A stretch of DNA of 64,000 bases, from IMG/VR virus record IMGVR_UViG_3300044796_000657, positions 1 to 64,000 of that record. One strand, written 5' to 3'. Numbering within the stretch: position 1 is the stretch's first letter; every line of letters begins with the position of its first letter. The translations under genes were made by a program, and so were the position numbers. Below are positions 1-64,000 of the stretch, piece by piece. The notes under the pieces are model-generated. The model saw nothing but the letters and a program-made list of their open reading frames with translations. It had not been told where the DNA came from and searched no databases.

Positions 1-201
1 TTACTCGCCTTCTTCTTCTTCCTCTTCTTCATCGTCGTCATCGAGATCGTCGTCGTCATCATCATCATCATCGAGATCGTCATCTTCATCCAACTCGTCG
101 TCTTCTTCGAGTTCGTCGTCTTCGTCCGGCTTTGGTGGTGGCCCGACGCCGCTGGTGTCTTCGTCGTCGGGTGGCGTGGCCGAAGAATTTTTGCGTGCCA
201 T
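1..201 (-). CDS. Very acidic low-complexity protein (66 aa)
   Basis: ATG at 201 behind AAGGAA SD; MARKNSSATPP followed by a long D/E tract; TAA at 1-3. Confidence 0.75.
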   Translation of the reverse strand: MARKNSSATPPDDEDTSGVGPPPKPDEDDELEEDDELDEDDDLDDDDDDDDDLDDDDEEEEEEEGE

Positions 202-350
202 AAACGGTTCCTTTCGCAGAATTGAATTATTGGACACACGCAGTCTATACGACCCTTTTGGCTGTGTCAACAAAAAAATACAGAAAATTTGAATAACCAG
301 CAGAATTACCACTACCTTTTAATGCAAGAAATATGCCAACTAAATAGGGC

Positions 351-884
351 ATGAAGCAACTACTATCCTTACTTGTCACATTCATACTTTCTACTGCCCT
401 TTTTGCTGATGTTGATATTCCCAATTCTGATCGTGTTATAAACCGTGCTCCAGGCTATTGCGCATGGTGTTGCCTTGAAACACTTGGAAAATTCCATCAC
501 GTAAAAGCCCTCTACAACCTTGCTGCCGATAGAGAGAATGATTCGGACTTCGTTCATCAACTACCAAATAATCAAATCTATATTGAAGCCAAAAATTCTG
601 GATCACGCCCTGCTGTTGAAGCCAAACTTAAAGCATTGAATGTTAAGTATATTCTGACCGACAATAAGAACGATACTTCCCTGCTCGCCAAAGAAGGCGG
701 TATGGTTTATCTTGATAAGGGCGCAATTTCCCCTAATGAGGCTCATGCCGTTATCCTCACTGCCTACCATGATGATGTTGTAGAATACCTCGATCCCAAT
801 GATTGCCGCATCTACGTGACGACCAAAAAGTGGTTTCACTACTACTGGACGGGATTTTGCCTAATGTTGGAAAAAAGCAAATAA
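351..884 (+). CDS. Secreted papain-like / C39-like cysteine peptidase
   Basis: Signal-peptide-like N-terminus; GYCAWCCLE (Cys), HAVIL (His), YLDPN (Asp/Asn), WF..YWTG. Confidence 0.65.
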   Translation: MKQLLSLLVTFILSTALFADVDIPNSDRVINRAPGYCAWCCLETLGKFHHVKALYNLAADRENDSDFVHQLPNNQIYIEAKNSGSRPAVEAKLKALNVKYILTDNKNDTSLLAKEGGMVYLDKGAISPNEAHAVILTAYHDDVVEYLDPNDCRIYVTTKKWFHYYWTGFCLMLEKSK

Positions 885-958
885 TTGTGTTGACATTTAC
901 GATGAAATAGATTACTCTCTGGCCACGGATCAAGGAACGTGCAACCAAGGAGATCGCC

Positions 959-1909
959 GTGGAAGAGACCCTCATCCAACTGTGCTTCATCGTTTCGGAA
1001 TTCACCAAGGAGTATTGGTGGAGCCAACCGATCATCCTCGTTGTCATCATCGGCCTGATGGGATGGCGAACCGGCGCATGGAAGAAGAAGCTGGAAACGG
1101 CCTCCAAAAATGAAATCAACAAGCTGCGGGATGAATTCAAAACCACCGGCAAGAAGAAGGCCGACGACGACGATACGGACGAAGAAGAGCAATTCTTCCA
1201 AGAAGTCTCTAAAATGTCGCCCGTGGACAAAATCGTGGCAATCTTCACCAGAGCCTTAAGTTTTAGCCCGGAAGAATGGAGAGTGGTTTTGAATAAACCG
1301 ACGCCCCACGTGGTTCAAGGTGAGGAAAAGTTTATTTGCGATAAGCAAGGATATGAAAATCTTTCTTTCATCAAACCTCCCAAATCGGCCACACTCACCA
1401 AGTTCTTCGTTGGCGATAATGATGTTTCATCGGCAATGAAGGGAAACGACCTCCATCACAAAGCGGTCGCATTACGAGCGGACATCTTGGCGAATGCCGA
1501 ACACGAACGGTTAAGCAAGATCGCCGAAGTGTTCAATCCCAATAAAACAACAGAAATGTCGGGAGAGGAACAAGTTGTTGCCGACCAATTGTTTGAGGCG
1601 GCTATGCGATGCCTCAAAACTCACAAGTTTGTCTTGAAAGATCGCCACGGCGAACATGTTTTGGAGTCATCTTGGGATGGCTGCATACTGTCATTTCAAT
1701 CCGAAGGTCAGTATGCCGCTGTATGGGTTCAAAAAACCGCAACTCTATGCTCCCGTTTCTGTCTTTCGGATTTCTTGAATAGCGAACAACACGACAAAAT
1801 TTCAGAGCAATGTTCCAAAATTGCTATGGCTCACGAAGCATACCAATTGGCGATGTGTCAAACCTTCGATCACTTTCTTAAAAGTTCGCTGATAAAGGTG
1901 GAAGCCTAA
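959..1909 (+). CDS. Membrane-anchored hypothetical, EDVT paralog family
   Basis: AAGGAG SD + GTG; N-terminal TM; FFVGDNDVS and EHERLSKI shared with neighbours. Confidence 0.8.
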   Translation: MEETLIQLCFIVSEFTKEYWWSQPIILVVIIGLMGWRTGAWKKKLETASKNEINKLRDEFKTTGKKKADDDDTDEEEQFFQEVSKMSPVDKIVAIFTRALSFSPEEWRVVLNKPTPHVVQGEEKFICDKQGYENLSFIKPPKSATLTKFFVGDNDVSSAMKGNDLHHKAVALRADILANAEHERLSKIAEVFNPNKTTEMSGEEQVVADQLFEAAMRCLKTHKFVLKDRHGEHVLESSWDGCILSFQSEGQYAAVWVQKTATLCSRFCLSDFLNSEQHDKISEQCSKIAMAHEAYQLAMCQTFDHFLKSSLIKVEA

Positions 1910-1955
1910 TCATCGTCCCAACTTAACTTCATTCGCAATTCACAAGGATTGAGTC

Positions 1956-2483
1956 ATGGAAACTTTCTTTCATCATTTGTCATCGGTGGGGATTGTCGTG
2001 GGGGTAGGATTTTTAGTTGTCTTTTTTGTTGCTATCATGCACGGAAGCAGCAAAAAGAAAATGGACAAAATCGTTGCCGAAGGGTACGCAGCAGCCGACC
2101 GTGAGTGTAAACGTGTGGAGCGTTTATCATATATTTCGTCCGAATCGTCTGAAGTGCGGATTTGGAAGGCGGTTCGGGGAGCGGTTTGTCGGTTCATTCT
2201 GTCCGAATGGAAGTTAACGCCTTTGTGCGGTACAACAGACAGTCTGAAAAACGATGCTAAGAAAATCAGTATCAACATCTTCCATCCGCAAGATGGCCGA
2301 TTAACAGTCACCTATTTCGCTGACCAGATCATTGCCCTCTCTGAAATGTGCTACAAAATAGCCAAAAACAATTCAACCCGATACCATCACATAGATGGTC
2401 GTATTGCTCTACTGAAAAAGATCATGCGACCGGGCTACGAAAAACTTTTGGTTCATCCGTGGTTCCAACACAAGGTAAGTTAA
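1956..2483 (+). CDS. Membrane-anchored hypothetical protein
   Basis: AAGGA SD; N-terminal TM; 175 aa. Confidence 0.8.
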   Translation: METFFHHLSSVGIVVGVGFLVVFFVAIMHGSSKKKMDKIVAEGYAAADRECKRVERLSYISSESSEVRIWKAVRGAVCRFILSEWKLTPLCGTTDSLKNDAKKISINIFHPQDGRLTVTYFADQIIALSEMCYKIAKNNSTRYHHIDGRIALLKKIMRPGYEKLLVHPWFQHKVS

Positions 2484-2526
2484 CGTGGCCTGATGCGGAC
2501 ACCCCGATGGTGGCAAAAACTATACT

Positions 2527-3210
2527 GTGGAATGCGAGAATACATTTAAGGAGCTTCCCGTGAACGAGAACACTTTGGCCATTATCACCAACAAAAGCGA
2601 TTCAATCTGCCAACAAATCTTAACGGTTTGTGTGGGTGCTATTGTCGTATTAGGAATAGGGTACCTCATTGTTGTGATCTATCAACATGTTTTATCCTTC
2701 TTGAGGGTGTTTTCGCTGATACAAAAAGGTCGTCGCAAAGTGAGGCAGTACAAAAAGGAATACGCACAATACCTCACCAGTGAACCTCTCGGCGTCGTAC
2801 AATCAATCGTTGCTCAAGAGGCAACAGCATTTACGCCGATGGTTGACAACATCCAAAGCGAAATTGAAGCAGCGATTTTGTTGGGTGGTGAGGCATGGAC
2901 TCTGAAGCCACCAGTCATTTCCAAATATATTGACTTGTACTCAATACTCACGCATAAATCAATCACTTTGCGTATCTCTCGGCAGTATGTTCATCCATCC
3001 CATCCACCGTTAAAGTTTGAGTTTTTTGTAGGCGAGGAGGACGTTACTGATATTGTAAACATTCCAAGACCAGTATACAAATATCGCTTCGTCTCTCCTA
3101 CACCTTGCCCGACACTGGAAGAACGGGCGCACGCTCTTCTCAAAGTCAAACTCGAACAAGAGGAAAACGAACGGCTGAAAAACATCTTGGAAGATCGTAT
3201 TCCTTTTTGA
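2527..3210 (+). CDS. Membrane-anchored hypothetical, EDVT paralog family
   Basis: TM; LLGGEAWTL, FFVGEEDVT, EQEENERLKNIL; exact start uncertain. Confidence 0.8.
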   Translation: MECENTFKELPVNENTLAIITNKSDSICQQILTVCVGAIVVLGIGYLIVVIYQHVLSFLRVFSLIQKGRRKVRQYKKEYAQYLTSEPLGVVQSIVAQEATAFTPMVDNIQSEIEAAILLGGEAWTLKPPVISKYIDLYSILTHKSITLRISRQYVHPSHPPLKFEFFVGEEDVTDIVNIPRPVYKYRFVSPTPCPTLEERAHALLKVKLEQEENERLKNILEDRIPF

Positions 3211-3229
3211 AAAAATTGCCATTTTTTTC

Positions 3230-3258
3230 TTGACATTGACACGGCATTAAGTTATACT
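3230..3258 (+). promoter_or_regulatory. Sigma70-type promoter
   Basis: TTGACA-17-TATACT upstream of the 3282 ORF. Confidence 0.75.
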
Positions 3259-3281
3259 CGTTCCACCACTGAGGGATCGCC

Positions 3282-4967
3282 ATGTTTTGGGACTTTGACC
3301 AAACTAAGCAAGGTATCGCAGTTATTGTTTCCTTCTTTTTCGGCACCCTCTCGTTTGTAAGAGTGGCGATTTTCCTCCACCGCATTTTTCTTCGCAAGAA
3401 CCAAAACAACGTCAGTCATATCACGACCAACAAGCTCGTAGAAAACGTCTCCCCCGCTGAAATGATTCGAGAAGGATTACGAAAACTGATCCTCTTGGGT
3501 TATGAAGCATGGGATTTGACAGAAGAAAACAACAAGGAATTTCCTGCTACTTGCTCTTACAAGACTCTTACCAGCAACAAGATCAAAGAAGTTAAACTCA
3601 AATATTGGCCGCAATTTCGCATGTATGGCGCATGGGTTGGCAAAGAGGATGTGACCAAGGAACTTAATTTGTTTCTCGATGTTCGCCTTTATGATGACCC
3701 CAACCATATCGGCATCTTGATACACGAATTGTTCCAAGGCAAAATCCAGCAAGTGGAAAAGGCCAATCTCGCCGAAAAAGAACAAGAGGAAAACGCACGA
3801 CTCACAAGAATACTTCAGCCAGTTATCGAGTTGGATGAAATCACAAAATTCATTGACAAGAATGTTGGCCAAATGATGGCGGAAAATTTCGGGCCAACAC
3901 CGGAAACGGCAAGCATCATGGATGGCTTGCGATGGGATAAGGATTTTGAAATCAATCGTGGACTAATGGAATTCAGCCAAGCGGAAATCACGCAGGCTCG
4001 CCTAGAAGAGTCGATGGATCGCAAGCAGACGGGTATTCCTGTTTACGATGCCGCATTTGAACAATGTGGCAATGGTTTGGGGTCATTCCTGAAGAGTCCG
4101 CAACTAATACCCACGGTATACAACTACGACAAGGTGGGGGAACCATTGCTGCCCCGATATGATGTTAACAATCCACCGCCTGAACCTCTTCCTATGAGTG
4201 GCATCGGTACAACCATCAGTTGCGATGACAGCTTGGTATTGTTCGGTCTTTTGATCAAGATCAGCAGAAAACCCTACTACTTTTTGGCACACACAAGAAA
4301 CATATTCAGATCAGATGATAACACCATCCAGTTTATTGATATGCCGAATGGAATTAATATATCAACCGTGGTCAACAATGAACGACGCTCGATCTTAGAA
4401 TTTTTGTCAGGCCGAGAGCAAGCCATTGTCACCAAAGCATACAAATCTTTGGCGGCAAGTATTCGGAGTAATCTGAATACTGCTCGCAGTGAAGCTATAG
4501 CGTTTGTCGATCATCCACCACGAAGATTGGAAGCAGCAGAAACATTCCGAGACATTATCATCACCTTGAAAGGTATCTGCGAAGAACCGCCCGAAAAGGA
4601 ATGGGTAAGGTTGAATAATCTGCTGTACAATCGGCTGGCTGCTTGCCTCAGCAGAACCGACAAGTGGGAAATGCATAGTTATTACGGCTTCAACACGCAA
4701 AACGATGCTGTGATATTCACTATGAGCAAAACAAAAATGACTCACCTTGTTATCGAGTCTGGACAAGGGCAAATAGATGTCAGATCGTGCTTGACTCCCG
4801 ATCAACTTATTGATATTACGAATAAGTGTCTTGACATAGCAACGTTTTGTCGTGAGAAATACGGGCCGCTATACTCGACCAAACTGTTTAGTGTTAGCGA
4901 AACACGCAATGCCGAAGTGATTGGTAAATGTATCGAGGGACTTGACCGCACAATCTTTGGCAATTAG
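3282..4967 (+). CDS. Membrane-anchored hypothetical, EDVT paralog family (561 aa)
   Basis: GAGGGA SD; TM; ILLGYEAWDL, WVGKEDVT, EQEENARLTRIL. Confidence 0.85.
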   Translation: MFWDFDQTKQGIAVIVSFFFGTLSFVRVAIFLHRIFLRKNQNNVSHITTNKLVENVSPAEMIREGLRKLILLGYEAWDLTEENNKEFPATCSYKTLTSNKIKEVKLKYWPQFRMYGAWVGKEDVTKELNLFLDVRLYDDPNHIGILIHELFQGKIQQVEKANLAEKEQEENARLTRILQPVIELDEITKFIDKNVGQMMAENFGPTPETASIMDGLRWDKDFEINRGLMEFSQAEITQARLEESMDRKQTGIPVYDAAFEQCGNGLGSFLKSPQLIPTVYNYDKVGEPLLPRYDVNNPPPEPLPMSGIGTTISCDDSLVLFGLLIKISRKPYYFLAHTRNIFRSDDNTIQFIDMPNGINISTVVNNERRSILEFLSGREQAIVTKAYKSLAASIRSNLNTARSEAIAFVDHPPRRLEAAETFRDIIITLKGICEEPPEKEWVRLNNLLYNRLAACLSRTDKWEMHSYYGFNTQNDAVIFTMSKTKMTHLVIESGQGQIDVRSCLTPDQLIDITNKCLDIATFCREKYGPLYSTKLFSVSETRNAEVIGKCIEGLDRTIFGN

Positions 4968-4987
4968 CCATTATTGATACAGGGCGG

Positions 4988-4998
4988 GTGACCATACA
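4988..4998 (+). repeat. Isolated GTGACCATACA site
   Basis: Exact 11-mer between a stop codon (4967) and an AGGAGG-ATG start (5041), in coding orientation. Confidence 0.9.
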
Positions 4999-5040
4999 CC
5001 CCCTTTATTGTTCCGTTTTCACCCTTCAGGAGGATTGTCC

Positions 5041-5694
5041 ATGTTTGCGAGTCTCACGAACGGCGAAGTGTTCATGGAGAAGTTTAACGCTGGCGTTCAA
5101 TACGTCGGGAACTTCTCGCAAAACCAATGGGAAAGTGTGACCATTGGGGCTGTGTTGTCGTTCATCACGGCAATGGTCTTCGGCGTCAAACTCAAAAAGC
5201 GGAATCGCCGAATCAAGAAACAGGAAATCGGATTGATCGACAACCAACAACAAGCCAACTGGACCCTCGAAAAAACAGTCACAGCCCTCCAGCAGGCACA
5301 CAAGGCCGAACTGGAGGAATTGCGAAACCCCTCGCCGGTCATTCGCATTTACCAGATGTTCGGCAACGCTCTCGGCCTCTTCGATAACTGGACAGTCAGC
5401 ACTCCTGCAGCCGAAGAAACTGTCGGCACCTATGTCGATCCCACAACGAAACACACCTTAACGTTGAAGACGGCCAAAAATTCGATCAAATTCTCCATCA
5501 ACAACGAAGATGTCACCGACCACATCCTCGGTTATGAACACAATAAGGGGATCAACGGCAACCAAACATTGAGCAGCATCTTCCGCAACGCACTCCAAGT
5601 GAAGAAGAACAAGGCCGAAACTGACCGTTTGGCCAAGATCGCCAACCTGCTCGGCACACCGGCAGCACCTACGCATCGTGATCGCTACGCTTAA
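5041..5694 (+). CDS. Membrane-anchored hypothetical, EDVT paralog family
   Basis: AGGAGG SD + ATG 5041; TM; INNEDVTD, ETDRLAKI. Confidence 0.85.
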   Translation: MFASLTNGEVFMEKFNAGVQYVGNFSQNQWESVTIGAVLSFITAMVFGVKLKKRNRRIKKQEIGLIDNQQQANWTLEKTVTALQQAHKAELEELRNPSPVIRIYQMFGNALGLFDNWTVSTPAAEETVGTYVDPTTKHTLTLKTAKNSIKFSINNEDVTDHILGYEHNKGINGNQTLSSIFRNALQVKKNKAETDRLAKIANLLGTPAAPTHRDRYA

Positions 5695-5740
5695 GCGATT
5701 GGGTGACATGTCGTAGGTTCCTTTCCACTGGCCGGGGTGC

Positions 5741-6031
5741 GTGATGCCTTTACTACTTGACGAAGCAGTGATCGAGTCCCTTATCGCCAAAGGTAAATTG
5801 GTACAGGATAGCCAAGACCTTTTTACAGCGACAGTGAACAAGGGCGTCGTTTACGAAGGGAAGATTGCCATTACCAGAGAAGTTAACGGCAATCTCGTCA
5901 AGTGGTATGGTGAAAGACCGTGGGGCTTGTTGATTGAAAAGTCGCAAGCCCCCTCGTTGTGGCTTCTACTCCGAAGACTAGGAATGGAAGTCCGTATGGT
6001 TCCCAAATCCGAAGAATCTTTCAAGGAGTAA
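5741..6031 (+). CDS. Hypothetical protein
   Basis: 96-aa ORF in a co-oriented gene run. Confidence 0.65.
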   Translation: MMPLLLDEAVIESLIAKGKLVQDSQDLFTATVNKGVVYEGKIAITREVNGNLVKWYGERPWGLLIEKSQAPSLWLLLRRLGMEVRMVPKSEESFKE

Positions 6032-6034
6032 GTC

Positions 6035-7078
6035 GTGGAACAGCAACAAGGTCACACTTTCGGCCAATTCATTTTGTGGAGTCTCGAACAGACTTGGCCT
6101 ATTTGGTCAGTCTTGTGTGGCTTCGGCTTACTTTACGGCTTCGTTTGTGTGCTTGACAAACGCCGCAAAAAACTGGCAGCAATAGCGAAATGCGAAGCGA
6201 CGAATGAACGTATTGCCAAAAAAGCGAGAGCGAACATTAACGAAGTTCTCAACGATCCAAACGCTGTGACAACGGAAATCATTCGGGCATTAATCATCCA
6301 AGCCATCAGAATGGGTGTAAATTTCTGGACATTGGAAGCCAACACTTGCGACGGATATGGATACAATGGCATTTCCAGCGATGTGCTGAAATTTGTATGC
6401 GGGCCAATTCGCCTCAAAACCACGAAAGTCTATTCACGGGTACTCCACGAAATCATCACAGCTCTTCAAGTCTTTGTCAATGAAGAGGACATCACTTCTC
6501 TTGTCTTGGATCAAGATACAGAACAAGAAGGCAACCGCCTCTATAAAGAAAAAATTGAACAGATCAAATTGGAAAAACTTGAAAAAATCATCAAGCCAAA
6601 AGAGGAAATCAAAGAAGCTTTGCCGCTCCCAACCCAAACGAATGGGCCAGCTTATGAAGCCCTTAAAGGTTGGGATGACATGGAATTACCAAAATTGAAA
6701 ACCCCTGAACAAACTGCCCAAGAAATATTGGCGACTTTACCTCCTCCAATTAAATTCCAATCTTATGATGAAGTTGCTGCCGTCGCTGCCAATAATGGTT
6801 TTCCCGCTCGTTTCCCAGATTGGAAATGGGGTACCGACTATGAAGTGCTAGAACGCAAACCCAAACCTCCCACACTCAAACCAACTGGCGATTGGAAACC
6901 TGCGTTTGATATTCCAGAAGAAGCTATCAAAGAAGCTTACAGACAACACTTGTTGGTGAACGAGGAGCTGAAAAAGCGATGTCAATCCACTAACGATAAA
7001 CCTATGCCCATGCTGCTTTTATCGCCGGTGATGGGTTATGAGGAATTTCGAGCCATTATTACCAAGAGTGAAAAATGA
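6035..7078 (+). CDS. Membrane-anchored hypothetical, EDVT paralog family
   Basis: AAGGAG SD + GTG; TM; MGVNFWTL, FVNEEDITS; Pro-rich C-terminus. Confidence 0.85.
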   Translation: MEQQQGHTFGQFILWSLEQTWPIWSVLCGFGLLYGFVCVLDKRRKKLAAIAKCEATNERIAKKARANINEVLNDPNAVTTEIIRALIIQAIRMGVNFWTLEANTCDGYGYNGISSDVLKFVCGPIRLKTTKVYSRVLHEIITALQVFVNEEDITSLVLDQDTEQEGNRLYKEKIEQIKLEKLEKIIKPKEEIKEALPLPTQTNGPAYEALKGWDDMELPKLKTPEQTAQEILATLPPPIKFQSYDEVAAVAANNGFPARFPDWKWGTDYEVLERKPKPPTLKPTGDWKPAFDIPEEAIKEAYRQHLLVNEELKKRCQSTNDKPMPMLLLSPVMGYEEFRAIITKSEK

Positions 7079-7719
7079 CAAATCACATGGAAGATTGCGT
7101 ATTTCTTTTTGATATGGACGGGAGCATGGCTGATCATGACTCTGCCCTCTTGGAGGGGTTGAACATGCTCAAATGCCCCGGCGAAGAGGAAGTTAACTTG
7201 TGGGCCGAAGATCACCCACAATACATCCTCAACCGTATTAGACTCATACGCAATCAACCCGGTTGGTGGCTCAATCTCAAACCCATCTCACTCGGTTTGA
7301 AAATGTACGAACTCGCTATCCAAATGGGCTTCATCGCCGAAGTGTTAACAAAAGGCCCAAGAAATCCCAACGCATGGAAAGAAAAAGTCGAGTGGTGCAA
7401 CAGATACCTTCGCCCAGACACCGATGTACACATCGTATCTGACCGCTCTGAGGGCGATAAGGCCAAGAGTAGTGGTAAGGGACGATTCTACGGAAGAGTT
7501 CTGTACGATGATTATGGGCCATTTATGTTGAAGTGGTTGAGGCACCGTCCCCGTGGACTTGGCATCATGCCTGTTAATGCTCACAATAAGGATTTCGATC
7601 ATCCAAATGTTTTGCGATACGATGGCAGTCCGGAAAGTCTAGCCATTGTCAAAGAGGCATTAAGCCGAACTATGGCAAGAAAGCCCGGAGAACCTTTTAC
7701 TATCGCTGACTTGAAATGA
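7075..7719 (+). CDS. HAD-superfamily 5'(3')-deoxyribonucleotidase-like protein
   Basis: FDMDG motif I, WWLNLKP, LTKGP, KVEWC, LYDD motif IV; ATGA overlap. Confidence 0.75.
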   Translation: MTNHMEDCVFLFDMDGSMADHDSALLEGLNMLKCPGEEEVNLWAEDHPQYILNRIRLIRNQPGWWLNLKPISLGLKMYELAIQMGFIAEVLTKGPRNPNAWKEKVEWCNRYLRPDTDVHIVSDRSEGDKAKSSGKGRFYGRVLYDDYGPFMLKWLRHRPRGLGIMPVNAHNKDFDHPNVLRYDGSPESLAIVKEALSRTMARKPGEPFTIADLK

Positions 7720-7985
7720 AAATCATGGAACTTCCAATAAGAGAGCTTGTTTACGAGTATGAAACCCAAATTCACATCGGGCTTCCGGAAGGAGACACCC
7801 GAATTAAAGTGATGCGGGCACTCAACAAACACCACATGGGACAAGAGCAAGTCCCAACGGGTAGAGCGAGTATCAAAATTCCACACGCTCTCATGGAGGC
7901 CGTACAAGCTGCCTGCAAAATCAGACAACGGATTGTCAAGGTAAAAATATACAGTGACGGTTCCATTGAACACCTTTTACGTTAA
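7716..7985 (+). CDS. Hypothetical protein
   Basis: ATGA-coupled 89-aa ORF. Confidence 0.75.
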   Translation: MKIMELPIRELVYEYETQIHIGLPEGDTRIKVMRALNKHHMGQEQVPTGRASIKIPHALMEAVQAACKIRQRIVKVKIYSDGSIEHLLR

Positions 7986-7994
7986 GGAGATGCG

Positions 7995-8282
7995 ATGGAC
8001 GAAACACCCCACAAGCGATTAGCCGATGGTGAGCTTCTCGTCATTACGCTTATTAGCGGTGCTATCTTGTTTGTCATTGGTATTATCTGGACAGATATTG
8101 CCATGAACCGCCGTATTGAAATCAATAAACCAACCATCGGCGACAAACGATCCGACTTGGCCAAAAATCTACTGGCCACCAATAATAAACTCACCGCTGC
8201 CGACGTAAGCAAGATCGTTAATGCTTGTTACACCGATGAAGACTTCGCAACAAACTCTACGGCGAATTCCCTGCAAAAATAA
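7995..8282 (+). CDS. Small membrane protein
   Basis: AAGGAG SD; one TM segment. Confidence 0.75.
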   Translation: MDETPHKRLADGELLVITLISGAILFVIGIIWTDIAMNRRIEINKPTIGDKRSDLAKNLLATNNKLTAADVSKIVNACYTDEDFATNSTANSLQK

Positions 8283-8293
8283 CAAAAATTCAT

Positions 8294-8322
8294 TTGACAA
8301 CGCTTGATGCTTATGGTATACT
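8294..8322 (+). promoter_or_regulatory. Sigma70-type promoter with extended -10
   Basis: TTGACA-17-TATACT preceded by TGn. Confidence 0.8.
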
Positions 8323-8346
8323 CAATGCTCAATCAAGGAGTCAATA

Positions 8347-8490
8347 ATGTTTCCCACAAACGGCCAGTTGTTATTGCTTGTTGGCGGATTGGCTTTTGTT
8401 GTTTTTTTTGGTTCTTGTGTGGTCAATGAACCCGAAGAACCCAAACCCCGAAAATTGTCCCGATACAACATCCAACCTAGCAAGAATTAA
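8347..8490 (+). CDS. Small membrane protein (47 aa, not in ORF track)
   Basis: AAGGAG SD; MFPTNGQLLLLVGGLAFVVFFGSCVVNEPEEPKPRK... Confidence 0.65.
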   Translation: MFPTNGQLLLLVGGLAFVVFFGSCVVNEPEEPKPRKLSRYNIQPSKN

Positions 8491-8502
8491 CAAAAGATTG
8501 CC

Positions 8503-8769
8503 ATGAAACGAGAAAACAAACTTGTGAAATTGGCCGAAAAGAACGGCTGGACTGTTGCAGAAATTGCTCAACTGCGATGGGAACTATGGGGTCAAATATA
8601 TCTGCCCGACAACTTTCGTGGTGAATTGCCATTACCGAGTACCATTCGGGAAGGCATTCAAATGTTGATCGGCGAAGATTGGGATCGAATCGCAGAACCG
8701 CACTTGGCCAAACCGCCTTACCGGGATGGTAGCCGTAATCCCAATGAAATGCCAGTAGGAGTTGCTTAA
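8503..8769 (+). CDS. Hypothetical protein
   Basis: 88-aa ORF in operon. Confidence 0.7.
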   Translation: MKRENKLVKLAEKNGWTVAEIAQLRWELWGQIYLPDNFRGELPLPSTIREGIQMLIGEDWDRIAEPHLAKPPYRDGSRNPNEMPVGVA

Positions 8770-8770
8770 C

Positions 8771-9220
8771 ATGCCACTCAACAAAACTTTTTTGCTCGCT
8801 GCCGTCGCCCCGCATACCGAAGGGTCAATGCTCTTAGTCATTGACTCTCTTGACGATTTCGTAGTTAAGTTCAAGGAATACTACGCCAAGAAACGAGAAT
8901 TCATGTTGGCTGGCGTTCCAAAATACTACGCTCATAAGCGAGATGAAGAATGGGGCAAGACCTGCGATAAACGCACCAAACTGGAAAAGAAATTCATCGC
9001 TGACAACAACAACAAGCCGTTCGACTTCGAGTTCGAAACAGGTTGCCGTTACAGTAAAGATGACACCGTTATCGCTGGCTACTTCTATGACAACGTTAAC
9101 ATCTTTCTGGAAAAGAAACGCTGTACCGATCATCGTGACGATTGCCACTGGTATATTGTCCGAGAATTCATGAGTGATCTACCAACCGGAACCCACTACC
9201 TCGGCGATTATTGCGCATAA
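8771..9220 (+). CDS. Hypothetical protein
   Basis: AGGAG SD; ATG at 8771. Confidence 0.75.
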   Translation: MPLNKTFLLAAVAPHTEGSMLLVIDSLDDFVVKFKEYYAKKREFMLAGVPKYYAHKRDEEWGKTCDKRTKLEKKFIADNNNKPFDFEFETGCRYSKDDTVIAGYFYDNVNIFLEKKRCTDHRDDCHWYIVREFMSDLPTGTHYLGDYCA

Positions 9221-9231
9221 AGGACATTAAC

Positions 9232-9384
9232 ATGAGTTGCGGTTGCTACAATCCAGAATCCAAAAAATGCCTATTGGTAGTGATGATTTTCATCCTCGTA
9301 GGTATCGTTATCACCATTATGGCGTGTAATCCCGGCACCGCAAACACCAAACAAACTTCTCAAATTTTGTCCGGAAAACAATAA
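9232..9384 (+). CDS. Small membrane protein (50 aa, not in ORF track)
   Basis: AAGGA SD; hydrophobic LLVVMIFILVGIVITIMA. Confidence 0.6.
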   Translation: MSCGCYNPESKKCLLVVMIFILVGIVITIMACNPGTANTKQTSQILSGKQ

Positions 9385-9394
9385 GGAAGTTGAC

Positions 9395-9808
9395 ATGTTA
9401 CGACTCATGAAGTATGGTACCCTCGGCCTGATCCTCTCATTCTGCAGCTACGCAGGATACAACAAGATTTCCTCCAAGATCAGCACGCCGGAAGGTATGA
9501 AGATCGAGGTGCGAAACAACAAGTGCCGCCTTCTCGCTCCAGACGGCAAGGTGCTGCTGGAAATGGAAGCCGATGGTACTTCCTTCACAGTTAACAGCGT
9601 CAGCACAGCGTTCGGTACACACGTGCAGGGCAATCGTGTCCGTGTCATTGATGAAGACGGCACAACGACCCTGTGCGACATGGACTACAACGGTAAGATC
9701 ATCACCGTGACCAACATTCACGGTTTAAAGGTCAGCGATGTAGACATTAAACTCCATATGGACAAAAAGACCGGAACCTTGGCCGGAATCTCTATCCCCA
9801 AACTGTGA
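9395..9808 (+). CDS. Exported or membrane-anchored beta-rich hypothetical protein
   Basis: AAGGAAG SD; N-terminal hydrophobic segment. Confidence 0.75.
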   Translation: MLRLMKYGTLGLILSFCSYAGYNKISSKISTPEGMKIEVRNNKCRLLAPDGKVLLEMEADGTSFTVNSVSTAFGTHVQGNRVRVIDEDGTTTLCDMDYNGKIITVTNIHGLKVSDVDIKLHMDKKTGTLAGISIPKL

Positions 9809-9811
9809 GTT

Positions 9812-9919
9812 ATGAGTAAATCCCGAAAAGACCAGAAAAAACACCGACGCAAAGTCGCTGGTACACAAAAGGGAAAATCCGAACACAGCAAGCGGAACAA
9901 AAGAAGGAACAGAAAGTGA
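9812..9919 (+). CDS. Very basic 35-aa peptide
   Basis: MSKSRKDQKKHRRKVAGTQKGKSEHSKRNKRRNRK; fills the gap exactly, with a GTGA overlap into the next gene. Confidence 0.55.
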   Translation: MSKSRKDQKKHRRKVAGTQKGKSEHSKRNKRRNRK

Positions 9920-10407
9920 AATTCCTTGCAGTCGTTTACACAGATGTTATTTTGGACACTGATAAAGACTCGCCGAAAGGCTGGCAGTCTTTCTTCAAAG
10001 ATCCGAAAAATATGACAAAAGAAGAGATTGCAAATTTCTTCGCATCGTTTTATGACTTGAGAGACAAAGAGTACACCATTGTATCGGATGCTATCGCCGA
10101 CCGACAAAGCGAAGATGATGCCGATTATTTGGTGGAAAAAGACAAAGGGAGTATCCCTTCATGTGAAGCAAAACCCCTCAGTCTCAACGAATTGTTAACT
10201 CTCGGAACACTCATGCAGCGGTGGATACTCAATCATTGGCCGTATGAGTCCTGTGGCCTTACTGAGTTTATCGATGCGAGGGAAACTTACTCTCTGATCC
10301 AACGGCATTGTGGCTTCCCAAATGAAGCAACGCCGAATCGAGAGGAATTCAAGAAACAACACGAACCTTTTTATTCACTTGGGGAAAAAGATCAAACGGT
10401 GATTTGA
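9916..10407 (+). CDS. Hypothetical protein
   Basis: 163 aa, GTG start with AAGGAA SD. Confidence 0.75.
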   Translation: MKFLAVVYTDVILDTDKDSPKGWQSFFKDPKNMTKEEIANFFASFYDLRDKEYTIVSDAIADRQSEDDADYLVEKDKGSIPSCEAKPLSLNELLTLGTLMQRWILNHWPYESCGLTEFIDARETYSLIQRHCGFPNEATPNREEFKKQHEPFYSLGEKDQTVI

Positions 10408-10420
10408 AACTAAATAGGTC

Positions 10421-10776
10421 ATGGAATTCAAACGATACATGACAGAGTCCGTGATAAACCAAATAGTTTATCACGGAACCAACAGTAATTTTCGGAAGTT
10501 CAGCCTTGCGAAGTCCACCTATGGCTTCATTTGGTTTAGTTCCGATAAAGACTCGATCATCAGAGGCGAGTCTGGCGCACAAGTACCAAATACATTCTGG
10601 AATTGAAAGTTAACATCCAAAAGGCAGCAGGTTGGAAGGAATATGACAACCTGATGACAGGACAGTTAAAAAGCCAAGGATACGACGGCGTAATCTTGCC
10701 AGATCCGGATGGAACCTTTGTCGGATATGTGTTCAGTCCAGAGCAAGTTGAAATTGTAGGTAGAACTAAGGCTTAA
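10421..10776 (+). pseudogene. ADP-ribosyltransferase-like (ART-PolyVal-type) gene with a 1-nt frameshift
   Basis: VYHGT..F..F...GFIWFS in one frame; TKYILELKVNI...LKSQGYDGVI...YVFSPEQV in the next; 356 nt, one short of in-frame; break near 10583. Confidence 0.65.
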
Positions 10777-10787
10777 CGGAGAAACTC

Positions 10788-11189
10788 ATGATCTGGTTCC
10801 ATTTTGTATCTATGATCCAATACATGATCATGTTGATTGGATCAAGAATGGAAAGGGTGTGGGAAAAGTTCACACCCCTACGACAAAAGTACTTCGGCCC
10901 AAGATTGAGCTGGTCAATGCGATGGCGAGTTGAAAAGGAATGGAAGTTTGAATATCCCGGCCTCAGTTTGAAACATTGCCCTTGGAGGATCAGTAGCGAC
11001 GGATACGAGTGGTACTGGCAAAATGGACGATGGAGACCAGAATTGCCAGCAGTTGGCGGCATCCTTCACAGAGCCTCAATTGGCTTTGATGGTGTCGTTC
11101 ACAGTGAAACCCAAGAATACACCGATGAAGCAGGTGTTCGCCATATAAAACGATGGCAGAAAAGAATCCCCACAATCAAGTATTTTTGA
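10788..11189 (+). CDS. Hypothetical Trp-rich protein
   Basis: GGAG SD; 133 aa. Confidence 0.65.
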   Translation: MIWFHFVSMIQYMIMLIGSRMERVWEKFTPLRQKYFGPRLSWSMRWRVEKEWKFEYPGLSLKHCPWRISSDGYEWYWQNGRWRPELPAVGGILHRASIGFDGVVHSETQEYTDEAGVRHIKRWQKRIPTIKYF

Positions 11190-11232
11190 TGGTGACCGCC
11201 TTCAATATCTTTAACTCAAAAGAAAGTCAACA

Positions 11233-11559
11233 ATGACCAGCAATGACCGCAAATGGATCTTCGACGCAATTGAAGCTATCGCACAAGAAACCGACCACCC
11301 CATCCTGCACGAGGACGCCGACCGTTTCTTTAAATGCGTAAAAGAACTGAAGGCCGAAAAACTCGACAAACTGTATCTCGTAACCAACGATGGGTCTATC
11401 AACTCCGTTTGCACGAGCGAACAAGCCGCCGCCGAAGCACTGGTCAAGGCAGGGTACTTCAAAACTAAAGAAGAAGTTACTTCGCACTTTGAAAAAAACA
11501 ACGATTTCCCATATATCCAAGAAATCCCCGCCAACATCGTTGTTAGCATCGACTGCTAA
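11233..11559 (+). CDS. Hypothetical protein
   Basis: 108-aa ORF ending just before the tRNA. Confidence 0.75.
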   Translation: MTSNDRKWIFDAIEAIAQETDHPILHEDADRFFKCVKELKAEKLDKLYLVTNDGSINSVCTSEQAAAEALVKAGYFKTKEEVTSHFEKNNDFPYIQEIPANIVVSIDC

Positions 11560-11565
11560 CCCAAA

Positions 11566-11638
11566 GACTTCGTAGCTCAGTTGGTAGAGCAGCAGACTTT
11601 TAATCTGCGGGTCGTGGGTTCAAGTCCCACCGGAGTCA
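11566..11638 (+). tRNA. trnK: tRNA-Lys (UUU)
   Basis: GACTTCG/CGGAGTC acceptor stem, GCTC/GAGC D stem, GCAGA-CTTTTAA-TCTGC anticodon arm, GTGGG-TTCAAGT-CCCAC T arm; CCA not encoded. Confidence 0.95.
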
Positions 11639-11851
11639 TTAGGAGAGTTGAAGTGAATATCATTCGTTGGTTCGTTGGTTTGTTCTGGGGTAGAGAAGTG
11701 ATGCAGATCAAAAAATATCCACGAAAGATTAATGACCGCATTAATGCGGCGGAATTTAACTATTTGGTACACGGCATAGACCCCGATTCCGAATTCGAAT
11801 GTATTTACAAAGATTTGATTGAAGAAGTTAAACCTTTATAGGAGACTGCTC

Positions 11852-12094
11852 ATGAATTTCGCTGAAGGCGTTGCAGCCGAACAAATGATGCGTCTTTCAA
11901 TTAGGGTGAAAAACAGCCACGGCTTCCGAACCGGCATTGAGAACTATTGCCAAGCCATGTTTGGAATGGACGGCTTGATGAAGATTAAGAAAAAATACGA
12001 ACACAAACTTCTTGACGAAGAAATGGCACAATACGCTGCCGACTCAGAGAAGTTCATGAACACCATTCATCATGATGTGTGTGAGGCTGAGTGA
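11852..12094 (+). CDS. Hypothetical protein
   Basis: AGGAG SD + ATG 11852. Confidence 0.7.
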   Translation: MNFAEGVAAEQMMRLSIRVKNSHGFRTGIENYCQAMFGMDGLMKIKKKYEHKLLDEEMAQYAADSEKFMNTIHHDVCEAE

Positions 12095-12417
12095 AAACTT
12101 CATTGAGCGAATTCGTTGAAGAATACGGCGTAACCAAGCTAGAAGCTATGGTTATTTGGGGTGCCATTGAACACTGTGGCCTACCCGAAACCCGACCCAA
12201 ATTCAAAAGCACGATGGATGATTACATGGGCATGTTTGCCGATGGTGTTAACCGCCGCATTCTTAGGGATAAAATCCAAGTGCGTGATGAAGCTCATTAC
12301 GAAGAATTGTACAAGCATTACCGAGATGAAATCTTCATCGACAAATACGGCATGACTTTCCGTCAATGGATGGACGGCAAACAAAACCAAAAAGGTAAAA
12401 TTAAAAAACGAGGTTAG
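12091..12417 (+). CDS. Hypothetical protein
   Basis: GTGA overlap; 108 aa. Confidence 0.75.
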   Translation: MKTSLSEFVEEYGVTKLEAMVIWGAIEHCGLPETRPKFKSTMDDYMGMFADGVNRRILRDKIQVRDEAHYEELYKHYRDEIFIDKYGMTFRQWMDGKQNQKGKIKKRG

Positions 12418-12419
12418 TA

Positions 12420-12707
12420 ATGGGCCAGTACATCCGTAAAGCCGACATAACCCACCGAAGCTTTACGGGTTATCGTGTTAGGATCATGACACCTGTTGCC
12501 ATCATTGAGCAGCGAGATTTCCGCACTATGTCAGACTTGTTAATATACAAAAACAAGTTTGAAAAAGCCATATTGCCTTCCAATACGCCAAAACAACGTA
12601 GACAACTTTTGGATGCATGCGACCTAGAAGATCACTACAATTTTGCAAGTCTTGAAGTCCACGAACATACCATCGATGGCAAAGTCTATCTCATGGAGTG
12701 GAAATAA
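12420..12707 (+). CDS. Hypothetical protein
   Basis: GAGG SD; 95 aa. Confidence 0.7.
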   Translation: MGQYIRKADITHRSFTGYRVRIMTPVAIIEQRDFRTMSDLLIYKNKFEKAILPSNTPKQRRQLLDACDLEDHYNFASLEVHEHTIDGKVYLMEWK

Positions 12708-12719
12708 TATAAAAAAAGC

Positions 12720-13169
12720 TTGACAAATGATCAAGAATATGTTCTAATAGAATTTCACTTAACGTTTCATAGGAGATCAATTGTGAAAGAACAATATCTT
12801 GATGAGATTATGGCCGATTTCAAAAAGAATGAACCGAAACGCAAGAAGACATTGCGTGAAATGATGGCCCCCCTTTATAGTGTCGAAGACATGGATGAGG
12901 ACGAAGTTAAACTCGGCCAAGAAGTGTTAGAGCGTTCCGTGGACATTTCTTTCAACGCTTTCACCGAAGTTGCCAGAGAAGTGTACGACAACACGTACAC
13001 CGAAGAAGAACTTCGAATCATTCTTGAATGCCGCAAGAAATATCCGTGGATGTCCGAAAAGAGCGACATCGTAGATCACGAAACCAGAAAACGCCTCGAA
13101 ATCGCTGCGGCGCCACATGTTGCCGCACTTAAAGAAGAATTCGCCGACCGCCTCGAAGCCCTTGATTGA
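12720..13169 (+). CDS. Hypothetical helical protein (start may be further downstream)
   Basis: Open frame; its 5' part overlaps a TTGACA-17-TCTAAT promoter-like sequence. Confidence 0.7.
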   Translation: MTNDQEYVLIEFHLTFHRRSIVKEQYLDEIMADFKKNEPKRKKTLREMMAPLYSVEDMDEDEVKLGQEVLERSVDISFNAFTEVAREVYDNTYTEEELRIILECRKKYPWMSEKSDIVDHETRKRLEIAAAPHVAALKEEFADRLEALD

Positions 13170-13190
13170 ACTACCATACGCATCGATTAA

Positions 13191-13263
13191 GCACCCGTAG
13201 CTCAACTGGAAGAGCAGCCGATTTCTACTCGGCAGGTTGGGGGTTCGAGTCCCTTCGGGTGTA
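13191..13263 (+). tRNA. trnR: tRNA-Arg (UCU)
   Basis: GCACCCG/CGGGTGT acceptor stem, GCTC/GAGC D stem, GCCGA-TTTCTAC-TCGGC anticodon arm, GGGGG-TTCGAGT-CCCTT T arm. Confidence 0.92.
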
Positions 13264-13282
13264 CTTTACAAGGAATGTTAAT

Positions 13283-13504
13283 ATGTTATTTGAAGAACTC
13301 AAAACTGGCCAAGTATTCTGTTTCAACGACGGTCGTATGTCGGAAGCAGAAACACGGTTGCCATTCGTCAAAACCAGTGACGTTGCTGCCCGGCTATTGG
13401 TTGTATCCGGACACAAATGCGAATCATTCGTAGACGACAACTGTTTGGGTTACTCTGTGCGTACTGACGTAAAAATGGACTCTACTCAATGGACAGGGAA
13501 ATAA
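13283..13504 (+). CDS. Hypothetical protein
   Basis: AAGGAA SD + ATG 13283. Confidence 0.7.
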   Translation: MLFEELKTGQVFCFNDGRMSEAETRLPFVKTSDVAARLLVVSGHKCESFVDDNCLGYSVRTDVKMDSTQWTGK

Positions 13505-13506
13505 AT

Positions 13507-13920
13507 ATGTCCTACGAATTTGAACAAGCACGAATGCAATCCGAAGCATTCCTACTGCGATGCCGGTATGAACGAAGTGACGCACGAATGCAAATGCTTC
13601 TCGTCGTTGTTCCATGTGCATTACTAGCCATTCTCTGTGCAATTCTTCTGGCTATTCAGATGGCCTTTCCCACACCAAAACCGCCCGGCCCTCCAACCAC
13701 ATACTTCCTAGAAGGGACACAAGCCCGTGCCATTAACTTGGAACGCTCCTTAAATCCTTATCCCGAAGAAAAATACACCGAACAACCCGATCCATCCAAA
13801 GAAGCGATGCGACAAAAGTATTTTCCAGATATGCCGCCACAAATGACAAGACGCTATCAGGAAACCGGTCATCGTCGCCAAGAATGGTTCAAAGGATACG
13901 ACTCAAAGGAGCAGCCATGA
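13507..13920 (+). CDS. Membrane protein
   Basis: One TM segment, then a Pro-rich linker. Confidence 0.75.
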   Translation: MSYEFEQARMQSEAFLLRCRYERSDARMQMLLVVVPCALLAILCAILLAIQMAFPTPKPPGPPTTYFLEGTQARAINLERSLNPYPEEKYTEQPDPSKEAMRQKYFPDMPPQMTRRYQETGHRRQEWFKGYDSKEQP

Positions 13921-14285
13921 TCACTTTAAGCAACGGCGACCGATGGATCATTGACGATAAAGAAATTGAGGGCATTTCCTACGAGGATGCCCAAGCCGCC
14001 AAAATTCCGGCAACCGACATTCGTGAATTCGTCAACAGGTTAGTTAAGGGGGATTGGTATCTTGCCAGAAAGTGGGTGCCAGAAATGGGCGGATTTTGGG
14101 ACGCCAATTTCAAAGCCAATGATGAAGTTTTGGATAGTGTCTCAACCGCCAAAGTCCACACGCCATTCTTTCAAGCGTACGAAATGCCTTGGGATGAAGT
14201 TCTAGTTGTCGGCAGAGATTCCGATGGATTCAAGATTACAGTGTACGAGAACCGGGCGGCGTTTCAAAAAGTAGTGAGCTTCTAA
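13917..14285 (+). CDS. Hypothetical protein
   Basis: AAGGAG SD, ATGA overlap. Confidence 0.8.
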   Translation: MITLSNGDRWIIDDKEIEGISYEDAQAAKIPATDIREFVNRLVKGDWYLARKWVPEMGGFWDANFKANDEVLDSVSTAKVHTPFFQAYEMPWDEVLVVGRDSDGFKITVYENRAAFQKVVSF

Positions 14286-14374
14286 TGAATGGATTGGTTC
14301 AAATTGATGATGGTCAGATATAAGAAGAAAAGTTAACCTATTGCTTTTCGGGGTATTTCTAATTCCGCAAATCT

Positions 14375-15100
14375 TTGCCAAGGTGTCTCATGATCGGTAG
14401 CTCAACCACCATCTTCCAACGTGGCAACAACGTTAACGAAGTCCATACCACGGGTTCGTTCGGTGGCCTTTTCGCTCCACAGGATGAAGCCGAACGTGAA
14501 AAACTAATCGTTCAAACAGCCGAAGAAAAACAATGGAAACCCGAAGCCATTGTTGACGATGCCGAAGTCAAAAAGATTGTCTATGCTACGAGCATCAACC
14601 CCGGCAGTGAAGGTTACCACAAGTTTGCGGGCGACGGCGTTACCGTTATCAATCTTTCGGGCGATCCTAACCTCTACAATCCCGCCAAGGAAAAAGCTGA
14701 AGCCTATCGCATCAAAAGAGAAAAACGACAAGCGGGTTTGGTCAAAATTAAAGAGCTGCATCTCGCAGAACTTGTCAGTTTGAGAAAGATGGTTCCAGTT
14801 GGTCAAGTTGATATAGAAGTCACACTCACATTGCCGGTCACCGTTGAGTTCACCATCCACGGTCCACAAACCCCCAACATCATCGTGGACGGCAAAGACG
14901 GCAAACCTCGTCAAGCAAGTTACGCTTGGGAGGTACTCAATCGGGAAGAAATATACAAACGATCTGAACTCCAAGCCTTCATGAATTGTCCACATCGCAA
15001 AAAATACCACGACCGCTGTAAAGAACTTGACACTCTTTATGAGCTTAGGGATGGTGATAGTAGCGATGCTGCTTATTGGGCAGAAAAGGAAGAAAACTAA
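14375..15100 (+). CDS. Hypothetical protein
   Basis: Long ORF; exact start uncertain. Confidence 0.75.
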   Translation: MPRCLMIGSSTTIFQRGNNVNEVHTTGSFGGLFAPQDEAEREKLIVQTAEEKQWKPEAIVDDAEVKKIVYATSINPGSEGYHKFAGDGVTVINLSGDPNLYNPAKEKAEAYRIKREKRQAGLVKIKELHLAELVSLRKMVPVGQVDIEVTLTLPVTVEFTIHGPQTPNIIVDGKDGKPRQASYAWEVLNREEIYKRSELQAFMNCPHRKKYHDRCKELDTLYELRDGDSSDAAYWAEKEEN

Positions 15101-15130
15101 AAGTCCAAAAACCTCAATTAAGGTGCTCCA

Positions 15131-15679
15131 ATGTCCTTCAAGAACAGCCGTGATTTTGCCGAAGAAAGCTTGGATCTCGATAAGTATTTTCCGGTATTAA
15201 ACACCGAACAGGCTATTAGTTTGTTATACCGGTTAGAAATTGCGGTTGGTCAGACTGTCAAGCCCCGTGAAAACGAATGGGGATACATTCCTTATGCTTA
15301 CGGCCACTTCGCCAGCGCAATCAAGGAATTCACCACACCCGATAGCAAATACCTAGAAGTAGGTTGTGGACTCGGTACCAAACTTCTCATCGCCCGCAAC
15401 ATTGTCGGCATTAAAGACGTAACCGGCTTGGAAATACAACAAGACCTCCTCACCATCGCCAAGTCTATGATTTGGAAAGATGAAAAAATTAAGTTGCTTC
15501 ATCAGGATGCCGCTACCTACAAGGATTATAGGAAATACGATTTGATCTACACGTATGAGCCAATCGACTCCTTATCTTCCAAGATTGACTTGAAAGATAT
15601 TATTCAGAGAAAGATGAAGAAGGGTGCGATTCTTCTCTATGCTTATTGTTCAGGGTCTATCGAGATCATCAAGGGGTAA
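15131..15679 (+). CDS. Class I SAM-dependent methyltransferase
   Basis: YLEVGCGLG motif I, VTGLEI motif II, DAATY...YDLIYTY. Confidence 0.85.
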   Translation: MSFKNSRDFAEESLDLDKYFPVLNTEQAISLLYRLEIAVGQTVKPRENEWGYIPYAYGHFASAIKEFTTPDSKYLEVGCGLGTKLLIARNIVGIKDVTGLEIQQDLLTIAKSMIWKDEKIKLLHQDAATYKDYRKYDLIYTYEPIDSLSSKIDLKDIIQRKMKKGAILLYAYCSGSIEIIKG

Positions 15680-15757
15680 CCCCAATAGCTCACAAGGTTC
15701 CCGAAACGACACAAAGCGGTATCCCCAATAACCCAATAGTTAACCAAAAGACACAAC

Positions 15758-16081
15758 ATGAACCCCACAGCATTCATTGAACGAACACAAGCCATCACCA
15801 TAGATGATCTTTCCCACGGTAAAACAACCGGCCAAATCGTATTGTCCACGATCAGCGAAATGGGGGAGTTTTGTGAAGAATTACGCATTGAAGAAAAAGT
15901 ATTCAGCCACGCCCACAAAGTCCCCGATGAAGGGACATTGGGCGAAGGCGTGGATGTGGTGATCTGTGCACTCGCCCTCTACTTCAGTCGCCCCGGAAGC
16001 AGTATCGAGCATCTCACCGAATACGGAATGAAAAAATTGGACAAGTGGGCCGGACAAATATCCAAAGCAGCGAAAGGTTAA
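15758..16081 (+). CDS. MazG-like nucleotide pyrophosphohydrolase
   Basis: SEMGEFCEE ... GEGVDV (EXXE...EXXD). Confidence 0.75.
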   Translation: MNPTAFIERTQAITIDDLSHGKTTGQIVLSTISEMGEFCEELRIEEKVFSHAHKVPDEGTLGEGVDVVICALALYFSRPGSSIEHLTEYGMKKLDKWAGQISKAAKG

Positions 16082-16083
16082 CA

Positions 16084-16353
16084 ATGAGCGAAGAACTCTA
16101 CGATCTTGTACGCAAGGTCAAAAATCATGAAACCATCCTCATGACCGATACCCTCAAAAAAGTGACGCACCACAAACGTCTCGTTGATAAAACCCACCCC
16201 AAACAAATCAAGGGCAACCGGGCAACCTATTCCATTCGACTTGCCTCCACCGGTTCCCAAAAATACAAGAAGCCGCCAAACACAATGGATTTAAGCGGAG
16301 ACGGTCAAGGTGGGCCTCGTCTCATTAAATGGGATAAAAATAAAAAGAATTAA
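16084..16353 (+). CDS. Basic hypothetical protein
   Basis: ATG at 16084 following the MazG stop. Confidence 0.7.
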   Translation: MSEELYDLVRKVKNHETILMTDTLKKVTHHKRLVDKTHPKQIKGNRATYSIRLASTGSQKYKKPPNTMDLSGDGQGGPRLIKWDKNKKN

Positions 16354-16405
16354 CTTGACTTTTCATTCCGAATATGGTCTAATAGAAATCAATGGAGGAT
16401 TTGCT

Positions 16406-17077
16406 ATGTGTCCGTGTAATGAATGCTTCAAGTGTAATTGTGGACTCGGAACGACTTTCGAAGGCGGCATGGTTTGCGTTAATTTCAAGGTAGCCGGAGA
16501 ATGCAAATGCCCCATTGGTGCCAAAACCGTCGCATCCGACCTTATCGATGGTTTTCAGGAATTCAACCGGGAAATGGAAATTCCTGATAAAGCATCCCAC
16601 GAAAAAATTACGAAAATCACGGAAATCCTCTACCAAAGCAGCTTTTGGAAAGCCGATCTTGCCGAGCGATACAAAGTCCTACGAAGCGTCTATATCGCCC
16701 TCCAAGGAAAAAAATACTTCAATTCAATAAGCGATCAACAATACTGCAGTTTTATAATTGATGAAGCCATTAATTACGACAACCATCCCACGATGAGTAA
16801 ACTCTTCGTAGAAATCTTCGACATACATTCGGGCATCGCTCAAATCATTCTTCGCCGTTGCCGTAATGTTGCCGGAAGACTCGCCTATGCCGAAACATGG
16901 ATCGGCAAGAAAGTCGCATTGAGAAGCGGTCAACCCTTCAAGAGCGGACTTAAGCAAAACACCGTCAAAGACGTTGTGGAAGTTGAAAACAAAGAAAAAC
17001 CGAAACAGTGTTGGGCCTTCGTATTTGAAGAAGATCCGAGTACGATCAATGTTAACGACTGTGATTGGACATTATGA
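16406..17077 (+). CDS. Hypothetical protein, Cys-rich N-terminus
   Basis: GGAGG SD; CPCNECFKCNC; C-terminal GKKVALRSGQPFKSG..NTVK segment. Confidence 0.8.
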   Translation: MCPCNECFKCNCGLGTTFEGGMVCVNFKVAGECKCPIGAKTVASDLIDGFQEFNREMEIPDKASHEKITKITEILYQSSFWKADLAERYKVLRSVYIALQGKKYFNSISDQQYCSFIIDEAINYDNHPTMSKLFVEIFDIHSGIAQIILRRCRNVAGRLAYAETWIGKKVALRSGQPFKSGLKQNTVKDVVEVENKEKPKQCWAFVFEEDPSTINVNDCDWTL

Positions 17078-17230
17078 TACAAGAGATTACCCCTATCTTC
17101 GTTAAAAACGGAGCCACGTTAATAGGATACATCTATTACTTGGGAACAGGACAATGGTTTGTTGCCACAGTGGCAAATTACTGGTCCCCACCAAGGTGTG
17201 CCAAACGTATTTGTAATTATTGAGGTTTTT

Positions 17231-17686
17231 ATGTTGACATTCCGTGAACAACAGATTATCATAGGTGTTCTAGGTTTTTGTGGGGGAAATTCCGACAGCC
17301 TGAATGAATCCATGACATTAACCGAACAACAAGTGGATTCCGGAACCATCACCATTAACGGACAGGAAGCCTCACCCATCACGTGGGAAGAACTGAATCT
17401 TCTTTGCGACAAGATGAAGAAACTACGAATCCATAAGCCGTTTGAACCTTACGAAAGATTGGTGGATGCTCCCGATTTCAGCCATCATAACTGTGACGTG
17501 TGCAACGACCCTTTCAATAAAGCATACTTCAGAGTCTATGGAAACCATGCGAGACTGGCCGTAAACTACATCAAGAAGTTTGATTCACCCGAAGAGGCAA
17601 AAACCTACATTGAAACCGCACCCGAAGTGATTACCAAAGAATGGGTAGAATCAGAAGGATTTGAATATTTCCACACGGAACACTGA
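17231..17686 (+). CDS. Hypothetical protein with CDVC motif
   Basis: GAGG SD + ATG 17231. Confidence 0.75.
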   Translation: MLTFREQQIIIGVLGFCGGNSDSLNESMTLTEQQVDSGTITINGQEASPITWEELNLLCDKMKKLRIHKPFEPYERLVDAPDFSHHNCDVCNDPFNKAYFRVYGNHARLAVNYIKKFDSPEEAKTYIETAPEVITKEWVESEGFEYFHTEH

Positions 17687-17687
17687 A

Positions 17688-18140
17688 ATGACCACTCCCA
17701 TTACCTATGAAACCATTGTCGCTGGCCGTGAAGAACGAAAGCTGGCACACGAAAAAAGAAAACAGGAAATCGAATCCATCCATGCTATGTTGGATTCGGA
17801 ACCTATGCGTTGGTATACCACAGGAGGCATGGAAAACCCATACGAAGACGAATACGATGAAATAAGCTATCAGCCACCAACGCCAATAGCGGAAATTAAG
17901 GTTTATCGTCGTCGTGATGGAATCTCGCCTCAAATTCGCCTTGGAGGCACTAGAAGCCTTGACCGCATTGGACAGATCGTTGACGATAAGAATATCTTTG
18001 AGACGCTGGATGATGCCCAAGAAGCGTACCTTCAACGCCGTGAAGCCTACGCAATCTACCGGCTGAAGGAAGGGCTTGAATGTGTTGACAGTCCCATAGT
18101 GAAAGCCCTGATTGAAACCGCCATCGAAAGACTGAAATGA
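17688..18140 (+). CDS. Hypothetical protein
   Basis: ATG 17688 adjacent to the upstream stop. Confidence 0.75.
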   Translation: MTTPITYETIVAGREERKLAHEKRKQEIESIHAMLDSEPMRWYTTGGMENPYEDEYDEISYQPPTPIAEIKVYRRRDGISPQIRLGGTRSLDRIGQIVDDKNIFETLDDAQEAYLQRREAYAIYRLKEGLECVDSPIVKALIETAIERLK

Positions 18141-18165
18141 AACTGCTTCACGAAGGAATCAAGGA

Positions 18166-18408
18166 ATGAAACCGAAAATCCTAATTGCGGTTTGGGTTAT
18201 TGCGATCCTGATTTGCTTGGCATGTTTCATGTCATTGCCGAGTTTCGACATGAAGCCCGTATCCGCTAAGGCGACAGGGCCGGTCGAGGGAAGCAATCCG
18301 GCGAGATACAAAATCTACGCCGATGATGGAACGTCGCAATTGGTGGCTGCTCCCGCTTGGAACCACATCCAAGTCGGACAGCAATTATCCGGGCCTTGGA
18401 ACCCATAA
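18166..18408 (+). CDS. Small exported or membrane protein
   Basis: AAGGA SD; signal-like N-terminus. Confidence 0.75.
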   Translation: MKPKILIAVWVIAILICLACFMSLPSFDMKPVSAKATGPVEGSNPARYKIYADDGTSQLVAAPAWNHIQVGQQLSGPWNP

Positions 18409-18418
18409 GAGTTAACCA

Positions 18419-18886
18419 ATGAAACTTCAAATACCGGGTGTAGGCGATACCCTCAAACTTACCAAACCGTGGACGTTCACCATCATTCCAGAACATCGGA
18501 ATGTTGGTATGTACGAATTCTTTTTCCCCGAAACAAACTGGAAACATCTGATTGAGAAATGGGAATGGGATAGATTTGATTGGATTGGTGGTGTTTATCG
18601 CCGGAATTCCAAAGTGGTCGATCCCGGTAAAAAGACTATCACTCTCAATCCCGGTGTGGAATTGGTAGTGGACAGAATGTACATGGCCAAGATCAATACC
18701 AATCATTATCACGGCAACAAGGATGTTAAGGATTTCCATTCCATAACCTTTGTTATCAGGAAAGGGTGTCCCATTCTGGAAAACAAGAAACAAATACGTT
18801 TCTTTGTCAGTCTTGCCGATGCCAACACCATCGACTACAAAGTCGCAGAAGTAGATTCAAAATCCGGCCTTCAACCCAAACCTTAA
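18419..18886 (+). CDS. Hypothetical protein
   Basis: 155 aa; internal L.(K/P)G..L.. duplication. Confidence 0.8.
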   Translation: MKLQIPGVGDTLKLTKPWTFTIIPEHRNVGMYEFFFPETNWKHLIEKWEWDRFDWIGGVYRRNSKVVDPGKKTITLNPGVELVVDRMYMAKINTNHYHGNKDVKDFHSITFVIRKGCPILENKKQIRFFVSLADANTIDYKVAEVDSKSGLQPKP

Positions 18887-18907
18887 CCCTTAACTTAGGA
18901 CTCTACA

Positions 18908-19525
18908 ATGAACCGTCGTCAATTCTTCGGTGCTGCTGCTCTCGCTCTTGAAGCGACCCACCTCCTTACGTCGGAAACTGAGGATGAACGCTACGAGCGG
19001 CTGGAGAAGGAGCATCTTGGAGACTCCGAGAAGCAGACGGGGATTTACGCCCCGAAGCCAAGGAAGTCTTGGTGGTATCAGTTTCATGTAAATAATTACA
19101 ATTGTCATGTGGCCATCTTAAGCTACCATGACGACATCAAGCCAAGCTACTTGTCCCTGCATGGAATTCATCCCAACTACTTGCACATGCATGAAATCCA
19201 ACGGAATCGATATCAATCCGCAGGTGACTGCGTTCCCCACTTGTTCATTCAGGATGTACGCCGTTTTGACACAAATGGCGTTCAATACAAAGTCGCTCAT
19301 CCTTATGGGTTAGATCCGAAAAGTAGGACGTTTTACGACGAAGCAAATGAATTCAAGCAGAAGAAATTCGAACAGCAATACGAAGTGTTCGTCGGAACGT
19401 TTTCGGAAGTTCAAGCATTTGTGGGACAACGCCTAATATGGCCTCCACGGGAACTTATGGAACTTGAAACAGAACATACCGAACATTACTTCCTTTGTTC
19501 GGCCAAATTCAAGGAGCAGAAATGA
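18908..19525 (+). CDS. Hypothetical protein with twin-arginine-like N-terminus
   Basis: MNRRQFFGAAALA. Confidence 0.8.
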   Translation: MNRRQFFGAAALALEATHLLTSETEDERYERLEKEHLGDSEKQTGIYAPKPRKSWWYQFHVNNYNCHVAILSYHDDIKPSYLSLHGIHPNYLHMHEIQRNRYQSAGDCVPHLFIQDVRRFDTNGVQYKVAHPYGLDPKSRTFYDEANEFKQKKFEQQYEVFVGTFSEVQAFVGQRLIWPPRELMELETEHTEHYFLCSAKFKEQK

Positions 19526-19938
19526 ACCGTCGAACCTTCCTCGCAACTGCCGCCGCCCTCCCCCTCAGCGTTAACGCTTTACGGGGAATGTCGGTAAAAT
19601 TGACCCCGGCCTCCTTGCTCGCCGTGTGCGACTACAAGCTGCCGTCCGCCAACAAGCACAAAAGGGATGTTCCCGACAACCCGGACATTGTTGGCCTGAT
19701 TGAAGAGCTTGCCAAGGGGAACATCCGGACGACCTGCGACTTGGAGCGTCTCATCGATCAACACCTTGGAACTGCCTTGCAAGAGGATTGTGTGTTAACA
19801 CAGCCTTTTCTTTATGGCCAGCAACAAGAAAACCACGAAACCGTAATTCGGGCACGGCAAGGTGTCTATTTGAGCCATGTCGGCCTTATCCGCACCATCT
19901 ACTACAGGGACAAGATTGCCCTTCCTTCGGGAATATAG
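19522..19938 (+). CDS. Hypothetical protein with twin-arginine-like N-terminus
   Basis: AAGGAG SD; MNRRTFLATAAAL; ATGA overlap. Confidence 0.8.
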   Translation: MNRRTFLATAAALPLSVNALRGMSVKLTPASLLAVCDYKLPSANKHKRDVPDNPDIVGLIEELAKGNIRTTCDLERLIDQHLGTALQEDCVLTQPFLYGQQQENHETVIRARQGVYLSHVGLIRTIYYRDKIALPSGI

Positions 19939-19940
19939 AT

Positions 19941-20153
19941 ATGAAGGTTGAAATCCTATGGTCGGAAGACGACGAGCTACGGAAGCGAGAGGAGATGCGT
20001 CAACTGCGTACTTCCGTTGCTGAAAAGATGATGGCAAACTATCATGCCCAACTTGAGCGTGAACGCATTGAAACAATGAAAGACCGGCGGTTTCTAATCA
20101 TCTGGTTAATCATTTGTCTTGTGTTACTTTTTGGTTCTTTTTTAATTTTCTAG
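19941..20153 (+). CDS. Small C-terminally anchored membrane protein
   Basis: Coiled-coil segment then C-terminal TM. Confidence 0.7.
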   Translation: MKVEILWSEDDELRKREEMRQLRTSVAEKMMANYHAQLERERIETMKDRRFLIIWLIICLVLLFGSFLIF

Positions 20154-20161
20154 GAGTTCCA

Positions 20162-20290
20162 ATGAACGAACGCATTCAAACCATCACCATCCACGAAAAA
20201 CCGTACGACAGGAAACGTACGATGAAATGGTTGATGATCTTCGGTATCATTGATCTGCTCTTGGGAATACTCATCATTACCACCCGTTAA
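20162..20290 (+). CDS. Small membrane protein (42 aa, not in ORF track)
   Basis: AGGAG SD; WLMIFGIIDLLLGILII. Confidence 0.6.
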   Translation: MNERIQTITIHEKPYDRKRTMKWLMIFGIIDLLLGILIITTR

Positions 20291-20301
20291 AGGAACTTCC
20301 G

Positions 20302-20532
20302 ATGCTGTATCAAAACCTGATGATTATTGGCGTCTGTGTATTCTTCGTTCTATCGTTACTTTCTGCCGGTTTGGCAATTAAGTATCGTAAAGAAGAGGAT
20401 ACCGTCAGAGCATTGGGCGTGGCAGCAATGGTTCTGTTTGTTATCGCATTATGTGGCTTCTCAATCACAATAACGAATATTCGGGAACAAGAAAAAGAGG
20501 AGCAAAAAAATGTCATGCTGCAAAAACGTTAG
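20302..20532 (+). CDS. Two-TM membrane protein
   Basis: AAGGAA SD; two hydrophobic helices. Confidence 0.75.
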   Translation: MLYQNLMIIGVCVFFVLSLLSAGLAIKYRKEEDTVRALGVAAMVLFVIALCGFSITITNIREQEKEEQKNVMLQKR

Positions 20533-20833
20533 TTCCCCGTGGTGTCCTTTGATGGGTATCCTGATTGCTACATTGGTCGGACTTCTGATATTCTTATTAC
20601 TGTAGTGTCGGAAAAGCCGACAGAGTTGTATGAAAATCCGTCTGTGTGTGGTTGCTCATCGATGTGCGGCACTGTGCTACATTTGACATAAAAGTTACTT
20701 GTACAAGGTGGAATTTGGAACTTTTGATTGGCACGACAGTTGCTAATTGTTATATGGGTAAATTTACCCTGTTATTTCATCACCAATCTTACGGTTGAAA
20801 TAACAACCCTTGTACAAACTTTGAGGATTTGTC

Positions 20834-21481
20834 ATGTTTCTTACTACCTTCTCGGTGCGATGCTCGGACAGCAAAGTCGAAGATTGCTTCGCCCTTGCCG
20901 ACAGTGCCGCCGAACCAGAGGCCGCTGTACGAAACGCAGAAACGGCTGGATGGCTCATCAAAGGGCAGAAAGCGTATTGCCCCAACTGCCGGAAAGCCCT
21001 CATCGGTGAAAGTGTACAGAAGTCAGAACCGGGTAATTTGAAGCCTCTGTTCTTCGATACCTCTCTGGATGTGGATTACGAGACCCATTGGGATGCTGTT
21101 AAGTTCGGTGATCTGCTCGACCAAGGCTTCTTGGATTTGAACAGCTTTGAAGGCAACCAGATGCGGAGATTGTTAACGTCGGAGAATTACGACGTTGAGG
21201 AGACGGTGAAGAAGATCGGTCGGGCGGCACGCACGGTCGTCAGCGGTATCGCCTACAACAACATACTGGAATCGTGCGGTATGTTCCTCCGATGGGAACC
21301 CGAACAGCTCAAGGCGGAAATGATCAGTCTGGAGCGACACCTCGTTGGTAAAATATTTGATACCGAAACAGCGGAGATGAGAATCACGCTCGGTGAAATC
21401 AAAATGTGCATTGCCGTGCAGGAAGGTTTGGGACGACGCTGTGTATTGCCTACTCATCGCTTGGAAAAGGTCTGTTCATGA
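20834..21481 (+). CDS. Hypothetical protein with N-terminal Zn-finger-like motif
   Basis: GAGGA SD; VRCSD...C...GW......YCPNC. Confidence 0.8.
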   Translation: MFLTTFSVRCSDSKVEDCFALADSAAEPEAAVRNAETAGWLIKGQKAYCPNCRKALIGESVQKSEPGNLKPLFFDTSLDVDYETHWDAVKFGDLLDQGFLDLNSFEGNQMRRLLTSENYDVEETVKKIGRAARTVVSGIAYNNILESCGMFLRWEPEQLKAEMISLERHLVGKIFDTETAEMRITLGEIKMCIAVQEGLGRRCVLPTHRLEKVCS

Positions 21482-21870
21482 ACAAGCTCTTAATTATTAC
21501 GGGCGACAACCTCTCCCTCATCAGAAAATTCCAAGGCGCACAGGTTGCCCTTTGGGATTTTCCTGAATGTTACAAGTCCAAGCCCGAAATCGTGGCAACC
21601 GTCAACGAGATTGTGAAATACATCTACGAACCTAATCTGTTCAAAGAACCTCCCATCGTGACGACTCTCTCCCTGTTCGTCTTGCGGGAACTGTATCTGG
21701 TGATCGGCGAGAAGATGAAATCTGAGAAGATTGAAGTGGAATGGGTCAACGCCAAGGGAGATGGTACAAGACAGAGCGATGATCTGGACAACATCGGCTC
21801 TCTGGTCACATTGGACGAAGAACTCAAGCAGAGTGATCGGTACATGAACTTTGAAAATGGGTTTAACTAA
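21478..21870 (+). CDS. Hypothetical protein, possibly related to the C-terminus of ABC/AAA_15-type ATPases
   Basis: ATGA overlap; IVTTLSLFVLREL ... LDEELKQSDRY; no Walker A. Confidence 0.6.
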   Translation: MNKLLIITGDNLSLIRKFQGAQVALWDFPECYKSKPEIVATVNEIVKYIYEPNLFKEPPIVTTLSLFVLRELYLVIGEKMKSEKIEVEWVNAKGDGTRQSDDLDNIGSLVTLDEELKQSDRYMNFENGFN

Positions 21871-21884
21871 CACCATTCCGGCCT

Positions 21885-21895
21885 GTGACCATACA
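21885..21895 (+). repeat. Isolated GTGACCATACA site
   Basis: Exact 11-mer 14 nt after a stop codon, in coding orientation. Confidence 0.9.
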
Positions 21896-21928
21896 CCCCA
21901 TTGATTACTATGGAAATCTTGGAACCAC

Positions 21929-22123
21929 ATGAACATTTCATACCAATCATACCGACACGGACAGCTTAAATTGAGCCTTCGCTTATTTTGGAAAGACATT
22001 GTCGGGGGAGAGCCTGTCAAGGCGTGGAACGATCTTTTCTTTCTCTCGAAGATCAGGTTGCGCAATAACCAATGTGAATATGGTTTTTGTTTATTCGGAC
22101 AGTATATTTACATTCAACATTAA
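21929..22123 (+). CDS. Hypothetical protein
   Basis: 64 aa, directly after the site. Confidence 0.6.
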   Translation: MNISYQSYRHGQLKLSLRLFWKDIVGGEPVKAWNDLFFLSKIRLRNNQCEYGFCLFGQYIYIQH

Positions 22124-22132
22124 GGATACGAT

Positions 22133-22429
22133 ATGACAATTAAATGTCCACGATGCAACCTACCGGTTCACAGCAAAACGATGGGATTGGAAGCGAAAGA
22201 ATATGACCAGCTTCTTATCAGAAAATGGAACGAGGGTGCCATTGCCTGCTTGAAGAAGTCCGACCTGAACGAAATTGAGGATTGTCCGTACAATGTCAAC
22301 ATTGAACCGGCATTCTTCCGGGCTTGGCAGGGAGGCGTCTGGTATTGCCGGGCCAGACGCCTCATCGACCCCGAAAAGTACACCCCGGAATTGATCGCAA
22401 AGTACATTAGCGATTTTGAGAAAAAATAA
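22133..22429 (+). CDS. Hypothetical protein with CPRC motif
   Basis: TAAGGA SD. Confidence 0.75.
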   Translation: MTIKCPRCNLPVHSKTMGLEAKEYDQLLIRKWNEGAIACLKKSDLNEIEDCPYNVNIEPAFFRAWQGGVWYCRARRLIDPEKYTPELIAKYISDFEKK

Positions 22430-22462
22430 CCTGTATTTTTATTCAATATTAAGGATACGATC

Positions 22463-22897
22463 ATGTCAGAAATGGAAACGCATACAGAAGTGGATTGGGA
22501 TAGCTACGTTGACCAATCTGCTTGCGCCCGTAACAGTGCCGCTAATCTTATCCTTGCCTTTGCTCGGATGTTCAAAAGGCACCCCTTCCACGCTTCACGG
22601 TTTGAAACGCTGGTTGCCCCGTTCATGCCACAGGCATCGATAACGAACCTATCTCAAATTGCCTCCCAAATGGAATTCATTGATTCGGCTACCCTCATGG
22701 CCCTCCTTCGTGTGGATGATATTTGCCGCAAGGTAGGAACCCATGATAAACCCGTCACGTTCTACGGTTGCGTGTCGGTTCTGAAAATGATTCCAATGGC
22801 CGTTAAAATAGGTATTAATCTGGCCGATCCCCGAAAGACGTTCGAGGCACTGGTTGAGAAACTCTGTACCCAGATTGATGCGATAAGCAAGAATTAA
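22463..22897 (+). CDS. Hypothetical protein
   Basis: TAAGGA SD; leader nearly identical to that of the previous gene. Confidence 0.75.
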   Translation: MSEMETHTEVDWDSYVDQSACARNSAANLILAFARMFKRHPFHASRFETLVAPFMPQASITNLSQIASQMEFIDSATLMALLRVDDICRKVGTHDKPVTFYGCVSVLKMIPMAVKIGINLADPRKTFEALVEKLCTQIDAISKN

Positions 22898-23697
22898 CTT
22901 GTCAAAGCGTCAAATTCCGCAATGAGTAGATCGGCTTCTTTCTGGATCTCAAACAATTTCATAAGTGCCGGGCTTTTGGTGGGATCGAACTCCTTAATCT
23001 TCTTTTCAAGTTCCTCCATTCTCTTCATCTTCTCTTTCATTGCTTCCATACTGGCTGTCGGTTTCTTGTTGCCCACGGCTCTTTCAATACTGGAAAGCAG
23101 GGTGTGCTTGGATGAACCACCCGAACGTTGCGGCGTGGAATGGTTCCAGTACGGATTGATGGTTTGACCGTCTTTCTCAATGCACATAAAGGAACCATCG
23201 GCAGGCGCATGGGCATCTTTGGATTTGAGATAGAAAGTGATCTGTACTTCGCCCCTTCGCAGGATGTTGCCGTTCCAGTATTTGACTTCAACCCGATCTG
23301 TTCCGAGTTCTTGGTTAAGGAAGGCTTCAATTGTCTTTTGGCTTGGGGATTGCCCAATAATGGCTTTGGCCTTTTCTTCCAGCGGCTGCATCTTGATTAG
23401 GATTGTACAGAACTTATCGATTTGCTTGGCAACGTCTTTGTTGAAAGGGATTCGGATAAACGGGAAGCCATCACCCCGTAATTCGTCCAAGACTGGATAT
23501 ACGGTGAGTTGTACACTTTTCTTTTTGAATTCCAGTGGGCATTCATACCCATTCAAGACAAGTGTTGTACCCTTCTTTCCGTAGCAATGATAATTGCGGC
23601 TGACTTTGTTGGCAAACAGGTCGTAGACCTGCTTTTCAATGGTTGGATAAGCGATTGCGTCGTGAAAGTTTTCGGTGTCCAAGTTGGTATGAATCAT
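22894..23697 (-). CDS. Hypothetical protein (antisense island)
   Basis: 267-aa ORF with GGAG SD, convergent on the + genes. Confidence 0.8.
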   Translation of the reverse strand: MIHTNLDTENFHDAIAYPTIEKQVYDLFANKVSRNYHCYGKKGTTLVLNGYECPLEFKKKSVQLTVYPVLDELRGDGFPFIRIPFNKDVAKQIDKFCTILIKMQPLEEKAKAIIGQSPSQKTIEAFLNQELGTDRVEVKYWNGNILRRGEVQITFYLKSKDAHAPADGSFMCIEKDGQTINPYWNHSTPQRSGGSSKHTLLSSIERAVGNKKPTASMEAMKEKMKRMEELEKKIKEFDPTKSPALMKLFEIQKEADLLIAEFDALTS

Positions 23698-23725
23698 AGT
23701 AATCTCCGGGGATGGTTAAACGCAA

Positions 23726-23760
23726 ATCCACCGGGGAAACTCAACGTCTCCCCGGTGGAT
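23726..23760. terminator. GC-rich hairpin
   Basis: ATCCACCGGGGA ... TCTCCCCGGTGGAT; a related CCCCGGTGG/CCACCGGGG hairpin lies near 24092-24121. Confidence 0.5.
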
Positions 23761-23781
23761 TAGGCCGTGAGGCCCGTGTTC

Positions 23782-24027
23782 TTAAAGTTTGACGTTTTTG
23801 ACGTATTGCTTGGCCAACTCAAGGAAAGACGGTGTGTCCATCCAATCGGTACCCAAGGTGTGGTGTGCGCCGATTTCGGACATGATGCGAAGGCGGAAAT
23901 CATAGGCACCCTGTTCGGGAATATCATAATTCTCTTCCGTTGCCCTCATCACTGCTTCATCCGCCGGTTGTTTGGCGATGAACTTGGCAATTTCTTGCAA
24001 ATAGGCGACGTTCATCAAGTTCTCCAT
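23782..24027 (-). CDS. Hypothetical protein
   Basis: 81 aa. Confidence 0.7.
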   Translation of the reverse strand: MENLMNVAYLQEIAKFIAKQPADEAVMRATEENYDIPEQGAYDFRLRIMSEIGAHHTLGTDWMDTPSFLELAKQYVKNVKL

Positions 24028-24197
24028 GAAGGATGTTAACTTTACTCAAAGTTTGTTCCATTAAGATCAACCATGACAACTCCAAAAATGACCCCGGTGG
24101 AACGCTTCCATCCCACCGGGGAGGAACTTGCTGCAGTCCCCAAGTGAAGTGATAATATAACCCATTCCTTCAATTGCGTCAACCCCATTTAGTAAAT

Positions 24198-24368
24198 TTA
24201 TCCCAACATATAGCCGAACTTATTAAACAGAGCTACCAGACAAATCAGACCCAAAATCAACATCGCAACCTTGCGGATATTGGCAGGCAACTCAAGAGCA
24301 TCAACCACCATCTTCGCCACGTACATAACCACCAGCAGTACCAGCACCCAAATCAGAAAACTTATCAT
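24198..24368 (-). CDS. Small two-TM membrane protein (56 aa, not in ORF track)
   Basis: AAGGA SD; MISFLIWVLVLLVVMYVAKMVVDALELPANIRKVAMLILGLICLVALFNKFG. Confidence 0.7.
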   Translation of the reverse strand: MISFLIWVLVLLVVMYVAKMVVDALELPANIRKVAMLILGLICLVALFNKFGYMLG

Positions 24369-24467
24369 TATTATTCCTTCGTTTTGTGTAATCCCTTAAC
24401 GTAGTAGTGAATATTGAAACCGCAAGACATTGCGGATATACTCGGTCTTCATTTACTGAGAAGTGCT

Positions 24468-24743
24468 ATGTCAAAAATTCCTTCAAAAGAGATGATAGTA
24501 GAAAAATTGGCAAAGATGTCATTGCAGGAATTGCTGGCACTGAAGGAATACGTCAAAACGGAATACGAGGCATGGCCGAGGGCGGGCACAAGAGTTAAGT
24601 GCAATACTGCGAATGCTTTTAGTATCTCTGACTGTGGAACGGTTATCTCAAAAGCGAACCGCAGTGGATTGAAAGTTGTCTTTGTCAAATTGGACAACGG
24701 TACCGAGGCGGGTTACAGGCTTGGAAACTTGGAGCCACTATGA
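24468..24743 (+). CDS. MNLNK-array member 1 (divergent N-terminus)
   Basis: KLAKMSLQELLALK helix + AGTRV...LEPL beta domain. Confidence 0.8.
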   Translation: MSKIPSKEMIVEKLAKMSLQELLALKEYVKTEYEAWPRAGTRVKCNTANAFSISDCGTVISKANRSGLKVVFVKLDNGTEAGYRLGNLEPL

Positions 24744-25000
24744 ACCTCAATAAAATCTCTCAGATGAAACCGAAGGAACTTCTTAAGATTCGAGAGCTTA
24801 TTGAAGCGGCCATTCTTCAAAAGGATTGGTGCGTTTGCGGAGCGAGAGTCAAGTTTAACCACGGCTTGCATTTGGGTCGGCGGGGCGAGGTAGTCGCCGT
24901 GCTTGCTTCCGGTACGAGAAGACTGGCAAACATCATGGTTAAGATTGACGGTGCCGAATCAGCCACCCATGCAACCAAAATGATCTTGGAGCCAGAATGA
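24740..25000 (+). CDS. MNLNK-array member 2
   Basis: MNLNKISQM..ELLKI; CGARV; ATGA overlap. Confidence 0.85.
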   Translation: MNLNKISQMKPKELLKIRELIEAAILQKDWCVCGARVKFNHGLHLGRRGEVVAVLASGTRRLANIMVKIDGAESATHATKMILEPE

Positions 25001-25293
25001 ACCTTAACAAGATCACAGTGATGTCCATCGGCGAGTTGCGGGCATTGGAAGATATTATCACCAAAACATTATCATCAAAACTCCAAGAGGTTTTTGTCGT
25101 TGGAGCACGTGTTAAGATTATTACCTCAGTAAGAGCAAGACCATATCCGGGCGGGTATAGTCATAATTATGACGGCCATTGTGGCGTCATAATAGATGTT
25201 CACAAGGGCACAAGTACCCATTGCGTGCGAACCGACGGCAACGCTGTCCTCTATTTTTATAATTGTGAACTGGAGTTGGTAAGTGAACCTTAA
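24997..25293 (+). CDS. MNLNK-array member 3
   Basis: MNLNKITVM..ELRAL; VGARV; ELELV. Confidence 0.85.
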   Translation: MNLNKITVMSIGELRALEDIITKTLSSKLQEVFVVGARVKIITSVRARPYPGGYSHNYDGHCGVIIDVHKGTSTHCVRTDGNAVLYFYNCELELVSEP

Positions 25294-25552
25294 CAAAATC
25301 TACGAAATGGACTCGGAGCAATTGCTGGCTTTGCAAACCATTGTCAGTGATGCTTTGAAAAAAAAGATGATCAAGTTCAAAGTCGGCGATAGAATCAAAA
25401 CGACATTGAAGCATTGGAGCAGACCGGCAATGTATGGCTTTGTGTTACAATTACCGTTCGCCCCCGGCGGCCCATACGTTATTAATTGTGATAATTCATT
25501 GGTTAGTAGAATGATGTATGATGATGAAATGGAGTTAGTCAATGAACCTTAA
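25283..25552 (+). CDS. MNLNK-array member 4
   Basis: GTG start; FKVGDRI; EMELV. Confidence 0.85.
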   Translation: MNLNKIYEMDSEQLLALQTIVSDALKKKMIKFKVGDRIKTTLKHWSRPAMYGFVLQLPFAPGGPYVINCDNSLVSRMMYDDEMELVNEP

Positions 25553-25718
25553 CAAAATCTACGAAATGGACTTGGATCAATTGGCGGCTTTGAAGGTCGT
25601 CGTAGACGACGCCATTGCTAAAAAAGAAAAAGAGAAAAAACAAAAAGAGAAAGATCAACGAATAAGTCGTGATTACAATAACGATTACGATTATTACAAT
25701 TACGATGGCTACAACTAG
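25542..25718 (+). CDS. MNLNK-array member 5 (58 aa, helix only, not in ORF track)
   Basis: MNLNKIYEMDLDQLAALK...; the beta domain is replaced by a DYNNDYDYYNYDGYN tail. Confidence 0.7.
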   Translation: MNLNKIYEMDLDQLAALKVVVDDAIAKKEKEKKQKEKDQRISRDYNNDYDYYNYDGYN

Positions 25719-25726
25719 GGGCTTCT

Positions 25727-26179
25727 ATGAACCTCAATAAACTGATGGAACTGGATGAAGAAGGTTTGTTGCTTGTGATTGTTTCACTTAATATGGAACT
25801 TTCCGAGCGATTCAAATCTTTCTGTCCCAAGCAATTCGCCGTCATTCGTAATGTTCCAGCACCGTACACTCGCTTCAATGGTTCGAAGTGTATCATACAA
25901 CAGGTCACCCCAAATAGTTGCCACGTAGATGTACCTCAAAAACACGCTTGGATGCCTTCCGAATTGGTAATAATACCAAACGAGTTTTTGTTTCTTCCAG
26001 ATGATGCCTACGCAACTTTGAGAGAACCAAAGTTTGCGGATATGGATTTTAAGCAACTGGAAATGTTAATGGGCCACGTTAATCAACTCATTAACGACAA
26101 AAGAGAAAAACTCAATCAAAGAAAAATAGAAGTTGTCAAGAAAATATCCTCTTACATGAAAATCCATGAACCTCAATAA
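25727..26179 (+). CDS. MNLNK-array member 6
   Basis: MNLNKLMEL; ELSERFK. Confidence 0.85.
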   Translation: MNLNKLMELDEEGLLLVIVSLNMELSERFKSFCPKQFAVIRNVPAPYTRFNGSKCIIQQVTPNSCHVDVPQKHAWMPSELVIIPNEFLFLPDDAYATLREPKFADMDFKQLEMLMGHVNQLINDKREKLNQRKIEVVKKISSYMKIHEPQ

Positions 26180-26549
26180 ACTCACTGAAATGGATGAAAA
26201 GACCTTACTCTCTTTGGGTAATAGTGTTTCCTTGGAACTTTCAGAGCGGTTCAAGATTTTTTACAAACGTCAATACGTTATCGTAAGAAACCATACGGCG
26301 AAATCTTACAACAATAGAACGGGAACCGTAGAAGCTCTTGGCGTAAATGATACTTACGTTTTTATGCACTCATATCCCCGTGACGGATTAGAGAAAATTT
26401 GGATACCAAATAAAAATATTGAACCTTTTCAAAGCATCCGCCTTCCAAAGTTATTCAACTTGGAACGTGAACAATTAATAGCTTTGGGAAAAAAGATTTT
26501 TAACATACATCATCAAAAGTGGCTAGAACGAGAAAACAAAAAACTATGA
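26166..26549 (+). CDS. MNLNK-array member 7
   Basis: MNLNKLTEM; ELSERFK. Confidence 0.85.
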   Translation: MNLNKLTEMDEKTLLSLGNSVSLELSERFKIFYKRQYVIVRNHTAKSYNNRTGTVEALGVNDTYVFMHSYPRDGLEKIWIPNKNIEPFQSIRLPKLFNLEREQLIALGKKIFNIHHQKWLERENKKL

Positions 26550-27106
26550 ATTTAAACAATTTGACGAACCTGACCTTTGCGCAATTTAACCAACTTGAAG
26601 ATGAAGTGACTTACCATTTGGCAAAGCGGTTCAAAATCTTCTTTAAGGAACAATTGGTTGTGGTAGTCGGCCTTGAGGCCGATTCTTCCCCCTCTGTTCT
26701 TGATCTTAATCTTGTCTCTCGGCTTGGCCGCATCATATCACCAAAATTAAGTGTTGATGGATATTACGATGTCAGCATTCACGATGTTGGCATTCTGATG
26801 TTCAAGCCATCGGAAATTGAACCAATCATACCTGATGACAACAGACATCCAGTTTTTGAAACGATGGACAAAGAGACACTTGAAGAGTTTTATGAATTAA
26901 TGAGTATTCAGTGGATGAAGAAATTAAGCTTACCTATCTTTAAGGTTGGTGATCGTGTTCAGGTAGTACATCCACATATTTGTCCAGAAGGATTGAACGG
27001 TACCATTGTCAAAGCACATTACCACGATACCAAATACAGTATTCTTTTTGACAAACTAATAGACATACCAGAAAAATTTGACGCAATGTTTGTGAGGGCA
27101 TTATGA
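26546..27106 (+). CDS. MNLNK-array member 8 (two fused modules)
   Basis: MNLNNLTNL...; second helix + FKVGDRV. Confidence 0.85.
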   Translation: MNLNNLTNLTFAQFNQLEDEVTYHLAKRFKIFFKEQLVVVVGLEADSSPSVLDLNLVSRLGRIISPKLSVDGYYDVSIHDVGILMFKPSEIEPIIPDDNRHPVFETMDKETLEEFYELMSIQWMKKLSLPIFKVGDRVQVVHPHICPEGLNGTIVKAHYHDTKYSILFDKLIDIPEKFDAMFVRAL

Positions 27107-27357
27107 ACCTGAATAAGTTAACTAAAATGTCCCGTGAGGAATTGCGAGCTGTTCAAGATTTCGTTGAACAACAATTACATCATCACCCGTTTCAAATTGG
27201 CGATAAAGTACGCAATCGATACGCACCCGAAGCGCATGGTATCATTATACGATCCCATAAAAGCGTCGGCAAAAAACCACGTTATTATTCCGTTTCATTT
27301 AATGGCAATCTCAATTATGTTTACGTTGACTTTGAAAACTTGGAGTTGGACAAATGA
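27103..27357 (+). CDS. MNLNK-array member 9
   Basis: MNLNKLTKM; FQIGDKV; NLEL. Confidence 0.85.
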   Translation: MNLNKLTKMSREELRAVQDFVEQQLHHHPFQIGDKVRNRYAPEAHGIIIRSHKSVGKKPRYYSVSFNGNLNYVYVDFENLELDK

Positions 27358-27602
27358 ACTTAAACAAGTTAGCTCAAATGAATACCAAGGAATTGCGGGC
27401 TATTCAAGAATTCATATCAGAATTATTGAAGCGTCCATTTAAGGTCGGCGATAAAGTGTGCAATCGGAGAATGCGTGTTAATAAGGGCATCATAACACAG
27501 CTTCATCCAAATGCCCCATTTAATATTTATTATTCTGTTCTTTGGAAAGAAACCCTTAATACATCTTTCGCAAATTTTGATGACTTGGAGTTAGATGAAT
27601 GA
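27354..27602 (+). CDS. MNLNK-array member 10
   Basis: MNLNKLAQM; FKVGDKV; DLEL. Confidence 0.85.
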   Translation: MNLNKLAQMNTKELRAIQEFISELLKRPFKVGDKVCNRRMRVNKGIITQLHPNAPFNIYYSVLWKETLNTSFANFDDLELDE

Positions 27603-27853
27603 ACCTGAATAAGTTAGCCGAAATGACTAACGGCGAATTGGTAAAAATCAAAATACTGATTGAGGCGGAATTGAATAAGCGACCATTGAAGATTGGGGAT
27701 AAAGTCAGACAACGTGAATTTGGAAAACAACCCAACGGCACCATCGTAGACATCAACGAACCACTTCAACTGTGTTGGGTATTAGTGAATGGAACCTCAG
27801 CAAAGACGTTCACGGCAGCAACCTCCTTGTATAACGTAATACTGGATTATTAA
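27599..27853 (+). CDS. MNLNK-array member 11
   Basis: MNLNKLAEM; LKIGDKV. Confidence 0.85.
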   Translation: MNLNKLAEMTNGELVKIKILIEAELNKRPLKIGDKVRQREFGKQPNGTIVDINEPLQLCWVLVNGTSAKTFTAATSLYNVILDY

Positions 27854-27854
27854 A

Positions 27855-28097
27855 ATGAACCTGAACAAACTAACCGAAATGACCAATGAGCAATTGTTTG
27901 CTATCAAACAATTCATTGAAGCTGAATTGCATAAGCGACCTTTGAAAGTCGGCGACAGGGTCAGTTACAAACTTGATAAAAAGAGATCCGTTGGTGTTGT
28001 TGAGGATATTGGTACGTTTGATTGTTTCATAACCTTCCGGCAATATGGAACAAGCCAACACAGAGTCAGAAAAGCAGATTTGGAATTAGTGGAGTGA
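27855..28097 (+). CDS. MNLNK-array member 12
   Basis: MNLNKLTEM; LKVGDRV; DLELVE. Confidence 0.85.
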   Translation: MNLNKLTEMTNEQLFAIKQFIEAELHKRPLKVGDRVSYKLDKKRSVGVVEDIGTFDCFITFRQYGTSQHRVRKADLELVE

Positions 28098-28197
28098 AAA
28101 CCCCCACGGGAACTTAAAATTTGCCCCGGCTATTTTTTGGGAAAACGCTATAGGAAACTTTTTAGTATTTTGGCGGTGTTTTTAGAAATAAGAAAAG

Positions 28198-28533
28198 TTA
28201 AAAATGATACTCTAAAATTTCTTTAAGAAATTCTATAACTTTTACGGAATTTGCTTTCATTTTATCATGAACTAATCTGTGGCAATTAGGACAAACAATA
28301 ATAACATTACCTTTAACATATTCGCCCCCATCTTTACCGGGGACAATTCTGTGTCTGTCGCATTTAGATAAATTCCACCCGCAAATTTGACAAGAAAATT
28401 TTTGCCATTTTTTATGAGTTTTTAGGCATTTGTTTTTATGATGAGTACTACAAATATTTTTATATTTTCCATTCCCTTTACTTGTTGCTAAGTTTTTACA
28501 ATTTTCTATTGTGCAGGTTGGTCTTGTTTTCAT
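28198..28533 (-). CDS. HNH endonuclease
   Basis: CQICG...DRHRIVP..DGG.Y..GNVIIVCPNCHRLVH; much more AT-rich than its neighbours. Confidence 0.85.
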   Translation of the reverse strand: MKTRPTCTIENCKNLATSKGNGKYKNICSTHHKNKCLKTHKKWQKFSCQICGWNLSKCDRHRIVPGKDGGEYVKGNVIIVCPNCHRLVHDKMKANSVKVIEFLKEILEYHF

Positions 28534-29030
28534 TTTTTTAAATAGCGAAACCCCTATAGGAAATTATTTTTTTCTTGGGTGTTAAACATAAAGTAGTCGT
28601 CCTTGCTGTGGGGTAGGGGGGTCACTGGTACCCTCGTCAGACCTTTTGATAAATAGTTAATTAGATGATTAGAATGCCACAACATATGCCTATACATGGT
28701 GTGTATGGTCACAACCCCCAGGCGTCGCTCGCACGCTCGCTTGACTGTCAGTGCGTGGTGGCGTGACCATACAGCATGTGTGTAAACCCTATGCGATACG
28801 CTGGCATGGGGCGGGTGTGAAATGGCAATGACAGTCGTTTGAATATCTTAGCCCTGCTTGTGACCATACATCCTTTGTCCTTATCCGTTAATGTTACCAA
28901 GACTTCATTGCTCGTGACCATACAACCTATGCCCCCCACTTCGCCGAGGTCGTGCGTCTTAGTAGTAGTGACCATACAATCATTGCTCTCGCTTTGATTG
29001 AGAGCAATGATTGTGACCATACACTAGATG

Positions 29031-29789
29031 TTAACCTACATTGCGTAAGTAGTTCCGCAACGTATCTACCTCGTCATAGTCCCCGCTTCCGTTATCATCA
29101 ATCCGTTGTAGAGCCGCAACGGTTAGGCGGCGCAGTTCGTCATAGTCCCGCTTTCGCTGTACGATTGCGTTTGCGGGGCGATCAGGGGCGGCGTGGGGTG
29201 TTTTACCCTTCGGCCCCCAAGCGGCCACCAGTTGCGGATAAGACGTAAAGGGCGTGGGATCTTTATCATCATCGTCAGTCCAAAAGAATGTGCGGCTCTT
29301 CCCCTCGCCCTTGGAACACTGGTCGGAAGGGCAACATACGAACCCCTTCCCCTTATTCCCGTTGCCTTTGGCCTTGACCGTGAACGGAACTAGATCGGCC
29401 CCTTCGCAGTTCGGGCAGAGTCGGCAATAGTTGACTTGGTTCGCCAACTTGCGTAGCATCGCCGTTAGGCGTTCTTCCCACCCCTTGACCCGTGTTACCC
29501 AGCGCTGCGACTTCCCCCCGTGGAAAGTCAAGATAGGCGGTTCCCCCGGCTTCGGGTTCGGCGTGATACTGACAATGCGGCCCCGTATGGAATCCTCACC
29601 GCAACCCTTGCTAGTATCGGCCCCGTCAACCGACGAACGGACTAGGATACCGTAGGGGATGGACGGGAACGGGCGAACTAGGTAAGTATGTTCGCCGAGA
29701 TTGAACCCGGCGTAAGTCCAAAGCGGTTGACCCTTCGGCGCTGGCAGAGCATCCTCAAACTCTTGTTTGGTAAAGTAATCAATAGGCAT
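29031..29789 (-). CDS. Protein with C-terminal GRF-type zinc finger
   Basis: CPNC...NKGKGFVCC...C...FFWTD; likely start MPIDYF. Confidence 0.7.
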   Translation of the reverse strand: MPIDYFTKQEFEDALPAPKGQPLWTYAGFNLGEHTYLVRPFPSIPYGILVRSSVDGADTSKGCGEDSIRGRIVSITPNPKPGEPPILTFHGGKSQRWVTRVKGWEERLTAMLRKLANQVNYCRLCPNCEGADLVPFTVKAKGNGNKGKGFVCCPSDQCSKGEGKSRTFFWTDDDDKDPTPFTSYPQLVAAWGPKGKTPHAAPDRPANAIVQRKRDYDELRRLTVAALQRIDDNGSGDYDEVDTLRNYLRNVG

Positions 29790-29880
29790 TGGATTTCCCC
29801 TAGTGACCATACATGGAATGTTAACTTGATTTTTTGTAGCTGCGATTAGGCCGAGGTCGTGACCATACAGTAGGTACTGC

Positions 29881-29912
29881 CCTAAGCCCCCCGGATAACC
29901 GGGGGGCTTAGG
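29881..29912. terminator. Perfect 14-bp hairpin downstream of the helicase
   Basis: CCTAAGCCCCCCGG-ATAA-CCGGGGGGCTTAGG. Confidence 0.75.
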
Positions 29913-29920
29913 TCGTTTAG

Positions 29921-31951
29921 TTATTCGTCGGCGAACATCTCACGGGGGGCGTTTTCCATGTCGCTCCCTGCGATGCGGTTGACCGTGAGCAAGAGCCGTT
30001 TACCCCGGCTTAGGGCAACGTGTCGGCAAGCGGCATCCTCCTCCGAGTCGCCCCAGCTTTCGTTGAACTTGGCGCTATCGTCCACGATTGCTACGTCTGC
30101 TTCGTCGCCCTTACAGCGATACACCGTAGTAAGAACACGGCGGGCCTTACGATCAGCGTAGTAGGCGATAAAGCGGCGCAAGTTGCCTACCGTGGCGATT
30201 GCTTCTAGGCCCGCTTTAACCAGCAACGTAGGATCGTCCTGAATTGCTTTTCCGAGTTCCAGAACAAAGCGCTCCATAGAATTCGGATCGGGTGCGCCCG
30301 TTTCCGCTGCTTCCGTTTCCGCTGCCATCTCTTCCAATTTTTTCAGGCATACGGCAAGGGTCGTGGGATATTCACCAGCGGTATCAGGCCACCCGGCGCC
30401 GTTGTAGATAAACCCGTCAATAATCCCCATGAAGCCATCGTTGCCACGGATACAACATTCTTGTTGTGATTTGAGCGTATCAATGAGCAGTTTGGATAGT
30501 GGGGCGTTCGTGCGAGTGATCCATAGTGCCGTTTCGCCGGGGGGGAGGTTGATCCAAGCGGTGAACGCTTGCGATTGATCCACGATCCACGCTTCCGACT
30601 TTCCAGCGGGAAGGGCCGATTGTATAACCGTATTGAGCGGACGATAGGCGGCGCAGATTTCCGGGCCGTGGCGGAAAGTTTTTGTTAGTTGCGCCCTCAC
30701 TGCTGCTTCACCCGTCAATTCTTCCCAGAGTCGCCCGATAAGGTTGAAGGAACCGCCAAAAGCGCCCCGCCAACCGTAGATAGCTTGACCCGCCTTATAT
30801 CCATCGTCGCCCGGTTGACCGCTGGCATCATCCCCGATAACGGCCAGCTCGCCGTTGCGGAACACCTGCGCCAGTATGACGGCGATTTGACATAGGGAAA
30901 GGTCTTGCCCTTCGTCAACGATAGCGCCCGGCAGTTGCGGAAGTTGTATCGTCCGTATGAGACTTGCGAAGTGGCGAACGTCATCATTCGTCCATTCGCT
31001 TGCTCGTTTGGATACGCAATCGAACCGCATTTTCCAACCAGTTCGGGAAATGGCATCGGCGACCGGGCGGGAGATTTGTTCGGCTAAGTCTACTTTCTTG
31101 CTAGTCTTATGCGAACGGCAGAGCATAGCGGGGAGATAGTCCCGAATGAGATCCATAGCGCCGTGAGTTTGTTCCGCTTTCCGTGCTAGACTTCCGAACC
31201 GTGTGAAAATGGCATTCACGCTATCGGCGAAAAAATTGGTATCGGTTTCGTCGGTCGTGAAGAGGCAAACGTCCCGCATACGTTCAACGATTTTTCCGAC
31301 GATACCCAACCGGGGGCGCTCGCCCTTTTCGAAGTTCGGTTCGGTCAATTCCTTCCAGAGATCATTGAGCTTTTTCGTATCATAGTTGCGACGGGTGAAG
31401 CCCTGCGCCCGCCCGTGCCACGAGTTGAGCGTAGCAACGTCGGGAAATTCAATCGGCAGTTTTTCCAAGGCGACGTTTGCGGCGTTTTTATTGAACGTGA
31501 GGAGCGGATACTTGAAGAGATCGCCCTTACGGCGCTTGTGGATTGATTGCGCCGACCAGCTAACCGTAGTGGTTTTAGCCGTTCCGGGTCCGGCGTCAAT
31601 GAGAAGCAAGCGGCCCCCACGTTGAGCGGGTTCTTGAGCGAATAGGGCGTTAATTTGATTCTGTTCGGCAGTGGGGCGGGCGATGATAGGCCACGTTTTA
31701 GCCCGTTCCACGACTTCGGCGGGAACGAACGTAGTGTTATTCCAGATAACCCCCTCACAACCGGACTTGATCCAGCTTTTGCCGACTTTCTTCACGCTGC
31801 CCTTAGAGCAACGGAACCCCTTACCGCTGCCCATTGGCACCATGCTTGCGCCGCAAGTAGGGCAGGAAATGATACCAGTAGCGGCACAACGGTTAGAATC
31901 AACCGTCGGCTTCTTGACCCGTGGCGTGAATGCCATAGCAGTAGTTCCCAT
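29921..31951 (-). CDS. UvrD/Rep-like SF1 helicase with N-terminal zinc ribbon
   Basis: AGPGTAKT (Walker A variant), LTFNKNAA, VDEGQD, GD...QAIYGWRGA, LTKTFR, TRTN, TVYRCKGDE, HVALSRGK; N-terminal CPTC...C...C. Confidence 0.9.
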   Translation of the reverse strand: MGTTAMAFTPRVKKPTVDSNRCAATGIISCPTCGASMVPMGSGKGFRCSKGSVKKVGKSWIKSGCEGVIWNNTTFVPAEVVERAKTWPIIARPTAEQNQINALFAQEPAQRGGRLLLIDAGPGTAKTTTVSWSAQSIHKRRKGDLFKYPLLTFNKNAANVALEKLPIEFPDVATLNSWHGRAQGFTRRNYDTKKLNDLWKELTEPNFEKGERPRLGIVGKIVERMRDVCLFTTDETDTNFFADSVNAIFTRFGSLARKAEQTHGAMDLIRDYLPAMLCRSHKTSKKVDLAEQISRPVADAISRTGWKMRFDCVSKRASEWTNDDVRHFASLIRTIQLPQLPGAIVDEGQDLSLCQIAVILAQVFRNGELAVIGDDASGQPGDDGYKAGQAIYGWRGAFGGSFNLIGRLWEELTGEAAVRAQLTKTFRHGPEICAAYRPLNTVIQSALPAGKSEAWIVDQSQAFTAWINLPPGETALWITRTNAPLSKLLIDTLKSQQECCIRGNDGFMGIIDGFIYNGAGWPDTAGEYPTTLAVCLKKLEEMAAETEAAETGAPDPNSMERFVLELGKAIQDDPTLLVKAGLEAIATVGNLRRFIAYYADRKARRVLTTVYRCKGDEADVAIVDDSAKFNESWGDSEEDAACRHVALSRGKRLLLTVNRIAGSDMENAPREMFADE

Positions 31952-32207
31952 TATATGGAACCACCTCCGTTTAGGCCGGAGTTAGCCTCAGCCCCTCTCT
32001 GTGGGCTTACCCGTATACTTGTATGGTCACAACCCCTCGGCGTCAAGTGAATTCTCAAAATTCGCCCTGCTTGTATGGTCACAATGGGGTCTGGCTATTA
32101 TCGGCCATGCTTGTATGGTCACAATTGCCTTTGAATGTTAACTGCCTTGCTTGTATGGTCACGGGTACTTAACCGCCCCCCGAAGGGGGGCGCAGTAGCG
32201 CCAGGGC

Positions 32208-32289
32208 GTGACCATACATACGCTGAAAGAAACGGGCTATCTTTGTCTTATGCCCTTGGCGAAGTCCTATTCATGGTGTGTATGGTCAC
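32208..32289. repeat. Inverted-pair element copy 1 (82 bp)
   Basis: GTGACCATACA-N5-TGAAAGAAACGG ... CTATTCA-N5-TGTATGGTCAC. Confidence 0.85.
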
Positions 32290-32400
32290 GACGGGGTGGC
32301 CCAATAAAAGCGAACCGATCCGGTTCGCCTATTGGGGTGTCTACCTATTGGCTTGTATGGTCACAGCCTCCTCATTCTGATGATCGTCCAAGTCAGATTG

Positions 32401-32631
32401 TCAGAGAGTATCACTACCGGGCATGGCCAGCGCTGGATCTTCGGGCATCACGGCATCATCGGCGATACGCACCCAATGCGTATATTTCATATCGAGGACG
32501 TTGCTGATTTCACCGATCTTGGCTTGTTCCATCCAAGTGATAATTTCACCATGTTGTGGCATCATCTTGCGGGCGTCTTCAAGTGTCAGCACTTCAGGCC
32601 ACGAATGATCGAGAACGAGGAACTTGGCCAT
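32401..32631 (-). CDS. Cassette ORFan
   Basis: AGGAG SD; lies between two sites. Confidence 0.75.
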   Translation of the reverse strand: MAKFLVLDHSWPEVLTLEDARKMMPQHGEIITWMEQAKIGEISNVLDMKYTHWVRIADDAVMPEDPALAMPGSDTL

Positions 32632-32676
32632 AATATTAACTCCTATTGGCGGGTTTACACCAATAGGGTTGTATGG

Positions 32677-32862
32677 TCACTCCAATTCCAAGAAGCATCG
32701 TCCGCCGATCACTTTGATGCTCTTGATATTGTAAGACGTTCCGGCTGGTTCGCATTGGGCGACAAGCGAAGTTTCGCCGTCAACTTCAATCTCCTCACCA
32801 GTGTCGGGGTCGTTGCCGTTCAAGAGCGATGATAGAGCGGCATGAAGTTCGTTCGGGTTCAC
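32677..32862 (-). CDS. Cassette ORFan
   Basis: GGAG SD + GTG; TGA stop is inside the site. Confidence 0.75.
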   Translation of the reverse strand: MNPNELHAALSSLLNGNDPDTGEEIEVDGETSLVAQCEPAGTSYNIKSIKVIGGRCFLELE

Positions 32863-32974
32863 GGCATAATCTCCAGAGCTTGGGTTTACACCAATAGGAC
32901 TGTATGGTCACTCACTGCCGTCTGCACTGGCAATCGTTGTGGGCTTGCACACGATCTATGCATGGTGCTGCACA

Positions 32975-33298
32975 CTAGCTTGGGCTATTCGCCTCGGATT
33001 GAATGACGAGAACGGCGACCCAATTACCCCGCTCATTCTTGGCGTATTGAACTTTGTTGAGGATGCCTTTATTGGCTTCCAAGCGGCGTAGGGCTTCCGT
33101 TCTCATTGCCCGGTAGCTGCCCACCATTTCAGGATAAACGGCGTTTGCGGTCGGCCAGTCCCAACCGCTGGTAATATCGCCGGGGCAATGATTCTGCTTT
33201 GCCGTGAAGGCAAGATAGGCCAGAACACGGTTAATGCCCTTGATTAATTGGGCATCCTTCATCTCACCAACGGGCTTCGGGAATTTTGGCTCTTTCAT
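32975..33298 (-). CDS. Cassette ORFan
   Basis: AAGGAG SD; 107 aa. Confidence 0.8.
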   Translation of the reverse strand: MKEPKFPKPVGEMKDAQLIKGINRVLAYLAFTAKQNHCPGDITSGWDWPTANAVYPEMVGSYRAMRTEALRRLEANKGILNKVQYAKNERGNWVAVLVIQSEANSPS

Positions 33299-33335
33299 GG
33301 CTGGTCTCCTTGTACCCGTTGGGTTGTATGGTCAC

Positions 33336-33550
33336 TCAGGCTACGTCTTCATGCGGTAGGTCGTCGCTATTGACGACGATAACGAGTTGATCGCCTTCCG
33401 AACCGCCCTTGCTGTAAACGACATTGAACAAACTGAAAGTTAAGTCAGGTTCGGTGCCGTGGTGAGACATGAGCAGAGTAGCGGGGCAATCATCGCTCAA
33501 GTGTTCATGGCTTTGCGAATATCCCCGACACTGACGGTGTGGACGGCCAT
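33336..33550 (-). pseudogene. Cassette ORFan with a 1-nt frameshift
   Basis: AAGGAG SD; MAVHTVSVGDIRKAM joins EHLSDDCPATLL...EDVA* if one G is added near 33505; 215 nt; stop abuts the site. Confidence 0.6.
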
Positions 33551-33584
33551 AACATTGTCTCCTTGTACCCGTTGGGTTGTATGG

Positions 33585-33821
33585 TCACTCCCATACAAGG
33601 CTAATGCCCTTGCGAGAGAGTTTGACACGGCGACGATCTTGGCGGGAAGGCTGAGGGCCGACATTGATGCGATACAGTTGATCCAATTCGGCACAAGCGG
33701 CATCATACTTCCGAAGGGCATGGACATAAGCAACGCCTTGCAGTCCATGAAGTTTGGCGCCGCATTCTTGTTTCTTGGCTTTGAGGCGGACCTTTTCGGC
33801 CTCATATTCGCTCTTGTTCAT
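33585..33821 (-). CDS. Cassette ORFan
   Basis: TGA stop inside the site. Confidence 0.75.
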   Translation of the reverse strand: MNKSEYEAEKVRLKAKKQECGAKLHGLQGVAYVHALRKYDAACAELDQLYRINVGPQPSRQDRRRVKLSRKGISLVWE

Positions 33822-33859
33822 GTTAACTCCACCCCTTTGATACTAGGGGGATTGTATGG

Positions 33860-34294
33860 TCACCCCTTGACGAATTCACCGGGTTGAGCATCAAAGAGCT
33901 TGCGGGCTTCTTTCAGCGTCGGGAACGATTCCCAGAATACCCGTTTGCCGTTGCCGAAATCGTGCTGCCGAACGTGAAAACAAGCGTGTTCGTGCCACAA
34001 GTCCGTATCGACGCTTTCTTCTGTGCTTTTGCGTTCAATGTAGCCACAAGCGAAGGAATAGGCCGTTAGGCGTCCATCCTTGCTACGGAAGCTTGGCGAC
34101 TTGTAATTGCGGCTGATTGCGTCCAGCATTTGAGCGTAGGAGCATTGCTTGGCGTGGATCATGCCCGTCAACGCTTTGTATTCGTCGGGGAGGCAAACGC
34201 TTTCAATGTAGTTCGCCCATCCTTGCGTGATAGGCGGCATCTTTGCCTTGCATTCGGCGATAATGGCGATTGCCCTTGCTTGTGAAATTCGCAT
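33860..34294 (-). CDS. Cassette ORFan
   Basis: GGGGAG SD; TGA stop inside the site. Confidence 0.8.
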   Translation of the reverse strand: MRISQARAIAIIAECKAKMPPITQGWANYIESVCLPDEYKALTGMIHAKQCSYAQMLDAISRNYKSPSFRSKDGRLTAYSFACGYIERKSTEESVDTDLWHEHACFHVRQHDFGNGKRVFWESFPTLKEARKLFDAQPGEFVKG

Positions 34295-34333
34295 TTCAAT
34301 TTCTCCCCGTTTGGTATCCAGTGGGATGTATGG

Positions 34334-34576
34334 TCACCGCAAAGAAACGGGTGCTATTGCCAGAATGAGGTCTTCACCCTTGGCCGTAATGTTAACTTGG
34401 CTATTGCCGTCCTTTTCCACTTCTTCCAGCAACTCGGCGATATTATCAGACTTATCGCCCAGACGATACGCCAGAACCAAAGCCTTATCAATGGCTTTCT
34501 GAAACGAATTGGCGTAATGAAGCTCCTGCAGCACGGCGATCCCATCCCGGCTGATGATTGCGACGATGAACAGCAT
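34334..34576 (-). CDS. Cassette ORFan
   Basis: GAGGGG SD + ATG 34576; TGA stop inside the site. Confidence 0.75.
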   Translation of the reverse strand: MLFIVAIISRDGIAVLQELHYANSFQKAIDKALVLAYRLGDKSDNIAELLEEVEKDGNSQVNITAKGEDLILAIAPVSLR

Positions 34577-34615
34577 TTCAATCCCCTCTTGGTACCACTT
34601 GGCTTGTATGGTCAC

Positions 34616-34834
34616 CTACTTCGGGTCCGACCACTGACCCATGACGATTTTTTCCTTGCCCGTCTTGGCTTTCTTGATCGCTTCCTTGGCCGATTCGGCT
34701 TCGACCTTGGCGATCCAATACATACCGGCGCTGAGACGATCCCGATTATCGCCGTCAATGTTCTTGTGAGTGCGATAGCCCCGACTCTTGGCAGGCCAAT
34801 TACTATAACACTCAACATAATAAATTTTCGGCAT
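34616..34834 (-). CDS. Cassette ORFan
   Basis: GAGGG SD; TAG directly abuts the site. Confidence 0.8.
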   Translation of the reverse strand: MPKIYYVECYSNWPAKSRGYRTHKNIDGDNRDRLSAGMYWIAKVEAESAKEAIKKAKTGKEKIVMGQWSDPK

Positions 34835-34897
34835 GACGAACCCTCTTAGTTAACATCACCGGTGTATGGTCACATTAAACATTAACATCCTGCCACC

Positions 34898-34980
34898 GTG
34901 ACCATACATGCTGTGAATAGGGCTTTGATTTACATTTGTATATCTTTATTCAAAGTCTTATTCATGGTGTGTATGGTCAC
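34898..34980. repeat. Inverted-pair element copy 2 (83 bp, near-perfect hairpin)
   Basis: 11-bp terminal inverted repeat plus TGAATAGGGCTTTGA/TCAAAGTCTTATTCA inner stem. Confidence 0.85.
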
Positions 34981-35057
34981 AGAGGGTGTTGTACGGTTAA
35001 AACGATCAATCCGGGGGCGCTTCCACCCTCGGATTGATCGCAAGGCTGCCGAATTGT

Positions 35058-35114
35058 TTAGCCTTCATAGCCGAAGTCCCGTTCGTCGTCGTAGTCGTCG
35101 GGGTCGGGCGGCAT
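35058..35114 (-). CDS. 18-aa acidic micropeptide cassette
   Basis: AAAGGAG SD; MPPDPDDYDDERDFGYEG; between a site and a hairpin. Confidence 0.45.
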   Translation of the reverse strand: MPPDPDDYDDERDFGYEG

Positions 35115-35146
35115 AGTGGTCTCCTTTCATTGTTAAGGTTGTATGG

Positions 35147-35365
35147 TCACTCCAAGAGAGCGGCCAGCAATTCCTCATCGGACAAGTTTTCTGGAACGTC
35201 GGGCGGCAGTCCAAGGCGTTCCCGCTCATCAACAATTTGCTTTTCGTACTGTTTCACCCAGACTTGACGCAATTTACGTTCGTTGTCATTCTTGGCAGAT
35301 GCTAACCGCTGGCGCTCATGACTTAGTCCAAGTTCAAGAGCGTGTAAATGGCTTAGGTCTTTCAT
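35147..35365 (-). CDS. Cassette ORFan (coiled coil)
   Basis: TGA stop inside the site. Confidence 0.75.
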   Translation of the reverse strand: MKDLSHLHALELGLSHERQRLASAKNDNERKLRQVWVKQYEKQIVDERERLGLPPDVPENLSDEELLAALLE

Positions 35366-35383
35366 ACCTATTGGCCTGTATGG

Positions 35384-35617
35384 TCACTTCTTTTTCTTCT
35401 TTTGCGTTTCCATTCGTTTGAGCATTTTGCCAAGCTGGTGAAGATCAACCGGCTTATGCATCCTCAATTCCAGTTTATCGGCGAGTTCACGGGTCGTTAA
35501 CTGCCCATGTTCAGCAGTGATTTCGACAATTAGAGTTTTTATGTGCCCCTCCAAGTCGTACCAACTACTGGACGCTTGGTTACTAATGCCTTCGTTTGGC
35601 TTGTCCGTTTCTTTCAT
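35384..35617 (-). CDS. Cassette ORFan, possible winged-helix
   Basis: HGQLTTRELADKL...QLGKMLKRM; TGA stop inside the site. Confidence 0.7.
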   Translation of the reverse strand: MKETDKPNEGISNQASSSWYDLEGHIKTLIVEITAEHGQLTTRELADKLELRMHKPVDLHQLGKMLKRMETQKKKKK

Positions 35618-35651
35618 GGCTCACCCCCTTGGTAACCATAAGGGTGTATGG

Positions 35652-35927
35652 TCACCCGAAAAGGAGGTGCGTGTGGATGATGTATTCCCGGCGGGTTTCG
35701 TCGGGAAATGTAGTATCGCTGAATTCACCGCTGACGCCGGGCAATTCACCTTCCGGCACTTGATCGCCCTTGAGGAAAGAGAAGCCAGCGTAAACGTCGG
35801 CTTCATAGAGAACACCTTCGAGAATGGAATTCCAACCGGCCCGCAGGTCAGGAGAACAATCCTTGCTCTCCCGGTTGAGCGTGTTCACCCTCTGGATCAA
35901 TCCTTTGACATGAACAGTTTGCCGCAT
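35652..35927 (-). CDS. Cassette ORFan
   Basis: GAGG SD; TGA stop inside the site. Confidence 0.8.
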   Translation of the reverse strand: MRQTVHVKGLIQRVNTLNRESKDCSPDLRAGWNSILEGVLYEADVYAGFSFLKGDQVPEGELPGVSGEFSDTTFPDETRREYIIHTHLLFG

Positions 35928-35942
35928 GGTATCGCCTCTTGG

Positions 35943-36653
35943 TTAACCATTAGCCTGTATGGTCACCTTCTTGTCGTCGTATTCTTTCATGCCTTCGTAT
36001 GTGTCAAGTTCGCTTGCGGCCCGTTCGTTCATTTTGTAGGCGTTGACTTGATCGCCGACGCACGCTAAGAGCCATTCCAAGCGGTTCACCGTGATGCCCG
36101 CAGGAACGAATTGAGGCGGGAACGTCCACGTTCCTTTGATTGCCTCGGCACACGCTTTCAGGAAGATCAAAGCGTAAAGGCTATTGTGCCAACCGTGCGT
36201 ATAAAGCCCGTAGATTTGCGCCGGGGTGTTCGCACCGTGCGCCCATTCCGGTACCGGCGTCCATCGTGTATCATGCTTGGCGGAAAGAGCTACCGATGTT
36301 TCGCCGTGGTGGTTGTAGTAGGTCGGCTTTTTGTCGCTGTATTTGAGTTTGTGGAAGCGTTGGATCGTGTCCGCCTTCGGTTCCTTCGGCCACATTTGAG
36401 AAATGACGGGGTTGCAGCCATTGGCCCGCATATGACGGGCGAGGGCGTGTAGGAATTCTTCGAGGCGTTCGCTGATAAGTAGGCCCGGCGGGGTGTGTTT
36501 CGTCGGGTAATCGCCCATACAATCGGCAAACGCCACTTGCGGGTTAACCGCTTTGTTGGTGTATCCCCAACGATTATCGGGGTGAAGGTCTGACGGGAAG
36601 ATCATAAAGATATGATCCGGGTTCACCAAACTACGGAATTCAATAACGGCCAT
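35943..36653 (-). CDS. Cassette ORFan (236 aa)
   Basis: AGGAG SD; reads through the site and stops at the TAA of GTTAAC. Confidence 0.8.
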   Translation of the reverse strand: MAVIEFRSLVNPDHIFMIFPSDLHPDNRWGYTNKAVNPQVAFADCMGDYPTKHTPPGLLISERLEEFLHALARHMRANGCNPVISQMWPKEPKADTIQRFHKLKYSDKKPTYYNHHGETSVALSAKHDTRWTPVPEWAHGANTPAQIYGLYTHGWHNSLYALIFLKACAEAIKGTWTFPPQFVPAGITVNRLEWLLACVGDQVNAYKMNERAASELDTYEGMKEYDDKKVTIQANG

Positions 36654-36771
36654 GATAAAGACTCCTAGAAGGATGTTAACAACTATCAGGCTGTATGGTC
36701 ACCGAAGATACGCCCCTCGGAACTACCGAGAAGCGTAGGGAATATGCCGGGGGAAGTGGACAAGACATGGA

Positions 36772-37056
36772 TCAAGCGGCGTGGCGTTCGTATTCGGCGG
36801 CTTTGGTCGTGTAGTGCTTACAAAGTTCACGCCAATCGGATACGGGAAACTTCCGCAGGGTCAGAGCGAGAAGAGGGGCATTCTCCTTATCGGCCCGTTG
36901 CGGGCAATTCCGCATATCAAGGGCCGCACGGGTTTCAATGTATAAGATAATGGCGTACTCTTCGTTGCCCTTGTGCTTCTTGATCGTTTGCAGCACGTTC
37001 GTCAAAACGGGCTGACAATTATCAATCAGCATCAAAACGGTTTCGAGGGGTTCCAT
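36772..37056 (-). CDS. Cassette ORFan
   Basis: AAGGA SD + ATG 37056. Confidence 0.75.
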   Translation of the reverse strand: MEPLETVLMLIDNCQPVLTNVLQTIKKHKGNEEYAIILYIETRAALDMRNCPQRADKENAPLLALTLRKFPVSDWRELCKHYTTKAAEYERHAA

Positions 37057-37107
37057 GATCGCAATCCTTTTGAGGTTGATGTTAACAACCATCGGGGTGT
37101 ATGGTCA

Positions 37108-37269
37108 CTAGGACACTTTCAAAGCCTCAATCTTTTCAATCGCCCATTCGAGACCTTGTATCGTGCCTTCATTCTTCCACTTCGCACGATTCCCCGAAAA
37201 ATTGCCAGCGTCGGCCTCTTCTTGACACTGACGCTGCAACTCTTTAAGTTCAGCAAGAATCTTTTCCAT
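37108..37269 (-). CDS. Cassette ORFan (53 aa, not in ORF track)
   Basis: MEKILAELKELQRQ...ALKVS*; the G of TAG is the first G of the site. Confidence 0.7.
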   Translation of the reverse strand: MEKILAELKELQRQCQEEADAGNFSGNRAKWKNEGTIQGLEWAIEKIEALKVS

Positions 37270-37316
37270 GATCGTTTACCCTTGTGGTTGATGTTAACAA
37301 CCATCGGGGTGTATGG

Positions 37317-37577
37317 TCACAACCACTCGCTTGCGAGGGCTTCAACAATCGGCATGTTGATGTACATTCCGTCGTCCGTTTGATAGACACCAGCTTCGCC
37401 CAACAGAACGGGGGAGCTGAACTTGGTGCCATCCTTCCGAAAAATCTGAGCGGAAGGGAAACGACTGTCTGACACTTCAACGAATGCCCGTTTGCCAGCA
37501 CAACGCATGTGCATGCACACTTCGCTGTGAGGCAATTCAACTTCGACCTTTTGGCCGGGAACTACTGGTTGCCGCAT
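37317..37577 (-). CDS. Cassette ORFan
   Basis: GGAG SD; TGA stop inside the site. Confidence 0.8.
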   Translation of the reverse strand: MRQPVVPGQKVEVELPHSEVCMHMRCAGKRAFVEVSDSRFPSAQIFRKDGTKFSSPVLLGEAGVYQTDDGMYINMPIVEALASEWL

Positions 37578-37621
37578 GATCGTTCTCCGTTTTGGAAGTT
37601 AACAACCATCGGCCTGTATGG

Positions 37622-37846
37622 TCACTTGCCAAAAACTTTCTTGTGCCGCTTGGCCTTGGCTTTGCGTGCCCGTTCCTTAGCGGTTCGCTTGCGTTTGCCT
37701 ACACCATTGGCATCGGTAGGCGTTCCCCGTTGCTTGCTGTCAAAACGGGGTGGTCGGCGGCGTTCTACTTCGGGGTGAGGCCAAACGGGCCAGCAAGCCC
37801 CGATAAGAGCGAACACGGGCAAAATGCGGGGATGTCGGGCAATCAC
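37622..37846 (-). CDS. Very basic cassette ORFan
   Basis: GAGGAG SD, GTGA overlap; TGA stop inside the site. Confidence 0.65.
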   Translation of the reverse strand: MIARHPRILPVFALIGACWPVWPHPEVERRRPPRFDSKQRGTPTDANGVGKRKRTAKERARKAKAKRHKKVFGK

Positions 37847-38217
37847 GGTAGCTCCTCTGGCTTCTTGTTACCGTAGTTGAACCAACCTTGAGCCAGAATG
37901 CGGTCGATCAACTTTTTGGCTTGGTAAATGCTGGTAATGTCGCAACCGGCGGCGCAACTCGTCACCAGTTTGCCCGTATCGCCGGACGTTCCGAACAGAT
38001 AGACGGCAGTTTCCCGCACTTTGATGCCACGCAAACCGCCCGTATAAAGTTGCGTGTTGCGGACGATCATACACCCCCGGTGCATGGTGTAAGTCTCACG
38101 CTTGCCGTGCGGCTTGCGGAAAAATACCGGTTCGGCCCGTTCAACGTCAACGATGCTATGATCTTCGTTGACGGTCAACAACCAATCGGCACCTAACATT
38201 TTGAGCGGGATCAGCAT
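37843..38217 (-). CDS. Cassette ORFan
   Basis: GAGGG SD; 124 aa. Confidence 0.8.
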   Translation of the reverse strand: MLIPLKMLGADWLLTVNEDHSIVDVERAEPVFFRKPHGKRETYTMHRGCMIVRNTQLYTGGLRGIKVRETAVYLFGTSGDTGKLVTSCAAGCDITSIYQAKKLIDRILAQGWFNYGNKKPEELP

Positions 38218-38260
38218 CGGTTTACCCTCTTAGTTAACCTTTGCGGTGTATGGTCACAAG

Positions 38261-38332
38261 CAAGCGTGAGACGGGTTAAGTGTCAACCGCTCCCCAACAA
38301 TCGGCCCTCCGATCATTGTTGTCTCACGCTTG
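38261..38332. ncRNA. Candidate structured RNA (three-way junction)
   Basis: CAAGCGTGAGAC/GTCTCACGCTTG closing stem; inner GGTT/AACC and AACAAT-CGG/CCG-ATTGTT stems. Confidence 0.35.
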
Positions 38333-38476
38333 GTACTACTACAAACCCGCCTAAGCGGGTTGTGTAGCCTCCTTATTGGATAGGATCAGTGAGGCCGATG
38401 AACAAGACGGCAAAGAGAACGAGAATTTCCATTGTAAGCCCCTCGGTGTTATACCGTGAGGCTTGTATGGTCACCA

Positions 38477-38839
38477 CTAGGCCGCTGCCTTTTCCTCCTT
38501 TTCCTTGATCGTCATGCCGTGGGCGTTGGCGAAAGCTTGGATCATGTCCCAATAGGCACCGCTGCGCCGACTGATTTGATCCTTCAAGGCGAATGCGGTG
38601 GCGGTCACCTTCTTGGTGTTGAGGCGGGGCATCTCTTCGAGGGTGATGTTCTGCGAAGGCGAGCCAATGGGCATGTATTGAAAATGTGTAGGAAAGTCCG
38701 GGGTCGGTTCGTGCTTGACGCCGGTAAGGCTCAAGATGACGGCTTTCGTGCTTTTCCAGTGCGAGATGTCAACCTTGATCGCATTGCTTTCCGCTTTGCT
38801 TTTGGCCGTGTGGATTGAGGCCAGTTTGATGAACAACAT
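38477..38839 (-). CDS. Cassette ORFan
   Basis: AAGGAG SD; TAG 2 nt before the site. Confidence 0.8.
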   Translation of the reverse strand: MLFIKLASIHTAKSKAESNAIKVDISHWKSTKAVILSLTGVKHEPTPDFPTHFQYMPIGSPSQNITLEEMPRLNTKKVTATAFALKDQISRRSGAYWDMIQAFANAHGMTIKEKEEKAAA

Positions 38840-38886
38840 GATTGCGTCTCCTTGGGATGAATGTTAACAACTATCGGGGTGTATGG

Positions 38887-39072
38887 TCACATTTTGAGAT
38901 AGCGGTAGATCGTCGTTTGACTTTTGCCCATGAGACCAGCAATCTCCTTAACGCTCAAACCTTTTTCTTTCAATGCCTTTGCGGCATGGGCGAGGTCGGC
39001 GGGCGTGCTTTTCTTGTAGGGCGTGCTTTCTGCCATTGCTTGACGCAAAGAATCTTCTTCGGCTTGTGTCAT
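38887..39072 (-). CDS. Small helix-turn-helix DNA-binding protein
   Basis: GLSVKEIAGLMGKSQTTIYRYL; TGA stop inside the site. Confidence 0.8.
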   Translation of the reverse strand: MTQAEEDSLRQAMAESTPYKKSTPADLAHAAKALKEKGLSVKEIAGLMGKSQTTIYRYLKM

Positions 39073-39123
39073 AACAATTCTCCTGTACTGCTAAAACCCC
39101 GCCTTAGCGGGGTTTAGTGGTGT

Positions 39124-39393
39124 TTATTCGCACCATGACGGCAGAAACGTTTCGATGCCCTTGGCGTTCTGCTCGGCTACCAATTCCCGCATTTCGCCGC
39201 AGGTCAAGTAGATCGTCTCCTTGACCTTCACGATATTGAATTGAGACACGCCACGACCGCCCGGAAGGTAATCGTATTCGTGAACTCGGCGAACGATGCG
39301 GTACACGCCATCGTGGAAGTTGATAAGGCTGTTAACCTTTGTGGAACTTCCCAACATTGCGGTTCCCGGCTCTTGTGCGATTGAAACGGCCAT
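39124..39393 (-). CDS. Cassette ORFan
   Basis: AGGGAG SD + ATG 39393. Confidence 0.75.
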   Translation of the reverse strand: MAVSIAQEPGTAMLGSSTKVNSLINFHDGVYRIVRRVHEYDYLPGGRGVSQFNIVKVKETIYLTCGEMRELVAEQNAKGIETFLPSWCE

Positions 39394-39416
39394 GACTTGA
39401 ACTCCCTTGGTGCCAA

Positions 39417-39803
39417 TCAACCTGTATGGTCACCAGTGTTGAACGCCATACCGACACAAACGGCCTCATAGATCAACGCTTGCATGCCGCAGGCGCTCAT
39501 TTCGCTGAAGTCCAAACTATCACGGCCACGCATCTCCAAGGGGTGGCCCCAATGCTTTTTGGCCAACTCTACAACCTTCTCCTGAATGAGACAATGCTTG
39601 ACGAACTGCCAGAGAACATTGGCAAAAACGATATGATCCCCGTTGCGCTCACGTTCGTGTAGCCATTTCTCAAACGCATTCAAGAGCTTTTCATGATTGC
39701 CGTAAAACCGATGGAGAGGCTTCCAGCAATCATAGTGCAACGTTTTGAAGATATTGAAGGCTTCGCTTGCCGTGCCTGTTCCAACAATAGCGGGGCTTTT
39801 CAT
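39417..39803 (-). CDS. Cassette ORFan
   Basis: Reads through the site (GDHTG*). Confidence 0.75.
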   Translation of the reverse strand: MKSPAIVGTGTASEAFNIFKTLHYDCWKPLHRFYGNHEKLLNAFEKWLHERERNGDHIVFANVLWQFVKHCLIQEKVVELAKKHWGHPLEMRGRDSLDFSEMSACGMQALIYEAVCVGMAFNTGDHTG

Positions 39804-39959
39804 GTTAACTCTCACAAGAACGTCAAGGATGGGATAGCCGGTCGCCTCGGATTTCCCCGGTTGGTCTCACCGTTATATCGGGGTCTCTGTCATAGCTCGC
39901 ACTATCCGGCCTTGACAACTATCAGGCTGTATGGTCACCGGCACACTACCTGCACACAT

Positions 39960-39989
39960 AAAAAAAGCCCCGCACACTGGCGGGGCTTT
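39960..39989 (-). terminator. Intrinsic terminator
   Basis: AAAGCCCCGC-ACACTG-GCGGGGCTTT with an A-run on + (U-tail on -). Confidence 0.8.
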
Positions 39990-39992
39990 CGT

Positions 39993-40205
39993 CTACTTAC
40001 GTTGTCGTAGTCTATTTATCAAAATGTCGTACGAGGGTCGTCCCTGCGACCCACAACACAAGTGAGATGTTTTGATGATACGAACGCAGGACTTGCCAAA
40101 GCCGATGATACACGAAACGAATGCGGCAATAATCAACCAATTCGTATAGAACGGGTCAGGACTCAACAGAGTTTGCGGCCACTCTGTGACAACATACTTT
40201 TTCAC
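39993..40205 (-). CDS. Cassette ORFan, membrane protein
   Basis: GAGGAG SD + GTG; one TM. Confidence 0.65.
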   Translation of the reverse strand: MKKYVVTEWPQTLLSPDPFYTNWLIIAAFVSCIIGFGKSCVRIIKTSHLCCGSQGRPSYDILINRLRQRK

Positions 40206-40268
40206 CGTTAATCTCCTCTTGGTATCCATCACCCTGTATGGTCACGTTAATAGTTAACATCGCCCCAC

Positions 40269-40354
40269 GTGACCATACATGCTTTGAAAGAAACGGGATG
40301 AAGTTGGTGATTGTTCTGGGAATTATGTTGACTATTCATAGGATGTATGGTCAC
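40269..40354. repeat. Inverted-pair element copy 3 (86 bp)
   Basis: GTGACCATACA-N5-TGAAAGAAACGG ... GACTATTCA-TAGGA-TGTATGGTCAC. Confidence 0.85.
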
Positions 40355-40435
40355 GGGGTGGGTTGTTAACGACATAAAGGCCGGGAATGCCGAAAGGCAT
40401 TCCCGGCCCTCTTTTGTACCTATCAGGCTGTATGG

Positions 40436-40825
40436 TCACCCGGCGTTGCGGAGGATGTCTTGCATCGTCCAAGGTTCATCGTCGGCGGCGGGCTTGTCGG
40501 GCCGGTTGTCGTATTGCTCTGCGATGTCAGCGCAATTGGCATCGTGGGCGAAGTCGGACGGGGCGAGGTGGCCTAGATAGTCCTCGTTCGTGGTATGGAG
40601 TTTGTTGCGGTGTTCCCATCGCAGCATTGCCGTGCGGTAGTCGGTTTCCGTCTTGCCGAAGTAGTCCCCGCTGGAGAAAGAGATTGCGAACTTGGTAGCG
40701 CCCGCTTGGTAAGTTTGGTTGTGAACCACAAACTCACCTTTGAAGTTTTTGTAAAGGACGATGCGGATCGCCATATCGTTTCCGTTCATCATCCAAGGGC
40801 CAGCCGCAAGATAGAGCCGTTTCAT
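40436..40825 (-). CDS. Cassette ORFan
   Basis: GGAG SD; TGA stop inside the site. Confidence 0.8.
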   Translation of the reverse strand: MKRLYLAAGPWMMNGNDMAIRIVLYKNFKGEFVVHNQTYQAGATKFAISFSSGDYFGKTETDYRTAMLRWEHRNKLHTTNEDYLGHLAPSDFAHDANCADIAEQYDNRPDKPAADDEPWTMQDILRNAG

Positions 40826-40920
40826 TGTCAGGTCTCCGGGGTGAAGTTCTTTACAACTATCGGGGTGTATGGTCACGCTTATGTTAAATGAAAAAACCCG
40901 GCCAGAGGCCGGGCAAACGA

Positions 40921-41262
40921 TCAAGAACCGTTCTTTGCTTCCAATGCTCGGAAGATTAGCAGAGCATCCGAAACGGGCGGGCGTTCGTAGCCACTACACA
41001 ACTCCAGAACTTCTTCCACGCTTGGCGCTTCGTCGTCGTCCATCACTTCGCTTTCATCCCAGAGCATTTCTTGAAGTTCGTGGATTTCAGCCGGGGCCAT
41101 CGTGTTTCCGGCCCGTTCACGCACCAGATCGCCCGGATTGATGAGGATGGAATTTCCGAGTTCTCCACCGTTCCACAATGCGGCGTTGATTTCATCCAAG
41201 TTGCTTGTGGCATACGATAAGATCGCAGCCAGAACAAAACGCTTGCGTTCACTCAGTTTCAT
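40921..41262 (-). CDS. Cassette ORFan
   Basis: GGGGG SD; 113 aa. Confidence 0.8.
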   Translation of the reverse strand: MKLSERKRFVLAAILSYATSNLDEINAALWNGGELGNSILINPGDLVRERAGNTMAPAEIHELQEMLWDESEVMDDDEAPSVEEVLELCSGYERPPVSDALLIFRALEAKNGS

Positions 41263-41281
41263 CGCTTGTTTCCCCCTGTTG

Positions 41282-41479
41282 TTAACCTTCGGGCTGTATG
41301 GTCACCGCTTGGCGTTTCTTCTCAAACTCTCTATCATCATCTTCAACGATGAGACGGTTGATTGTCTTATTGACGTTGCAACCACGCACGCCCATCAAAC
41401 AGACTGACCAATTTCCGCCGTGAACACTCTCACGGATGGAATAGGTTCCGTCGTTCTCTTTAACCCCTTTGTAAAGCAT
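41282..41479 (-). CDS. Cassette ORFan
   Basis: Reads through the site and stops at the TAA of GTTAAC. Confidence 0.7.
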   Translation of the reverse strand: MLYKGVKENDGTYSIRESVHGGNWSVCLMGVRGCNVNKTINRLIVEDDDREFEKKRQAVTIQPEG

Positions 41480-41537
41480 TGAAGCCCCCTTTCTAAACAT
41501 AGGGGTGTATGGTCACGATCATTGCGGTTAACGACAA

Positions 41538-41564
41538 AAGCCCCCGGCAGATCGCCGGGGGCTT
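41538..41564 (-). terminator. Intrinsic terminator after the ParB-like gene
   Basis: AAGCCCCCGGC-AGATC-GCCGGGGGCTT. Confidence 0.8.
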
Positions 41565-41584
41565 AGTCTAGTTGCTTCTGTCAA

Positions 41585-42928
41585 TTACTCGGCGGCGGTC
41601 GTTTCGTCGGTCGTTTCGGTGGTCGTCTTGCTGCCCTTGGAGGCGGCTTTCTTCACTTCGGCGGCGGCGACGGCGGCGGCTTCCTTGGCCTTGTTCGCAA
41701 TCACTTGGTCGAGAGTGATGTATTTTTCACCGCAGCACTTTGCGATGAACTTGCGAACGTTTTCATCACGGGTCAAGTCCCAGATTGCGGGCTTGCCGAA
41801 ACGTTCCTTGACTTCCGGGGAGAGGTCGCTCTTGTCCGTGGCGTAGAACAACTCACGGCTTTGGGCCACGCTCGGCATCTTAACCCGTTCGCCTTGCCCC
41901 GGCGTTCCCTTCGGTGCGGCCACTTCGGCACCCGGCTTGCCGGTCGCACGGGCGGCAGCTTGTTGCTTCGCCAGTTCCTTGACGTGCCGTTCCGCAGCGA
42001 CGACGCCCAAAGTTCCGAGGTGAACCCGTTCTTGCTGATCGGCGGGCAATCGCAAGAGCGTCAGACGGTGCATCACCATCTGTTGCTTGTTCTTCGCCGT
42101 GGCTTCGGCCTTGCCGTAGTATTGTTCGGCGATTTCTTGAGCCGTCATGCCGAATTCGGTTTTAAGGCGGCGGAAGAAGATCGCTTCGTCAATCGGGCTT
42201 TGATCCTTGCGGGAACGGTTTTCGGCGAGAGCGGCCATCAACTCGGTTTTGACATCCTTCCCTTCAACCAGCTCGGCGTCCAAGAGCGGCAAACCGCCCG
42301 TTAAGTCCAACCCGCCGTAGAGGTTCTCCTCCCCTTCTTCCAACGGACGGTAAGCCCAGACTTCTTGAGCCTTGTCGCCCTTGCCTTCCATCTTGATCGC
42401 CTTGGCGTCCCCTTCGCCTTCGTAGACGGCGGCGAGGATCGTGCAGCTCATGGCGTATTGCATCGCCCGGCTGATTGAGCGGCGTGCCCCGAAGATCACG
42501 TTGAACTTGTCGGCAATCGGATCGCCCGCTGCGTCGTAGCAGGGACGTACCCGGATGTTCATCAACTGGCCTTGTTGTTCCAGCGAAGAGATCATTTCCC
42601 ATTGCGAATGGGGATTAGCCGGGGTTTCGGGGTCGTATTCCCGCAGGATGTTAAGCATCGCTGCTTGGCGGGCCGGATCGTCGCAGATGAGTTCACCGAC
42701 AACGCTGGTTTCGTCGGTGTATTCGCTGCCCTTCGGTTGCTTGACGGGCTTATCGCCGGGGAAGGCTTTGAGGCCCAACGGGATGAGAGCGGCGAGAACG
42801 CCCTTCCCACGGCTGTTTTCGGCGTTGCTGTGGATCGCCCGAACGTCGATGTTCCAGTTTTGACGCTTGCTCTTCGTCTTGGCATTGAACGGGGTCGGTT
42901 CGGCGCTGGTCGTGGCTCCGGTCGTCAT
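41585..42928 (-). CDS. ParB/Spo0J/KorB-like protein (447 aa)
   Basis: CAGGAG SD; SSLEQQGQLMNIRV, FGARR (arginine patch), ENRSRKDQSPIDEA, GMTAQEIA..G...V..RL.LLRLP..Q (HTH region). Confidence 0.85.
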   Translation of the reverse strand: MTTGATTSAEPTPFNAKTKSKRQNWNIDVRAIHSNAENSRGKGVLAALIPLGLKAFPGDKPVKQPKGSEYTDETSVVGELICDDPARQAAMLNILREYDPETPANPHSQWEMISSLEQQGQLMNIRVRPCYDAAGDPIADKFNVIFGARRSISRAMQYAMSCTILAAVYEGEGDAKAIKMEGKGDKAQEVWAYRPLEEGEENLYGGLDLTGGLPLLDAELVEGKDVKTELMAALAENRSRKDQSPIDEAIFFRRLKTEFGMTAQEIAEQYYGKAEATAKNKQQMVMHRLTLLRLPADQQERVHLGTLGVVAAERHVKELAKQQAAARATGKPGAEVAAPKGTPGQGERVKMPSVAQSRELFYATDKSDLSPEVKERFGKPAIWDLTRDENVRKFIAKCCGEKYITLDQVIANKAKEAAAVAAAEVKKAASKGSKTTTETTDETTAAE

Positions 42929-43281
42929 ACAAAACTCCTGAAAGAAAAAAGGGTGAAAAACGTTCCCGACATAAAGGATGATAGCATCCAATACCGTCAG
43001 GTCAAGACTCAAACTAACAATTTTCGGGAAATTCCGATTTTATTGTGTCGCATGAGTCCGGGGATTTGATTTCCCCTTACAACCAACCCGCTGTATGGTC
43101 ACCATCATCGGGTCAGTCATTGTTTCAACACTAGCCACCCTGTATGGTCACTTCTCTCTTAAGATTGCGGCCAAACATTAACTTCCTTCAATGTACACTT
43201 TGAAACGCATTAACAGTGTATGGTCACGGCTAAAACTAGGCCAAATAAAAAACCCCGCCAAATAGCGGGGTGTACACTTCA

Positions 43282-43497
43282 CTATTTCCCGAACCCTTCC
43301 ATCCATTGTATTAGATGAGGGTTTTTCAATTCGGACCTATCTTCATCCGTGTCGGCTTTTCCGTCTCTCACCTTCAACTCTTCAATCACTGCCAAAACGG
43401 CAGAAACAAACGCTGGCCCCGTCGCCTGCGAAAGTTCGCCCAGATCAAAAGAGACATCGGCAACATTGCCCCTATCACTCGTTATCGTCAATGTCAT
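43282..43497 (-). CDS. Cassette ORFan
   Basis: 71 aa; terminator hairpin at about 43248-43270. Confidence 0.7.
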   Translation of the reverse strand: MTLTITSDRGNVADVSFDLGELSQATGPAFVSAVLAVIEELKVRDGKADTDEDRSELKNPHLIQWMEGFGK

Positions 43498-43704
43498 AAG
43501 GCACCCTAGTTAAAGAAACAAAGCCCACCAGTGAGGCGGGCTGTATGGTCACTTCTTCTTCGACTTCTTCGGCGGCGGAGACACTCGCTCATCTTCAGAA
43601 CACGCATTGAGGAAATAGCCGGTAAACTTCGTTTCGTTGTGCCAGAATTCGCCGTCACTCGGTTGCTGCGCTGAACAGTTCGCAAAGCTCAATTCACAGT
43701 ATGG

Positions 43705-44139
43705 TCACTCCGGTATCTGTTCCTCAATCACCCATCCATTGATGTCGCCCACAACCTCAACTTGCCAGCGGTTCGGCTTGCCCTCCTTCTTATTAACTTC
43801 CGTTACCTCACGAATCTCACAACCCCGACCCTCAATGTAGGCTACTGCCGATGCCTTCGACCCGCACACTTTCACCGTTCCACTTGGGAAATGAAGAGCC
43901 ACGAACACCGGTACCTTAACACGCTCGCTCCACTCAATCCCATCACCAAACGCCTGCAGCCAATCCCACAAGGCGGCGGGCTTCAAAAGAGGGCTGATCG
44001 TCCGATGCCCCATTGCCGCACTGACCAACGAACGGCGGCGATTATTGCTATCCAACTCAAACATGAGCTGGTTGCCAGTATTGCGGTTCAAACGATCCAC
44101 AACACGCTGTAGATCATCACGACTGAAACGACGGGCCAT
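43705..44139 (-). CDS. Cassette ORFan
   Basis: CAGGAG SD; TGA stop inside a 1-mismatch site. Confidence 0.8.
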   Translation of the reverse strand: MARRFSRDDLQRVVDRLNRNTGNQLMFELDSNNRRRSLVSAAMGHRTISPLLKPAALWDWLQAFGDGIEWSERVKVPVFVALHFPSGTVKVCGSKASAVAYIEGRGCEIREVTEVNKKEGKPNRWQVEVVGDINGWVIEEQIPE

Positions 44140-44257
44140 GACTTGTCTCCTGTTTCGGGCACACTAACTGCACACACCCCTGTATGGTCACCCTAGTACC
44201 ATTAACACCCAATACTGAACAAACGTTCAGTATTGGGCACATTACCTGCACACTTGT

Positions 44258-44548
44258 TTACATTCGGAAGTTGGCAGGCTGAATGGTATAAATCCATTCA
44301 CCATCCATCAAAACTCGCCATTCCCTTTCTTCGGGGAACGGTATTACAACGATGTCTCTCTCGTTGCCCGGTTCATCCATCACACCAAGCCAGTTCCGAA
44401 TGTAAAGCTCCGCTCGCTCCACATTCGGATAAACCCCACCGTTGCCCCCATCATCATCACGCTTAATAACCACAACCATTTCAATGGCATTGGCTTCCGG
44501 CGTCATCGGATGAGAAGTCGGCACATTCAACGTGATTTGAGCGTTCAT
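44258..44548 (-). CDS. Cassette ORFan
   Basis: AAGGAG SD + ATG 44548. Confidence 0.75.
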   Translation of the reverse strand: MNAQITLNVPTSHPMTPEANAIEMVVVIKRDDDGGNGGVYPNVERAELYIRNWLGVMDEPGNERDIVVIPFPEEREWRVLMDGEWIYTIQPANFRM

Positions 44549-44582
44549 CAGTGATCTCCTTAGTACCACAACGCCTGTATGG

Positions 44583-44936
44583 TCACAGTTGGGCCAAAAC
44601 CAAAGCATCTGACCACATGTTGGGCTTCTTTGTCTCAATCTCTTCCATCCAACCCAAAACAACTATCAAATCAGCCGAACGTGTTAACAAACGCCAACGC
44701 CAAGGAATCGGCCCAGATTCATCAACCTCATCACCCGGCATCGCAACCGCATACTTGCCAGATTCCGTCTGCACAATCACGGGACGTAAACTGCTATGGT
44801 TGAGAAGGGTTTTCAAATCTTTCAATGACTCCAATCCCATGCTCGCTAAATCCTTGTCGTCGGCTTTCATTCGCATCCGACAACCATTAAGACAATCATG
44901 AATACGAGCTAAACATTTTTTGATAGCAGGACTCAT
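44583..44936 (-). CDS. Cassette ORFan
   Basis: TGA stop inside the site. Confidence 0.75.
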   Translation of the reverse strand: MSPAIKKCLARIHDCLNGCRMRMKADDKDLASMGLESLKDLKTLLNHSSLRPVIVQTESGKYAVAMPGDEVDESGPIPWRWRLLTRSADLIVVLGWMEEIETKKPNMWSDALVLAQL

Positions 44937-45108
44937 GTTAAACATCCCCCGGCACACTTGCTGCACACTTAGTACGCCCCTAAGCCCGCTTCCCATAGAG
45001 TTTCCTCATAGGGGCGGGCTATCGGGCTAACAACGACAAACAATCCTCTAGGCTGCGCAACCAAAAGGCATTTTTGCCAACCACAAGGGAATTTTATTAT
45101 GTGGCCTT

Positions 45109-45369
45109 TCACCCCGTCGCTTGCTCCCCATGACGCAATGATTGCTCATCACGCCCCGTAATCCTCATCATGCTCTGAATGACATTATCAGGAACTTCCG
45201 ATCCCGATACCTCAATGAACGCCGCCTCTTTCTTCGGCTGGTAAAACCAACGAACACCATCAAACGCAAACTCCCGCATCTGATTCAAGAAATTGTAGCC
45301 CGTAATGACTTCACCAGTCACACTGCCTACATCATCCTTGAACTTAACCAAAAAGCGAGTCTTTGCCAT
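45109..45369 (-). CDS. Hypothetical protein
   Basis: AAGGGG SD. Confidence 0.75.
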   Translation of the reverse strand: MAKTRFLVKFKDDVGSVTGEVITGYNFLNQMREFAFDGVRWFYQPKKEAAFIEVSGSEVPDNVIQSMMRITGRDEQSLRHGEQATG

Positions 45370-45542
45370 GATCGTGTCCCCTTAAGAACAATACTTCAAA
45401 AGATGCCGCCACTTGTAAGGCAAGAAAGCCTTCGGCAAATAAGGCTCCCTCATCTTGAAACTCGCCAAACCACGACGAATTCCCGGCTCTACTCTGTATG
45501 TCAAGTGATGTCCCCCTGATAACCACAAGGCTGTATGGTCAC

Positions 45543-45782
45543 TCAGCCCCAAGCATACATCAAACATTCTGACCAATACGTTTGAACAATCCCCTTGATC
45601 TTAGACGCCTTCACCTTCCGCAATTCTTCCACCGACACTTCCAAAATGCCACGGGACGTATCACGCCGCAAACTCACATACTCCTGCGGGCGATAACCCA
45701 AAAGGCTATAAACCTTATCACGCCCTCGATGAGAACCACACTTAACCAGATATTTGCCATCCTTCTCATAAATGCGGGCCAT
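45543..45782 (-). CDS. Cassette ORFan
   Basis: TGA directly abuts the site. Confidence 0.75.
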   Translation of the reverse strand: MARIYEKDGKYLVKCGSHRGRDKVYSLLGYRPQEYVSLRRDTSRGILEVSVEELRKVKASKIKGIVQTYWSECLMYAWG

Positions 45783-45897
45783 GACATTAACCTTGTGTAT
45801 TAGGCGAGAGAAACTACCACTACCGCCACGATTAGATAGCTACTTCGGCTATTAGTCCCTCTCGCCACCAATAACCCTGTATGGTCACCACGCCCCT

Positions 45898-45983
45898 GTG
45901 ACCATACACGCCATGAAAGAAACGGACTAAATGAACTACCACTCCCCACCAATTTGACGACTATTCATAGGATGTATGGTCAC
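45898..45983. repeat. Inverted-pair element copy 4 (86 bp)
   Basis: GTGACCATACA-N5-TGAAAGAAACGG ... GACTATTCA-TAGGA-TGTATGGTCAC. Confidence 0.85.
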
Positions 45984-47377
45984 AACGGGAAAGGTCACGA
46001 AGAAACCCCACGGAGAATCTCGTCTCCGTGGGGTCAACTTGCCGGTGATCGGGCAAAAATAATCAGGACACGGTGGTGAAGCGTTTCATGTTCATTCTCC
46101 TCTTGGCTATGCCCCCGAACTTGGGGCGGGTTTCAGGAAACGGGGAAAGTCTGGGTGATGTTCACAGGTTCGGTATCAGATGCCCATCAGCCTGTATGGT
46201 CACTCGTCTTGGTGTCTACCGGGCCGTTAGTGAGGAGGATCAACTCTGTCATTGGCAACTAGCACGCAGGCGACGATATTGGCGGTCGGCGGCGGCAAGT
46301 ATCAGTTAACCCTCGGAAGCGGCGTTGTCGTCATGGTTGCCGCTGTGATCGGGCCGGTTTTCGGTATCAGGCTAATGGGCATCCTCTGGAAAAAAAGAAG
46401 GAACAAAGCTACGGGAATGGGTTTGGTTTTTTCATGGCGTGGTCTTTCATATAGGTATGGCCCCGGCTTTTGACGCTGCCCACTCAGCACCTAGACACCG
46501 AAAGGGTATCATTAAGGGCCATTTACGGGTGTGGGACATGAGCGACACTAGCCAAAAACAGAACTTCTCGGCAACATGTTATTCTCCGCCGTTGAGGGTG
46601 TTGGGCGTTTCAAATGGGCCGGGATACTACTTCTCGCCTACCTAAGCGGCTCGTTTGTGTCCGGTCAGGCCCGAAGCGAGTTTTTACAATCTAGTCCCGG
46701 TCAGCACGGATGCCTATGCTAATGGAATACCAACCATTAGCACCTTGGCTCCGATGTCTGTTTAGGGAAATCCCGATGTGAACATCGTAGCACCATCCTT
46801 TCATTAGGTTTATACAATTCCGGGCTGCTTAACCATCCTGAATGTTCCCGACGACCCGTGAGGGCTATCTATCTCACGGCACTTACGCACGCCGGGAACT
46901 ACCCAAGATACTACCACGTACTCTTTGGCCTGTCAAGACCATTCTTCACAATTATCACGGTGTATGGTCACTCGCTGAACATCCGTATATCTTCGCTCTC
47001 TTGGCCGTTAACATCCACAACGTGACCATACAGAAAACTTGGCGTTCAACCCTTAGAGATCCATCAGGATTCCAGCCCTTTTTCATACTTTTCATTTTCA
47101 GTGGTGGGCTTGGAATTGACTGCATTGGCCTTTGAAATGGTTTCCGGTGGCAAAATGGTGGGGCGTGCGTTAGAATGTCAGACAGTAGACAAGAGGGGGC
47201 TAGTACCAACCCATAGAGACCCCCTTGACTTTCCCCGTCAATCCCCTACCATATCCTTTATGTACAATACAGTGGTATGCTCTTTAACGGCTTTTTCCTG
47301 TTAAATGGCACTTTGGGCTTGTCTAGGCTTTGGCATTCTGTACGATAGTCTTATGGTGTTAGTGGTGGGGGTTCGGT

Positions 47378-47572
47378 TCAGGCTAATGGGCATCCTCTGG
47401 CTGCGAGTATTAGGAAGGAGGTGATGATGATTAGGCCGACGAGGTGTCTTAGGTAGTTTGGCACTGTGTTTGCTGGTATTGTGCAAACGATAGTGAAGCA
47501 GGCGATCATTGCGATTGCTGCTAGGATTGTGATAGGGTTTTGGCGTATGATGGCCCAGAGTGTATTTTTCAT
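47378..47572 (-). CDS. Small two-TM membrane protein
   Basis: LWAIIRQNPITI...; two hydrophobic segments. Confidence 0.6.
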   Translation of the reverse strand: MKNTLWAIIRQNPITILAAIAMIACFTIVCTIPANTVPNYLRHLVGLIIITSFLILAARGCPLA

Positions 47573-47763
47573 TTTAATTTCTTGACTAGCCATATGAGGC
47601 ATAGGACTGAGAGGATTGTGAGTATGATTGATGCTGGTATTTTGTAGGGGTTGTGGAGTCTGTTAATGGTGACCATGTGTAGGATGAGGGTGACCCATAG
47701 CACGATGAGTGGTGATTTGGCGAAGGCTCTTGTGAGCATCCAGAGTCTAGTTCTTGTGTTCAT
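47569..47763 (-). CDS. Small two-TM membrane protein
   Basis: LWMLTRAFAKSPLIV... Confidence 0.6.
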   Translation of the reverse strand: MNTRTRLWMLTRAFAKSPLIVLWVTLILHMVTINRLHNPYKIPASIILTILSVLCLIWLVKKLK

Positions 47764-47803
47764 TTTCGGCACACTACATGCACAGTTGGCGTGGTGTTGG
47801 GTT

Positions 47804-47983
47804 TTAGCGGATTGTTGCGAGTGTGCCTTCTGCGTTTCTGAGTGTGATGCTGTAGTATCCTTTTGCTGTTGCTTTGAGCCACATTCTTCGGACATGGTTT
47901 TCGTTGCCGGATACAAGTGTAAATCCGGTGCCGTTCATTTCTTCTGCCATTCCGTAGTGGGCGATGATTTGGAACACGTTCAT
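47804..47983 (-). CDS. Hypothetical protein
   Basis: MNVFQIIAHYG...; 59 aa. Confidence 0.6.
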   Translation of the reverse strand: MNVFQIIAHYGMAEEMNGTGFTLVSGNENHVRRMWLKATAKGYYSITLRNAEGTLATIR

Positions 47984-47988
47984 TCTCT

Positions 47989-48213
47989 TTATTTGGTTCG
48001 TTTGGTTTGGTGTATGATTGTGATGATTAGGGTGATTATGCAGAGTGTAGCGATGCACACTGTGGTTATCCGTTGTCTTTCTGTGTATGGCAGTGGTATG
48101 TTAAGCATTGGTTGTAGTGCTAGGAATGACAGGACGAAGTAAGTAGCTGGTTGTTTGAGTGCAAGGTGTGCGAGTAGCCATAGGATGTTTTTGGGTGTAG
48201 GTTTGTATGGCAT
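47989..48213 (-). CDS. Small two-TM membrane protein
   Basis: LWLLAHLALKQPATY...; preceded by motif 2. Confidence 0.65.
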   Translation of the reverse strand: MPYKPTPKNILWLLAHLALKQPATYFVLSFLALQPMLNIPLPYTERQRITTVCIATLCIITLIITIIHQTKRTK

Positions 48214-48255
48214 TTGGTATGTCCTGTATGTTTTGGCACACTAGCTGCACACTTG

Positions 48256-48465
48256 TTAGGCTTTTTTGAGGTTGGCTTCGAGTTTTGCCATTTCGGCGGC
48301 GTGGTGTTTGCCTTGTTTGACACGGGCGTCTGCTATTGTGTGTGCGAGTTCTTTGGCGGCATCGACTTCATCGGGTTTGAGTTCCCCTCGTAGTGCCCGG
48401 TTGACCATGTTAAGTTCATCGGTGGCGAGAACCAGTTGGTATGTCATAAACATGTCAAGTCTCAT
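48256..48465 (-). CDS. Hypothetical protein
   Basis: AAGGA SD. Confidence 0.75.
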   Translation of the reverse strand: MRLDMFMTYQLVLATDELNMVNRALRGELKPDEVDAAKELAHTIADARVKQGKHHAAEMAKLEANLKKA

Positions 48466-48482
48466 TGTATTATTCCTTTTTG

Positions 48483-48893
48483 TTAGTCGTACCATGCTCT
48501 GAGGCAAGTTTCTGTGGATTCGTATTCGTCGGCATTCTTGAACATTGTCTTGAATGCTTTTTGGAGTTTTGGTGAGGCTTTTCCTTGGAGTGATATTTGT
48601 GAGATAGTGATACGGAAGTCGGGTCTTTCTTCCGTAACGACGTATCCATCGCCTTGTAGTTCCGGGTATTCTTCCATGAACTTAACTATTTCGGCGATTG
48701 TGGGGCCGTTGTTTTGTGATTCTTCGGGGTCTAGGAAACCTCTTTCAATGAGCAGTTTGATTGCGTTGAGTTTGAGGCCGTCGAACAGTGCGATACCTCC
48801 TCCGTATTGTGGCGTATCTCTTTGTGTTTCTTCGTGGTTCCATTTGACGCCGTTGGCGGTCATGAGTTCATCACGTTTGGCTTGTCTTTGCAT
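48483..48893 (-). CDS. Hypothetical protein
   Basis: AAGGA SD; ends ...RAWYD. Confidence 0.8.
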   Translation of the reverse strand: MQRQAKRDELMTANGVKWNHEETQRDTPQYGGGIALFDGLKLNAIKLLIERGFLDPEESQNNGPTIAEIVKFMEEYPELQGDGYVVTEERPDFRITISQISLQGKASPKLQKAFKTMFKNADEYESTETCLRAWYD

Positions 48894-48901
48894 TGTATTC
48901 C

Positions 48902-49159
48902 TTAGTGTTTGTAGCGGCTGTAGCTTTGTTGAACGTCTATGTGGATTTTTATTGCGATGTAGATTGCGTAGCTTGTGAAGGTGATTAGTCCCAAGCAAAG
49001 GATCAAGCCTGCTAGTGCTGAGATTTCGTTGGCGGTCTTTTTGGCTTTGGAGAGTTTGGTTATTGCTGCTGTGGTTAGCAGTGTGATGAAACCTATCACT
49101 GTGATAGTGAGTGTCAGGATGAGGTTATTGAGCAGTGTGTTAACTTCGTAGGATGTCAT
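48902..49159 (-). CDS. Two-TM membrane protein
   Basis: Two hydrophobic segments. Confidence 0.7.
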   Translation of the reverse strand: MTSYEVNTLLNNLILTLTITVIGFITLLTTAAITKLSKAKKTANEISALAGLILCLGLITFTSYAIYIAIKIHIDVQQSYSRYKH

Positions 49160-49214
49160 TGTTGTTCTCGTTTGAGGGTTTTGGGGAATTTCCCTTTATG
49201 TTAAGGGTGTATGG

Positions 49215-49457
49215 TCACTGTGATTTGTAGGTTGCTTGTCCTACGTTAAATCCTTTGGCGAAGCCTTCGAGTTTGTGGTTGATTTCCTTGATTTGTTCGG
49301 GTGTGAGTTCGTTGAGTGAGAGAAATGCGATTGCGTATCCCTCTTTGAAGTGTGCGGTGAAGTGTGCACCGCTACTTCTGAATGTTTCGGTGGCGAATTC
49401 GATGAGTGCGTTGGCTTGATTGTAATTCAAGCCTTTGAGTGTGGTTTGGTAATTCAC
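49215..49457 (-). CDS. Cassette ORFan
   Basis: GGAGAG SD + GTG; TGA stop inside the site. Confidence 0.75.
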   Translation of the reverse strand: MNYQTTLKGLNYNQANALIEFATETFRSSGAHFTAHFKEGYAIAFLSLNELTPEQIKEINHKLEGFAKGFNVGQATYKSQ

Positions 49458-49972
49458 AGTCTCTCCTTTACGCAGATGCAGGTGAAGGTATGTCCCTTGT
49501 GGGAATCGTCGATGGTTTTTTGGAAGATTTCTTCTGCCCATTCATCGATATTGTGTTGGTGGACTGTTGTGATATTAACGTATTTCCCTCTGTGGGTTGG
49601 TCGGTTGTCCATTGAGCTGGACTGGTATCGTACGATGATACTTGTGGGATCTTGGAATTTGTCTACGGTTTGGATGATTTTGGATTTTCTGAGGGCTTGG
49701 GCGAGGAGTTCGGGTGAGGATTGGTATTGTAGTTCTTCTGCCCAACCGCCGATAGCGAGCATGAAACCGAAGGCGTGGATGTGGATTTTGAGTTGTAGGA
49801 TGTTTTCGTAGGGGATTGTTTCCTTGTTAATTTTGATGGTTTGTTTGTTGTCGGAGTTTTGTTTGAGTTTGCCTTTGTAGGTTCTGTTGTCTTTTGTTGT
49901 GAGGGTGACGAGGTGTCCTGTCAGCTTTGTGGCATCTTGATCGTTGAACGGGATTTTGGCGAAGTTTTGCAT
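49454..49972 (-). CDS. Cassette ORFan with N-terminal Sm/RimP-like beta segment
   Basis: GHLVTLTT..NRTYKGKL...IPYENI; GGGGA SD. Confidence 0.75.
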   Translation of the reverse strand: MQNFAKIPFNDQDATKLTGHLVTLTTKDNRTYKGKLKQNSDNKQTIKINKETIPYENILQLKIHIHAFGFMLAIGGWAEELQYQSSPELLAQALRKSKIIQTVDKFQDPTSIIVRYQSSSMDNRPTHRGKYVNITTVHQHNIDEWAEEIFQKTIDDSHKGHTFTCICVKERL

Positions 49973-50004
49973 GGTTGTTTCCCCTTTATTTTAAGGGTGT
50001 ATGG

Positions 50005-50271
50005 TCACTTGATTTCTTGGATGTGGAAAGGTTTGACTGTGGCGACGAGTCTTGTGCCGATGCCTAGTGTATCTCTCATGATTTGTGCGGCTTCTCCGAG
50101 TGGTCCGCTACTTGTTTTGAGCATGGTGTCGAGTAGTTTGGCACGGTCGGCGCATTTCTGTTTGGCTTTGGGGTCTTTATCGGGATTTGGGAATACGCAA
50201 ACGTCTTGAGTTTGTCGGTATTGTCCGTTTCCGATGGCGTAGGTGATGATAACGCAGCAGTAGGATTCCAT
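50005..50271 (-). CDS. Cassette ORFan
   Basis: AAGGA SD; TGA stop inside the site. Confidence 0.75.
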   Translation of the reverse strand: MESYCCVIITYAIGNGQYRQTQDVCVFPNPDKDPKAKQKCADRAKLLDTMLKTSSGPLGEAAQIMRDTLGIGTRLVATVKPFHIQEIK

Positions 50272-50315
50272 TGGTATTTTCCTTAGTGCCTCTTGGTAAC
50301 CATGAGGGTGTATGG

Positions 50316-50621
50316 TCACCGTCTAGCTCGGTAGAAGTGTGTTGTGTGGCTTGCTTTGGGGCCGAGCTGGTATCCCAACTGGAAAAATTCGTGGTGATCG
50401 GCGGGTGTGCTGGTGTAGCCTATGGAGGGCTTGTATTTCCAATAGAAGCCGGGTTGTGATTCTATGTGTATCTTAACGATTTCAATGAGGTTTTCGGTTT
50501 TATCCTTGTGGTCGATCATTATGAGTGTATCGCCCGGTTTCAGGATACTGAGTTTGATGATACGTCGTTGTTTGCGGTATCCGTTTGTGGGGCGTCCGAG
50601 TTCATAGGTTCTGTTTGCCAT
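50316..50621 (-). CDS. Cassette ORFan, paralog of 51683-51979
   Basis: RTY..GR.T.GYRK...L..GDTLIMIDH..KTENLIE; TGA stop inside the site. Confidence 0.8.
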   Translation of the reverse strand: MANRTYELGRPTNGYRKQRRIIKLSILKPGDTLIMIDHKDKTENLIEIVKIHIESQPGFYWKYKPSIGYTSTPADHHEFFQLGYQLGPKASHTTHFYRARR

Positions 50622-50835
50622 TGTTAACCTTTGATGAATTTGTCTTCGGTGATTGAGCAATCGTGCCAGCCGAAGGAATCCAACCAGAGATAGTGTCCCG
50701 GTTGTTTGGGGTCTTCGGTGATTGTTCGTTTGCCTAAGTGTGGCAGTGTGATTGTCATTTGGTTCTCCTTGAAAGTAGGTGGTTTAGGTCTGCCGTATCC
50801 TTGCTTTTATGGTTTTCTTTGACACCGCAACCCGG

Positions 50836-51240
50836 TTAACCGTACTCTGCCATATTAGCGGCTATTAGATTGTTGTGTGCTTCGGCGAGGCATTGGCAGG
50901 TTCCGCATTCGGATGTAGGCAGGATGGGTGCGTCGAGTTTGTTTTTGTCGTCAAATTGTTTGCCTGCTTTGGCTTGACGGATTTCGTTTTCCGTGTATTC
51001 CGCTGTACATCCGCAGGGGCAGAATTGGACGGTGTATCGTTCTTCGGTGAGTTGGATGATGCATTCGTTGAAGAGTTCGTCGTCTCCTACTTTGGTTCGT
51101 CCAGTAGTGACTTTGTGGATTTTGCCGTGGTAGGAGTGTTGTAGGCCGCTGTCTCTGGTGATGACGGTAGCGGTTTGTCCTTCGAATTTGTCGGCGGTTT
51201 CGAAGGTGAAGGGGTCGGTGAGCGAGTAGTAGTGTCGCAT
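50836..51240 (-). CDS. Hypothetical protein with Cys motifs
   Basis: GAGG SD; CPCGC and CGTCQC. Confidence 0.75.
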   Translation of the reverse strand: MRHYYSLTDPFTFETADKFEGQTATVITRDSGLQHSYHGKIHKVTTGRTKVGDDELFNECIIQLTEERYTVQFCPCGCTAEYTENEIRQAKAGKQFDDKNKLDAPILPTSECGTCQCLAEAHNNLIAANMAEYG

Positions 51241-51418
51241 TGTTAACCTCGTAGTTTGGCGATGGCGGTTGGGGCGATGGCAATGAGCAGCAGGACGATC
51301 ATGAGTACGAACACCATACTCATCCAAAAGACGACCTTAAGTTCCTCTTGGACTCTTTTGAGTTGGGATTGTAGGGCTTCGATTTCGGCTTTTTGTGCTG
51401 CTAGTTCTTCTTGAATGG

Positions 51419-51649
51419 TCATTGGATTCCTGCCAGTTGGTTAATGAGTTCGTCGGCGTCGGTGTTTGTATCGTGGCAGAACTTAGCGAAGTCGGCTTCG
51501 AAGTTTGTGGCGAAGAATTCTATTTGGTGACTGCCGCCTTGACCAGAGTTGTAGACTTCGGCAACGGGGGTGTCATTGAGTGTGAGGATTGCTCCGAGAG
51601 TGTAGGAGTATTCGCCCTTTTGTTTCTCTGCGTGTTGGAGTTTATACAT
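51419..51649 (-). CDS. Hypothetical protein
   Basis: 76 aa. Confidence 0.7.
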   Translation of the reverse strand: MYKLQHAEKQKGEYSYTLGAILTLNDTPVAEVYNSGQGGSHQIEFFATNFEADFAKFCHDTNTDADELINQLAGIQ

Positions 51650-51682
51650 GGCTTAAGTTCGTTTGGTGAAGGTTCCTAGATC

Positions 51683-51979
51683 CTAGTAAGCCATTGCTTT
51701 GTGGAAGTAGGTGTTTTTGTTAAGGTCGTTGGCCCAAGTGAACGATTCTTGGTTCAGGCCGGGGCAGGGTGTGTTGTGTTTGTCTTGTTTGTATTTCCAT
51801 GCGAATCCTTTGGATGGGGATTCTCGAAGTTCGGTGACTTCGATGAGGTTTTCGGTTTTGCCGTCGTGGTCAATCATGATGAGGGTATCGCCCACTTGGA
51901 GCAATTTCATCTTGGTGACCCGTTTGGTTTTGCGGTATCCGGCTGTGGAACGTCCAGCATCGTAGGTTCGCTTGGCCAT
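51683..51979 (-). CDS. Cassette ORFan, paralog of 50316-50621
   Basis: GGGGA SD; same conserved blocks. Confidence 0.8.
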   Translation of the reverse strand: MAKRTYDAGRSTAGYRKTKRVTKMKLLQVGDTLIMIDHDGKTENLIEVTELRESPSKGFAWKYKQDKHNTPCPGLNQESFTWANDLNKNTYFHKAMAY

Positions 51980-52164
51980 TTTGTTTCCCCTGTGTTAACA
52001 ATAAGGGTGTATGGTCACTGGAATGTGATGGTGTAGTATTCGTCCGTATATTTGCCGTTTTGTTGTGCGGAGGACTTCGGCTTGTTTATTTGAATCGAAC
52101 ATTTTGGTTAGGTCTGGGGCATTGTGGTAGCCGAGAACTTTGTGGTTGAAAATTTGGAACATAG

Positions 52165-52425
52165 TTAATCCTCAATGGGTTTAATGGGTTCAACGTACGG
52201 CTTCCAGTTTTTGACCTGTTCGCCGTTCATCCATCGTCCTTCATCTTGGTAGAGATTGAAGATTTGGCCGGAGGTTTTGAGGGCTAGGGCTTTGGCCTTA
52301 GTGGATTCTGTGTCGAGAATGTGGCCGTGGCTGTTTTTGAGTGCCCATTTATTGCCGTGTTTTTCGACTGTCCACTTTTCGGGTGGGTCGGCATCGTGTT
52401 CGGCTTTGGTGAGATGGAGTGCCAT
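52165..52425 (-). CDS. Hypothetical protein
   Basis: MALHLTKAEHDA... Confidence 0.7.
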   Translation of the reverse strand: MALHLTKAEHDADPPEKWTVEKHGNKWALKNSHGHILDTESTKAKALALKTSGQIFNLYQDEGRWMNGEQVKNWKPYVEPIKPIED

Positions 52426-52552
52426 TTTAGTTGTACCAACGGGTGACAATGAAACGCTGATCAATGACATCGTAAATAAGTTCGGCGGCGGTGCGGATTG
52501 TGGCATTCGGCTTACGCAAGTGAATAATGAGCATTTACCGTGTCTCTTGGGG

Positions 52553-52828
52553 TTAAAACTGCTTGGTGGGGTTTTCGGCGTTCCATTGCTTTTTGGCTTT
52601 GAGGAATGTCAACTTAATGTCTTGTAGCTGAAACCAGATTTTGAATGCGAGCAGGTTTTGGGGGCAGGTGCCGAGCGTGCCCCGTATTACTTCACCGTCA
52701 AGAGTGAAGGTTCCATCGGTACCGTAGTCGTCAAGCCTTGCCGCCGAGGATACTGATGCCCGTAACGATGCCGTAGTATCCTCGATTGTGGAAGGCTGCG
52801 AGCTTGATGTTAAACTGAACAGCATCAC
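52553..52828 (-). CDS. Hypothetical protein
   Basis: 91-aa ORF. Confidence 0.55.
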   Translation of the reverse strand: MMLFSLTSSSQPSTIEDTTASLRASVSSAARLDDYGTDGTFTLDGEVIRGTLGTCPQNLLAFKIWFQLQDIKLTFLKAKKQWNAENPTKQF

Positions 52829-52873
52829 CTATCTTCAACCCTGTGTATTCAGTTTTGCGGGCGGCTGCGTTTT

Positions 52874-53263
52874 TCATAGTTGCTCATAAATGAGGAACAA
52901 TTGAACTTTGATTCTTTTGATGGTTTGGTGTCCCATGCCACTCAATGGCGGATTCATCCAGTATTTCCACTCACCATCATAAATCATTTTTGAAACTTCA
53001 TCGTATTTTGCTTGGGGGTGAGAACGCAATGTACTCTTCATATTGGCATCAAAGCGTTCATCAACTGCCTCTTTGATGGTTTGAAAGCAAGCGGTGAGTG
53101 TGGGGAATTTTCCTTTCCATTCAATGGGTTTGTCAGGCAGTGTTTCAGGGTTAACATCATGGAGATGGTTTGACCATACTTCCCACAATGCTTGACCTTG
53201 ATTCATGAACTGCCCATTGAGCAGGTCAATGATTGCACACTTGAATTTTTCCTTAGTATCCAT
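52874..53263 (-). CDS. Hypothetical protein
   Basis: 129 aa. Confidence 0.75.
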   Translation of the reverse strand: MDTKEKFKCAIIDLLNGQFMNQGQALWEVWSNHLHDVNPETLPDKPIEWKGKFPTLTACFQTIKEAVDERFDANMKSTLRSHPQAKYDEVSKMIYDGEWKYWMNPPLSGMGHQTIKRIKVQLFLIYEQL

Positions 53264-53269
53264 TGTCAA

Positions 53270-53298
53270 ATTGTCTCATATTGTGTAGGGTTTGTCAA
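53270..53298 (-). promoter_or_regulatory. Possible sigma70 promoter
   Basis: TTGACA-17-GACAAT on the - strand. Confidence 0.45.
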
Positions 53299-53307
53299 GA
53301 CAATTCT

Positions 53308-56300
53308 TTAATTTGCAACCTCAACTTCGAGGGCTTTGATGAGGTTAGCAATCTCCTCTTCAAGTTTTTCGGTGCCGATCTTCGCCCATAGCCATCCATT
53401 GGCCGTAGCGATGAAGTGTACATCTTGTTCGTTGTTGTCACCGTAGAACTTCGCTTCACGGATTTTGGCTATGATACTGCCAATGTCACCAGTATCCCAT
53501 TTTCGGCGATGAGCGAACGTGCGGAGGAAGTTTTCGTATGCGAAGCCGATTTCTTCTGCAGACTTGGTAGAGCTGCACACATTCGCATTATCGCTTGTGG
53601 TAATGGTGGGCGTAGTGTCTTTAATGGAGAAGTCAGAGAAGTTAACATTCTTCCACCAAAAACAACCGACGACCGGACCGCTTGCCATAGTGAATGAGCC
53701 ATCAATCGATGAAGCGTAGCAAAAGATTTGCTGTCCTTTATAACGAATTTGTGTGTGGTGATTCTTAAGGCCATCAATGAGGAATCTGATTTGCTCGTCG
53801 GAGATATTTATCTTCGGTATGAATGCGAAGTCTTCGTATTTGGTACTATTCCAATAAATGGGCGTATTCGCATCGGTGCTGTAAAAGAAAAGTCCGGACA
53901 TACTCGTCACTTCTTGGTTTTTGTAAAGCACTTTGCCCTCAAATGCCTTGATATACTTAATTTGGTTTTCAAGAACTTGTACTCCAACCTTGAAGTAAAT
54001 GACGGGATGGGTGGTTTGCCAATCAATGTTAACATCACCCTCTTTCACCTCGAAATTATCAAGGTAGCATTCTTTCCAGTTGAAGCAATTCATAATTGCT
54101 GCGTCAGCCAAATCCTTATTGTATGCACTGTTGATTGGGTGAGGATAGCCATTGGTGAATTGCCAAACTTTCACCTTATCATCATTTGTGTATGTGACTC
54201 GGTAGTGTTTATGAGCGGCAAATAGTTTGAGTTTTTCCACTTGTGCCATCGTGACGACGATTCTTGGCCAAATGTAATCTTCAATTCTCGTTTCTTTGAC
54301 ATTCACAATGGTGTGATACTTGTCATCGGCAACGGTGATCGTCATGTGTTGAATGAGCGACTGTTTTGAGTCTCCCACATTGCGGAGCATCGCCGTCACT
54401 TGTTTGCCTTGGTACTTAACGGTGCACACATTCGCCTTGAAGAGCTTCTGTGCAAATTCTTCCGTCATGTTGAATGACTTTTGTGTCGCTTTCTTCTCCT
54501 CTTCGATTGTGAAGTCTTCGATGTTAGCTTCACTGATTAGGATTTCTTTTCGTGGTGATTCAAAGCCGTAGTAATATGTCACTTGGGACATAACTTCGCC
54601 CTTGCCTTTATTGAAACCGGTAAGACCGATGCCCTTGTACTTAACCTCCTTGTGATCCCAATGAGCATCAAATATTTGTTTGGCGAGTGCTTCTGTCATA
54701 TTGGTGGCTTTTGCGGTTTGCCAATCAATGTTAACGCCGTCTTTGACGACTTTGAATTGTTCAGTATAGCACGATTCCCAATTCCAATGATCTTTTGCAA
54801 GATCCATGAAAGATGTTCCCGAAGGAAATTGTGTTTTATTACTTCTGTATCCATTTCCTAGTGAATAGATCGTTACCGTTCCCTGAATATTATAAGAAAC
54901 TTGGTATGCCTTATTGGCGGCAAACAGCTTGATTTTTTCGATTTGCTCCGGTGTTATTCTCGTTAACGCTTTGAGTTCGTAATCTTCAATGTTGGTATTG
55001 TGGATCAAAGTGTGTTTACCGGCGAACACAAATCCTACCCCTTTCCCTCTCACAACTTCCAAGTCCCCATTCAATCCGATAAAGTGAGAAATTATATTAC
55101 CTTGATACTTGGGATACTCAGAGTTTCGACATGCCAACGCAACCTTGTTGGCAAATTCATCGGTCATGTTATAAGTCGGTTCGGGTAAAGTGTTAAGCCA
55201 ATCAAGCCAATCAATGTTAACACCATCCTTCGTTACCTTGAAGTTGTCCACATAACAGCCACTCCAACCCCAAGACGTTTTAGCAAGATCGATGTGGGTG
55301 TGCACAGAAGCCCGTTTGAATCCACTGGTCAAAAAGTAAGGAGCTGAGGCGAGAGTATTTCCCATTTGGGGATTTGTATACGTAACTTCGTAAACCTTAT
55401 TGGCAGCAAGCAATCTGATTTTTGTGATTTGCTCTGCGGTGACGACTTCCCCCACGGCTGGCATCGTGTAATCTTCGATGTTAGTGTATCTGACTTCAAT
55501 AGCATCGCCCACATCGACTGTGTTAATTAACATCTCCATAACCGTTCCTTGCGGTCTGAGGGCACAAATGCGTTTGCCTTTGTATAACATCTCACATTTG
55601 GTGAATATCTTATGGATACGTGAAGCAAATTCTTCAGTCATGGTGTAAGTCGGTTCAAAGATTTCATAATCTTCCATATTGGTATAGAGAATTGAAATGG
55701 GACTATATTGCTTGCCGACCAACACAAATTCCGTCGCCTCAATAACACTCAAATTATTGCTCAATCCAGCGAAATAAGCAATTTGCTCATTTTTGTATCT
55801 TGGACACTTCATATTTCGACATGCAAATATAATTTTATTTGCGAATTCATCGGTCATGTTGTAAGTCGGTTCGGGTTCGGTGTTGAGCCAATCAATGACA
55901 ACACCATCCTTTGTAACTTTGAAATTGTCCACATAAGAAATTTTCCAATCCCAAGTTGTTTTTGCTATATCGATGTGGTTGTTCAAAGATTCACGTTTGA
56001 ATCCATTGGTCACAAAGTGAGGGACAGTAGGGAGCTTGTTGCTCACTTGAGGATTTGTATATGTGACTTCATACACCCTATTGGCAGCAAACAATTTGAT
56101 TTTTGCGATTTGTTCTAACGAGACAAGTAAACCTTCTGGCATAGTATAATCTTCGATGTTGGTATATTTGACTTGGACAAAGTCAGCAACGCCGACTGTG
56201 TTAATTTGTATCTTTTCCATAACTGTGTCGCTGGCCTTGCCCAACAGACTGACACCACAAATGCGTTTGCCCTTGTATAGCATATTGCATTTGGTGAATG

Positions 56301-59094
56301 TGTCGTTGATACGTAAAGCGAATTCTTCGGTCATGGTGTGAGAGGGCTGCACAGTGAAGTCTTTATTCTTCACAGCAAGCCAACGCAGGGTGATGATCCT
56401 TTTGTCTTTGTCTTCAAAAGCAAAATCATCCACATTGTTAGCAGATTTGATGCGGTAGCCTTTGTAGTTCGCTTGCCAATTGGGCTTGTTGTAGACATAA
56501 TCAATAATTTCGGTGATTTGTGCTGGACTTGGATGCGGTTCAACTGCCACGACATAGTCTTTTTGATGAATATCTAACATGAATTCGTTGGTCATGTTGT
56601 CAATGTTAACATCAAGCCAATTGGGGATATTGACGCCATCCTTGGATACTGTGAAGTTGGTGACTCTGCTGGCGTGCCAATCCCAATTTGTTTTGATGGG
56701 CTTCTTGGTTTTTAGGTCAACGCTACCGTGTTCAGAAATTTCATAATGATGATCTTCAATGAATTGATAGCGTTTGGGAGGAGAGATTGCACGCCCCAAA
56801 TCAACAGTGTATGTGACTTTGTATGCTTTATTGGCGGCAAAGGCCAAGACCTTATAGGCTTGTGGCATGGTCATTCTATACAATAATAAGTTTTGATTTT
56901 CCCAATTAAGTTTCTCACCATTAGTGGTAGTCACATCAAATTTGTCAACGAAAGCCGCCGACCAATTGAACTCTTCTTTGTTGGCAAGATCGGTTGTATT
57001 TTCAGATTCGGCTAACTTGTAACCATTAGTCAGCGACCAAATCACACCCTTAAGTTTATTTGTGTATGTGACTTTGTATTGTTTGTGAGCTGCAAACCAT
57101 TTGATGACGGCAACTTGTTCGGCTGTGCAGAGTTTGGAAGCATCAGGCACTACGACTGACTTGGGTGTAATGATGAAATCCTTTATGTTATGATCAACAA
57201 ACGACTTAGCTTGTTGCTCAAAGCTCATGTAAAAGAGCCACTTTCCAGCTTCCTCCTTATTGGCGGTAATGATGTACTCCCCGATAGAAATGACACAAAC
57301 CTTGCAAGTAGTCACGTAGTGTTGATGAATGTTTGTTCCTGTGACGAGAGCCGTTTCTTTGTATTTGACCGTATCCCCTTTTTCGAGGGCTGCGTAGATC
57401 GATGTGATGAATTCGTTACGCATGTTGGGCGTTATCACGAAATCATTCATGTCAATCTCATTGAAGAATATCGCAGCAGACCGTGTTGTGATGTAGAAAT
57501 GTGATTCGTAGGCGCCGTCGGTGTAAATACTTGCGACAAGGTTGTTTGCACCTTGATAACTTACCACCTGCTTGTTCTTGATAGCAGCTTTGAGGCTTTC
57601 AGGGGTGTGGATAGATTTTGCGAAATGTTGAGGTGCGTGCTTTGGCGTATCGCTTTCAGAGGTGGGTTTTGCGAAATCACTTACATCAACATCCTTGAAG
57701 AAATATCTGCTTTTCATTACATCAAAGTGATAATTGCCCCAAGGATGATAAATCCCCAAATCAGCAATCTGAACGGGCAGAGTCGCAACTCCGACGATTC
57801 GACTGCGTTTGTATTGTGTGATTTCATTTTTGCTGATTTTCAGAATGAGATCCTTCAATTCGGTTTGTCGTTGCGTGAAGACATTCTTGTCTGTCACAAT
57901 GACATCTTTTTCATTTATTGTGGTACAGCATGTCCACTTGCCGTCTATGACGAAAAATGGCTTTCCGTCTTCTTCTGATATATTGTTAACTAAAACGCCC
58001 TTATAGGTGATTATGGACTGTTCAGCAGTTGGTTGAGCTTGAAATTGTTTGTAAAGTTTGACTGACCAATGTTCTTGTAGTGTGAAATCATTTATGTCAA
58101 CATCGCTAAAGAACGTAGCAATGTGTTGACTTGCGTGCTTTGGCGTATCATGAAAGAATGGCTGTCTATCATCGAGATAAATGCTGTATACAGTTTTGTC
58201 TTTGTATTTGATGATATGAGTTTCCAAAGCCTTTTTGAGACTTGCTGGAGTATGTCCTGATTTGTTTTCTGTGATCGTGAAATCCTTCATGTTAACATCG
58301 TTGAAAAACAACGTATACATTTCACTTCTGTAACCGAAAAACGAATTGCCATTACCCGGAATGGTAATGCTGGCAACGGGTCTGCCCTTGTATTGAACAA
58401 GGTGGTTGCCTTCCATTGCCGCCTTGAGGCCTTCAGGAGTGTGCGTGGATTGTTGTGGTAATGGGCGTTCTGTCCATTCAAAATCTCTGTATTGCTTGTT
58501 TGTCCATTCAATCCAACGACCGCCACATTGGAAACTATTGACACCTGCTCCCGTGACTTCTACGCCTAGATAAGTCGTCTTCCAAGTCGTGTACTTCTCG
58601 GATACGAATTTGATGATGTTGTCGATTTGTAATCCGGTTATGCATGGCGGATTAGAGAAGTCAACATAGTTAACATTCGCCCAATGATACGTGGTTTGAT
58701 TATCGCACGAAAATCTGTCATCGTCACTGTTATCATCATCGCTATTGATTTGGGAGATACGTTGTTTCTTATAAAACACTTCGCTGCCCGATTTGAAGCG
58801 GGCAATGATTTCAGCAATTTGCTCTTTGGTCATAGGTGGTTGGCCATTGACCCAGTCGATGGGTTGATCTTTTTTATCAAACACGGCGAAATGAGAAATT
58901 GATTGTCCAACACCAGCTTGGTGACCACCAGAACTGGAAGGGTATGATGAAATATAAAAAGTACCTATTTGATTTGCGTTGGCATTTCGTTTAAAACGAA
59001 GAACGGTTGAGCCACGAAAGAAAACTTTGTATTTGGAACTACTGCAGAAGTCGTAAAGTTTGTTGAAGAGAGCAAGCGTGATGATGTTGGACAC
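53308..59094 (-). CDS. Large tandem-module repeat protein (~1928 aa)
   Basis: AAGGA SD + GTG 59094; repeated MT(E/D)EFA..YKG..IEDY and FAANK.Y.VTYTN..W.W..VD.F.V.KDGVNIDW units. Confidence 0.9.
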   Translation of the reverse strand: MSNIITLALFNKLYDFCSSSKYKVFFRGSTVLRFKRNANANQIGTFYISSYPSSSGGHQAGVGQSISHFAVFDKKDQPIDWVNGQPPMTKEQIAEIIARFKSGSEVFYKKQRISQINSDDDNSDDDRFSCDNQTTYHWANVNYVDFSNPPCITGLQIDNIIKFVSEKYTTWKTTYLGVEVTGAGVNSFQCGGRWIEWTNKQYRDFEWTERPLPQQSTHTPEGLKAAMEGNHLVQYKGRPVASITIPGNGNSFFGYRSEMYTLFFNDVNMKDFTITENKSGHTPASLKKALETHIIKYKDKTVYSIYLDDRQPFFHDTPKHASQHIATFFSDVDINDFTLQEHWSVKLYKQFQAQPTAEQSIITYKGVLVNNISEEDGKPFFVIDGKWTCCTTINEKDVIVTDKNVFTQRQTELKDLILKISKNEITQYKRSRIVGVATLPVQIADLGIYHPWGNYHFDVMKSRYFFKDVDVSDFAKPTSESDTPKHAPQHFAKSIHTPESLKAAIKNKQVVSYQGANNLVASIYTDGAYESHFYITTRSAAIFFNEIDMNDFVITPNMRNEFITSIYAALEKGDTVKYKETALVTGTNIHQHYVTTCKVCVISIGEYIITANKEEAGKWLFYMSFEQQAKSFVDHNIKDFIITPKSVVVPDASKLCTAEQVAVIKWFAAHKQYKVTYTNKLKGVIWSLTNGYKLAESENTTDLANKEEFNWSAAFVDKFDVTTTNGEKLNWENQNLLLYRMTMPQAYKVLAFAANKAYKVTYTVDLGRAISPPKRYQFIEDHHYEISEHGSVDLKTKKPIKTNWDWHASRVTNFTVSKDGVNIPNWLDVNIDNMTNEFMLDIHQKDYVVAVEPHPSPAQITEIIDYVYNKPNWQANYKGYRIKSANNVDDFAFEDKDKRIITLRWLAVKNKDFTVQPSHTMTEEFALRINDTFTKCNMLYKGKRICGVSLLGKASDTVMEKIQINTVGVADFVQVKYTNIEDYTMPEGLLVSLEQIAKIKLFAANRVYEVTYTNPQVSNKLPTVPHFVTNGFKRESLNNHIDIAKTTWDWKISYVDNFKVTKDGVVIDWLNTEPEPTYNMTDEFANKIIFACRNMKCPRYKNEQIAYFAGLSNNLSVIEATEFVLVGKQYSPISILYTNMEDYEIFEPTYTMTEEFASRIHKIFTKCEMLYKGKRICALRPQGTVMEMLINTVDVGDAIEVRYTNIEDYTMPAVGEVVTAEQITKIRLLAANKVYEVTYTNPQMGNTLASAPYFLTSGFKRASVHTHIDLAKTSWGWSGCYVDNFKVTKDGVNIDWLDWLNTLPEPTYNMTDEFANKVALACRNSEYPKYQGNIISHFIGLNGDLEVVRGKGVGFVFAGKHTLIHNTNIEDYELKALTRITPEQIEKIKLFAANKAYQVSYNIQGTVTIYSLGNGYRSNKTQFPSGTSFMDLAKDHWNWESCYTEQFKVVKDGVNIDWQTAKATNMTEALAKQIFDAHWDHKEVKYKGIGLTGFNKGKGEVMSQVTYYYGFESPRKEILISEANIEDFTIEEEKKATQKSFNMTEEFAQKLFKANVCTVKYQGKQVTAMLRNVGDSKQSLIQHMTITVADDKYHTIVNVKETRIEDYIWPRIVVTMAQVEKLKLFAAHKHYRVTYTNDDKVKVWQFTNGYPHPINSAYNKDLADAAIMNCFNWKECYLDNFEVKEGDVNIDWQTTHPVIYFKVGVQVLENQIKYIKAFEGKVLYKNQEVTSMSGLFFYSTDANTPIYWNSTKYEDFAFIPKINISDEQIRFLIDGLKNHHTQIRYKGQQIFCYASSIDGSFTMASGPVVGCFWWKNVNFSDFSIKDTTPTITTSDNANVCSSTKSAEEIGFAYENFLRTFAHRRKWDTGDIGSIIAKIREAKFYGDNNEQDVHFIATANGWLWAKIGTEKLEEEIANLIKALEVEVAN

Positions 59095-59322
59095 GGTAGA
59101 TTCCTTGTGGATGTTAACGGTAGATTGTGGATGTCGCCAACCAATGTAACAGGGAAGATCCATTGGCATGACTGGTTCTCAAAATATAAGGAGGTCTTGG
59201 ATGGAACAGAAAAAGAAGCCACCTCGCATGAAAACCATAAAGCGGTTCCCCGATGGATACGCTTTACATTCGTGGGTTTCTTCCGTCAGTATGTCATAGT
59301 AAATGGCGTTCATGGCAATCCT

Positions 59323-59535
59323 TTACATGAGAACAACGGTTAGTATTACACTTGCCACATATGTCAGTAATCCGCATGTGTAAACCACTCTGCGAATCCA
59401 CCAACGATCACTCCGAGACACATCCTTCGTTATGAGATTGAAAGCGATCAAATCCACAATCGCAAAAATAATTGTGAGGATCAGGAAAACAATTAAGATT
59501 GCGCCGACAAAATCCGGGGAGGAGATTTTGGACAT
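59323..59535 (-). CDS. Two-TM membrane protein
   Basis: AAGGA SD; two hydrophobic helices. Confidence 0.75.
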   Translation of the reverse strand: MSKISSPDFVGAILIVFLILTIIFAIVDLIAFNLITKDVSRSDRWWIRRVVYTCGLLTYVASVILTVVLM

Positions 59536-59919
59536 TTCAACATCCTTTTAGGGATTAGAAGCCCTTGTCTTCCCGTTACTTGAGGCAAATGGCAACAATG
59601 AAAGCAATGGCAAGGGCAAACTTCCACATTGCTGCAACGAAGTGGAGAGGGTTGTAGTGTTTGGCCGTCGATGAATAGTGAAAACTCACCAGTCCGCTCA
59701 CGAAAAAGTGAACAACAGCAATAATCAACATGATCTGGACAAAAGTATTCATCGGAGCCTCATGATGTTAAGTCTTAGGATGTGCCAAACAATTAAGGCG
59801 CATACCATTGTTTTGAAAGTCCAAGACAACGCAGACTCGATAGTAAATGCGGCTTTGCCCCACGGCAGGATGATTGCCAACAATGCCAGTATTGCAAGAA
59901 TGCTGTTCATTGTTAACCC

Positions 59920-60150
59920 TTACTTGATTGCCTTTTTGAGTTTGCCAGTGATGCTGATGCGGCGGTAGATGCCATGTTTGTGTTGGCACTGCTCGCAACC
60001 GCAATCGTTGCATTTCAGGCAAACGTAAATTTGTTTATTGTTACGCTGTGTCATTTCGCCGTAGCACTTTTCACACCACAAACGATCAGGCCAGAAGAAG
60101 CCCATCCACAACGAAACCACACGCTTGTAAACCTTAATAAACTTTTCCAT
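59920..60150 (-). CDS. Cys-rich hypothetical protein
   Basis: CEKC, CLKCNDCGCEQC. Confidence 0.65.
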   Translation of the reverse strand: MEKFIKVYKRVVSLWMGFFWPDRLWCEKCYGEMTQRNNKQIYVCLKCNDCGCEQCQHKHGIYRRISITGKLKKAIK

Positions 60151-60174
60151 GACCAAACCCTCAGTGTGGGCTAG

Positions 60175-60203
60175 ATCGTATCATATTCCATTCTTTTTGT
60201 CAA
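60175..60203 (-). promoter_or_regulatory. Sigma70-type promoter
   Basis: TTGACA-17-TACGAT on the - strand. Confidence 0.7.
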
Positions 60204-60215
60204 GCAAAAAATGTG

Positions 60216-60560
60216 TTATTTTTCTTCTTTTGTAAGGCGATTGTATTCGTCTGATATTGAACGGAGATCACCATGAATTTCCTTGCTTAAATTACGTCGC
60301 ATGTCATCTTCGATTGACCACGCCATTTCTAGGATTTTGGCAAGCGTTCCGAGTTGTAAAGATGTGAGAGTGTGTTCCTCAATGCCGATACGATGGGCGT
60401 TGTCGATGCCGTACAGGAAGCCACCAACGGCACTAACCGAACGACATTTTGCGTCGTAGTGAAGCCGTGAGCGTTCCATGAGGAAGTCGATTTCCTCTTG
60501 GGTGAATTCAATGATGATTTTAACTTCGTAGTCAAATTCTTTCGTTTTCATATAGCCCAT
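60216..60560 (-). CDS. Hypothetical protein
   Basis: 114 aa, overlaps the upstream stop. Confidence 0.75.
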   Translation of the reverse strand: MGYMKTKEFDYEVKIIIEFTQEEIDFLMERSRLHYDAKCRSVSAVGGFLYGIDNAHRIGIEEHTLTSLQLGTLAKILEMAWSIEDDMRRNLSKEIHGDLRSISDEYNRLTKEEK

Positions 60561-61177
60561 ATTTCTTCGGTGGTAGGAGTGCGGCCTAATTCAACAATCA
60601 ATGCCTTTTGGAGGTTTTCCAATCGTTCTGTTTCAATGACAATCTGCGCCCCATTGCGACCTTCGGTGACATTTTCCAAGTCTAGTTCAGCACCACGCAA
60701 GTCGCCGAAGATTTCAGCATCGGCTCTTTTAACTTTCTTCGGAATGGGTGCGGTGGCAGCTTGATCGGCCTTTAGGATGGCATTTTTAACCAAATCCAAA
60801 GGTGCCCGGTAAATTTTGCCGTTTTCTGCTGATACTTCAATTACGTTCTTTTCGCCCTTCGGCAAGATGCCAGTGATGATTGCTTTGATAATTTTACGAC
60901 CAACTCTGATTTCAATGGTCTTACGAAAGTCTTCCAATCGCAAGCCGAAAAGTTCATGGTATTTGTGAAATGCGGTTTCGCTTGGCGAAGTCGTCGGGGC
61001 TTTGTCAGTGCCGAAATCGACTTCAATGGTCGTGCGAAGACTTTTGGCTGAATAACGAATGGTGCCGAAGCGAATGTTAATTTTCAGTTCGGCATTGAGA
61101 GGAGCCAAAACGGCCTTGATCCGGTCTGAAACCTTTTTGGCTTGGCTTTCGTTCCATTTGTCTGCTTTGGTACTCAT
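60548..61177 (-). CDS. Hypothetical protein
   Basis: GGAG SD; 209 aa. Confidence 0.8.
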   Translation of the reverse strand: MSTKADKWNESQAKKVSDRIKAVLAPLNAELKINIRFGTIRYSAKSLRTTIEVDFGTDKAPTTSPSETAFHKYHELFGLRLEDFRKTIEIRVGRKIIKAIITGILPKGEKNVIEVSAENGKIYRAPLDLVKNAILKADQAATAPIPKKVKRADAEIFGDLRGAELDLENVTEGRNGAQIVIETERLENLQKALIVELGRTPTTEEIWAI

Positions 61178-61398
61178 ACAATCTCCAATAGATGTTGGAT
61201 CATTTGGTCGGCAGTTACCGGCTTTGCCTTACTCCCACACGAACAACACAGAGAGCATTCTTCGCAGTTAAGGCAAGCCCCGGTTGCTTTCTTGTTCTGT
61301 TTGTGGCCGTATTGTTTGCCACAACCGGGACAAGCAGTATCCTCTTTCGGCAAACCGTGTGATGAAATATCAAGGCCAGTAAGATTATCCTTTGCCAT
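61174..61398 (-). CDS. Zinc-binding hypothetical protein
   Basis: CPGC, CLNCEECSLCCSC. Confidence 0.75.
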   Translation of the reverse strand: MAKDNLTGLDISSHGLPKEDTACPGCGKQYGHKQNKKATGACLNCEECSLCCSCGSKAKPVTADQMIQHLLEIV

Positions 61399-61430
61399 GA
61401 CACTCCCCTATTACCTTTTAGGGTGTATGG

Positions 61431-62297
61431 TCACCAACCATTGATATAAGGCAAAAACGGATAGTAAACACGTACATTGACATGATTACTTTTCATGATG
61501 CGTAGAATGTCTTCCATTCTCATTGCCTTGAAAATCGCATCAGCCATCCATACGGGACAATTAGCCCACAATTCATAAGTTCCATCACCACTATTGCGAA
61601 GACTGCCATTAGTCTCATACGGAACAAAACGAAGTTCGGCAGTGAAGCCCAAACTGGTAAGTGTTGTATGGTGTGGTGTCAATGCGCCACGGGCATACTT
61701 TCCCGCTCCATACCCTTGCGATGAATAAGAATACGTTGAGGATGTGTCAAGCAGTTGAGGTTCACCGCCAACAATCGGCGTTACTTGTTTGGCAAGCGAC
61801 CACAATAAATCCTCACGTTCTTTCTTTTGTTTGGCAAGTTGAGCATCGTATTCACTGATCTTGTACTTGGTTAACAATCTATTCTTCAACGCTTCAATGA
61901 AAGCATCGTCCAGAGGATCAAGGTTTTTCTTCTTGGGTTGACGACGCTTTTGCTCTTGTAATAGGAGTTGAGTGAATTCCTTCTGCGCCGTTTCTTTGGT
62001 TGTTTTGAAAGTGGCGTAAAATGTGCTTTTGAATGGGTCTTGCTCGTATGCTGCTTTGTATTGTTCGTTTGGTGTGCCTGATACACTCAACGTTAACAGC
62101 GGAGCAATTTCAATGGGCTTGACTGCTTTGACTTGCGGCTTAGTTGAAAGGAGATCGTAATTGCAGAAATCACAGATGATCGTGCCTTCAGGGATGCGAT
62201 TGAGGCATCCGGGGCATTCGTCCATTGTGAAATCGTAACCACATTGGCATACTTCGCCTTGCGGTCGTGCTTTACATTGTGGACAAGTAGTAATCAT
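61431..62297 (-). CDS. Protein with N-terminal double zinc ribbon
   Basis: CPQC..CQCG..CPGC..CDFC; TGA stop inside the site. Confidence 0.8.
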   Translation of the reverse strand: MITTCPQCKARPQGEVCQCGYDFTMDECPGCLNRIPEGTIICDFCNYDLLSTKPQVKAVKPIEIAPLLTLSVSGTPNEQYKAAYEQDPFKSTFYATFKTTKETAQKEFTQLLLQEQKRRQPKKKNLDPLDDAFIEALKNRLLTKYKISEYDAQLAKQKKEREDLLWSLAKQVTPIVGGEPQLLDTSSTYSYSSQGYGAGKYARGALTPHHTTLTSLGFTAELRFVPYETNGSLRNSGDGTYELWANCPVWMADAIFKAMRMEDILRIMKSNHVNVRVYYPFLPYINGW

Positions 62298-62315
62298 ACC
62301 AATAGGGATGTATGG

Positions 62316-62681
62316 TCACAGACCGCCCGACTTCTTGAGAACACGCCCGTTAACGGCATTGCCAATTTTTTGCTGTGAAACTTTGATTTTAGGCAGTTTG
62401 CGTTTACCAGCCCACTTCAGCATTGTAGGCGTCAAGATAATCGTTGCGTTTGGATCTTTTGAACCAATCGTAATGATACTAGCGTAGAAGCTCACCCTTG
62501 CCTCAGTGTTGGCCAATCGCATGATCTTCTCAATGATTGCTGTGGTTTCGGCTTCATTGAGTTTGGGGAATGTATCACCACGCTGAAATGCCGGAATCAA
62601 ATCAATGATTCCTTGTCTTGTCGCAACAGCTTGAGCAGCCCTAGCAGGATCGCTCAAGTCGTTTAGTTCTGGGAATGGCAT
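62316..62681 (-). CDS. Cassette ORFan
   Basis: AAGGAG SD; TGA stop inside the site. Confidence 0.8.
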   Translation of the reverse strand: MPFPELNDLSDPARAAQAVATRQGIIDLIPAFQRGDTFPKLNEAETTAIIEKIMRLANTEARVSFYASIITIGSKDPNATIILTPTMLKWAGKRKLPKIKVSQQKIGNAVNGRVLKKSGGL

Positions 62682-62915
62682 GTTAACTCTCCTTTTGAAC
62701 ATTCTCAAACAAAGTACGGAGAACCATAGAGACTTCGCTGTTTTCGCAATCGTTAGCAATGTCGTCAAATCCAAGTTGTAGATCAGGCTCATCGTATTGG
62801 TATGCAAAATTGAGAATTCGCATAACAGTACCGAGAGCCAACAACTAGCTTTTCAGGCGTTCATGATCAACGGTAGCAAATAACTGTTTAAGAGGCTTGC
62901 GTGTACTTGTCATGA

Positions 62916-63128
62916 TTATCTCATACATTGGAAGGGAACGGCAGTGACGTTGATGCTGATGTCATCTGATTTGATGGGGCAAATGACATCACTTGCGATT
63001 TTTTTGGCATGGTCTGCATTCTGAATGCCTTGGACGCCAGAGTTAAGGTAAAACGTAGGCACTTGATGCGTCAAATCGCCTTTTGCTGTGTGATGAACAA
63101 CAGTGGCATCAATGGCATATAGTAGCAT
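62916..63128 (-). CDS. Cassette ORFan
   Basis: AGGGAG SD + ATG 63128. Confidence 0.75.
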   Translation of the reverse strand: MLLYAIDATVVHHTAKGDLTHQVPTFYLNSGVQGIQNADHAKKIASDVICPIKSDDISINVTAVPFQCMR

Positions 63129-63165
63129 GACGTTCTCCCTTATAACCATGTGGGTGTATGGTCAC

Positions 63166-63513
63166 TCATATCATGGGATCAAAGGCAAGGAAAGTGTTAA
63201 ACTTAGGCCATTGTAAATGAGTTGCTAAGTCTTTGTTTTTATTGGCCCACTTGGTATTACAAGCGTAACAAGCCATAACAGTGTTAGGTCGTTCTATAAA
63301 AAGTTCTATATCATCAAATAGAACCCAAACACCATCAAGTGCCCCACCCTTACTAACAGGTCGTATATGTTCAACTGTTGCCATATAATCAGGAAATTGT
63401 ATCCCTTGAGGCTGCGGTTGCGGCAACTCCGTTAAACCAAAACACCAGAAGCATGTTCCCATTTGCTTGAAGAACAAATTATCCAATACCTCTCGCTTTC
63501 TCTTGCTTCCCAC
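63166..63513 (-). CDS. HNH endonuclease
   Basis: CFWC...ATVEHIRPVSKGG...N.V.AC..CN; TGA abuts the site. Confidence 0.85.
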   Translation of the reverse strand: MGSKRKREVLDNLFFKQMGTCFWCFGLTELPQPQPQGIQFPDYMATVEHIRPVSKGGALDGVWVLFDDIELFIERPNTVMACYACNTKWANKNKDLATHLQWPKFNTFLAFDPMI

Positions 63514-63657
63514 GACAGTTTCCTATTTTAATTCAACATCAATTTTACATGATGTTAAGGTTACCACGGAATGGTATTCGGCTTTGACTCGTATTTGCTT
63601 GTGCTGACATCCTGCAAGCAACAAGATAAGCATCCATGCTTTCATTTGAACCTTTCG

Positions 63658-63927
63658 TTAGTTGATGCCAAGTGCGTGATAATTGGCCCGCACATCGGCC
63701 ATATGGTTTCGGTAAATGTTTGTGTGATTCGGCAACACGCTGACCAGATCATTACGGTGAACTTGAAACAGTTGGGGATACTGCCGAGGGTTGATACCGT
63801 ATTTCACCTTAACCTCTTCAACAGTGAGGTATCCCGGCGATGGCATCCAAGCAGTCTTGCAAACAACCTCCAGAATGATCGCTTCACGACTTCCGGGTTC
63901 AGGAATTTGGCTGAATGCTGCTGCCAT
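63658..63927 (-). CDS. Cassette ORFan
   Basis: GAGGGG SD directly after the 63958 site. Confidence 0.7.
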   Translation of the reverse strand: MAAAFSQIPEPGSREAIILEVVCKTAWMPSPGYLTVEEVKVKYGINPRQYPQLFQVHRNDLVSVLPNHTNIYRNHMADVRANYHALGIN

Positions 63928-64000
63928 GATAAAGCCCCTCGTTGTTAACCATAAGGGTGTATGGTCACGTTATAGTTCAGGGGAAAATTCACAGATGTTG

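What the first reader, a model, noticed from the sequence alone, without database searches (positions are those of the whole stretch)
24468..28097. Twelve-gene MNLNK array: constant N-terminal helix, variable SH3/KOW-like domain
Seen: 12 consecutive co-oriented ORFs, 11 beginning MNLN(K/N). Most overlap the previous stop (ATGA, or a stop inside ATGAACCTTAA, giving EP* or EPQ* ends). Each has a ~30-aa helix (KLxxMxxxELxAIxxxIxxxL) followed by F/LK(V/I)GD(R/K)V...ELE(L/V), with highly divergent interiors. One member is helix-only and one carries two modules. Inference: the helix resembles the oligomerisation segment of H-NS-like proteins and the GDRV unit resembles SH3/KOW barrels. A translationally coupled library of hetero-oligomerising binders could serve as a diversified anti-defence or host-takeover toolkit. 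The conserved junction DNA could drive expansion by recombination.
Basis: partly seen in the sequence, partly recalled or inferred. Interest (0 to 1): 0.75.

Follow-up and report, generated by a model that had tools for sequence, protein, structure and literature searches.

The report
Twelve-gene helix–KOW-barrel array, huge phage
A roughly 430-kb phage from peat carries an operon of twelve overlapping small genes, all copies of one module (a conserved MNLNK amphipathic helix plus a very variable KOW/Tudor-type beta-barrel) seen in no other public sequence; it is a real orphan gene family with a common fold and an untested function.

Summary
Twelve co-oriented ORFs fill 24468-28097. Eleven start MNLN(K/N), one of them on GTG, and 9 of 11 junctions overlap by 4-14 nt. 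The signature occurs nowhere else in the 430-kb genome.

Every member is recognised by an HMM built from the others (E <= 1.5e-3). The signal sits in the helix: barrel-only HMMs fail. An AF2 model of m9 (pLDDT 84.5) shows a helix plus a five-stranded SH3-like barrel. Its nearest solved folds are Tudor, KOW and DfrB (Z 7.7-8.7). Profile hits to Spt5 and uL24 KOW domains are marginal (E 1e-3 to 1e-2). No Pfam, PHROG or NCBIfam threshold is met.

New details:
- m6 and m7 are helix-barrel-helix, m8 is two full modules, and m5 is a helix plus simple-repeat DNA.
- Neighbouring copies are more alike, which fits local duplication.
- The C-terminal L-E codons encode the GGAG ribosome-binding site of the next gene.
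- MNLNK is conserved as protein; its synonymous sites vary.

No relatives were found in 1.84 billion protein representatives, IMG/VR, JGI/ENA metagenome contigs or GTDB genomes.

The H-NS likeness is unsupported. Hetero-oligomerisation is untested, because the complex prediction gave no answer. An anti-defence role remains speculation. Best reading: a coupled panel of diversified KOW-like binding modules that share a docking helix.

The parts
24414..24442 (+). Promoter-like site (TTGAAA-17-TATACT) in the 100-nt divergent intergenic region upstream of m1. It is a candidate operon promoter only.
   Evidence: 10 of 12 matches. The number of such sites in the region is not above the shuffle expectation, so this is a consensus match and not evidence of function.
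24468..24743 (+). m1, 91 aa: helix plus barrel (GTRV). It lacks MNLNK. An alternative start at ATG 24492 (MIVEKLAKM) is in register with the family.
   Evidence: Leave-one-out HMM E 5e-4.
24740..25000 (+). m2, 86 aa: MNLNK helix plus barrel (GARV). ATGA overlap with m1.
   Evidence: Leave-one-out E 1e-7.
24997..25293 (+). m3, 98 aa: MNLNK helix plus a barrel with a long loop insertion. ATGA overlap.
   Evidence: Leave-one-out E 2.5e-9.
25283..25552 (+). m4, 89 aa: GTG start, MNLNK helix plus GDRI barrel. 11-nt overlap, with the m3 stop inside GTGAACCTTAA.
   Evidence: Leave-one-out E 4e-11.
25542..25718 (+). m5, 58 aa: helix only. Its head shares 30 nt of exact identity with m4. Its tail (25620-25714) is low-complexity sequence built of short DNA tandem repeats. 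It is probably a truncated copy.
   Evidence: (D3: 76 nt, 86% identity to the m3/m4 junction). Leave-one-out E 3e-7 over residues 1-28.
25727..26179 (+). m6, 150 aa: MNLNK helix, divergent barrel (K-x-Q-x-V-x-V type), then a second internal helix with a helical tail. It ends ...HEPQ*, 14 nt inside m7.
   Evidence: BLASTP to m7 E 3e-16. Profile-profile comparison with the canonical members 94% probability, E 9e-8.
26166..26549 (+). m7, 127 aa: the same helix-barrel-helix layout as m6.
   Evidence: In the ESM Atlas model, residues 27-91 match small KOW and NdhS barrels (TM by hit 0.71-0.81).
26546..27106 (+). m8, 186 aa: two complete modules (MNLNN helix, divergent barrel, internal helix, GDRV barrel). 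It reads as a fusion of two units.
   Evidence: SH3_12 hit at 25.4 bits against a cut-off of 26.2 on residues 132-170. ESM Atlas model pTM 0.70, with tandem KOW, Tudor and KIN17-SH3 neighbours. My own AF2 run failed (pLDDT 40).
27103..27357 (+). m9, 84 aa: canonical module and the member modelled. Short helix at 4-7, helix at 11-26, five strands at 35-82.
   Evidence: AF2 pLDDT 84.5, pTM 0.60. Fold searches.
27354..27602 (+). m10, 82 aa: canonical module. ATGA overlap, with GGAG 10 nt upstream inside the L-E codons of m9.
   Evidence: 46% identical to m9.
27599..27853 (+). m11, 84 aa: canonical module. ATGA overlap.
27855..28097 (+). m12, 80 aa: canonical module and last gene. It starts 1 nt after the m11 stop. 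No intrinsic terminator was detected downstream.
   Evidence: No terminator (fold z-score +1.4).

Best explanation
This is a lineage-specific operon of twelve paralogous small proteins in a ~430-kb tailed phage from peat.

Shown. All members derive from one ~85-aa module. The module has a short N-terminal cap (MNLNK), an amphipathic alpha-helix with an S/T/D-x-x-E/Q-L capping box, and a five-stranded KOW/Tudor-type SH3-like beta-barrel. The array grew by local tandem duplication. It was then remodelled by fusion (m8 has two modules; m6 and m7 have a module plus an orphan helix) and by truncation (m5 is a helix plus slippage-generated simple sequence). The genes overlap by 4-14 nt. In six junctions the GGAG ribosome-binding site of the next gene is encoded by the conserved C-terminal Leu-Glu codons of the previous one.

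Inferred. The array is translated as one coupled unit, in roughly fixed proportions. The residues conserved in the barrel are core or turn residues (G-D/x-R/K-V, G-x-I/V, L-E-L). The loops and strand surfaces differ so much that the barrels alone are no longer recognisably related by sequence. The N-terminal helix is held by selection at the protein level.

Most likely working model (inferred). The helix is a common docking or association element, either among members or with one shared partner. The barrels are a diversified panel of small binding modules. By analogy with KOW domains (NusG, Spt5, uL24, MutS2) and with the small SH3-like early proteins of T4 (MotB, GoF, MotB.1, Frd.2), the likeliest targets are nucleic acids or the host transcription, translation or nucleoid machinery during takeover.

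I am fairly sure of the anatomy and history (about 0.85). I am much less sure of the functional part (about 0.3).
For: Family and uniqueness: (leave-one-out E <= 1.5e-3 for all members; barrels alone E 0.015 to >100).

Fold: AF2 of m9, pLDDT 84.5. VIA-align Z 8.7 Tudor, 8.4 DfrB, 8.1 Spt5 KOW, 7.8 NusG KOW. Foldseek against PDB, AFDB, BFVD and Swiss-Prot. ESM Atlas models of m7 and m8. Profile hits to Spt5 (E 1e-3) and uL24 (E 0.01).

The divergent m6-m8 modules are homologous to the canonical ones: hhalign 94%, E 9e-8.

Tandem duplication: adjacent modules are 38% identical against 29% for non-adjacent ones, permutation p 0.011. m4 and m5 share a recent 76-nt junction at 86% identity.

Coupling: overlaps and GGAG sites.

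Protein-level constraint on MNLNK: the codons vary at synonymous sites (AAC/AAT, CTC/CTT/CTG/TTA, AAA/AAG).

Phage context: TerL, tRNAs, aaRS and PolIII alpha, and no cellular KOW proteins.

The analogous T4 proteins are described in PMC7827196 and PMC12152347.
Against: There is no direct evidence of expression. The metatranscriptome run holds the region only as a long contig of uniform depth that spans genes of both strands, which could be DNA carry-over.

The complex prediction for m9+m10 gave no answer, so association through the helix is unsupported.

Only m9 (AF2) and m7 and m8 (ESM Atlas) have usable models. The barrels of m1-m4 are assigned by alignment only.

With no relatives outside this phage, neither selection (dN/dS) nor copy-number dynamics could be measured. 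Extreme barrel divergence could therefore mean relaxed constraint rather than diversification.

The SH3-like fold is generic and implies no particular ligand. pI ranges from 4.9 to 9.7, so the members are not uniformly basic as a nucleic-acid binder set might be.
Confidence: 0.55

Rival explanations
1. The constant N-terminal segment is a targeting or recognition peptide, and the barrels are cargo. One version resembles the capsid-targeting sequence shared by the otherwise diverse T4 internal proteins, which are loaded into the prohead and injected as anti-restriction factors. The other resembles the amphipathic leader of double-glycine-type exported peptides, which are recognised by a C39 peptidase.
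For: The layout is a constant N-terminus with variable bodies in a tandem array. PMC3012670 describes T4 internal proteins as a highly diverse defence set sharing only a CTS.

(L/I)-x-E at residues 6-8 occurs in 6 of 11 members (sequences), which resembles the T4 prohead-protease site.

The helix carries M/L-S-x-x-E/Q-L-x-x-I/L/V in 9 of 15 helices, with hydrophobic residues at 3, 6, 9, 14 and 17. This is the spacing of positions -18, -15, -12, -7 and -4 in double-glycine leaders (my own knowledge of that consensus).

There is a sub-threshold hit to NF047798 leader_Chryseo (E 0.04-0.08).

The phage encodes a stand-alone Peptidase_C39 with catalytic motifs (52 bits). No canonical GG-leader substrate was found elsewhere in the genome.
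Against: No member has G-G/A/S at the position where a double-glycine site would lie (sequences).

The (L/I)-x-E motif is absent from 5 of 11 members.

Internal copies of the helix (m6, m7, m8) lack MNLNK and cannot act as N-terminal signals, yet they are retained.

No prohead protease was detected with PF03420 or PF04586. This is weak evidence: for PF03420 the control genomes did not ring either.

The C39 gene lies about 400 kb away on the record, and C39-like folds also occur in cell-wall hydrolases (my own knowledge).

The leader hit is far below its cut-off (13-14.5 bits against 23.5).
Confidence: 0.15
2. The paralogues are subunits of one defined hetero-oligomeric assembly, such as an Sm/LSm-like ring or a DfrB-like tetramer of SH3-type barrels, rather than a panel of independent binders.
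For: An N-terminal helix followed by five bent strands is also the Sm/LSm layout. T4 early proteins with LSm-like folds are described in PMC12152347.

DfrB, an SH3-like homotetramer of ~78 aa, is among the best fold matches (Z 8.4).

Tight translational coupling suits stoichiometric subunits.
Against: No Sm, LSm or Hfq chain appears in the top 50 of either PDB search.

There is no PF06442 (DfrB) or LSm hit at E <= 1.

Member sizes and architectures are heterogeneous (58 to 186 aa; one, one and a half, or two modules), which is awkward for a regular ring.

The complex prediction gave no support.
Confidence: 0.1
3. The array is an evolutionary by-product. A duplication-prone small gene expanded by unequal crossing-over, and most copies are drifting or decaying with no collective function.
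For: m5 is a truncated copy with a slippage-made tail. m6 and m7 have lost a second barrel. The barrels are too divergent to detect by sequence. Junction microhomologies of 10-30 nt exist. Four assemblies of the phage show 0-1 SNP, so nothing indicates ongoing diversification.
Against: All twelve frames are open over 58-186 codons in 60% A+T DNA. Start, overlap and ribosome-binding-site features are kept at most junctions. MNLNK and the helix pattern are conserved despite synonymous change. The core barrel residues persist. These are signs of purifying selection on most copies.
Confidence: 0.15

Closest known systems
KOW domains of NusG, Spt5, uL24 and MutS2 (Pfam PF00467 and the SH3-like 'translation proteins' superfamily)
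   Same: Both are five-stranded SH3-like barrels with a G-D-x-V first strand and a G-x-(I/V) second strand. Solved KOW domains are among the best fold matches (Z 7.7-8.1). There are marginal profile hits to Spt5 and uL24 (E 1e-3 to 1e-2). As in NusG and MutS2, a helix or linker precedes the barrel.
   Different: No member reaches the Pfam KOW model, even at E <= 1. There is no NGN, ribosomal or MutS context. These are stand-alone ~85-aa proteins with their own conserved N-terminal helix, in twelve tandem copies.
Small SH3-like early proteins of phage T4: MotB (KOW plus OB; binds DNA and alters H-NS repression; PMC7827196) and the LSm-like GoF, MotB.1 and Frd.2 family (PMC12152347)
   Same: These are small phage-specific proteins with KOW/LSm-type barrels and no homologues outside their phage group. 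They lie in non-essential regions and are implicated in nucleic-acid or host-takeover functions. The language-model feature search put m8 nearest to motB clusters (0.87, a lead only).
   Different: There is no sequence match to PF17613 motB. There is no OB domain. The T4 genes are single and dispersed, with no shared N-terminal signature, and are not a coupled tandem array.
T4 internal proteins sharing a capsid-targeting sequence (PMC3012670)
   Same: Both are sets of divergent proteins united by a conserved N-terminal segment. Both are candidates for an arms-race toolkit.
   Different: The T4 CTS is a ~10-aa cleaved peptide on unrelated bodies. Here the conserved part is a ~28-aa helix, the bodies share one fold, and the cleavage-like motif is present in only 6 of 11. 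No packaging evidence exists.
Double-glycine leader peptides of class II bacteriocins and RiPP precursors (for example NF047798)
   Same: Both have the L/M-S-x-x-E-L-x-x-I motif and hydrophobic periodicity, and both occur as tandem genes with a constant leader and a variable remainder. A C39 peptidase is encoded in the same genome.
   Different: There is no Gly-Gly site. The score is well below the model cut-off. The 'core' is a folded 55-aa barrel rather than a short peptide. No transporter was identified.
Single-barrel orphan proteins of phages and prophages (for example B. subtilis SPbeta YorP, PDB 2heq, and many 50-60-aa mycobacteriophage proteins in BFVD)
   Same: They have the same bare SH3-like barrel (Z 7.0 to YorP; BFVD TM by hit up to 0.87). 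Function is unknown there as well.
   Different: They lack the MNLNK helix and are not expanded into arrays. No sequence relation was detected.

Membership tests
KOW domain (PF00467) | Match to the KOW motif model at the Pfam gathering score | tested here: not met
   There is no PF00467 hit at E <= 1 for any of the 12 proteins. PF00467 finds nothing in the whole 430-kb genome at E <= 0.1, while it rings in all 14 control genomes.
KOW domain (PF00467) | Five-stranded SH3-like barrel superposable on solved KOW domains | tested here: met
   AF2 model of m9 against Spt5 and NusG KOW: Z 7.7-8.1, rmsd 1.6-2.0 over 49-54 residues. Tudor, DfrB and PWWP score equally well, so the fold alone does not single out KOW.
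KOW domain (PF00467) | Significant profile-level sequence similarity to KOW-containing proteins | tested here: inconclusive
   Family profile against PDB sequences: Spt5 E 9.6e-4 (22 bits), uL24 E 0.009-0.05.
Xrn1-type SH3-like domain (PF18129 SH3_12) | Score at or above the gathering cut-off | tested here: not met
   Only the second barrel of m8 hits, at 25.4 bits against a cut-off of 26.2. The other members give no hit.
H-NS N-terminal oligomerisation domain (PF22470) | The constant N-terminal helix matches the H-NS dimerisation segment | tested here: not met
   The single hit is 15.4 bits (cut-off 24.5) on m6 residues 103-144, which is the extra C-terminal helix. No N-terminal helix gives a hit.
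T4 MotB (PF17613) | Sequence match to the motB model | tested here: not met
   No hit at E <= 1. There is only a language-model feature similarity of 0.86-0.87 with 148-151 shared features, below the level the tool calls reliable.
DfrB type II dihydrofolate reductase (PF06442) | Sequence match to DHFR_2 | tested here: not met
   No hit at E <= 1. Fold similarity only (Z 8.4, 20% identity).
Double-glycine leader peptides (for example NF047798) | L-S-x-x-E-L-x-x-I helix motif | tested here: met
   [LIVMF][STDN]xx[EQ][LM]xx[IVLM] is present in 9 of the 15 helices.
Double-glycine leader peptides (for example NF047798) | Gly-Gly/Ala/Ser cleavage site two residues after the conserved Ile, and model score above cut-off | tested here: not met
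   Positions 19-20 are never G-G/A/S (sequences). Score is 13.3-14.5 bits against a cut-off of 23.5.
Double-glycine leader peptides (for example NF047798) | A cognate C39 peptidase that processes the members | not testable with these tools
   A stand-alone Peptidase_C39 exists in the genome (52.3 bits).
T4-type capsid-targeted internal proteins | Conserved N-terminal peptide ending in an (L/I)-x-E protease site | tested here: inconclusive
   The N-terminus is conserved in 11 of 12 members. (L/I)-x-E at residues 6-8 is present in 6 of 11 (sequences).
T4-type capsid-targeted internal proteins | Prohead protease in the genome, and presence of the proteins in virions | tested here: inconclusive
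   PF03420 and PF04586 find nothing. For PF03420 no control genome rang, and this genome is highly divergent. Virion content is not testable here.
Sm/LSm/Hfq | Closest structural neighbours are Sm-fold proteins | tested here: not met
   The topology is compatible: N-terminal helix plus five strands. No Sm, LSm or Hfq chain is in the top 50 of Foldseek-PDB or VIA-align wide.

The most novel reading that the evidence does not exclude
The MNLNK helix is a shared address tag that a single phage or host partner reads, for example a capsid or scaffold receptor, the phage's own C39-type peptidase, or a host RNA polymerase or ribosome site. The twelve barrels are then a phage-encoded, in-genome library of KOW-like effector heads delivered through that one port. 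This would be a modular 'one handle, many heads' counter-defence or takeover system not described for phages.
Probability: 0.15. Interest if true: 0.7.

Novelty: new variant of a known kind. Interest (0 to 1): 0.42.

Why it matters
Huge phages are full of orphan genes, and lineage-specific multigene families are among the few handles on what those genes do.

This array is the largest paralogous family in its 430-kb genome: BLASTP at E 1e-5 links only m9-m12, and the family HMM ties in the other members. It pairs a segment under clear protein-level constraint (MNLNK plus the helix) with a fold-preserving but sequence-scrambled binding domain.

If the helix proves to be a common docking element, the locus would be a compact natural example of combinatorial diversification of a KOW/Tudor-type scaffold by a virus. 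It would also be a source of small binders against host machinery.

If the copies are inert, the locus is still a clean example of how tandem duplication, fusion and slippage build and erode gene arrays in very large phage genomes.

The dual use of the C-terminal Leu-Glu codons as the next gene's ribosome-binding site shows how coupling signals can masquerade as conserved protein motifs.

Tried and rejected
1. AF2 of the two-module m8 with a 3-row alignment gave pLDDT 40 and is unusable. A 9-row alignment meant to help was mis-aligned by MAFFT and was not used.

2. Complex prediction of m9+m10 returned 'no answer', and the controls were not run. It counts neither for nor against binding.

3. 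Reads. The RNA run holds the locus only as a 14.9-kb contig of flat depth across both strands. There is no evidence of transcription, variants or joints.

4. Relatives.
- The word-indexed search of 5.8 billion clusters returned only the window's own proteins.
- In the full HMM scan of 1.84 billion representatives, all full-length hits were the window's own. The rest were long multi-repeat SH3-like proteins matching only profile positions ~24-70. Only the best 150 of 735 hits are visible, so weak single-module relatives could be hidden.
- IMG/VR by single proteins m10 and m7 and by the neighbouring helicase gave nothing.
- The tandem-start DNA pattern gave 3 unrelated loci in IMG/VR.
- In metagenomes it gave 77 loci, mostly (about 50 fermentation-metagenome contigs) CRISPR arrays whose repeat happens to translate as MNLNKGCIEI, the rest short unrelated ORFs; none matches the family HMM.
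- Stricter patterns gave 0 hits in GTDB genomes and in IMG/VR.
- A single-gene signature gave 2 chance hits.

5. Pfam, PHROGs and NCBIfam gave no hit at threshold. Rfam gave nothing on the locus.

6. No terminator was found after m12.

7. DfrB enzyme, Sm ring and H-NS-like readings were considered and set aside (see the membership tests).

8. dN/dS was not attempted. Paralogues are 20-46% identical, so synonymous sites are saturated, and the four assemblies differ by at most one synonymous SNP.

9. Hallmark checks. Terminase_6C, HK97 capsid and sheath Pfam models found nothing, but Terminase_6N did.

Full report
OBSERVATION. The window region 24468-28097 holds twelve consecutive + strand ORFs, here called m1 to m12.
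- Ten begin ATG-MNLN(K/N).
- m4 encodes the same peptide from a GTG start.
- m1 begins MSKIPSKE, but its internal MIVEKLAKM (ATG 24492) aligns in register with MNLNKLxxM of the others.

Junctions are six 4-nt ATGA overlaps, two 11-nt overlaps with the stop inside (A/G)TGAACCTTAA (hence ...EP*), one 14-nt overlap (...HEPQ*), and two small gaps of 8 nt and 1 nt.

The peptide MNLN[KN] occurs nowhere else in any frame of the 430,229-bp genome. A family HMM finds nothing else there. In leave-one-out tests each member is recognised by an HMM of the remaining ones (E 9e-18 to 1.5e-3 against the 7,825 six-frame segments of the genome).

CONTEXT. The window is bases 1-64000 of an IMG/VR virus record of 430 kb. 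The record is flagged as a provirus and is 97% complete by CheckV.
- The same locus occurs on JGI and Logan peat-metagenome contigs with 0-1 SNP.
- The genome encodes a large terminase, tRNAs, a class I aminoacyl-tRNA synthetase, PolIII alpha, a DEAD helicase and NAD synthase. It has no cellular KOW proteins. It is a huge tailed phage.
- Most neighbours are orphans.
- The array is a + strand island. Three - strand genes lie upstream. A - strand HNH endonuclease, a zinc-ribbon protein, a UvrD-like helicase and a ParB-like protein lie downstream.
- A sigma-70-like site sits 26 nt before m1, but such sites are not enriched. No terminator follows m12.
- Array G+C is 39.9% against 43.0% for the genome, the 11th percentile. 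It is therefore not a compositional outlier.

ANATOMY. The AF2 model of m9 (pLDDT 84.5, pTM 0.60) has a short helix at 4-7, a helix at 11-26 and five strands at 35-82. The barrel (residues 28-84) matches the following:
- a Tudor domain (Z 8.7), DfrB (8.4), PWWP (8.2), Spt5 and NusG KOW (7.7-8.1), chromo domains, YorP and others;
- the same set by Foldseek;
- many uncharacterised 50-60-aa phage proteins.

The family profile hits Spt5 KOW (E 1e-3) and uL24 (E 0.01) among PDB sequences. No Pfam, PHROG or NCBIfam family is reached. The best is SH3_12 at 25.4 bits against a cut-off of 26.2 on the second barrel of m8.

In the scan of 1.84 billion representatives, the barrel part of the profile picks up long proteins made of 4-18 SH3-like repeats. 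All full-length matches are the window's own proteins.

MODULE VARIANTS. m6, m7 and the first half of m8 share a divergent barrel (R-F-K-x-F-x-K-x-Q-x-V-x-V).
- This sub-family is homologous to the canonical module (hhalign 94%, E 9e-8).
- The ESM Atlas model of m7 resembles KOW and NdhS barrels.
- All three then continue with '(I/L)-P-(N/D)...R-x-P-(K/V)-(F/L)' and a second helix that repeats the N-terminal pattern.
- In m8 a GDRV barrel follows, making two full modules. Its Atlas model (pTM 0.70) resembles tandem KOW, Tudor and KIN17-SH3 arrangements.
- m6 and m7 end in helical tails instead.
- m5 is a helix only. Its first 30 nt after the start base are identical to m4. Its tail is built of 6-15-nt DNA tandem repeats.
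- In total there are 15 helices and 12 barrels.

WHAT IS CONSERVED. Pairwise identity of the helix is 38%, or 27% without MNLNK. Whole modules are 18-46% identical. Barrel-only leave-one-out HMMs fail (E 0.015 to >100), whereas full-length ones succeed. The family signal therefore lies in MNLNK plus the helix pattern (L3, L/I6, M9, an S/T/D-x-x-E/Q-L box, I/V17, I/V20-21, L25).

In the barrel only core or turn residues persist: G-D/x-R/K-V, G-x-I/V, and the final L-E-L. The MNLNK codons differ at synonymous sites, so the constraint is on the peptide and not on the DNA.

The penultimate Leu-Glu codons (TTGGAG, CTGGAG or ATGGAG) supply GGAG 8-11 nt before the next start in six junctions. Part of the 'ELEL' conservation may therefore serve translation of the downstream gene. 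m12 has no downstream gene and keeps L-E-L with GAA, so the motif is also protein-level.

HISTORY. Adjacent modules are more alike than distant ones (38% against 29%; permutation p 0.011). Clusters are m9-m12, m6-m8 and m4/m5. This fits local tandem duplication.

The m3|m4 and m4|m5 junction regions share 76 nt at 86% identity. This indicates a recent unequal exchange whose end points lie inside genes. Other junctions share only 10-18 nt of exact identity. That is microhomology at best, so 'junction DNA drives expansion' is weakly supported.

FUNCTION. Nothing here measures function. The reads were uninformative on transcription, and the m9+m10 complex prediction gave no answer.

The most economical model is as follows. 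A coupled operon yields fixed proportions of small proteins. They share a helix under selection, which acts as a docking or association element. They differ in a KOW/Tudor-type binding barrel.

Three orphan helices are retained in frame: m5 and the second helices of m6 and m7. This hints that the helix does something on its own rather than merely packing on its barrel. This is inference.

Named analogues of the fold bind nucleic acids or the transcription and translation machinery. T4 has small early KOW/LSm-like proteins of this sort: MotB (PMC7827196) and GoF, MotB.1 and Frd.2 (PMC12152347). A role in host takeover is therefore plausible but unproven.

RIVALS.
(a) Targeting tag. T4 internal proteins are a diverse defence set sharing only a capsid-targeting sequence (PMC3012670).
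- Here (L/I)-x-E follows MNLNK in 6 of 11 members.
- The helix also carries the L-S-x-x-E-L-x-x-I part of double-glycine leaders (9 of 15 helices), with a sub-threshold hit to a bacteriocin leader model.
- The phage encodes a stand-alone C39 peptidase.
- Against this, there is never a Gly-Gly site, the internal helices cannot be N-terminal signals, and no prohead protease was detected.

(b) A defined hetero-oligomer, Sm-like or DfrB-like. No Sm or Hfq neighbours were found, there is no DfrB sequence match, and member sizes are heterogeneous.

(c) Neutral expansion and decay. m5 and the truncations fit this reading. The preserved frames, coupling signals and helix argue for selection on most copies.

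NOVELTY. The fold is common, and tandem paralogue arrays are known in large phages. The family itself has no detectable relative in any collection searched. A twelve-gene coupled array with one constrained helix and a sequence-scrambled KOW-like barrel is a new variant of a known kind.

Its SH3/KOW inference is supported. Its H-NS analogy is not. Its functional proposal remains open.

Noticed in passing
G000:C1:428764-429366 (+) = L094:4765-5367; weaker copy at G000:C1:409314-409727 (-): There is a stand-alone 200-aa Peptidase_C39 (52.3 bits, over cut-off) with Q..SCGAACL and HYVV catalytic-type motifs. No N-terminal double-glycine-leader ORF was found anywhere in the 430-kb genome, so its substrate is unknown. 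A link to the leader-like MNLNK helix is possible but untested.
   Followed up: partly
L094:3699-4778 (+): A 359-aa ORF lies just upstream of the C39 peptidase and overlaps it. It has a long Gly/Pro/Met-rich low-complexity N-terminal part (MGMGMGM...GPGPGG). A Pro/Gly-rich ORF is also open on the opposite strand.
   Followed up: no
window 46000-53000: Base skew is strong (GC skew +0.25 to +0.31, AT skew -0.35 to -0.39, preceded by GC skew -0.27 at 44-46 kb). There are no tandem repeats or Rfam matches. The - strand genes here have an unusually A+C-rich sense strand.
   Followed up: partly
window 53308-59169 (-): A 1953-aa ORF, the longest in the genome, has no Pfam match.
   Followed up: no
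window 28198-28533 (-): An HNH endonuclease gene (PF01844, E 1.4e-7) converges on the 3' end of the array, 100 nt from the m12 stop. In one assembly the gene caller did not call it, although the DNA is identical.
   Followed up: partly
window 11566-11638 and 13191-13264 (+): tRNA-Lys(ttt) and tRNA-Arg(tct) genes lie in the + strand block upstream. Elsewhere the genome encodes a class I aminoacyl-tRNA synthetase, PolIII alpha, NAD synthase and a GT4 glycosyltransferase.
   Followed up: no
L018-L090 (ENA fermentation-metagenome contigs, e.g. L021, L055, L079): The DNA pattern for tandem MNLNK starts picks up long CRISPR arrays, with up to 34 matches in 11 kb and a ~66-nt period. Their repeat happens to translate as MNLNKGCIEI. 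They are unrelated to the family and are a caution for motif-based scans.
   Followed up: yes
L004:10371-10613 (-), L005:10910-11430 (+), L058: IMG/VR and JGI contigs carry two or three tandem genes that also start MNLNKI(S/N). These continue as SVWNSV-type serine/valine/tryptophan repeats. They form an unrelated small tandem family.
   Followed up: partly
window 25356-25366: An A8 homopolymer run lies inside m4 (codons for KKK), just after the helix. It could be a slippage-prone site.
   Followed up: no

What the first reader, a model, noticed from the sequence alone, without database searches (positions are those of the whole stretch)
28120..29036. Iteron-like cluster beside an AT-rich tract at the convergence point
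Seen: one minus site (28702) and then five plus-oriented sites at 28763, 28860, 28914, 28968 and 29013 (spacings 97, 54, 54, 45) in a gene-free stretch. The last spacer is a perfect 12-bp hairpin (ATCATTGCTCTC/GAGAGCAATGAT). The cluster lies next to the most AT-rich DNA in the window, where the + and - gene arms meet, and just downstream of the GRF and helicase genes. Inference: a replication origin (iterons plus unwinding element), a centromere-like site, or a stack of empty cassettes.
Basis: partly seen in the sequence, partly recalled or inferred. Interest (0 to 1): 0.6.

Follow-up and report, generated by a model that had tools for sequence, protein, structure and literature searches.

The report
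Reversed promoter-core array, not an origin
The supposed iterons are six of 104 identical copies of an 11-base signal that sits just upstream of about ninety genes of a 430-kb phage, most likely its own promoter. The cluster is a conserved stack of reversed, gene-less copies that closes the helicase operon, not a replication origin.

Summary
The six sites are real: exact copies of GTGACCATACA at the stated coordinates. They are not local iterons. The 430-kb phage record holds 104 exact copies. One-mismatch variants occur only at chance level. Most copies (77 of 104) sit 22-44 nt upstream of a ribosome-binding site and start codon on the same strand.

The best reading is a phage-specific promoter core. 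The evidence is a fixed-register downstream consensus, leaderless ATGs exactly 11 nt after the core, and sites that restart genes right after intrinsic terminators. Relatives with only 55-58% identical helicases and 42-60% GC carry the same 11-mer, and more distant relatives carry lineage-specific variants.

The "AT-rich tract" is an HNH endonuclease gene, not an unwinding element. Cumulative GC skew is flat here (minimum 275 kb, maximum 65 kb). No ParA or tyrosine integrase was found.

The five plus-strand copies are bare cores. They lack the initiation-region consensus and point against the minus-strand arm. They run in the same direction as a conserved sigma70-type promoter at 28646-28675. 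The same reversed stack follows the helicase and GRF-zinc-finger genes in three relatives. It is therefore a conserved transcription-control array. Its exact job (barrier, antisense start zone or factor sink) is inferred, not shown.

The parts
28141..28163 (.). Left copy of a 23-nt direct repeat that brackets the HNH gene (partner at 28547-28569)
   Evidence: family D11, 83% identity. A similar sequence follows the syntenic HNH gene in L038.
28198..28533 (-). HNH endonuclease ORF (111 aa, GC 0.29).
   Evidence: Pfam PF01844 1.4e-7 and several PHROG HNH families. GC. A syntenic AT-rich HNH gene lies in L038 at 13199-13804.
28547..28569 (.). Right copy of the direct repeat, just upstream of the HNH start
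   Evidence: family D11
28641..28690 (+). Conserved sigma70-type promoter pointing right: -35 TTGATA at 28646-28651, 18-nt spacer, -10 TAGAAT at 28670-28675
   Evidence: Consensus scan, 10 of 12. The block, spacer included, is kept in L038 and in L041 (60% GC). Function is inferred.
28702..28712 (-). Copy of the 11-mer pointing left towards the HNH gene, face to face with the sigma70-type promoter
   Evidence: Homologous forward site in L038 at 13032.
28763..29023 (+). Five reversed bare cores of the 11-mer (28763, 28860, 28914, 28968, 29013) with unique spacers of 86, 43, 43 and 34 nt
   Evidence: Scores of the 16 nt downstream are -3.6 to -18.3, against +8.4 on average for gene-associated sites and -11.7 for random sequence. 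Reversed stacks sit at the same place in L038, L041 and L046. Spacers are unique in the genome.
28976..29014 (.). Perfect 15-bp hairpin with 9-nt loop between the last two cores; no T-run on either strand
   Evidence: I5; sequence read
29031..29789 (-). Gene for a 252-aa protein: conserved N-terminal domain plus GRF-type zinc ribbon
   Evidence: Alignment with homologs in L038, L041 and L046 shows the CxxC...GRxF..C...C..FxW pattern. All Atlas structural neighbours carry Zn_ribbon_GRF or Zn_ribbon_Top1, at low TM. No Pfam hit passes threshold. The AF2 model is poor.
29803..29869 (+). Two more reversed bare cores (29803, 29859) between the helicase and the GRF gene
   Evidence: scores -17.7 and -13.0. 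Counterparts in L038 at 12065 and 12111.
29881..29912 (.). 14-bp G+C-rich hairpin just after the helicase stop codon
   Evidence: (I8)
29921..31951 (-). UvrD-type helicase with N-terminal zinc ribbon
   Evidence: PF00580, PF13245, phrog_1967 1e-31. Homologs at 36-66% identity.
32020..32162 (-). Four tandem forward cores upstream of the helicase (spacings 52, 40, 40); three of them are bare
   Evidence: Tandem forward stacks also lie upstream of the helicase in L038 (9654-9903) and L046 (89, 129).
32208..32289 (.). Convergent-pair module: forward and reversed core 71 nt apart, foldable as a hairpin. Further modules at 34898-34980, 40269-40354 and 45898-45983.
   Evidence: z = -3.7 to -6.7. Three of the four follow an intrinsic terminator. 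The same modules occur in L038 and L041.
32354..63968 (-). Array of gene-associated copies of the 11-mer in the window, each followed by CCC, then Y/R at the 11th/12th nt, then SD and ATG. The array continues to about 172 kb in the full record.

Best explanation
GTGACCATACA is the recognition core of a phage-specific promoter of a roughly 430-kb phage. It lies at about -22 to -12, and transcription most likely starts at the 12th nucleotide after it. About ninety genes, mostly small early or DNA-metabolism genes on the minus strand between 29 and 172 kb, each carry one copy. The finding's cluster is a different use of the same element: five bare cores without the initiation region, turned against the minus-strand arm. 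They sit directly after the last gene of the helicase and GRF-zinc-finger operon and run in the same direction as a conserved host-type (sigma70) promoter at 28646-28675. The proposed mechanism is as follows. Whatever protein reads the 11-mer (an RNA polymerase holoenzyme form or an accessory factor) is loaded here in the reverse direction. There it either blocks or collides with transcription leaving the arm, or it starts weak antisense transcription over the GRF and helicase genes. Either way it closes the operon and insulates the HNH gene and the converging plus arm. Shown: the copy number, invariance, position and orientation of the sites; their conservation and synteny in relatives; the lack of initiation-region features in the cluster copies. 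Inferred: promoter function, the start point, and the barrier or antisense role.
For: (1) There are 104 exact copies in 430 kb (17 on +, 87 on -). One- and two-mismatch variants occur at shuffle level (7 against 5-10), so the 11-mer is effectively invariant. (2) Sites point the same way as the next gene. An SD plus start codon follows at +22 to +44, and the upstream gene's stop codon often abuts the motif. (3) A fixed-register consensus follows the core: CCC at 1-3 nt, then pyrimidine/purine at the 11th/12th nt in 82%/87% of sites in this genome, 74%/93% in L038 and 69%/88% in L041. (4) All six ATGs lying exactly 11 nt after the core open ORFs of at least 50 aa; five of the six have no SD upstream, and 67753 has a GGAG that may be coincidental. 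The relative L045 has five such ATGs among 22 sites, two of them at called gene starts. This fits leaderless mRNAs that start there. (5) Strong minus-strand intrinsic terminators inside the array are each followed within about 20 nt by a core, with no sigma70-like promoter, so the core must restart transcription. (6) The same 11-mer precedes nearly every small gene in contigs whose helicase is only 55-58% identical, at GC 42% (L038: 35 exact copies in 14 kb) and GC 60% (L041: 20 exact copies plus variants). L046 uses GTGATCATACA and L045 uses ATCCATACAGA. Relatives at 48% identity or less have none. That is the pattern expected when a recognition protein and its site evolve together. (7) For the cluster itself, the downstream scores are random-like. 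Reversed stacks follow the GRF-gene homolog in L038 (3 sites), L041 (2) and L046 (3), each followed by one forward site. The sigma70-type promoter running the same way is conserved in three genomes. (8) The record encodes two sigma70-family proteins.
Against: No transcript data could be obtained. No phage RNA polymerase is detectable: no PF00940, PF00562 or PF00623 match and no DFDGD motif. An 11-bp contiguous element at -22 to -12 fits no known sigma70-family, sigma54 or T7-type promoter geometry. The invariance is stricter than in most promoter sets. The bare cores show that the 11-mer is also used without the initiation features, which a pure promoter model does not predict. The role of the cluster rests on anatomy and synteny alone. 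L045 has the GRF gene but no reversed stack.
Confidence: 0.5

Rival explanations
1. Stoperator-like operator set. The asymmetric 11-mer binds a phage DNA-binding protein as a monomer, and that protein blocks elongating RNA polymerase in one direction. The five plus-strand copies would stop the rightward transcript of the conserved sigma70-type promoter before it runs antisense into the GRF and helicase genes.
For: The anatomy matches mycobacteriophage L5-type stoperators: more than twenty asymmetric 13-mers in short intergenic spaces, oriented with transcription, and inactive when reversed (PMC9283540, read). The cluster copies run the same way as the promoter at 28646-28675. Bare cores need only binding. 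IMG/VR labels the record 'provirus'.
Against: This model does not predict the fixed register to start codons, the Y/R position or the leaderless ATGs. Genes after strong terminators would be left without a promoter. No tyrosine integrase was found, and no repressor candidate was identified. There are far more sites per gene than in L5.
Confidence: 0.2
2. RNA-level signal. The 11-mer acts in polycistronic mRNA as a processing or translation-control site. The cluster, transcribed from the sigma70-type promoter, would give an RNA with five sense copies that acts as a decoy for the RNA-binding factor. Read from the minus arm instead, it would give antisense copies that pair with the leaders.
For: The position in 5' leaders is orientation-bound. 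The CCC after the core can pair with the GGG of the SD in many leaders. Forward and reversed pairs fold into stable hairpins.
Against: Covariation between the leader's 5' end and the SD region is marginal (p about 0.05). Sites directly after terminators argue for initiation. Leaderless ATGs 11 nt after the core would put the motif outside the mRNA. No processing enzyme was identified.
Confidence: 0.1
3. By-product of recombination. Unequal or illegitimate exchange between the many identical cores deleted the genes between them and left functionless 'empty cassettes'.
For: Gene families shared with relatives sit in a different order, as expected if the cores mediate shuffling. L038 has an exact 46-bp tandem duplication of a core plus spacer. 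This resembles PeSL-mediated shuffling in T4-type phages (PMC2839356, PMC4122927).
Against: The reversed orientation, the position after the GRF gene and the following forward site are kept in four genomes that are about 45% diverged at protein level. The spacers are not significantly similar to gene leaders.
Confidence: 0.1
4. Replication origin. Either iterons bound by the neighbouring helicase and GRF proteins, or a transcription-primed origin of the T7 or T4 type (promoters plus a nearby easily melted stretch).
For: The repeats lie next to a helicase gene and a gene for a zinc ribbon of an ssDNA-binding type. Divergent promoter-like elements flank a conserved 45-bp AT-rich block. From my own knowledge, T7's primary origin is two phage promoters followed by an AT-rich region.
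Against: The repeat is dispersed genome-wide upstream of genes. The large AT-rich tract is a coding HNH gene. Cumulative GC skew is flat across 0-43 kb, with minimum at 275.5 kb and maximum at 64.8 kb. Gene arms converge here rather than diverge. The small AT-rich block reads as a sigma70 promoter.
Confidence: 0.08
5. Centromere-like partition site bound by the ParB-HTH protein encoded at 41585-43012.
For: A ParB-HTH protein is encoded in the array and has three tandem cores upstream of its gene.
Against: No ParA-type ATPase is detectable. The site is asymmetric, unlike parS. There are 104 dispersed copies tied to gene starts.
Confidence: 0.02

Closest known systems
Phage-specific promoters repeated through a genome (T7/SP6-type RNA polymerase promoters; T4 late and middle promoters; phiKZ-type early promoters). 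Compared from my own knowledge.
   Same: A short, highly conserved sequence at a fixed distance upstream of many co-oriented genes. Versions are lineage-specific in relatives. Some copies sit in tandem with host-type promoters (three cases here).
   Different: No cognate phage RNA polymerase was found. The element is an invariant 11-mer at about -22 to -12 with no -35/-10 or -24/-12 pattern. Bare copies are stacked in reverse at an operon end.
Stoperators of Cluster A mycobacteriophages (L5 gp71 type; PMC9283540, PMC6550527)
   Same: Asymmetric sites of 11-13 bp, in many copies, in short intergenic spaces, with orientation tied to the direction of transcription.
   Different: The register to start codons and to the putative start point is fixed. 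There are about four times more sites. The sites are invariant rather than degenerate. No repressor or integrase was identified, and sites follow terminators where a promoter is needed.
PeSL promoter-terminator cassettes of T4-type phages (PMC2839356, PMC4122927)
   Same: A repeated regulatory unit flanks small ORFs of unknown function in a variable region. Shared genes appear in a different order in relatives. Some units combine a terminator hairpin and the promoter element.
   Different: PeSLs are sigma70 early promoters plus a stem-loop. Here the core is not sigma70-like, most units have no stem-loop, and the conserved part is shorter and invariant.
Clustered polar terminator sites behind a transcription unit (Sal-box/TTF-I repeats behind rRNA genes; mTERF sites). 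Compared from my own knowledge; analogy only.
   Same: Several oriented copies of one protein-binding site stacked at the 3' end of a transcription unit. The same site type is also used next to promoters.
   Different: Those are eukaryotic or organellar systems. No binding protein is known here, and no termination has been shown.
Iteron-type origins of plasmids and phages (lambda ori, P1 oriR, RK2 oriV). Compared from my own knowledge.
   Same: Several direct repeats with spacings of about 45-55 bp near replication genes and AT-rich DNA.
   Different: The repeats are not confined to one locus. The AT-rich DNA is a gene. There is no skew switch. The repeats point against a converging operon.

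Membership tests
Iteron-type replication origin | Repeats concentrated at one locus and bound by the replicon's initiator | tested here: not met
   104 exact copies spread over 29-172 kb and beyond, 77 of them directly upstream of genes. Binding is not testable here.
Iteron-type replication origin | Adjacent non-coding AT-rich unwinding element | tested here: not met
   The AT-rich tract 28177-28576 is the HNH ORF 28198-28533. The remaining 45-bp AT-rich block reads as a sigma70-type promoter.
Iteron-type replication origin | Strand-composition switch (cumulative GC skew extreme) at the site | tested here: not met
   Skew is flat from 0 to 43 kb, with minimum at 275,549 and maximum at 64,827. 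Caveat: the record may be part of a 614-kb contig.
Iteron-type replication origin | Autonomous replication, or a coverage peak, at the fragment | not testable with these tools
No read data were available.
ParABS centromere | parS-type sites next to a parA-parB operon | tested here: not met
   No PF13614 or PF01656 ATPase in the record. The ParB-HTH gene lies 12.5 kb away. The site is asymmetric.
Integron-like cassette array | attC-type imperfect inverted repeat 3' of each ORF, plus a tyrosine recombinase | tested here: not met
   The element is an asymmetric 11-mer 5' of each ORF, in fixed register with the start. There is no PF00589 match.
Phage-specific promoter set | Conserved element co-oriented with, and at a fixed distance upstream of, many genes | tested here: met
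Phage-specific promoter set | Transcripts start at a fixed point after the element | tested here: inconclusive
   The evidence is indirect only: Y/R at the 11th/12th nt in three genomes, leaderless ATGs at +11, and restart after terminators. There are no transcript data.
Phage-specific promoter set | Cognate polymerase or sigma factor encoded by the phage | tested here: inconclusive
   Two sigma70-family genes are present, but the promoter geometry does not fit them. No phage RNA polymerase was found.
Phage-specific promoter set | Kept in relatives, with lineage-specific variants | tested here: met
   Same 11-mer in L038, L041, L061 and L064; variants in L046 and L045; absent from more distant relatives.
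Stoperator/operator set of a phage repressor | Asymmetric sites in short intergenic spaces, oriented with transcription | tested here: met
   Definition taken from PMC9283540.
Stoperator/operator set of a phage repressor | Temperate phage with a cognate immunity repressor | tested here: inconclusive
   There is only an automatic 'provirus' label. No tyrosine integrase was found. Serine integrases and repressors were not searched.
PeSL cassettes | Sigma70 early promoter fused to a terminator stem-loop, flanking variable ORFs | tested here: not met
   The core has no -35/-10 pattern, and stem-loops occur at only some sites. Shuffled gene order is seen.

The most novel reading that the evidence does not exclude
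The invariant 11-mer is read by a phage transcription factor or polymerase of a kind not yet described, since nothing recognisable is encoded and the -22 to -12 geometry fits no known class. Stacks of bare, oriented copies would then act as protein-based, direction-dependent terminators or insulators around the helicase-GRF operon and at operon borders. That would be a sequence-specific termination and insulation system in a bacteriophage, built from the same site that serves as its promoter.
Probability: 0.15. Interest if true: 0.8.

Novelty: new variant of a known kind. Interest (0 to 1): 0.5.

Why it matters
Huge phages are known almost only from metagenomes, and how they run their gene expression is largely unknown. 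This finding gives a complete, testable regulatory vocabulary for one clade. It has one invariant 11-bp word before about ninety genes, a probable start point, lineage-specific variants, and two further conserved arrangements: reversed bare-core stacks and convergent pairs after terminators. The word can serve as a handle to fish out the protein that reads it, to define the regulon, and to recognise related phage fragments in metagenomes. It also shows that an iteron-like picture in one window can be the local face of a genome-wide signal. Origin calls made from repeats plus AT-rich DNA therefore need a whole-genome check.

Tried and rejected

Close relatives in public phage collections: none. 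There was no match in INPHARED by DNA or protein. IMG/VR held no relatives of the helicase or the DnaE-type polymerase.

IMG/VR pattern scans found only unrelated contigs with one or a few copies.

The metagenome pattern scan gave 89 contigs. Most are short-period tandem repeats that share the 11-mer, by chance or for an unresolved reason. Only L061, L064 and perhaps L091 are array-type relatives.

Spacers as decayed leaders: not significant for the cluster's own spacers (p 0.06-0.77). Spacers elsewhere in the genome: none.

SD-sequestering hairpin as the reason for the CCC: covariation is marginal (p 0.047).

A second regulatory word (GTTAAC-type k-mers): these lie mostly inside genes, so it was rejected.

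Rfam: only two tRNAs in the window.

Phage RNA polymerase: no Pfam match, no DFDGD motif, and no PDB relatives for the large unknown proteins.

Structure of the GRF protein: the AF2 model is too poor (pLDDT 58) to search with. Conserved small proteins of the array have no Pfam family. The motif itself appears in the literature only inside PCR primers.
Full report
**Observation.** The region was read directly. The hairpin in the last spacer is real and is 15 bp long once the flanking motif bases are counted. The most AT-rich DNA of the window is indeed next door, at 28177-28576 with GC 0.28. The plus-strand and minus-strand gene arms do meet here.

Two points change the picture. First, the AT-rich tract is a gene: ORF 28198-28533 on the minus strand is an HNH endonuclease (Pfam PF01844, 1.4e-7). 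Second, the 11-mer is not local. The window holds 68 exact copies where about one is expected.

**The genome.** The window is the first 64 kb of a 430,229-bp IMG/VR virus record. The record encodes a DnaE-type polymerase, a class I tRNA synthetase, an NAD synthase, tRNAs and two sigma70-family proteins. It is therefore a huge phage.

The record holds 104 exact copies of the 11-mer, 87 on the minus strand, almost all between 28.7 and 172 kb. One- and two-mismatch variants occur only as often as in shuffled sequence. It is by far the most over-represented word of the genome.

**What a typical site looks like.** For 77 sites the pattern is the same:
- the stop codon of the upstream gene;
- the 11-mer;
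- CCC;
- a semi-conserved stretch in fixed register, with a pyrimidine at the 11th and a purine at the 12th nucleotide after the core;
- a Shine-Dalgarno sequence;
- a start codon 22-44 nt after the core.

Nothing upstream of the core is conserved.

Six sites have an ATG exactly 11 nt after the core. All six open ORFs of at least 50 aa. Five of the six have no Shine-Dalgarno sequence; 67753 has a GGAG upstream that may be coincidental. ATGs at neighbouring offsets mostly do not open ORFs.

Strong intrinsic terminators inside the array (for example 43271-43252, 41564-41538, 40914-40896 and 39990-39963) are each followed within about 20 nt by a core. No sigma70-like promoter lies there. Three sites sit in tandem with canonical sigma70 promoters.

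Together these points make a promoter whose transcripts start about 12 nt after the core the best reading. It remains an inference, because no transcript data could be had.

**Relatives.** Public phage collections hold no close relative. A search of the large protein collection with the helicase found homologs at 36-66% identity, and their contigs were fetched.
- L038 (helicase 58% identical, GC 42%) carries 35 exact copies of the same 11-mer in 14 kb.
- L041 (helicase 55% identical, GC 60%) carries 20 exact copies plus close variants. In both contigs the copies again lie before nearly every small gene.
- L046 uses GTGATCATACA.
- L045 uses ATCCATACAGA with a further upstream box. Five of its 22 sites have an ATG at +11, two of them at called gene starts.
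- Contigs with helicases at 48% identity or less have no such word.
- The pyrimidine/purine step at the 11th/12th nucleotide is kept in L038 and L041 although the bases between differ.

A site that stays fixed across this much divergence, and shifts by lineage further out, is what a recognition protein and its target are expected to show. Gene families shared among these genomes sit in a different order. This recalls promoter-mediated cassette shuffling in T4-type phages (PMC2839356, PMC4122927).

**The cluster itself.** The five plus-strand copies differ from gene-associated sites. The 16 nt after them score -3.6 to -18.3 on a matrix built from gene-associated sites. Gene-associated sites average +8.4 and random sequence averages -11.7. 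The cluster copies have neither the CCC nor the pyrimidine/purine step.

The same holds for the two reversed copies between the helicase and the GRF gene (29803, 29859). It also holds for three of the four tandem forward copies upstream of the helicase. The helicase-GRF pair is thus framed by stacks of bare cores: forward ones upstream, reversed ones in the middle and downstream.

This layout is kept in relatives. Each of the following has a reversed stack after the GRF-gene homolog, followed by one forward site:
- L038: reversed sites at 12848, 12948 and 12996, forward site at 13032. It also has tandem forward sites before the helicase and two reversed sites after it.
- L041: reversed sites at 13187 and 13404, forward site at 13434.
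- L046: reversed sites at 3214, 3283 and 3513, forward site at 3551. It also has tandem forward sites before the helicase.

The spacers are unique and are not significantly like gene leaders. The stack is therefore a conserved feature, not debris.

**A conserved host-type promoter.** Just left of the cluster lies a 45-bp block that is nearly identical in the window and L038 and has a 33-nt core in the GC-rich L041. On the plus strand it reads as a near-consensus sigma70 promoter: TTGATA at 28646-28651, 18 nt, TAGAAT at 28670-28675.

It points right, the same way as the five bare cores. It faces the minus-strand copy at 28702, which points at the HNH gene. The HNH gene is syntenic in L038.

The finding region is thus a conserved junction. 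It holds the operon end, a reversed stack, a pair of face-to-face promoters and the HNH gene, followed by the end of the converging plus arm.

**Origin, centromere, cassettes.** Cumulative GC skew is flat from 0 to 43 kb, with its maximum at 64.8 kb and minimum at 275.5 kb. The strand switch of genes at 270-275 kb is divergent, and the one at 28-29 kb is convergent. This argues against a primary origin here. One caveat applies: the helicase protein is on record on a 614-kb contig, so the 430-kb record may be incomplete.

No ParA-type ATPase and no tyrosine recombinase are detectable. These results speak against a partition site and against an integron-like array.

A transcription-primed origin of the T7 or T4 type cannot be excluded by sequence alone. 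It is kept as a minor rival.

**What reads the 11-mer.** This is unknown. No T7-type or multisubunit polymerase is detectable. The large unknown proteins have no relatives among solved structures. The two sigma factors are FliA/ECF-like, and a contiguous element at -22 to -12 does not fit their usual two-box promoters.

A stoperator-like reading remains a serious rival, because the anatomy matches the L5 system (PMC9283540). In that reading an asymmetric operator is bound by a monomeric protein that blocks polymerase in one direction. The five plus-strand copies would then stop the transcript of the conserved sigma70-type promoter. The fixed register to start codons and the need for restarts after terminators favour the promoter reading. 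A dual role is possible.

**Other arrangements.** Four modules recur at 32.2, 34.9, 40.3 and 45.9 kb. Each has a forward core, then a reversed core 71-75 nt on that is followed by a conserved TGAAAGAAACGG, then another forward core. Three of the four lie right after an intrinsic terminator. All fold as stable hairpins. They recur in L038 and L041. They look like operon-border elements, and their mechanism is open.

**Verdict.** The origin and centromere readings are not supported. The "empty cassettes" reading is right about the anatomy but wrong about the meaning.

The best explanation is a conserved array of reversed, initiation-less copies of a clade-specific phage promoter core, acting in transcription control at the end of the helicase-GRF operon. 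My confidence is about 0.9 that the sites belong to a genome-wide gene-expression signal rather than to an origin. It is about 0.6 that the signal is a promoter, and about 0.3 for the specific barrier or antisense role of the stack.

No sequence was altered, and no genetic code other than table 11 was used.

Noticed in passing
window 27103-28097 (+), with 26519-27106: Four tandem paralogous genes of 80-84 aa (period about 250 nt, 61-76% DNA identity) end the plus arm. The preceding 195-aa ORF has a weak Xrn1-type SH3-like hit.
   Followed up: partly
window 28141-28163 and 28547-28569: A 23-nt direct repeat with a CCTATAGG-like centre brackets the HNH gene. A similar sequence follows the syntenic HNH gene in L038. 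It could be promoter and terminator signals or an old insertion border.
   Followed up: partly
window 46400-46936 (-): An ORF-free stretch of about 0.5 kb lies behind the strongest sigma70-type promoter of the region (TTGACA, 17 nt, TAGTAT with TG) and ends in a T-run. It is a candidate non-coding RNA. It has no Rfam match and no counterpart in the relatives' loci.
   Followed up: partly
window 43000-53000: The compositional skew is extreme: GC skew is -0.23 to -0.29 at 43-46 kb, then +0.18 to +0.37 with AT skew down to -0.40 at 47-53 kb. The sign flips at the divergent core pair 46961(-)/47022(+). It was not explained.
   Followed up: no
window 29000: GC content steps sharply from 0.39 to 0.55 at the start of the minus arm. 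The 29-47 kb block, which has the densest cores, is 8-13 points richer in G+C than the rest of the genome.
   Followed up: no
window 53308-59169 (-): A 1953-aa ORF with internal repeats has no Pfam, PHROG or PDB relatives.
   Followed up: partly
window 41585-43012 (-), sites 43092, 43141, 43217: A ParB-HTH protein (PF17762, phrog_3264, TIGR00180) has three tandem cores upstream of its gene. A homolog opens contig L041. No ParA partner exists in the record.
   Followed up: partly
L009 1300-3400 (165-kb IMG/VR phage); L070, L086, L088, L098, L101; many short contigs: The same 11-mer, or near variants, forms short-period tandem repeats (periods of about 16-60 nt) in non-coding repeat regions of unrelated phage and metagenome contigs. 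Whether this is chance or reflects a shared DNA-binding protein family was not resolved.
   Followed up: partly
G000 82196, 97614 and window 46961 (all -): At three sites a canonical sigma70 promoter (TTGACA, 17 nt, TATAAT-like) follows the core by 13-24 nt. These are tandem host-type and phage-type promoters, as in the early/middle promoter pairs of T4.
   Followed up: no
whole record; row P0001: The window's helicase protein is on record on a 614,480-bp contig, while the IMG/VR record is 430,229 bp and labelled 'provirus'. The replicon may be larger than the record, or it may have host flanks. No tyrosine integrase was found.
   Followed up: partly
window 11566-11638 and 13191-13264 (+): tRNA-Lys(ttt) and tRNA-Arg(tct) genes lie in the plus arm.
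   Followed up: yes

What the first reader, a model, noticed from the sequence alone, without database searches (positions are those of the whole stretch)
28702..63968. Gene-cassette array punctuated by at least 68 copies of GTGACCATACA
Seen: 54 exact minus-oriented and 14 plus-oriented copies of one 11-mer, against about 0.03 expected by chance (128000/4^11). Most copies sit in short intergenic gaps, point in the direction of transcription, and separate short unrelated ORFans. The repeating unit is [site - SD - ORF - stop/site]. In about 17 genes the TGA of the site is the stop codon (e.g. 33585, 33860, 34334, 35147, 35384, 35652, 37317, 37622, 38887, 40436, 44583, 49215, 50005, 50316, 61431, 62316). 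In 6 more the stop abuts the site or lies within 2 nt. Established precedents: integron attC cassettes (stop codon often within the inverse core), mycobacteriophage L5 stoperators (oriented asymmetric repressor sites at gene junctions), and T4-type PeSL regulatory cassettes. The sequence matches none of those consensus motifs. Inference: this is an undescribed phage cassette-shuffling platform, or a genome-wide operator/promoter network for early genes.
Basis: partly seen in the sequence, partly recalled or inferred. Interest (0 to 1): 0.93.

Follow-up and report, generated by a model that had tools for sequence, protein, structure and literature searches.

The report
Megaphage promoter-like 11-mer before small genes
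An exact 11-base signal repeated about 100 times in a giant uncultivated phage is most likely a phage-specific promoter that starts transcription of many small early genes; it is a real and striking motif, but of a familiar kind, not an integron-like gene-cassette system.

Summary
GTGACCATACA occurs 68 times (54 minus, 14 plus) against 0.02 expected. The window is the first 64 kb of a phage contig of at least 614 kb, and the first 98 kb hold 93 exact copies with no degenerate variants.

The best reading is a non-sigma70, phage-specific promoter class.
- The motif ends 25-33 nt (or 37-45 nt) before start codons. That is the same geometry as the -10 boxes of the canonical TTGACA-17-TATAAT promoters in other gaps of this genome.
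- All seven minus-strand intrinsic terminators in 28-98 kb are followed 20-25 nt later by a sense copy, forming composite terminator/promoter units.
- Four diverged relatives (helicase 55-66% identical, GC 42-60%) keep the same 11-mer and layout. A fifth has TTATCCATACA, so the core is invariant and the upstream four bases are lineage-specific.

The TGA stop overlaps reflect tight gene packing. No recombinase or attC-like structure was found. The small genes do turn over and rearrange between relatives, as in T4-type PeSL regions.

Still unexplained: conserved antisense site arrays bracketing the helicase operon, and which polymerase reads the motif.

The parts
4988..4998 (+). Isolated sense copy 42 nt upstream of a plus-strand gene (5041-5694). 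A second isolated plus copy lies at 21885-21895.
28702..28712 (-). Sense copy downstream of the helicase operon and upstream of an HNH endonuclease gene (28198-28533). It forms a divergent pair with the plus copy at 28763. The site and about 60 nt of flank are conserved at the DNA level in relative L044.
28763..29023 (+). Array of five antisense-oriented copies (28763, 28860, 28914, 28968, 29013) in an ORF-free stretch, facing the 3' end of the 252-aa gene. An equivalent antisense array is present in L278, L044 and L280.
29031..29789 (-). Conserved 252-aa gene with a GRF-like zinc ribbon. It is the partner of the helicase in all five lineages.
29803..29869 (+). Two antisense copies between the helicase and the 252-aa gene. 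The same arrangement is seen in L278 (3 copies) and L044 (2 copies, first base A).
29921..31936 (-). UvrD-like SF1 helicase with an N-terminal zinc ribbon. It is the core gene used to find relatives.
32020..32162 (-). Four tandem sense copies (spacing 40, 40 and 52 bp) upstream of the helicase start. Tandem sense arrays with about 46-bp spacing are seen in L278 and L044.
32152..32289 (.). Repeated ~130-bp module: terminator, sense copy, ~60 nt, antisense copy, ~25 nt, sense copy. Further modules lie at 34863-34980, 40235-40354 and 45878-45983. Antisense copies carry their own conserved tail, TGAAAGAAACGG.
32354..44586 (-). Densest run: about 40 sense copies, one in front of most small ORFan genes. 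Each typically ends 25-33 or 37-45 nt before the start codon and is followed by nnC..AT.GGTTAAC and a Shine-Dalgarno sequence. 15 of them contain the TGA stop of the upstream gene.
43092..43227 (-). Three tandem sense copies between a terminator (43271-43252) and a sigma70-like promoter (43005-42978), in front of the ParB-HTH gene (41585-42928).
45532..47032 (.). ORF-poor 1.5 kb holding five minus and two plus copies, a sigma70-like promoter (46936-46908) and a sharp change in GC and AT skew.
49208..63968 (-). Eight sparser sense copies (49208, 49998, 50309, 52008, 61424, 62309, 63155, 63958) at operon starts. The series continues beyond the window.
39964..39989 (-). One of seven minus-strand intrinsic terminators, each followed 20-25 nt later by a sense copy. 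The others are 46034-46005, 43271-43252, 41564-41538, 40913-40897, 40408-40379 and 32328-32310.

Best explanation
GTGACCATACA is the core of a phage-specific, non-sigma70 promoter class in an uncultivated megaphage (contig of at least 614 kb).

**Proposed mechanism.**
- It is read as double-stranded DNA by a phage-encoded RNA polymerase, or by host polymerase carrying a phage sigma or specificity factor.
- The 11-mer sits where a -10 region would sit.
- Transcription is inferred to start about 5-7 nt downstream, near a semi-conserved A. This gives a ~20-nt leader that carries the Shine-Dalgarno sequence.
- Most small early genes have their own copy, packed against the previous gene, so the motif's TGA often serves as that gene's stop.
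- Wherever transcription is terminated, a copy 20-25 nt later restarts it.
- Canonical sigma70 promoters in other gaps form a separate class, presumably read by host polymerase as immediate-early promoters.

**Shown:** motif statistics, spacing, the link to terminators, conservation in relatives, and the existence of two promoter-like classes.

**Inferred:** that the motif is a promoter, the start-site position, its temporal class, and which polymerase reads it.

A likely by-product is that the shared motif and leader favour recombinational turnover of ORFans, as with T4-type PeSLs.
For: 1. **All-or-none motif.** 93 exact copies, 1 one-mismatch and 15 two-mismatch copies in 98 kb, the last two at or below chance. 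Virion-RNAP early promoters of the giant phage AR9 are similarly described as highly sensitive to deviation: one predicted AR9 early promoter that differs at a single position has no transcription start (PMC5312081).
2. **Co-orientation and spacing.** Copies point with the downstream gene, and the motif end lies 25-33 or 37-45 nt before the start codon. The spacing is 27-33 nt in L044 and about 28 nt in L281.
3. **Same geometry as sigma70 promoters.** About 14 canonical TTGACA-17-TAnnnT promoters in the same genome have their -10 end 23-40 nt (mostly 23-36) before the start codon.
4. **Terminators.** All 7 minus-strand terminator-like hairpins in 28-98 kb are followed by a sense copy at 20-25 nt. 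The chance per position is 0.4%. The same arrangement occurs once each in L044 and L278. This leaves no room for another promoter.
5. **No flanking promoter.** Information content upstream of the motif is zero, and there is no sigma70 -35/-10 around it.
6. **Conservation.** The same 11-mer occurs at high density in L278/L279, L044 and L280 (helicase 66, 58 and 55% identical; GC 42-60%). L281 (52% identical) has T(T/A)ATCCATACA. An invariant core with a lineage-specific upstream tetranucleotide is the pattern known for T7/T3/SP6/K11 promoters (general knowledge).
7. **Dual promoters.** Some genes carry both classes, for example the ParB-like gene and the copy at about 82.2 kb followed by TTGACA-17-TATAAT. 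AR9 genes with two promoter classes behave likewise.
Against: - There are no transcript data, so no start site is shown.
- No RNA polymerase or sigma gene was identified. Only about 150 kb of the 614-kb genome could be read, and ORFs of 125 aa or more in 28-98 kb gave no such Pfam hit.
- The very constant distance to the Shine-Dalgarno sequence would be at least as natural for an RNA-level leader element.
- Conserved arrays of antisense copies between and downstream of the helicase-operon genes, and tandem arrays with about 46-bp periodicity, look more like protein-binding arrays (iterons or operators) than promoters. As promoters they would fire against essential genes.
- The base after the motif is often C, which is unusual for a start site directly at the motif end.
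Confidence: 0.65

Rival explanations
1. The copies are operator or stoperator-like binding sites for one phage DNA-binding regulator. The protein would be a repressor or roadblock, or a replication initiator binding iterons. It would bind the asymmetric 11-mer at gene junctions, with high-affinity arrays around the helicase operon.
For: - The site is asymmetric and oriented with transcription in intergenic gaps.
- Tandem arrays have 40-56 bp spacing.
- Inverted arrays bracket the helicase and 252-aa operon and are conserved in four lineages.
- A ParB-HTH protein and a small HTH protein are encoded nearby.
Against: - There is no promoter next to most copies for a repressor to act on.
- A copy follows every terminator at 20-25 nt, where a roadblock has nothing to stop.
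- Spacing is tied to start codons and matches that of the sigma70 -10 boxes.
- There is no sign of lysogeny: no integrase was found, and the helicase has no relative in 185,579 bacterial and archaeal species genomes.
- The copies are concentrated in one part of the genome rather than spread across all lytic operons.
Confidence: 0.14
2. The motif acts as RNA: a leader element in the 5' UTR. It would be a cleavage site for a phage endoribonuclease that cuts polycistronic RNA into monocistronic messages, or a binding site for a translational regulator or an antisense RNA carrying UGUAUGGUCAC.
For: - The distance to the Shine-Dalgarno sequence and start codon is very constant, and the strand bias is strict.
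- Exactness without a degenerate halo would suit base pairing.
- Antisense copies could supply the complementary RNA, and the modules fold into long hairpins.
Against: - Copies placed 20-25 nt after terminators would rarely be transcribed.
- About a third of sense copies, and all the arrays, have no start codon within 60 nt.
- There is no conserved hairpin around the motif. Mean folding energy is -5.5 against -4.3 kcal/mol for shuffled flanks.
- Rfam has no match.
Confidence: 0.1
3. The motif is a site-specific recombination site of an integron-like cassette platform. Units of the form [site-gene] would be excised and inserted by a dedicated recombinase.
For: - The units repeat as site-SD-ORF-stop, the ORFans are unrelated, and a stop codon lies inside the site.
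- The small-gene content differs and is not collinear between relatives.
Against: - No recombinase gave a Pfam hit among the ORFs of 125 aa or more that I scanned in 28-98 kb, or in the genes called on the JGI contig.
- The 11-mer is not part of an imperfect palindrome.
- Copies also flank conserved core genes in a conserved layout, follow terminators, and occur in tandem arrays.
- The same motif is kept across lineages of 55-66% protein identity, as a regulatory signal would be.
Confidence: 0.03
4. The copies are strand-specific nick sites, localized single-strand interruptions as in T5 or phiKMV-like phages, made by a phage nickase such as the HNH enzyme encoded next to the arrays.
For: - The motif is exact, oriented and almost strand-specific.
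- An HNH endonuclease gene lies at 28198-28533.
Against: A nick site gives no reason for fixed spacing to start codons or to terminators. Nick motifs known from memory are not confined to gene starts. This could not be tested here.
Confidence: 0.03

Closest known systems
Virion-RNAP early promoters of phiKZ-like jumbo phages (AR9: AAATATATATTAT-N6-G+1; PMC5312081)
   Same: - Dozens of copies of an extended, highly conserved element occur before small early genes of a giant phage.
- In AR9, a predicted early promoter that differs from the consensus at one position has no transcription start.
- The start site lies a fixed ~6 nt downstream.
- Some genes carry promoters of two classes, and some antisense promoters exist.
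   Different: - The motif here is not AT-rich and has an unrelated sequence.
- Canonical sigma70 promoters coexist with it, so host polymerase is probably used as well.
- No multisubunit phage RNAP has been found in the part of the genome read so far.
- The phage has no detectable relative among cultured phages.
T4-type PeSL composite terminator/promoter cassettes (PMC2839356, PMC4122927)
   Same: - Compact terminator-plus-promoter units flank ORFans in hyperplastic regions.
- Gene content turns over between relatives while the regulatory element stays constant.
   Different: - PeSL promoters are sigma70-type early promoters; the 11-mer is not.
- Only 7 of about 78 sense copies have the stem-loop.
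- Recombination at the motif is not demonstrated here.
T7/T3/SP6/K11 single-subunit RNAP promoters
   Same: - An invariant core lies just upstream of the presumed start, with a short lineage-specific specificity segment (GTGA against TTAT before CCATACA).
- Copies within one genome are near-identical.
- 8 of 12 positions match SP6's GTGACACTATAG; this comparison is from memory and is only a lead.
   Different: - Only 11 bp are conserved, against about 23.
- There is no AT-rich -17 to -13 segment.
- The base after the motif is often C, not G.
- No T7-like RNAP gene has been identified.
Cluster A mycobacteriophage stoperators
   Same: Asymmetric short sites, many per genome, in short intergenic gaps, oriented with transcription, often touching stop codons.
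   Different: - The sequence is different.
- Stoperators tolerate mismatches and belong to temperate phages with an immunity repressor and an integrase or parABS system.
- Here there is no lysogeny signal, spacing is fixed to start codons, and the copies follow terminators.
Cluster K mycobacteriophage start-associated sequences (SAS)
   Same: A conserved motif lies at a fixed distance upstream of many start codons.
   Different: SAS includes the ribosome-binding site itself and lies 3-8 nt from the start (from memory). Here the motif is about 28 nt upstream and is separate from the Shine-Dalgarno sequence.

Membership tests
Integron attC cassette array | The site is an imperfect inverted repeat (R''-L''...L'-R') that folds as a hairpin. 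| tested here: not met
   There is no consistent hairpin around the copies. Folding is barely better than with shuffled flanks. Only the first 11 nt are conserved.
Integron attC cassette array | An adjacent IntI tyrosine recombinase with attI and the Pc promoter. | tested here: not met
   No recombinase gave a Pfam hit among the ORFs of 125 aa or more scanned in 28-98 kb, or in the JGI gene calls. The rest of the 614-kb genome was not read.
Cluster A stoperators | Asymmetric sites in intergenic gaps, oriented with transcription. | tested here: met
Cluster A stoperators | A temperate phage with an immunity repressor that binds the sites. | tested here: inconclusive
   No integrase or repressor was recognised. 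The helicase has no relative in bacterial genomes. Protein binding is not testable with these tools.
T4-type PeSL | A composite of a stem-loop terminator and a promoter. | tested here: met
   7 of 7 terminators are followed by a copy at 20-25 nt. Most copies, however, have no stem-loop.
T4-type PeSL | The promoter is a sigma70-type early promoter. | tested here: not met
   There are no -35/-10 hexamers at the copies. Canonical sigma70 promoters lie elsewhere.
T4-type PeSL | The elements flank variable ORFans in hyperplastic regions, and indels between relatives have breakpoints at the element. | tested here: inconclusive
   Turnover and non-collinearity are shown. Breakpoints could not be mapped because the nearest distinct relative has only 66% helicase identity. 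L043 is 99.99% identical.
Jumbo-phage vRNAP early promoters | An extended, highly conserved element intolerant of mismatches, before early genes. | tested here: met
   comparison with PMC5312081
Jumbo-phage vRNAP early promoters | An AT-rich consensus, and a genome that encodes split beta/beta' RNAP subunits. | tested here: not met
   The motif has 5 G+C in 11 bases. No RNAP hit was found in the parts read. Most of the genome is unread, so the RNAP half of this feature is really untested.
T7-like single-subunit RNAP promoters | A conserved core next to the start site with lineage-specific specificity positions. | tested here: met
   GTGA-CCATACA in four lineages, TTAT-CCATACA in L281
T7-like single-subunit RNAP promoters | The genome encodes a T7-like RNAP, and the start site is at the motif's 3' edge. 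| not testable with these tools

The most novel reading that the evidence does not exclude
The 11-mer is a single 'digital' address read in two ways by one dedicated phage factor.
- In sense orientation it starts transcription of each ORFan.
- In the conserved antisense and tandem arrays that bracket the helicase operon and fill ORF-free stretches (28.7-29.0, 32.0-32.4 and 45.8-47.1 kb), it works differently: either as R-loop or replication-origin promoters, or as an insulator or roadblock.
- Its shared sequence is also the recombination joint that lets megaphages swap ORFans.
Probability: 0.12. Interest if true: 0.7.

Novelty: new member of a known kind. Interest (0 to 1): 0.45.

Why it matters
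Megaphages over 500 kb are known only from metagenomes, and their gene regulation is essentially unstudied.
- An exact 11-mer that marks about 100 transcription units gives a ready handle for defining operons and a temporal class.
- It allows a search for the cognate polymerase or sigma factor by co-variation (GTGA against TTAT lineages).
- It helps recognise fragments of this clade in metagenomes.
- The coexistence of canonical sigma70 promoters with the 11-mer class predicts a T7- or T4-like hand-over from host to phage-directed transcription.
- An orthogonal, mismatch-intolerant promoter and polymerase pair would also be useful as a tool.
- The hyperplastic ORFan region is a place to look for host-takeover and anti-defence genes.

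Tried and rejected
- **Hairpin at the site.** I considered an N4-type promoter, a REP/RAYT element or an RNase site. Some copies pair ACCAT with ATGGT, but most do not. Rejected.
- **Host sigma70 promoter.** No hexamers fit, and a weak TAnGGT 4 nt downstream would place the start site inside the Shine-Dalgarno sequence. Rejected.
- **MITE-like reading of the inverted pairs.** The modules are conserved functional units with terminators in relatives. Not pursued further.
- **1928-aa ORF as a giant RNAP.** It is an internal-repeat protein with no PDB, Pfam or PHROG hit.
- **Searches that found nothing.**
  - Megablast of 20 kb, tblastn of the helicase, and blastn of a site plus leader against 50,697 phage records: nothing related.
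  - Literature search for the motif string: only unrelated PCR primers.
None of the 120 loci has two or more copies.
  - Helicase profile against GTDB genomes: no relative.
- **Uninformative comparisons.**
  - L043, from another sample, is 99.99% identical.
  - The 252-aa neighbour shows only a GRF-like zinc ribbon.
  - More distant helicase relatives (L045/46, L047, L049; 36-48% identical) show no comparable motif.

Full report
**Observation**

GTGACCATACA occurs 68 times in the window (54 minus, 14 plus) against 0.02 expected from shuffles. Only one single-mismatch variant exists in the window.

The window equals bases 1-64000 of IMG/VR contig IMGVR_UViG_3300044796_000657 (430 kb). That contig is part of JGI contig Ga0480561_0000004, which is 614,480 bp. 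I joined the fetched pieces into bases 1-97789. They contain 93 exact copies (78 minus, 15 plus), 1 one-mismatch copy (chance 1.5) and 15 two-mismatch copies (chance 23). The motif therefore has no degenerate halo. Sparser minus-strand copies continue to at least 172 kb.

**Anatomy**

A simple gene map puts plus-strand genes at 0.35-28.1 kb and minus-strand genes from 28.2 kb onward. It agrees with the JGI gene calls.
- Copies point with the genes.
- The 3' end of the motif lies 25-33 nt (27 cases) or 37-45 nt (18 cases) before the next start codon.
- Upstream of the motif there is no sequence information. Downstream there is a weak nnC..AT.GGTTAAC, followed by the Shine-Dalgarno sequence.
- Only 51 of 141 minus-strand genes have a copy within 60 nt upstream of the start. 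Overlapping or abutting genes lack one, so the copies mark unit starts.
- In 18 junctions the motif's TGA is the stop of the upstream gene. In 5 the stop abuts or overlaps the site by one base, and in 4 the ORF reads through the site for a few codons.
- TGA use (18 of 27 tight junctions) exceeds the one-third expected from frame alone. That is what packing genes against a signal containing TGA would give.

**Two promoter-like classes**

Many gaps without the 11-mer hold textbook TTGACA-17-TAnnnT promoters. Examples begin at 3230, 8294, 24414, 60203, 65248, 73015, 74415, 75656, 79072, 82182 and 86383. Their -10 hexamer ends 23-40 nt (mostly 23-36) before the start codon. The 11-mer occupies the same place. 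By analogy the 11-mer sits in the -10 region, and transcription would begin about 6 nt downstream. An A is semi-conserved there (position +6 after the motif: 59 of 109 in this genome, 23 of 41 in L044).

**Terminators**

On the minus strand of 28-98 kb there are seven G+C-rich hairpins followed by a T-run. Every one is followed by a sense copy 20-25 nt after the stem: 46034-46005, 43271-43252, 41564-41538, 40913-40897, 40408-40379, 39989-39964 and 32328-32310. Only 0.4% of positions lie that close behind a terminator. One such pair each is seen in L044 and L278. The genes behind these terminators have no other conserved element in front of them. This is the strongest sequence-only argument that the motif restarts transcription. 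It also weakens RNA-level readings.

**Relatives**

The UvrD-like helicase (29921-31936) has relatives only in raw metagenome assemblies. None were found among cultured phages or in 185,579 species genomes.

| Locus | Helicase identity | GC | Motif |
|---|---|---|---|
| L278/L279 | 66% | 53-57% | GTGACCATACA, 17 copies in 5 kb |
| L044 | 58% | 42% | GTGACCATACA, 35 copies in 14 kb |
| L280 | 55% | 60% | GGTGACCATACAGC, 20 copies, plus a few CCATATA variants |
| L281 | 52% | 37.5% | T(T/A)ATCCATACAGA, 22 sense copies of the core CCATACA |
| L047, L049, L045/46 | 36-48% | - | no comparable motif |

- The spacing to start codons is kept: 27-33 nt in L044 and about 28 nt in L281.
- An invariant core with a lineage-specific tetranucleotide, maintained across very different base compositions, points to a conserved, co-evolving reader. 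The pattern is the one known for T7-group promoters (general knowledge).
- AR9 and phiKZ virion-polymerase promoters show a comparable sensitivity to deviation and a fixed start 6 nt downstream (PMC5312081).

**Cassette question**

- The small genes are mutually unrelated, with four paralogous pairs in the site-rich region, and have no family hits.
- Of about 20 small genes upstream of the helicase, L044 shares 7 with this genome, L280 shares 4 and L281 shares none.
- The shared genes lie at scattered, non-collinear positions: 38, 45, 48, 69, 80 and 83.5 kb.
- The helicase and its 252-aa partner are always adjacent.
- This is a hyperplastic ORFan region with a constant regulatory element. It resembles T4-type regions with PeSL terminator/promoter cassettes (PMC2839356, PMC4122927).
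- It is not integron-like. No recombinase was recognised in the ORFs scanned across 98 kb, there is no attC-type palindrome, and the copies also frame conserved core genes.
- Whether recombination occurs at the motif cannot be tested. The only close relative (L043) is 99.99% identical.

**Unexplained**

The helicase operon is bracketed in a conserved way in four lineages. The window has:
- 4 tandem sense copies upstream of the helicase (relatives have 4-6);
- 2 antisense copies between the helicase and the 252-aa gene (2-3 in L044 and L278, none in L280);
- 5 antisense copies downstream (2-3 in the relatives);
- a final sense copy.

Four ~130-bp modules recur: terminator, sense copy, antisense copy, sense copy. 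Their antisense copies carry a conserved tail, TGAAAGAAACGG. At 40269 the antisense copy is followed about 110 nt later by a bidirectional terminator. That would define a small antisense transcript.

As promoters these copies would give antisense RNA or R-loops, comparable to the promoter-dependent origins of T4 and T7 (general knowledge). As protein-binding arrays they would favour the operator or iteron rival. The polymerase or factor that reads the motif is unknown.

**Verdict**

The motif is real, extends well beyond the window, and is conserved in a clade of uncultivated megaphages.

| Reading | Confidence |
|---|---|
| Phage-specific promoter class forming compact (terminator-)promoter-leader units before ORFans | about 0.65 |
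| Operator or stoperator-like binding site | 0.14 |
| RNA leader element | 0.10 |
| attC-like recombination site | 0.03 |
| Nick site | 0.03 |

It is a new member of a known kind, of moderate interest.

Noticed in passing
window 3230-3258, 8294-8322, 24414-24442 (+); 60203-60175, 53298-53270, 46936-46908, 43005-42978 (-); further ones at 65-97 kb of the contig: Canonical sigma70-type promoters (TTGACA, 16-18 nt spacer, TAnnnT) lie 23-36 nt upstream of start codons. They are a second, separate promoter class, probably immediate-early and read by host polymerase. One drives a D12-class adenine methyltransferase at 73.0-74.4 kb.
   Followed up: partly
window minus strand, 5' ends at 39957, 44175, 44253, 44968, 47785, 48252; also L044:774, L280:1368, 2735: A second conserved intergenic 18-mer, GTGTGCAGnTAGTGTGCC, made of two GTGTGC repeats one helical turn apart. 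It usually sits just after a stop codon or about 20 nt before a start, sometimes next to the 11-mer. It is conserved in relatives; its function is unknown.
   Followed up: partly
whole window and contig to 98 kb: The palindromic hexamer GTTAAC occurs 98 times against about 28 expected. More than half the copies are inside genes. ATGTTAAC occurs 31 times in the window and is often the element 4-5 nt downstream of the 11-mer in the arrays.
   Followed up: partly
window 53308-59094 (-): A 1928-aa protein built of many internal repeats, with recurring NIEDY/DF and KLFAANKxYxVTYTN-like blocks. It has no Pfam, PHROG or PDB sequence match.
   Followed up: partly
window 24740-28097 (+): A tandem family of about nine paralogous 58-186-aa genes (most about 80-100 aa) on the plus strand, without the 11-mer. 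It converges on the minus-strand region at about 28.1 kb.
   Followed up: no
window 44000-52000: A sharp composition change without a change of coding strand. GC skew is -0.27 at 44-46 kb and +0.31 at 48-50 kb, and AT skew falls to -0.39. The stretch 45783-47377 is ORF-poor. This is possibly an origin or foreign DNA.
   Followed up: no
window 28198-28533 (-); 29031-29789 (-): An HNH endonuclease gene lies at the end of the leftward region. The 252-aa partner of the helicase has a GRF-like zinc ribbon, and in L281 it shows weak similarity to the helicase N-terminus.
   Followed up: partly
window 11566-11638, 13191-13264 (+); L081:799-871 (-); L007:9016-9382 (-): The phage encodes tRNA-Lys, tRNA-Arg and tRNA-Met. 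ARAGORN also predicts a tmRNA with tag VEPELRMAA at about 131 kb of the contig.
   Followed up: no
L081:7378-8073, L073:866-1348, L081:10800-11450, L122:3426-4976, L095:2098-3312: Auxiliary genes in the site-bearing region: a poly(A) polymerase/CCA-adding-type nucleotidyltransferase, a Nudt16-like Nudix enzyme, an RNase H-like protein, an aldehyde dehydrogenase and a fragment-like arginyl-tRNA synthetase.
   Followed up: no
L045 (NCBI JBAMKY010023257.1, 554,746 bp): A distant relative (helicase 36% identical) is another phage-like contig over 550 kb. It has an intein-containing gene and a Cas12f/TnpB-like ORF near the helicase, and no 11-mer.
   Followed up: no
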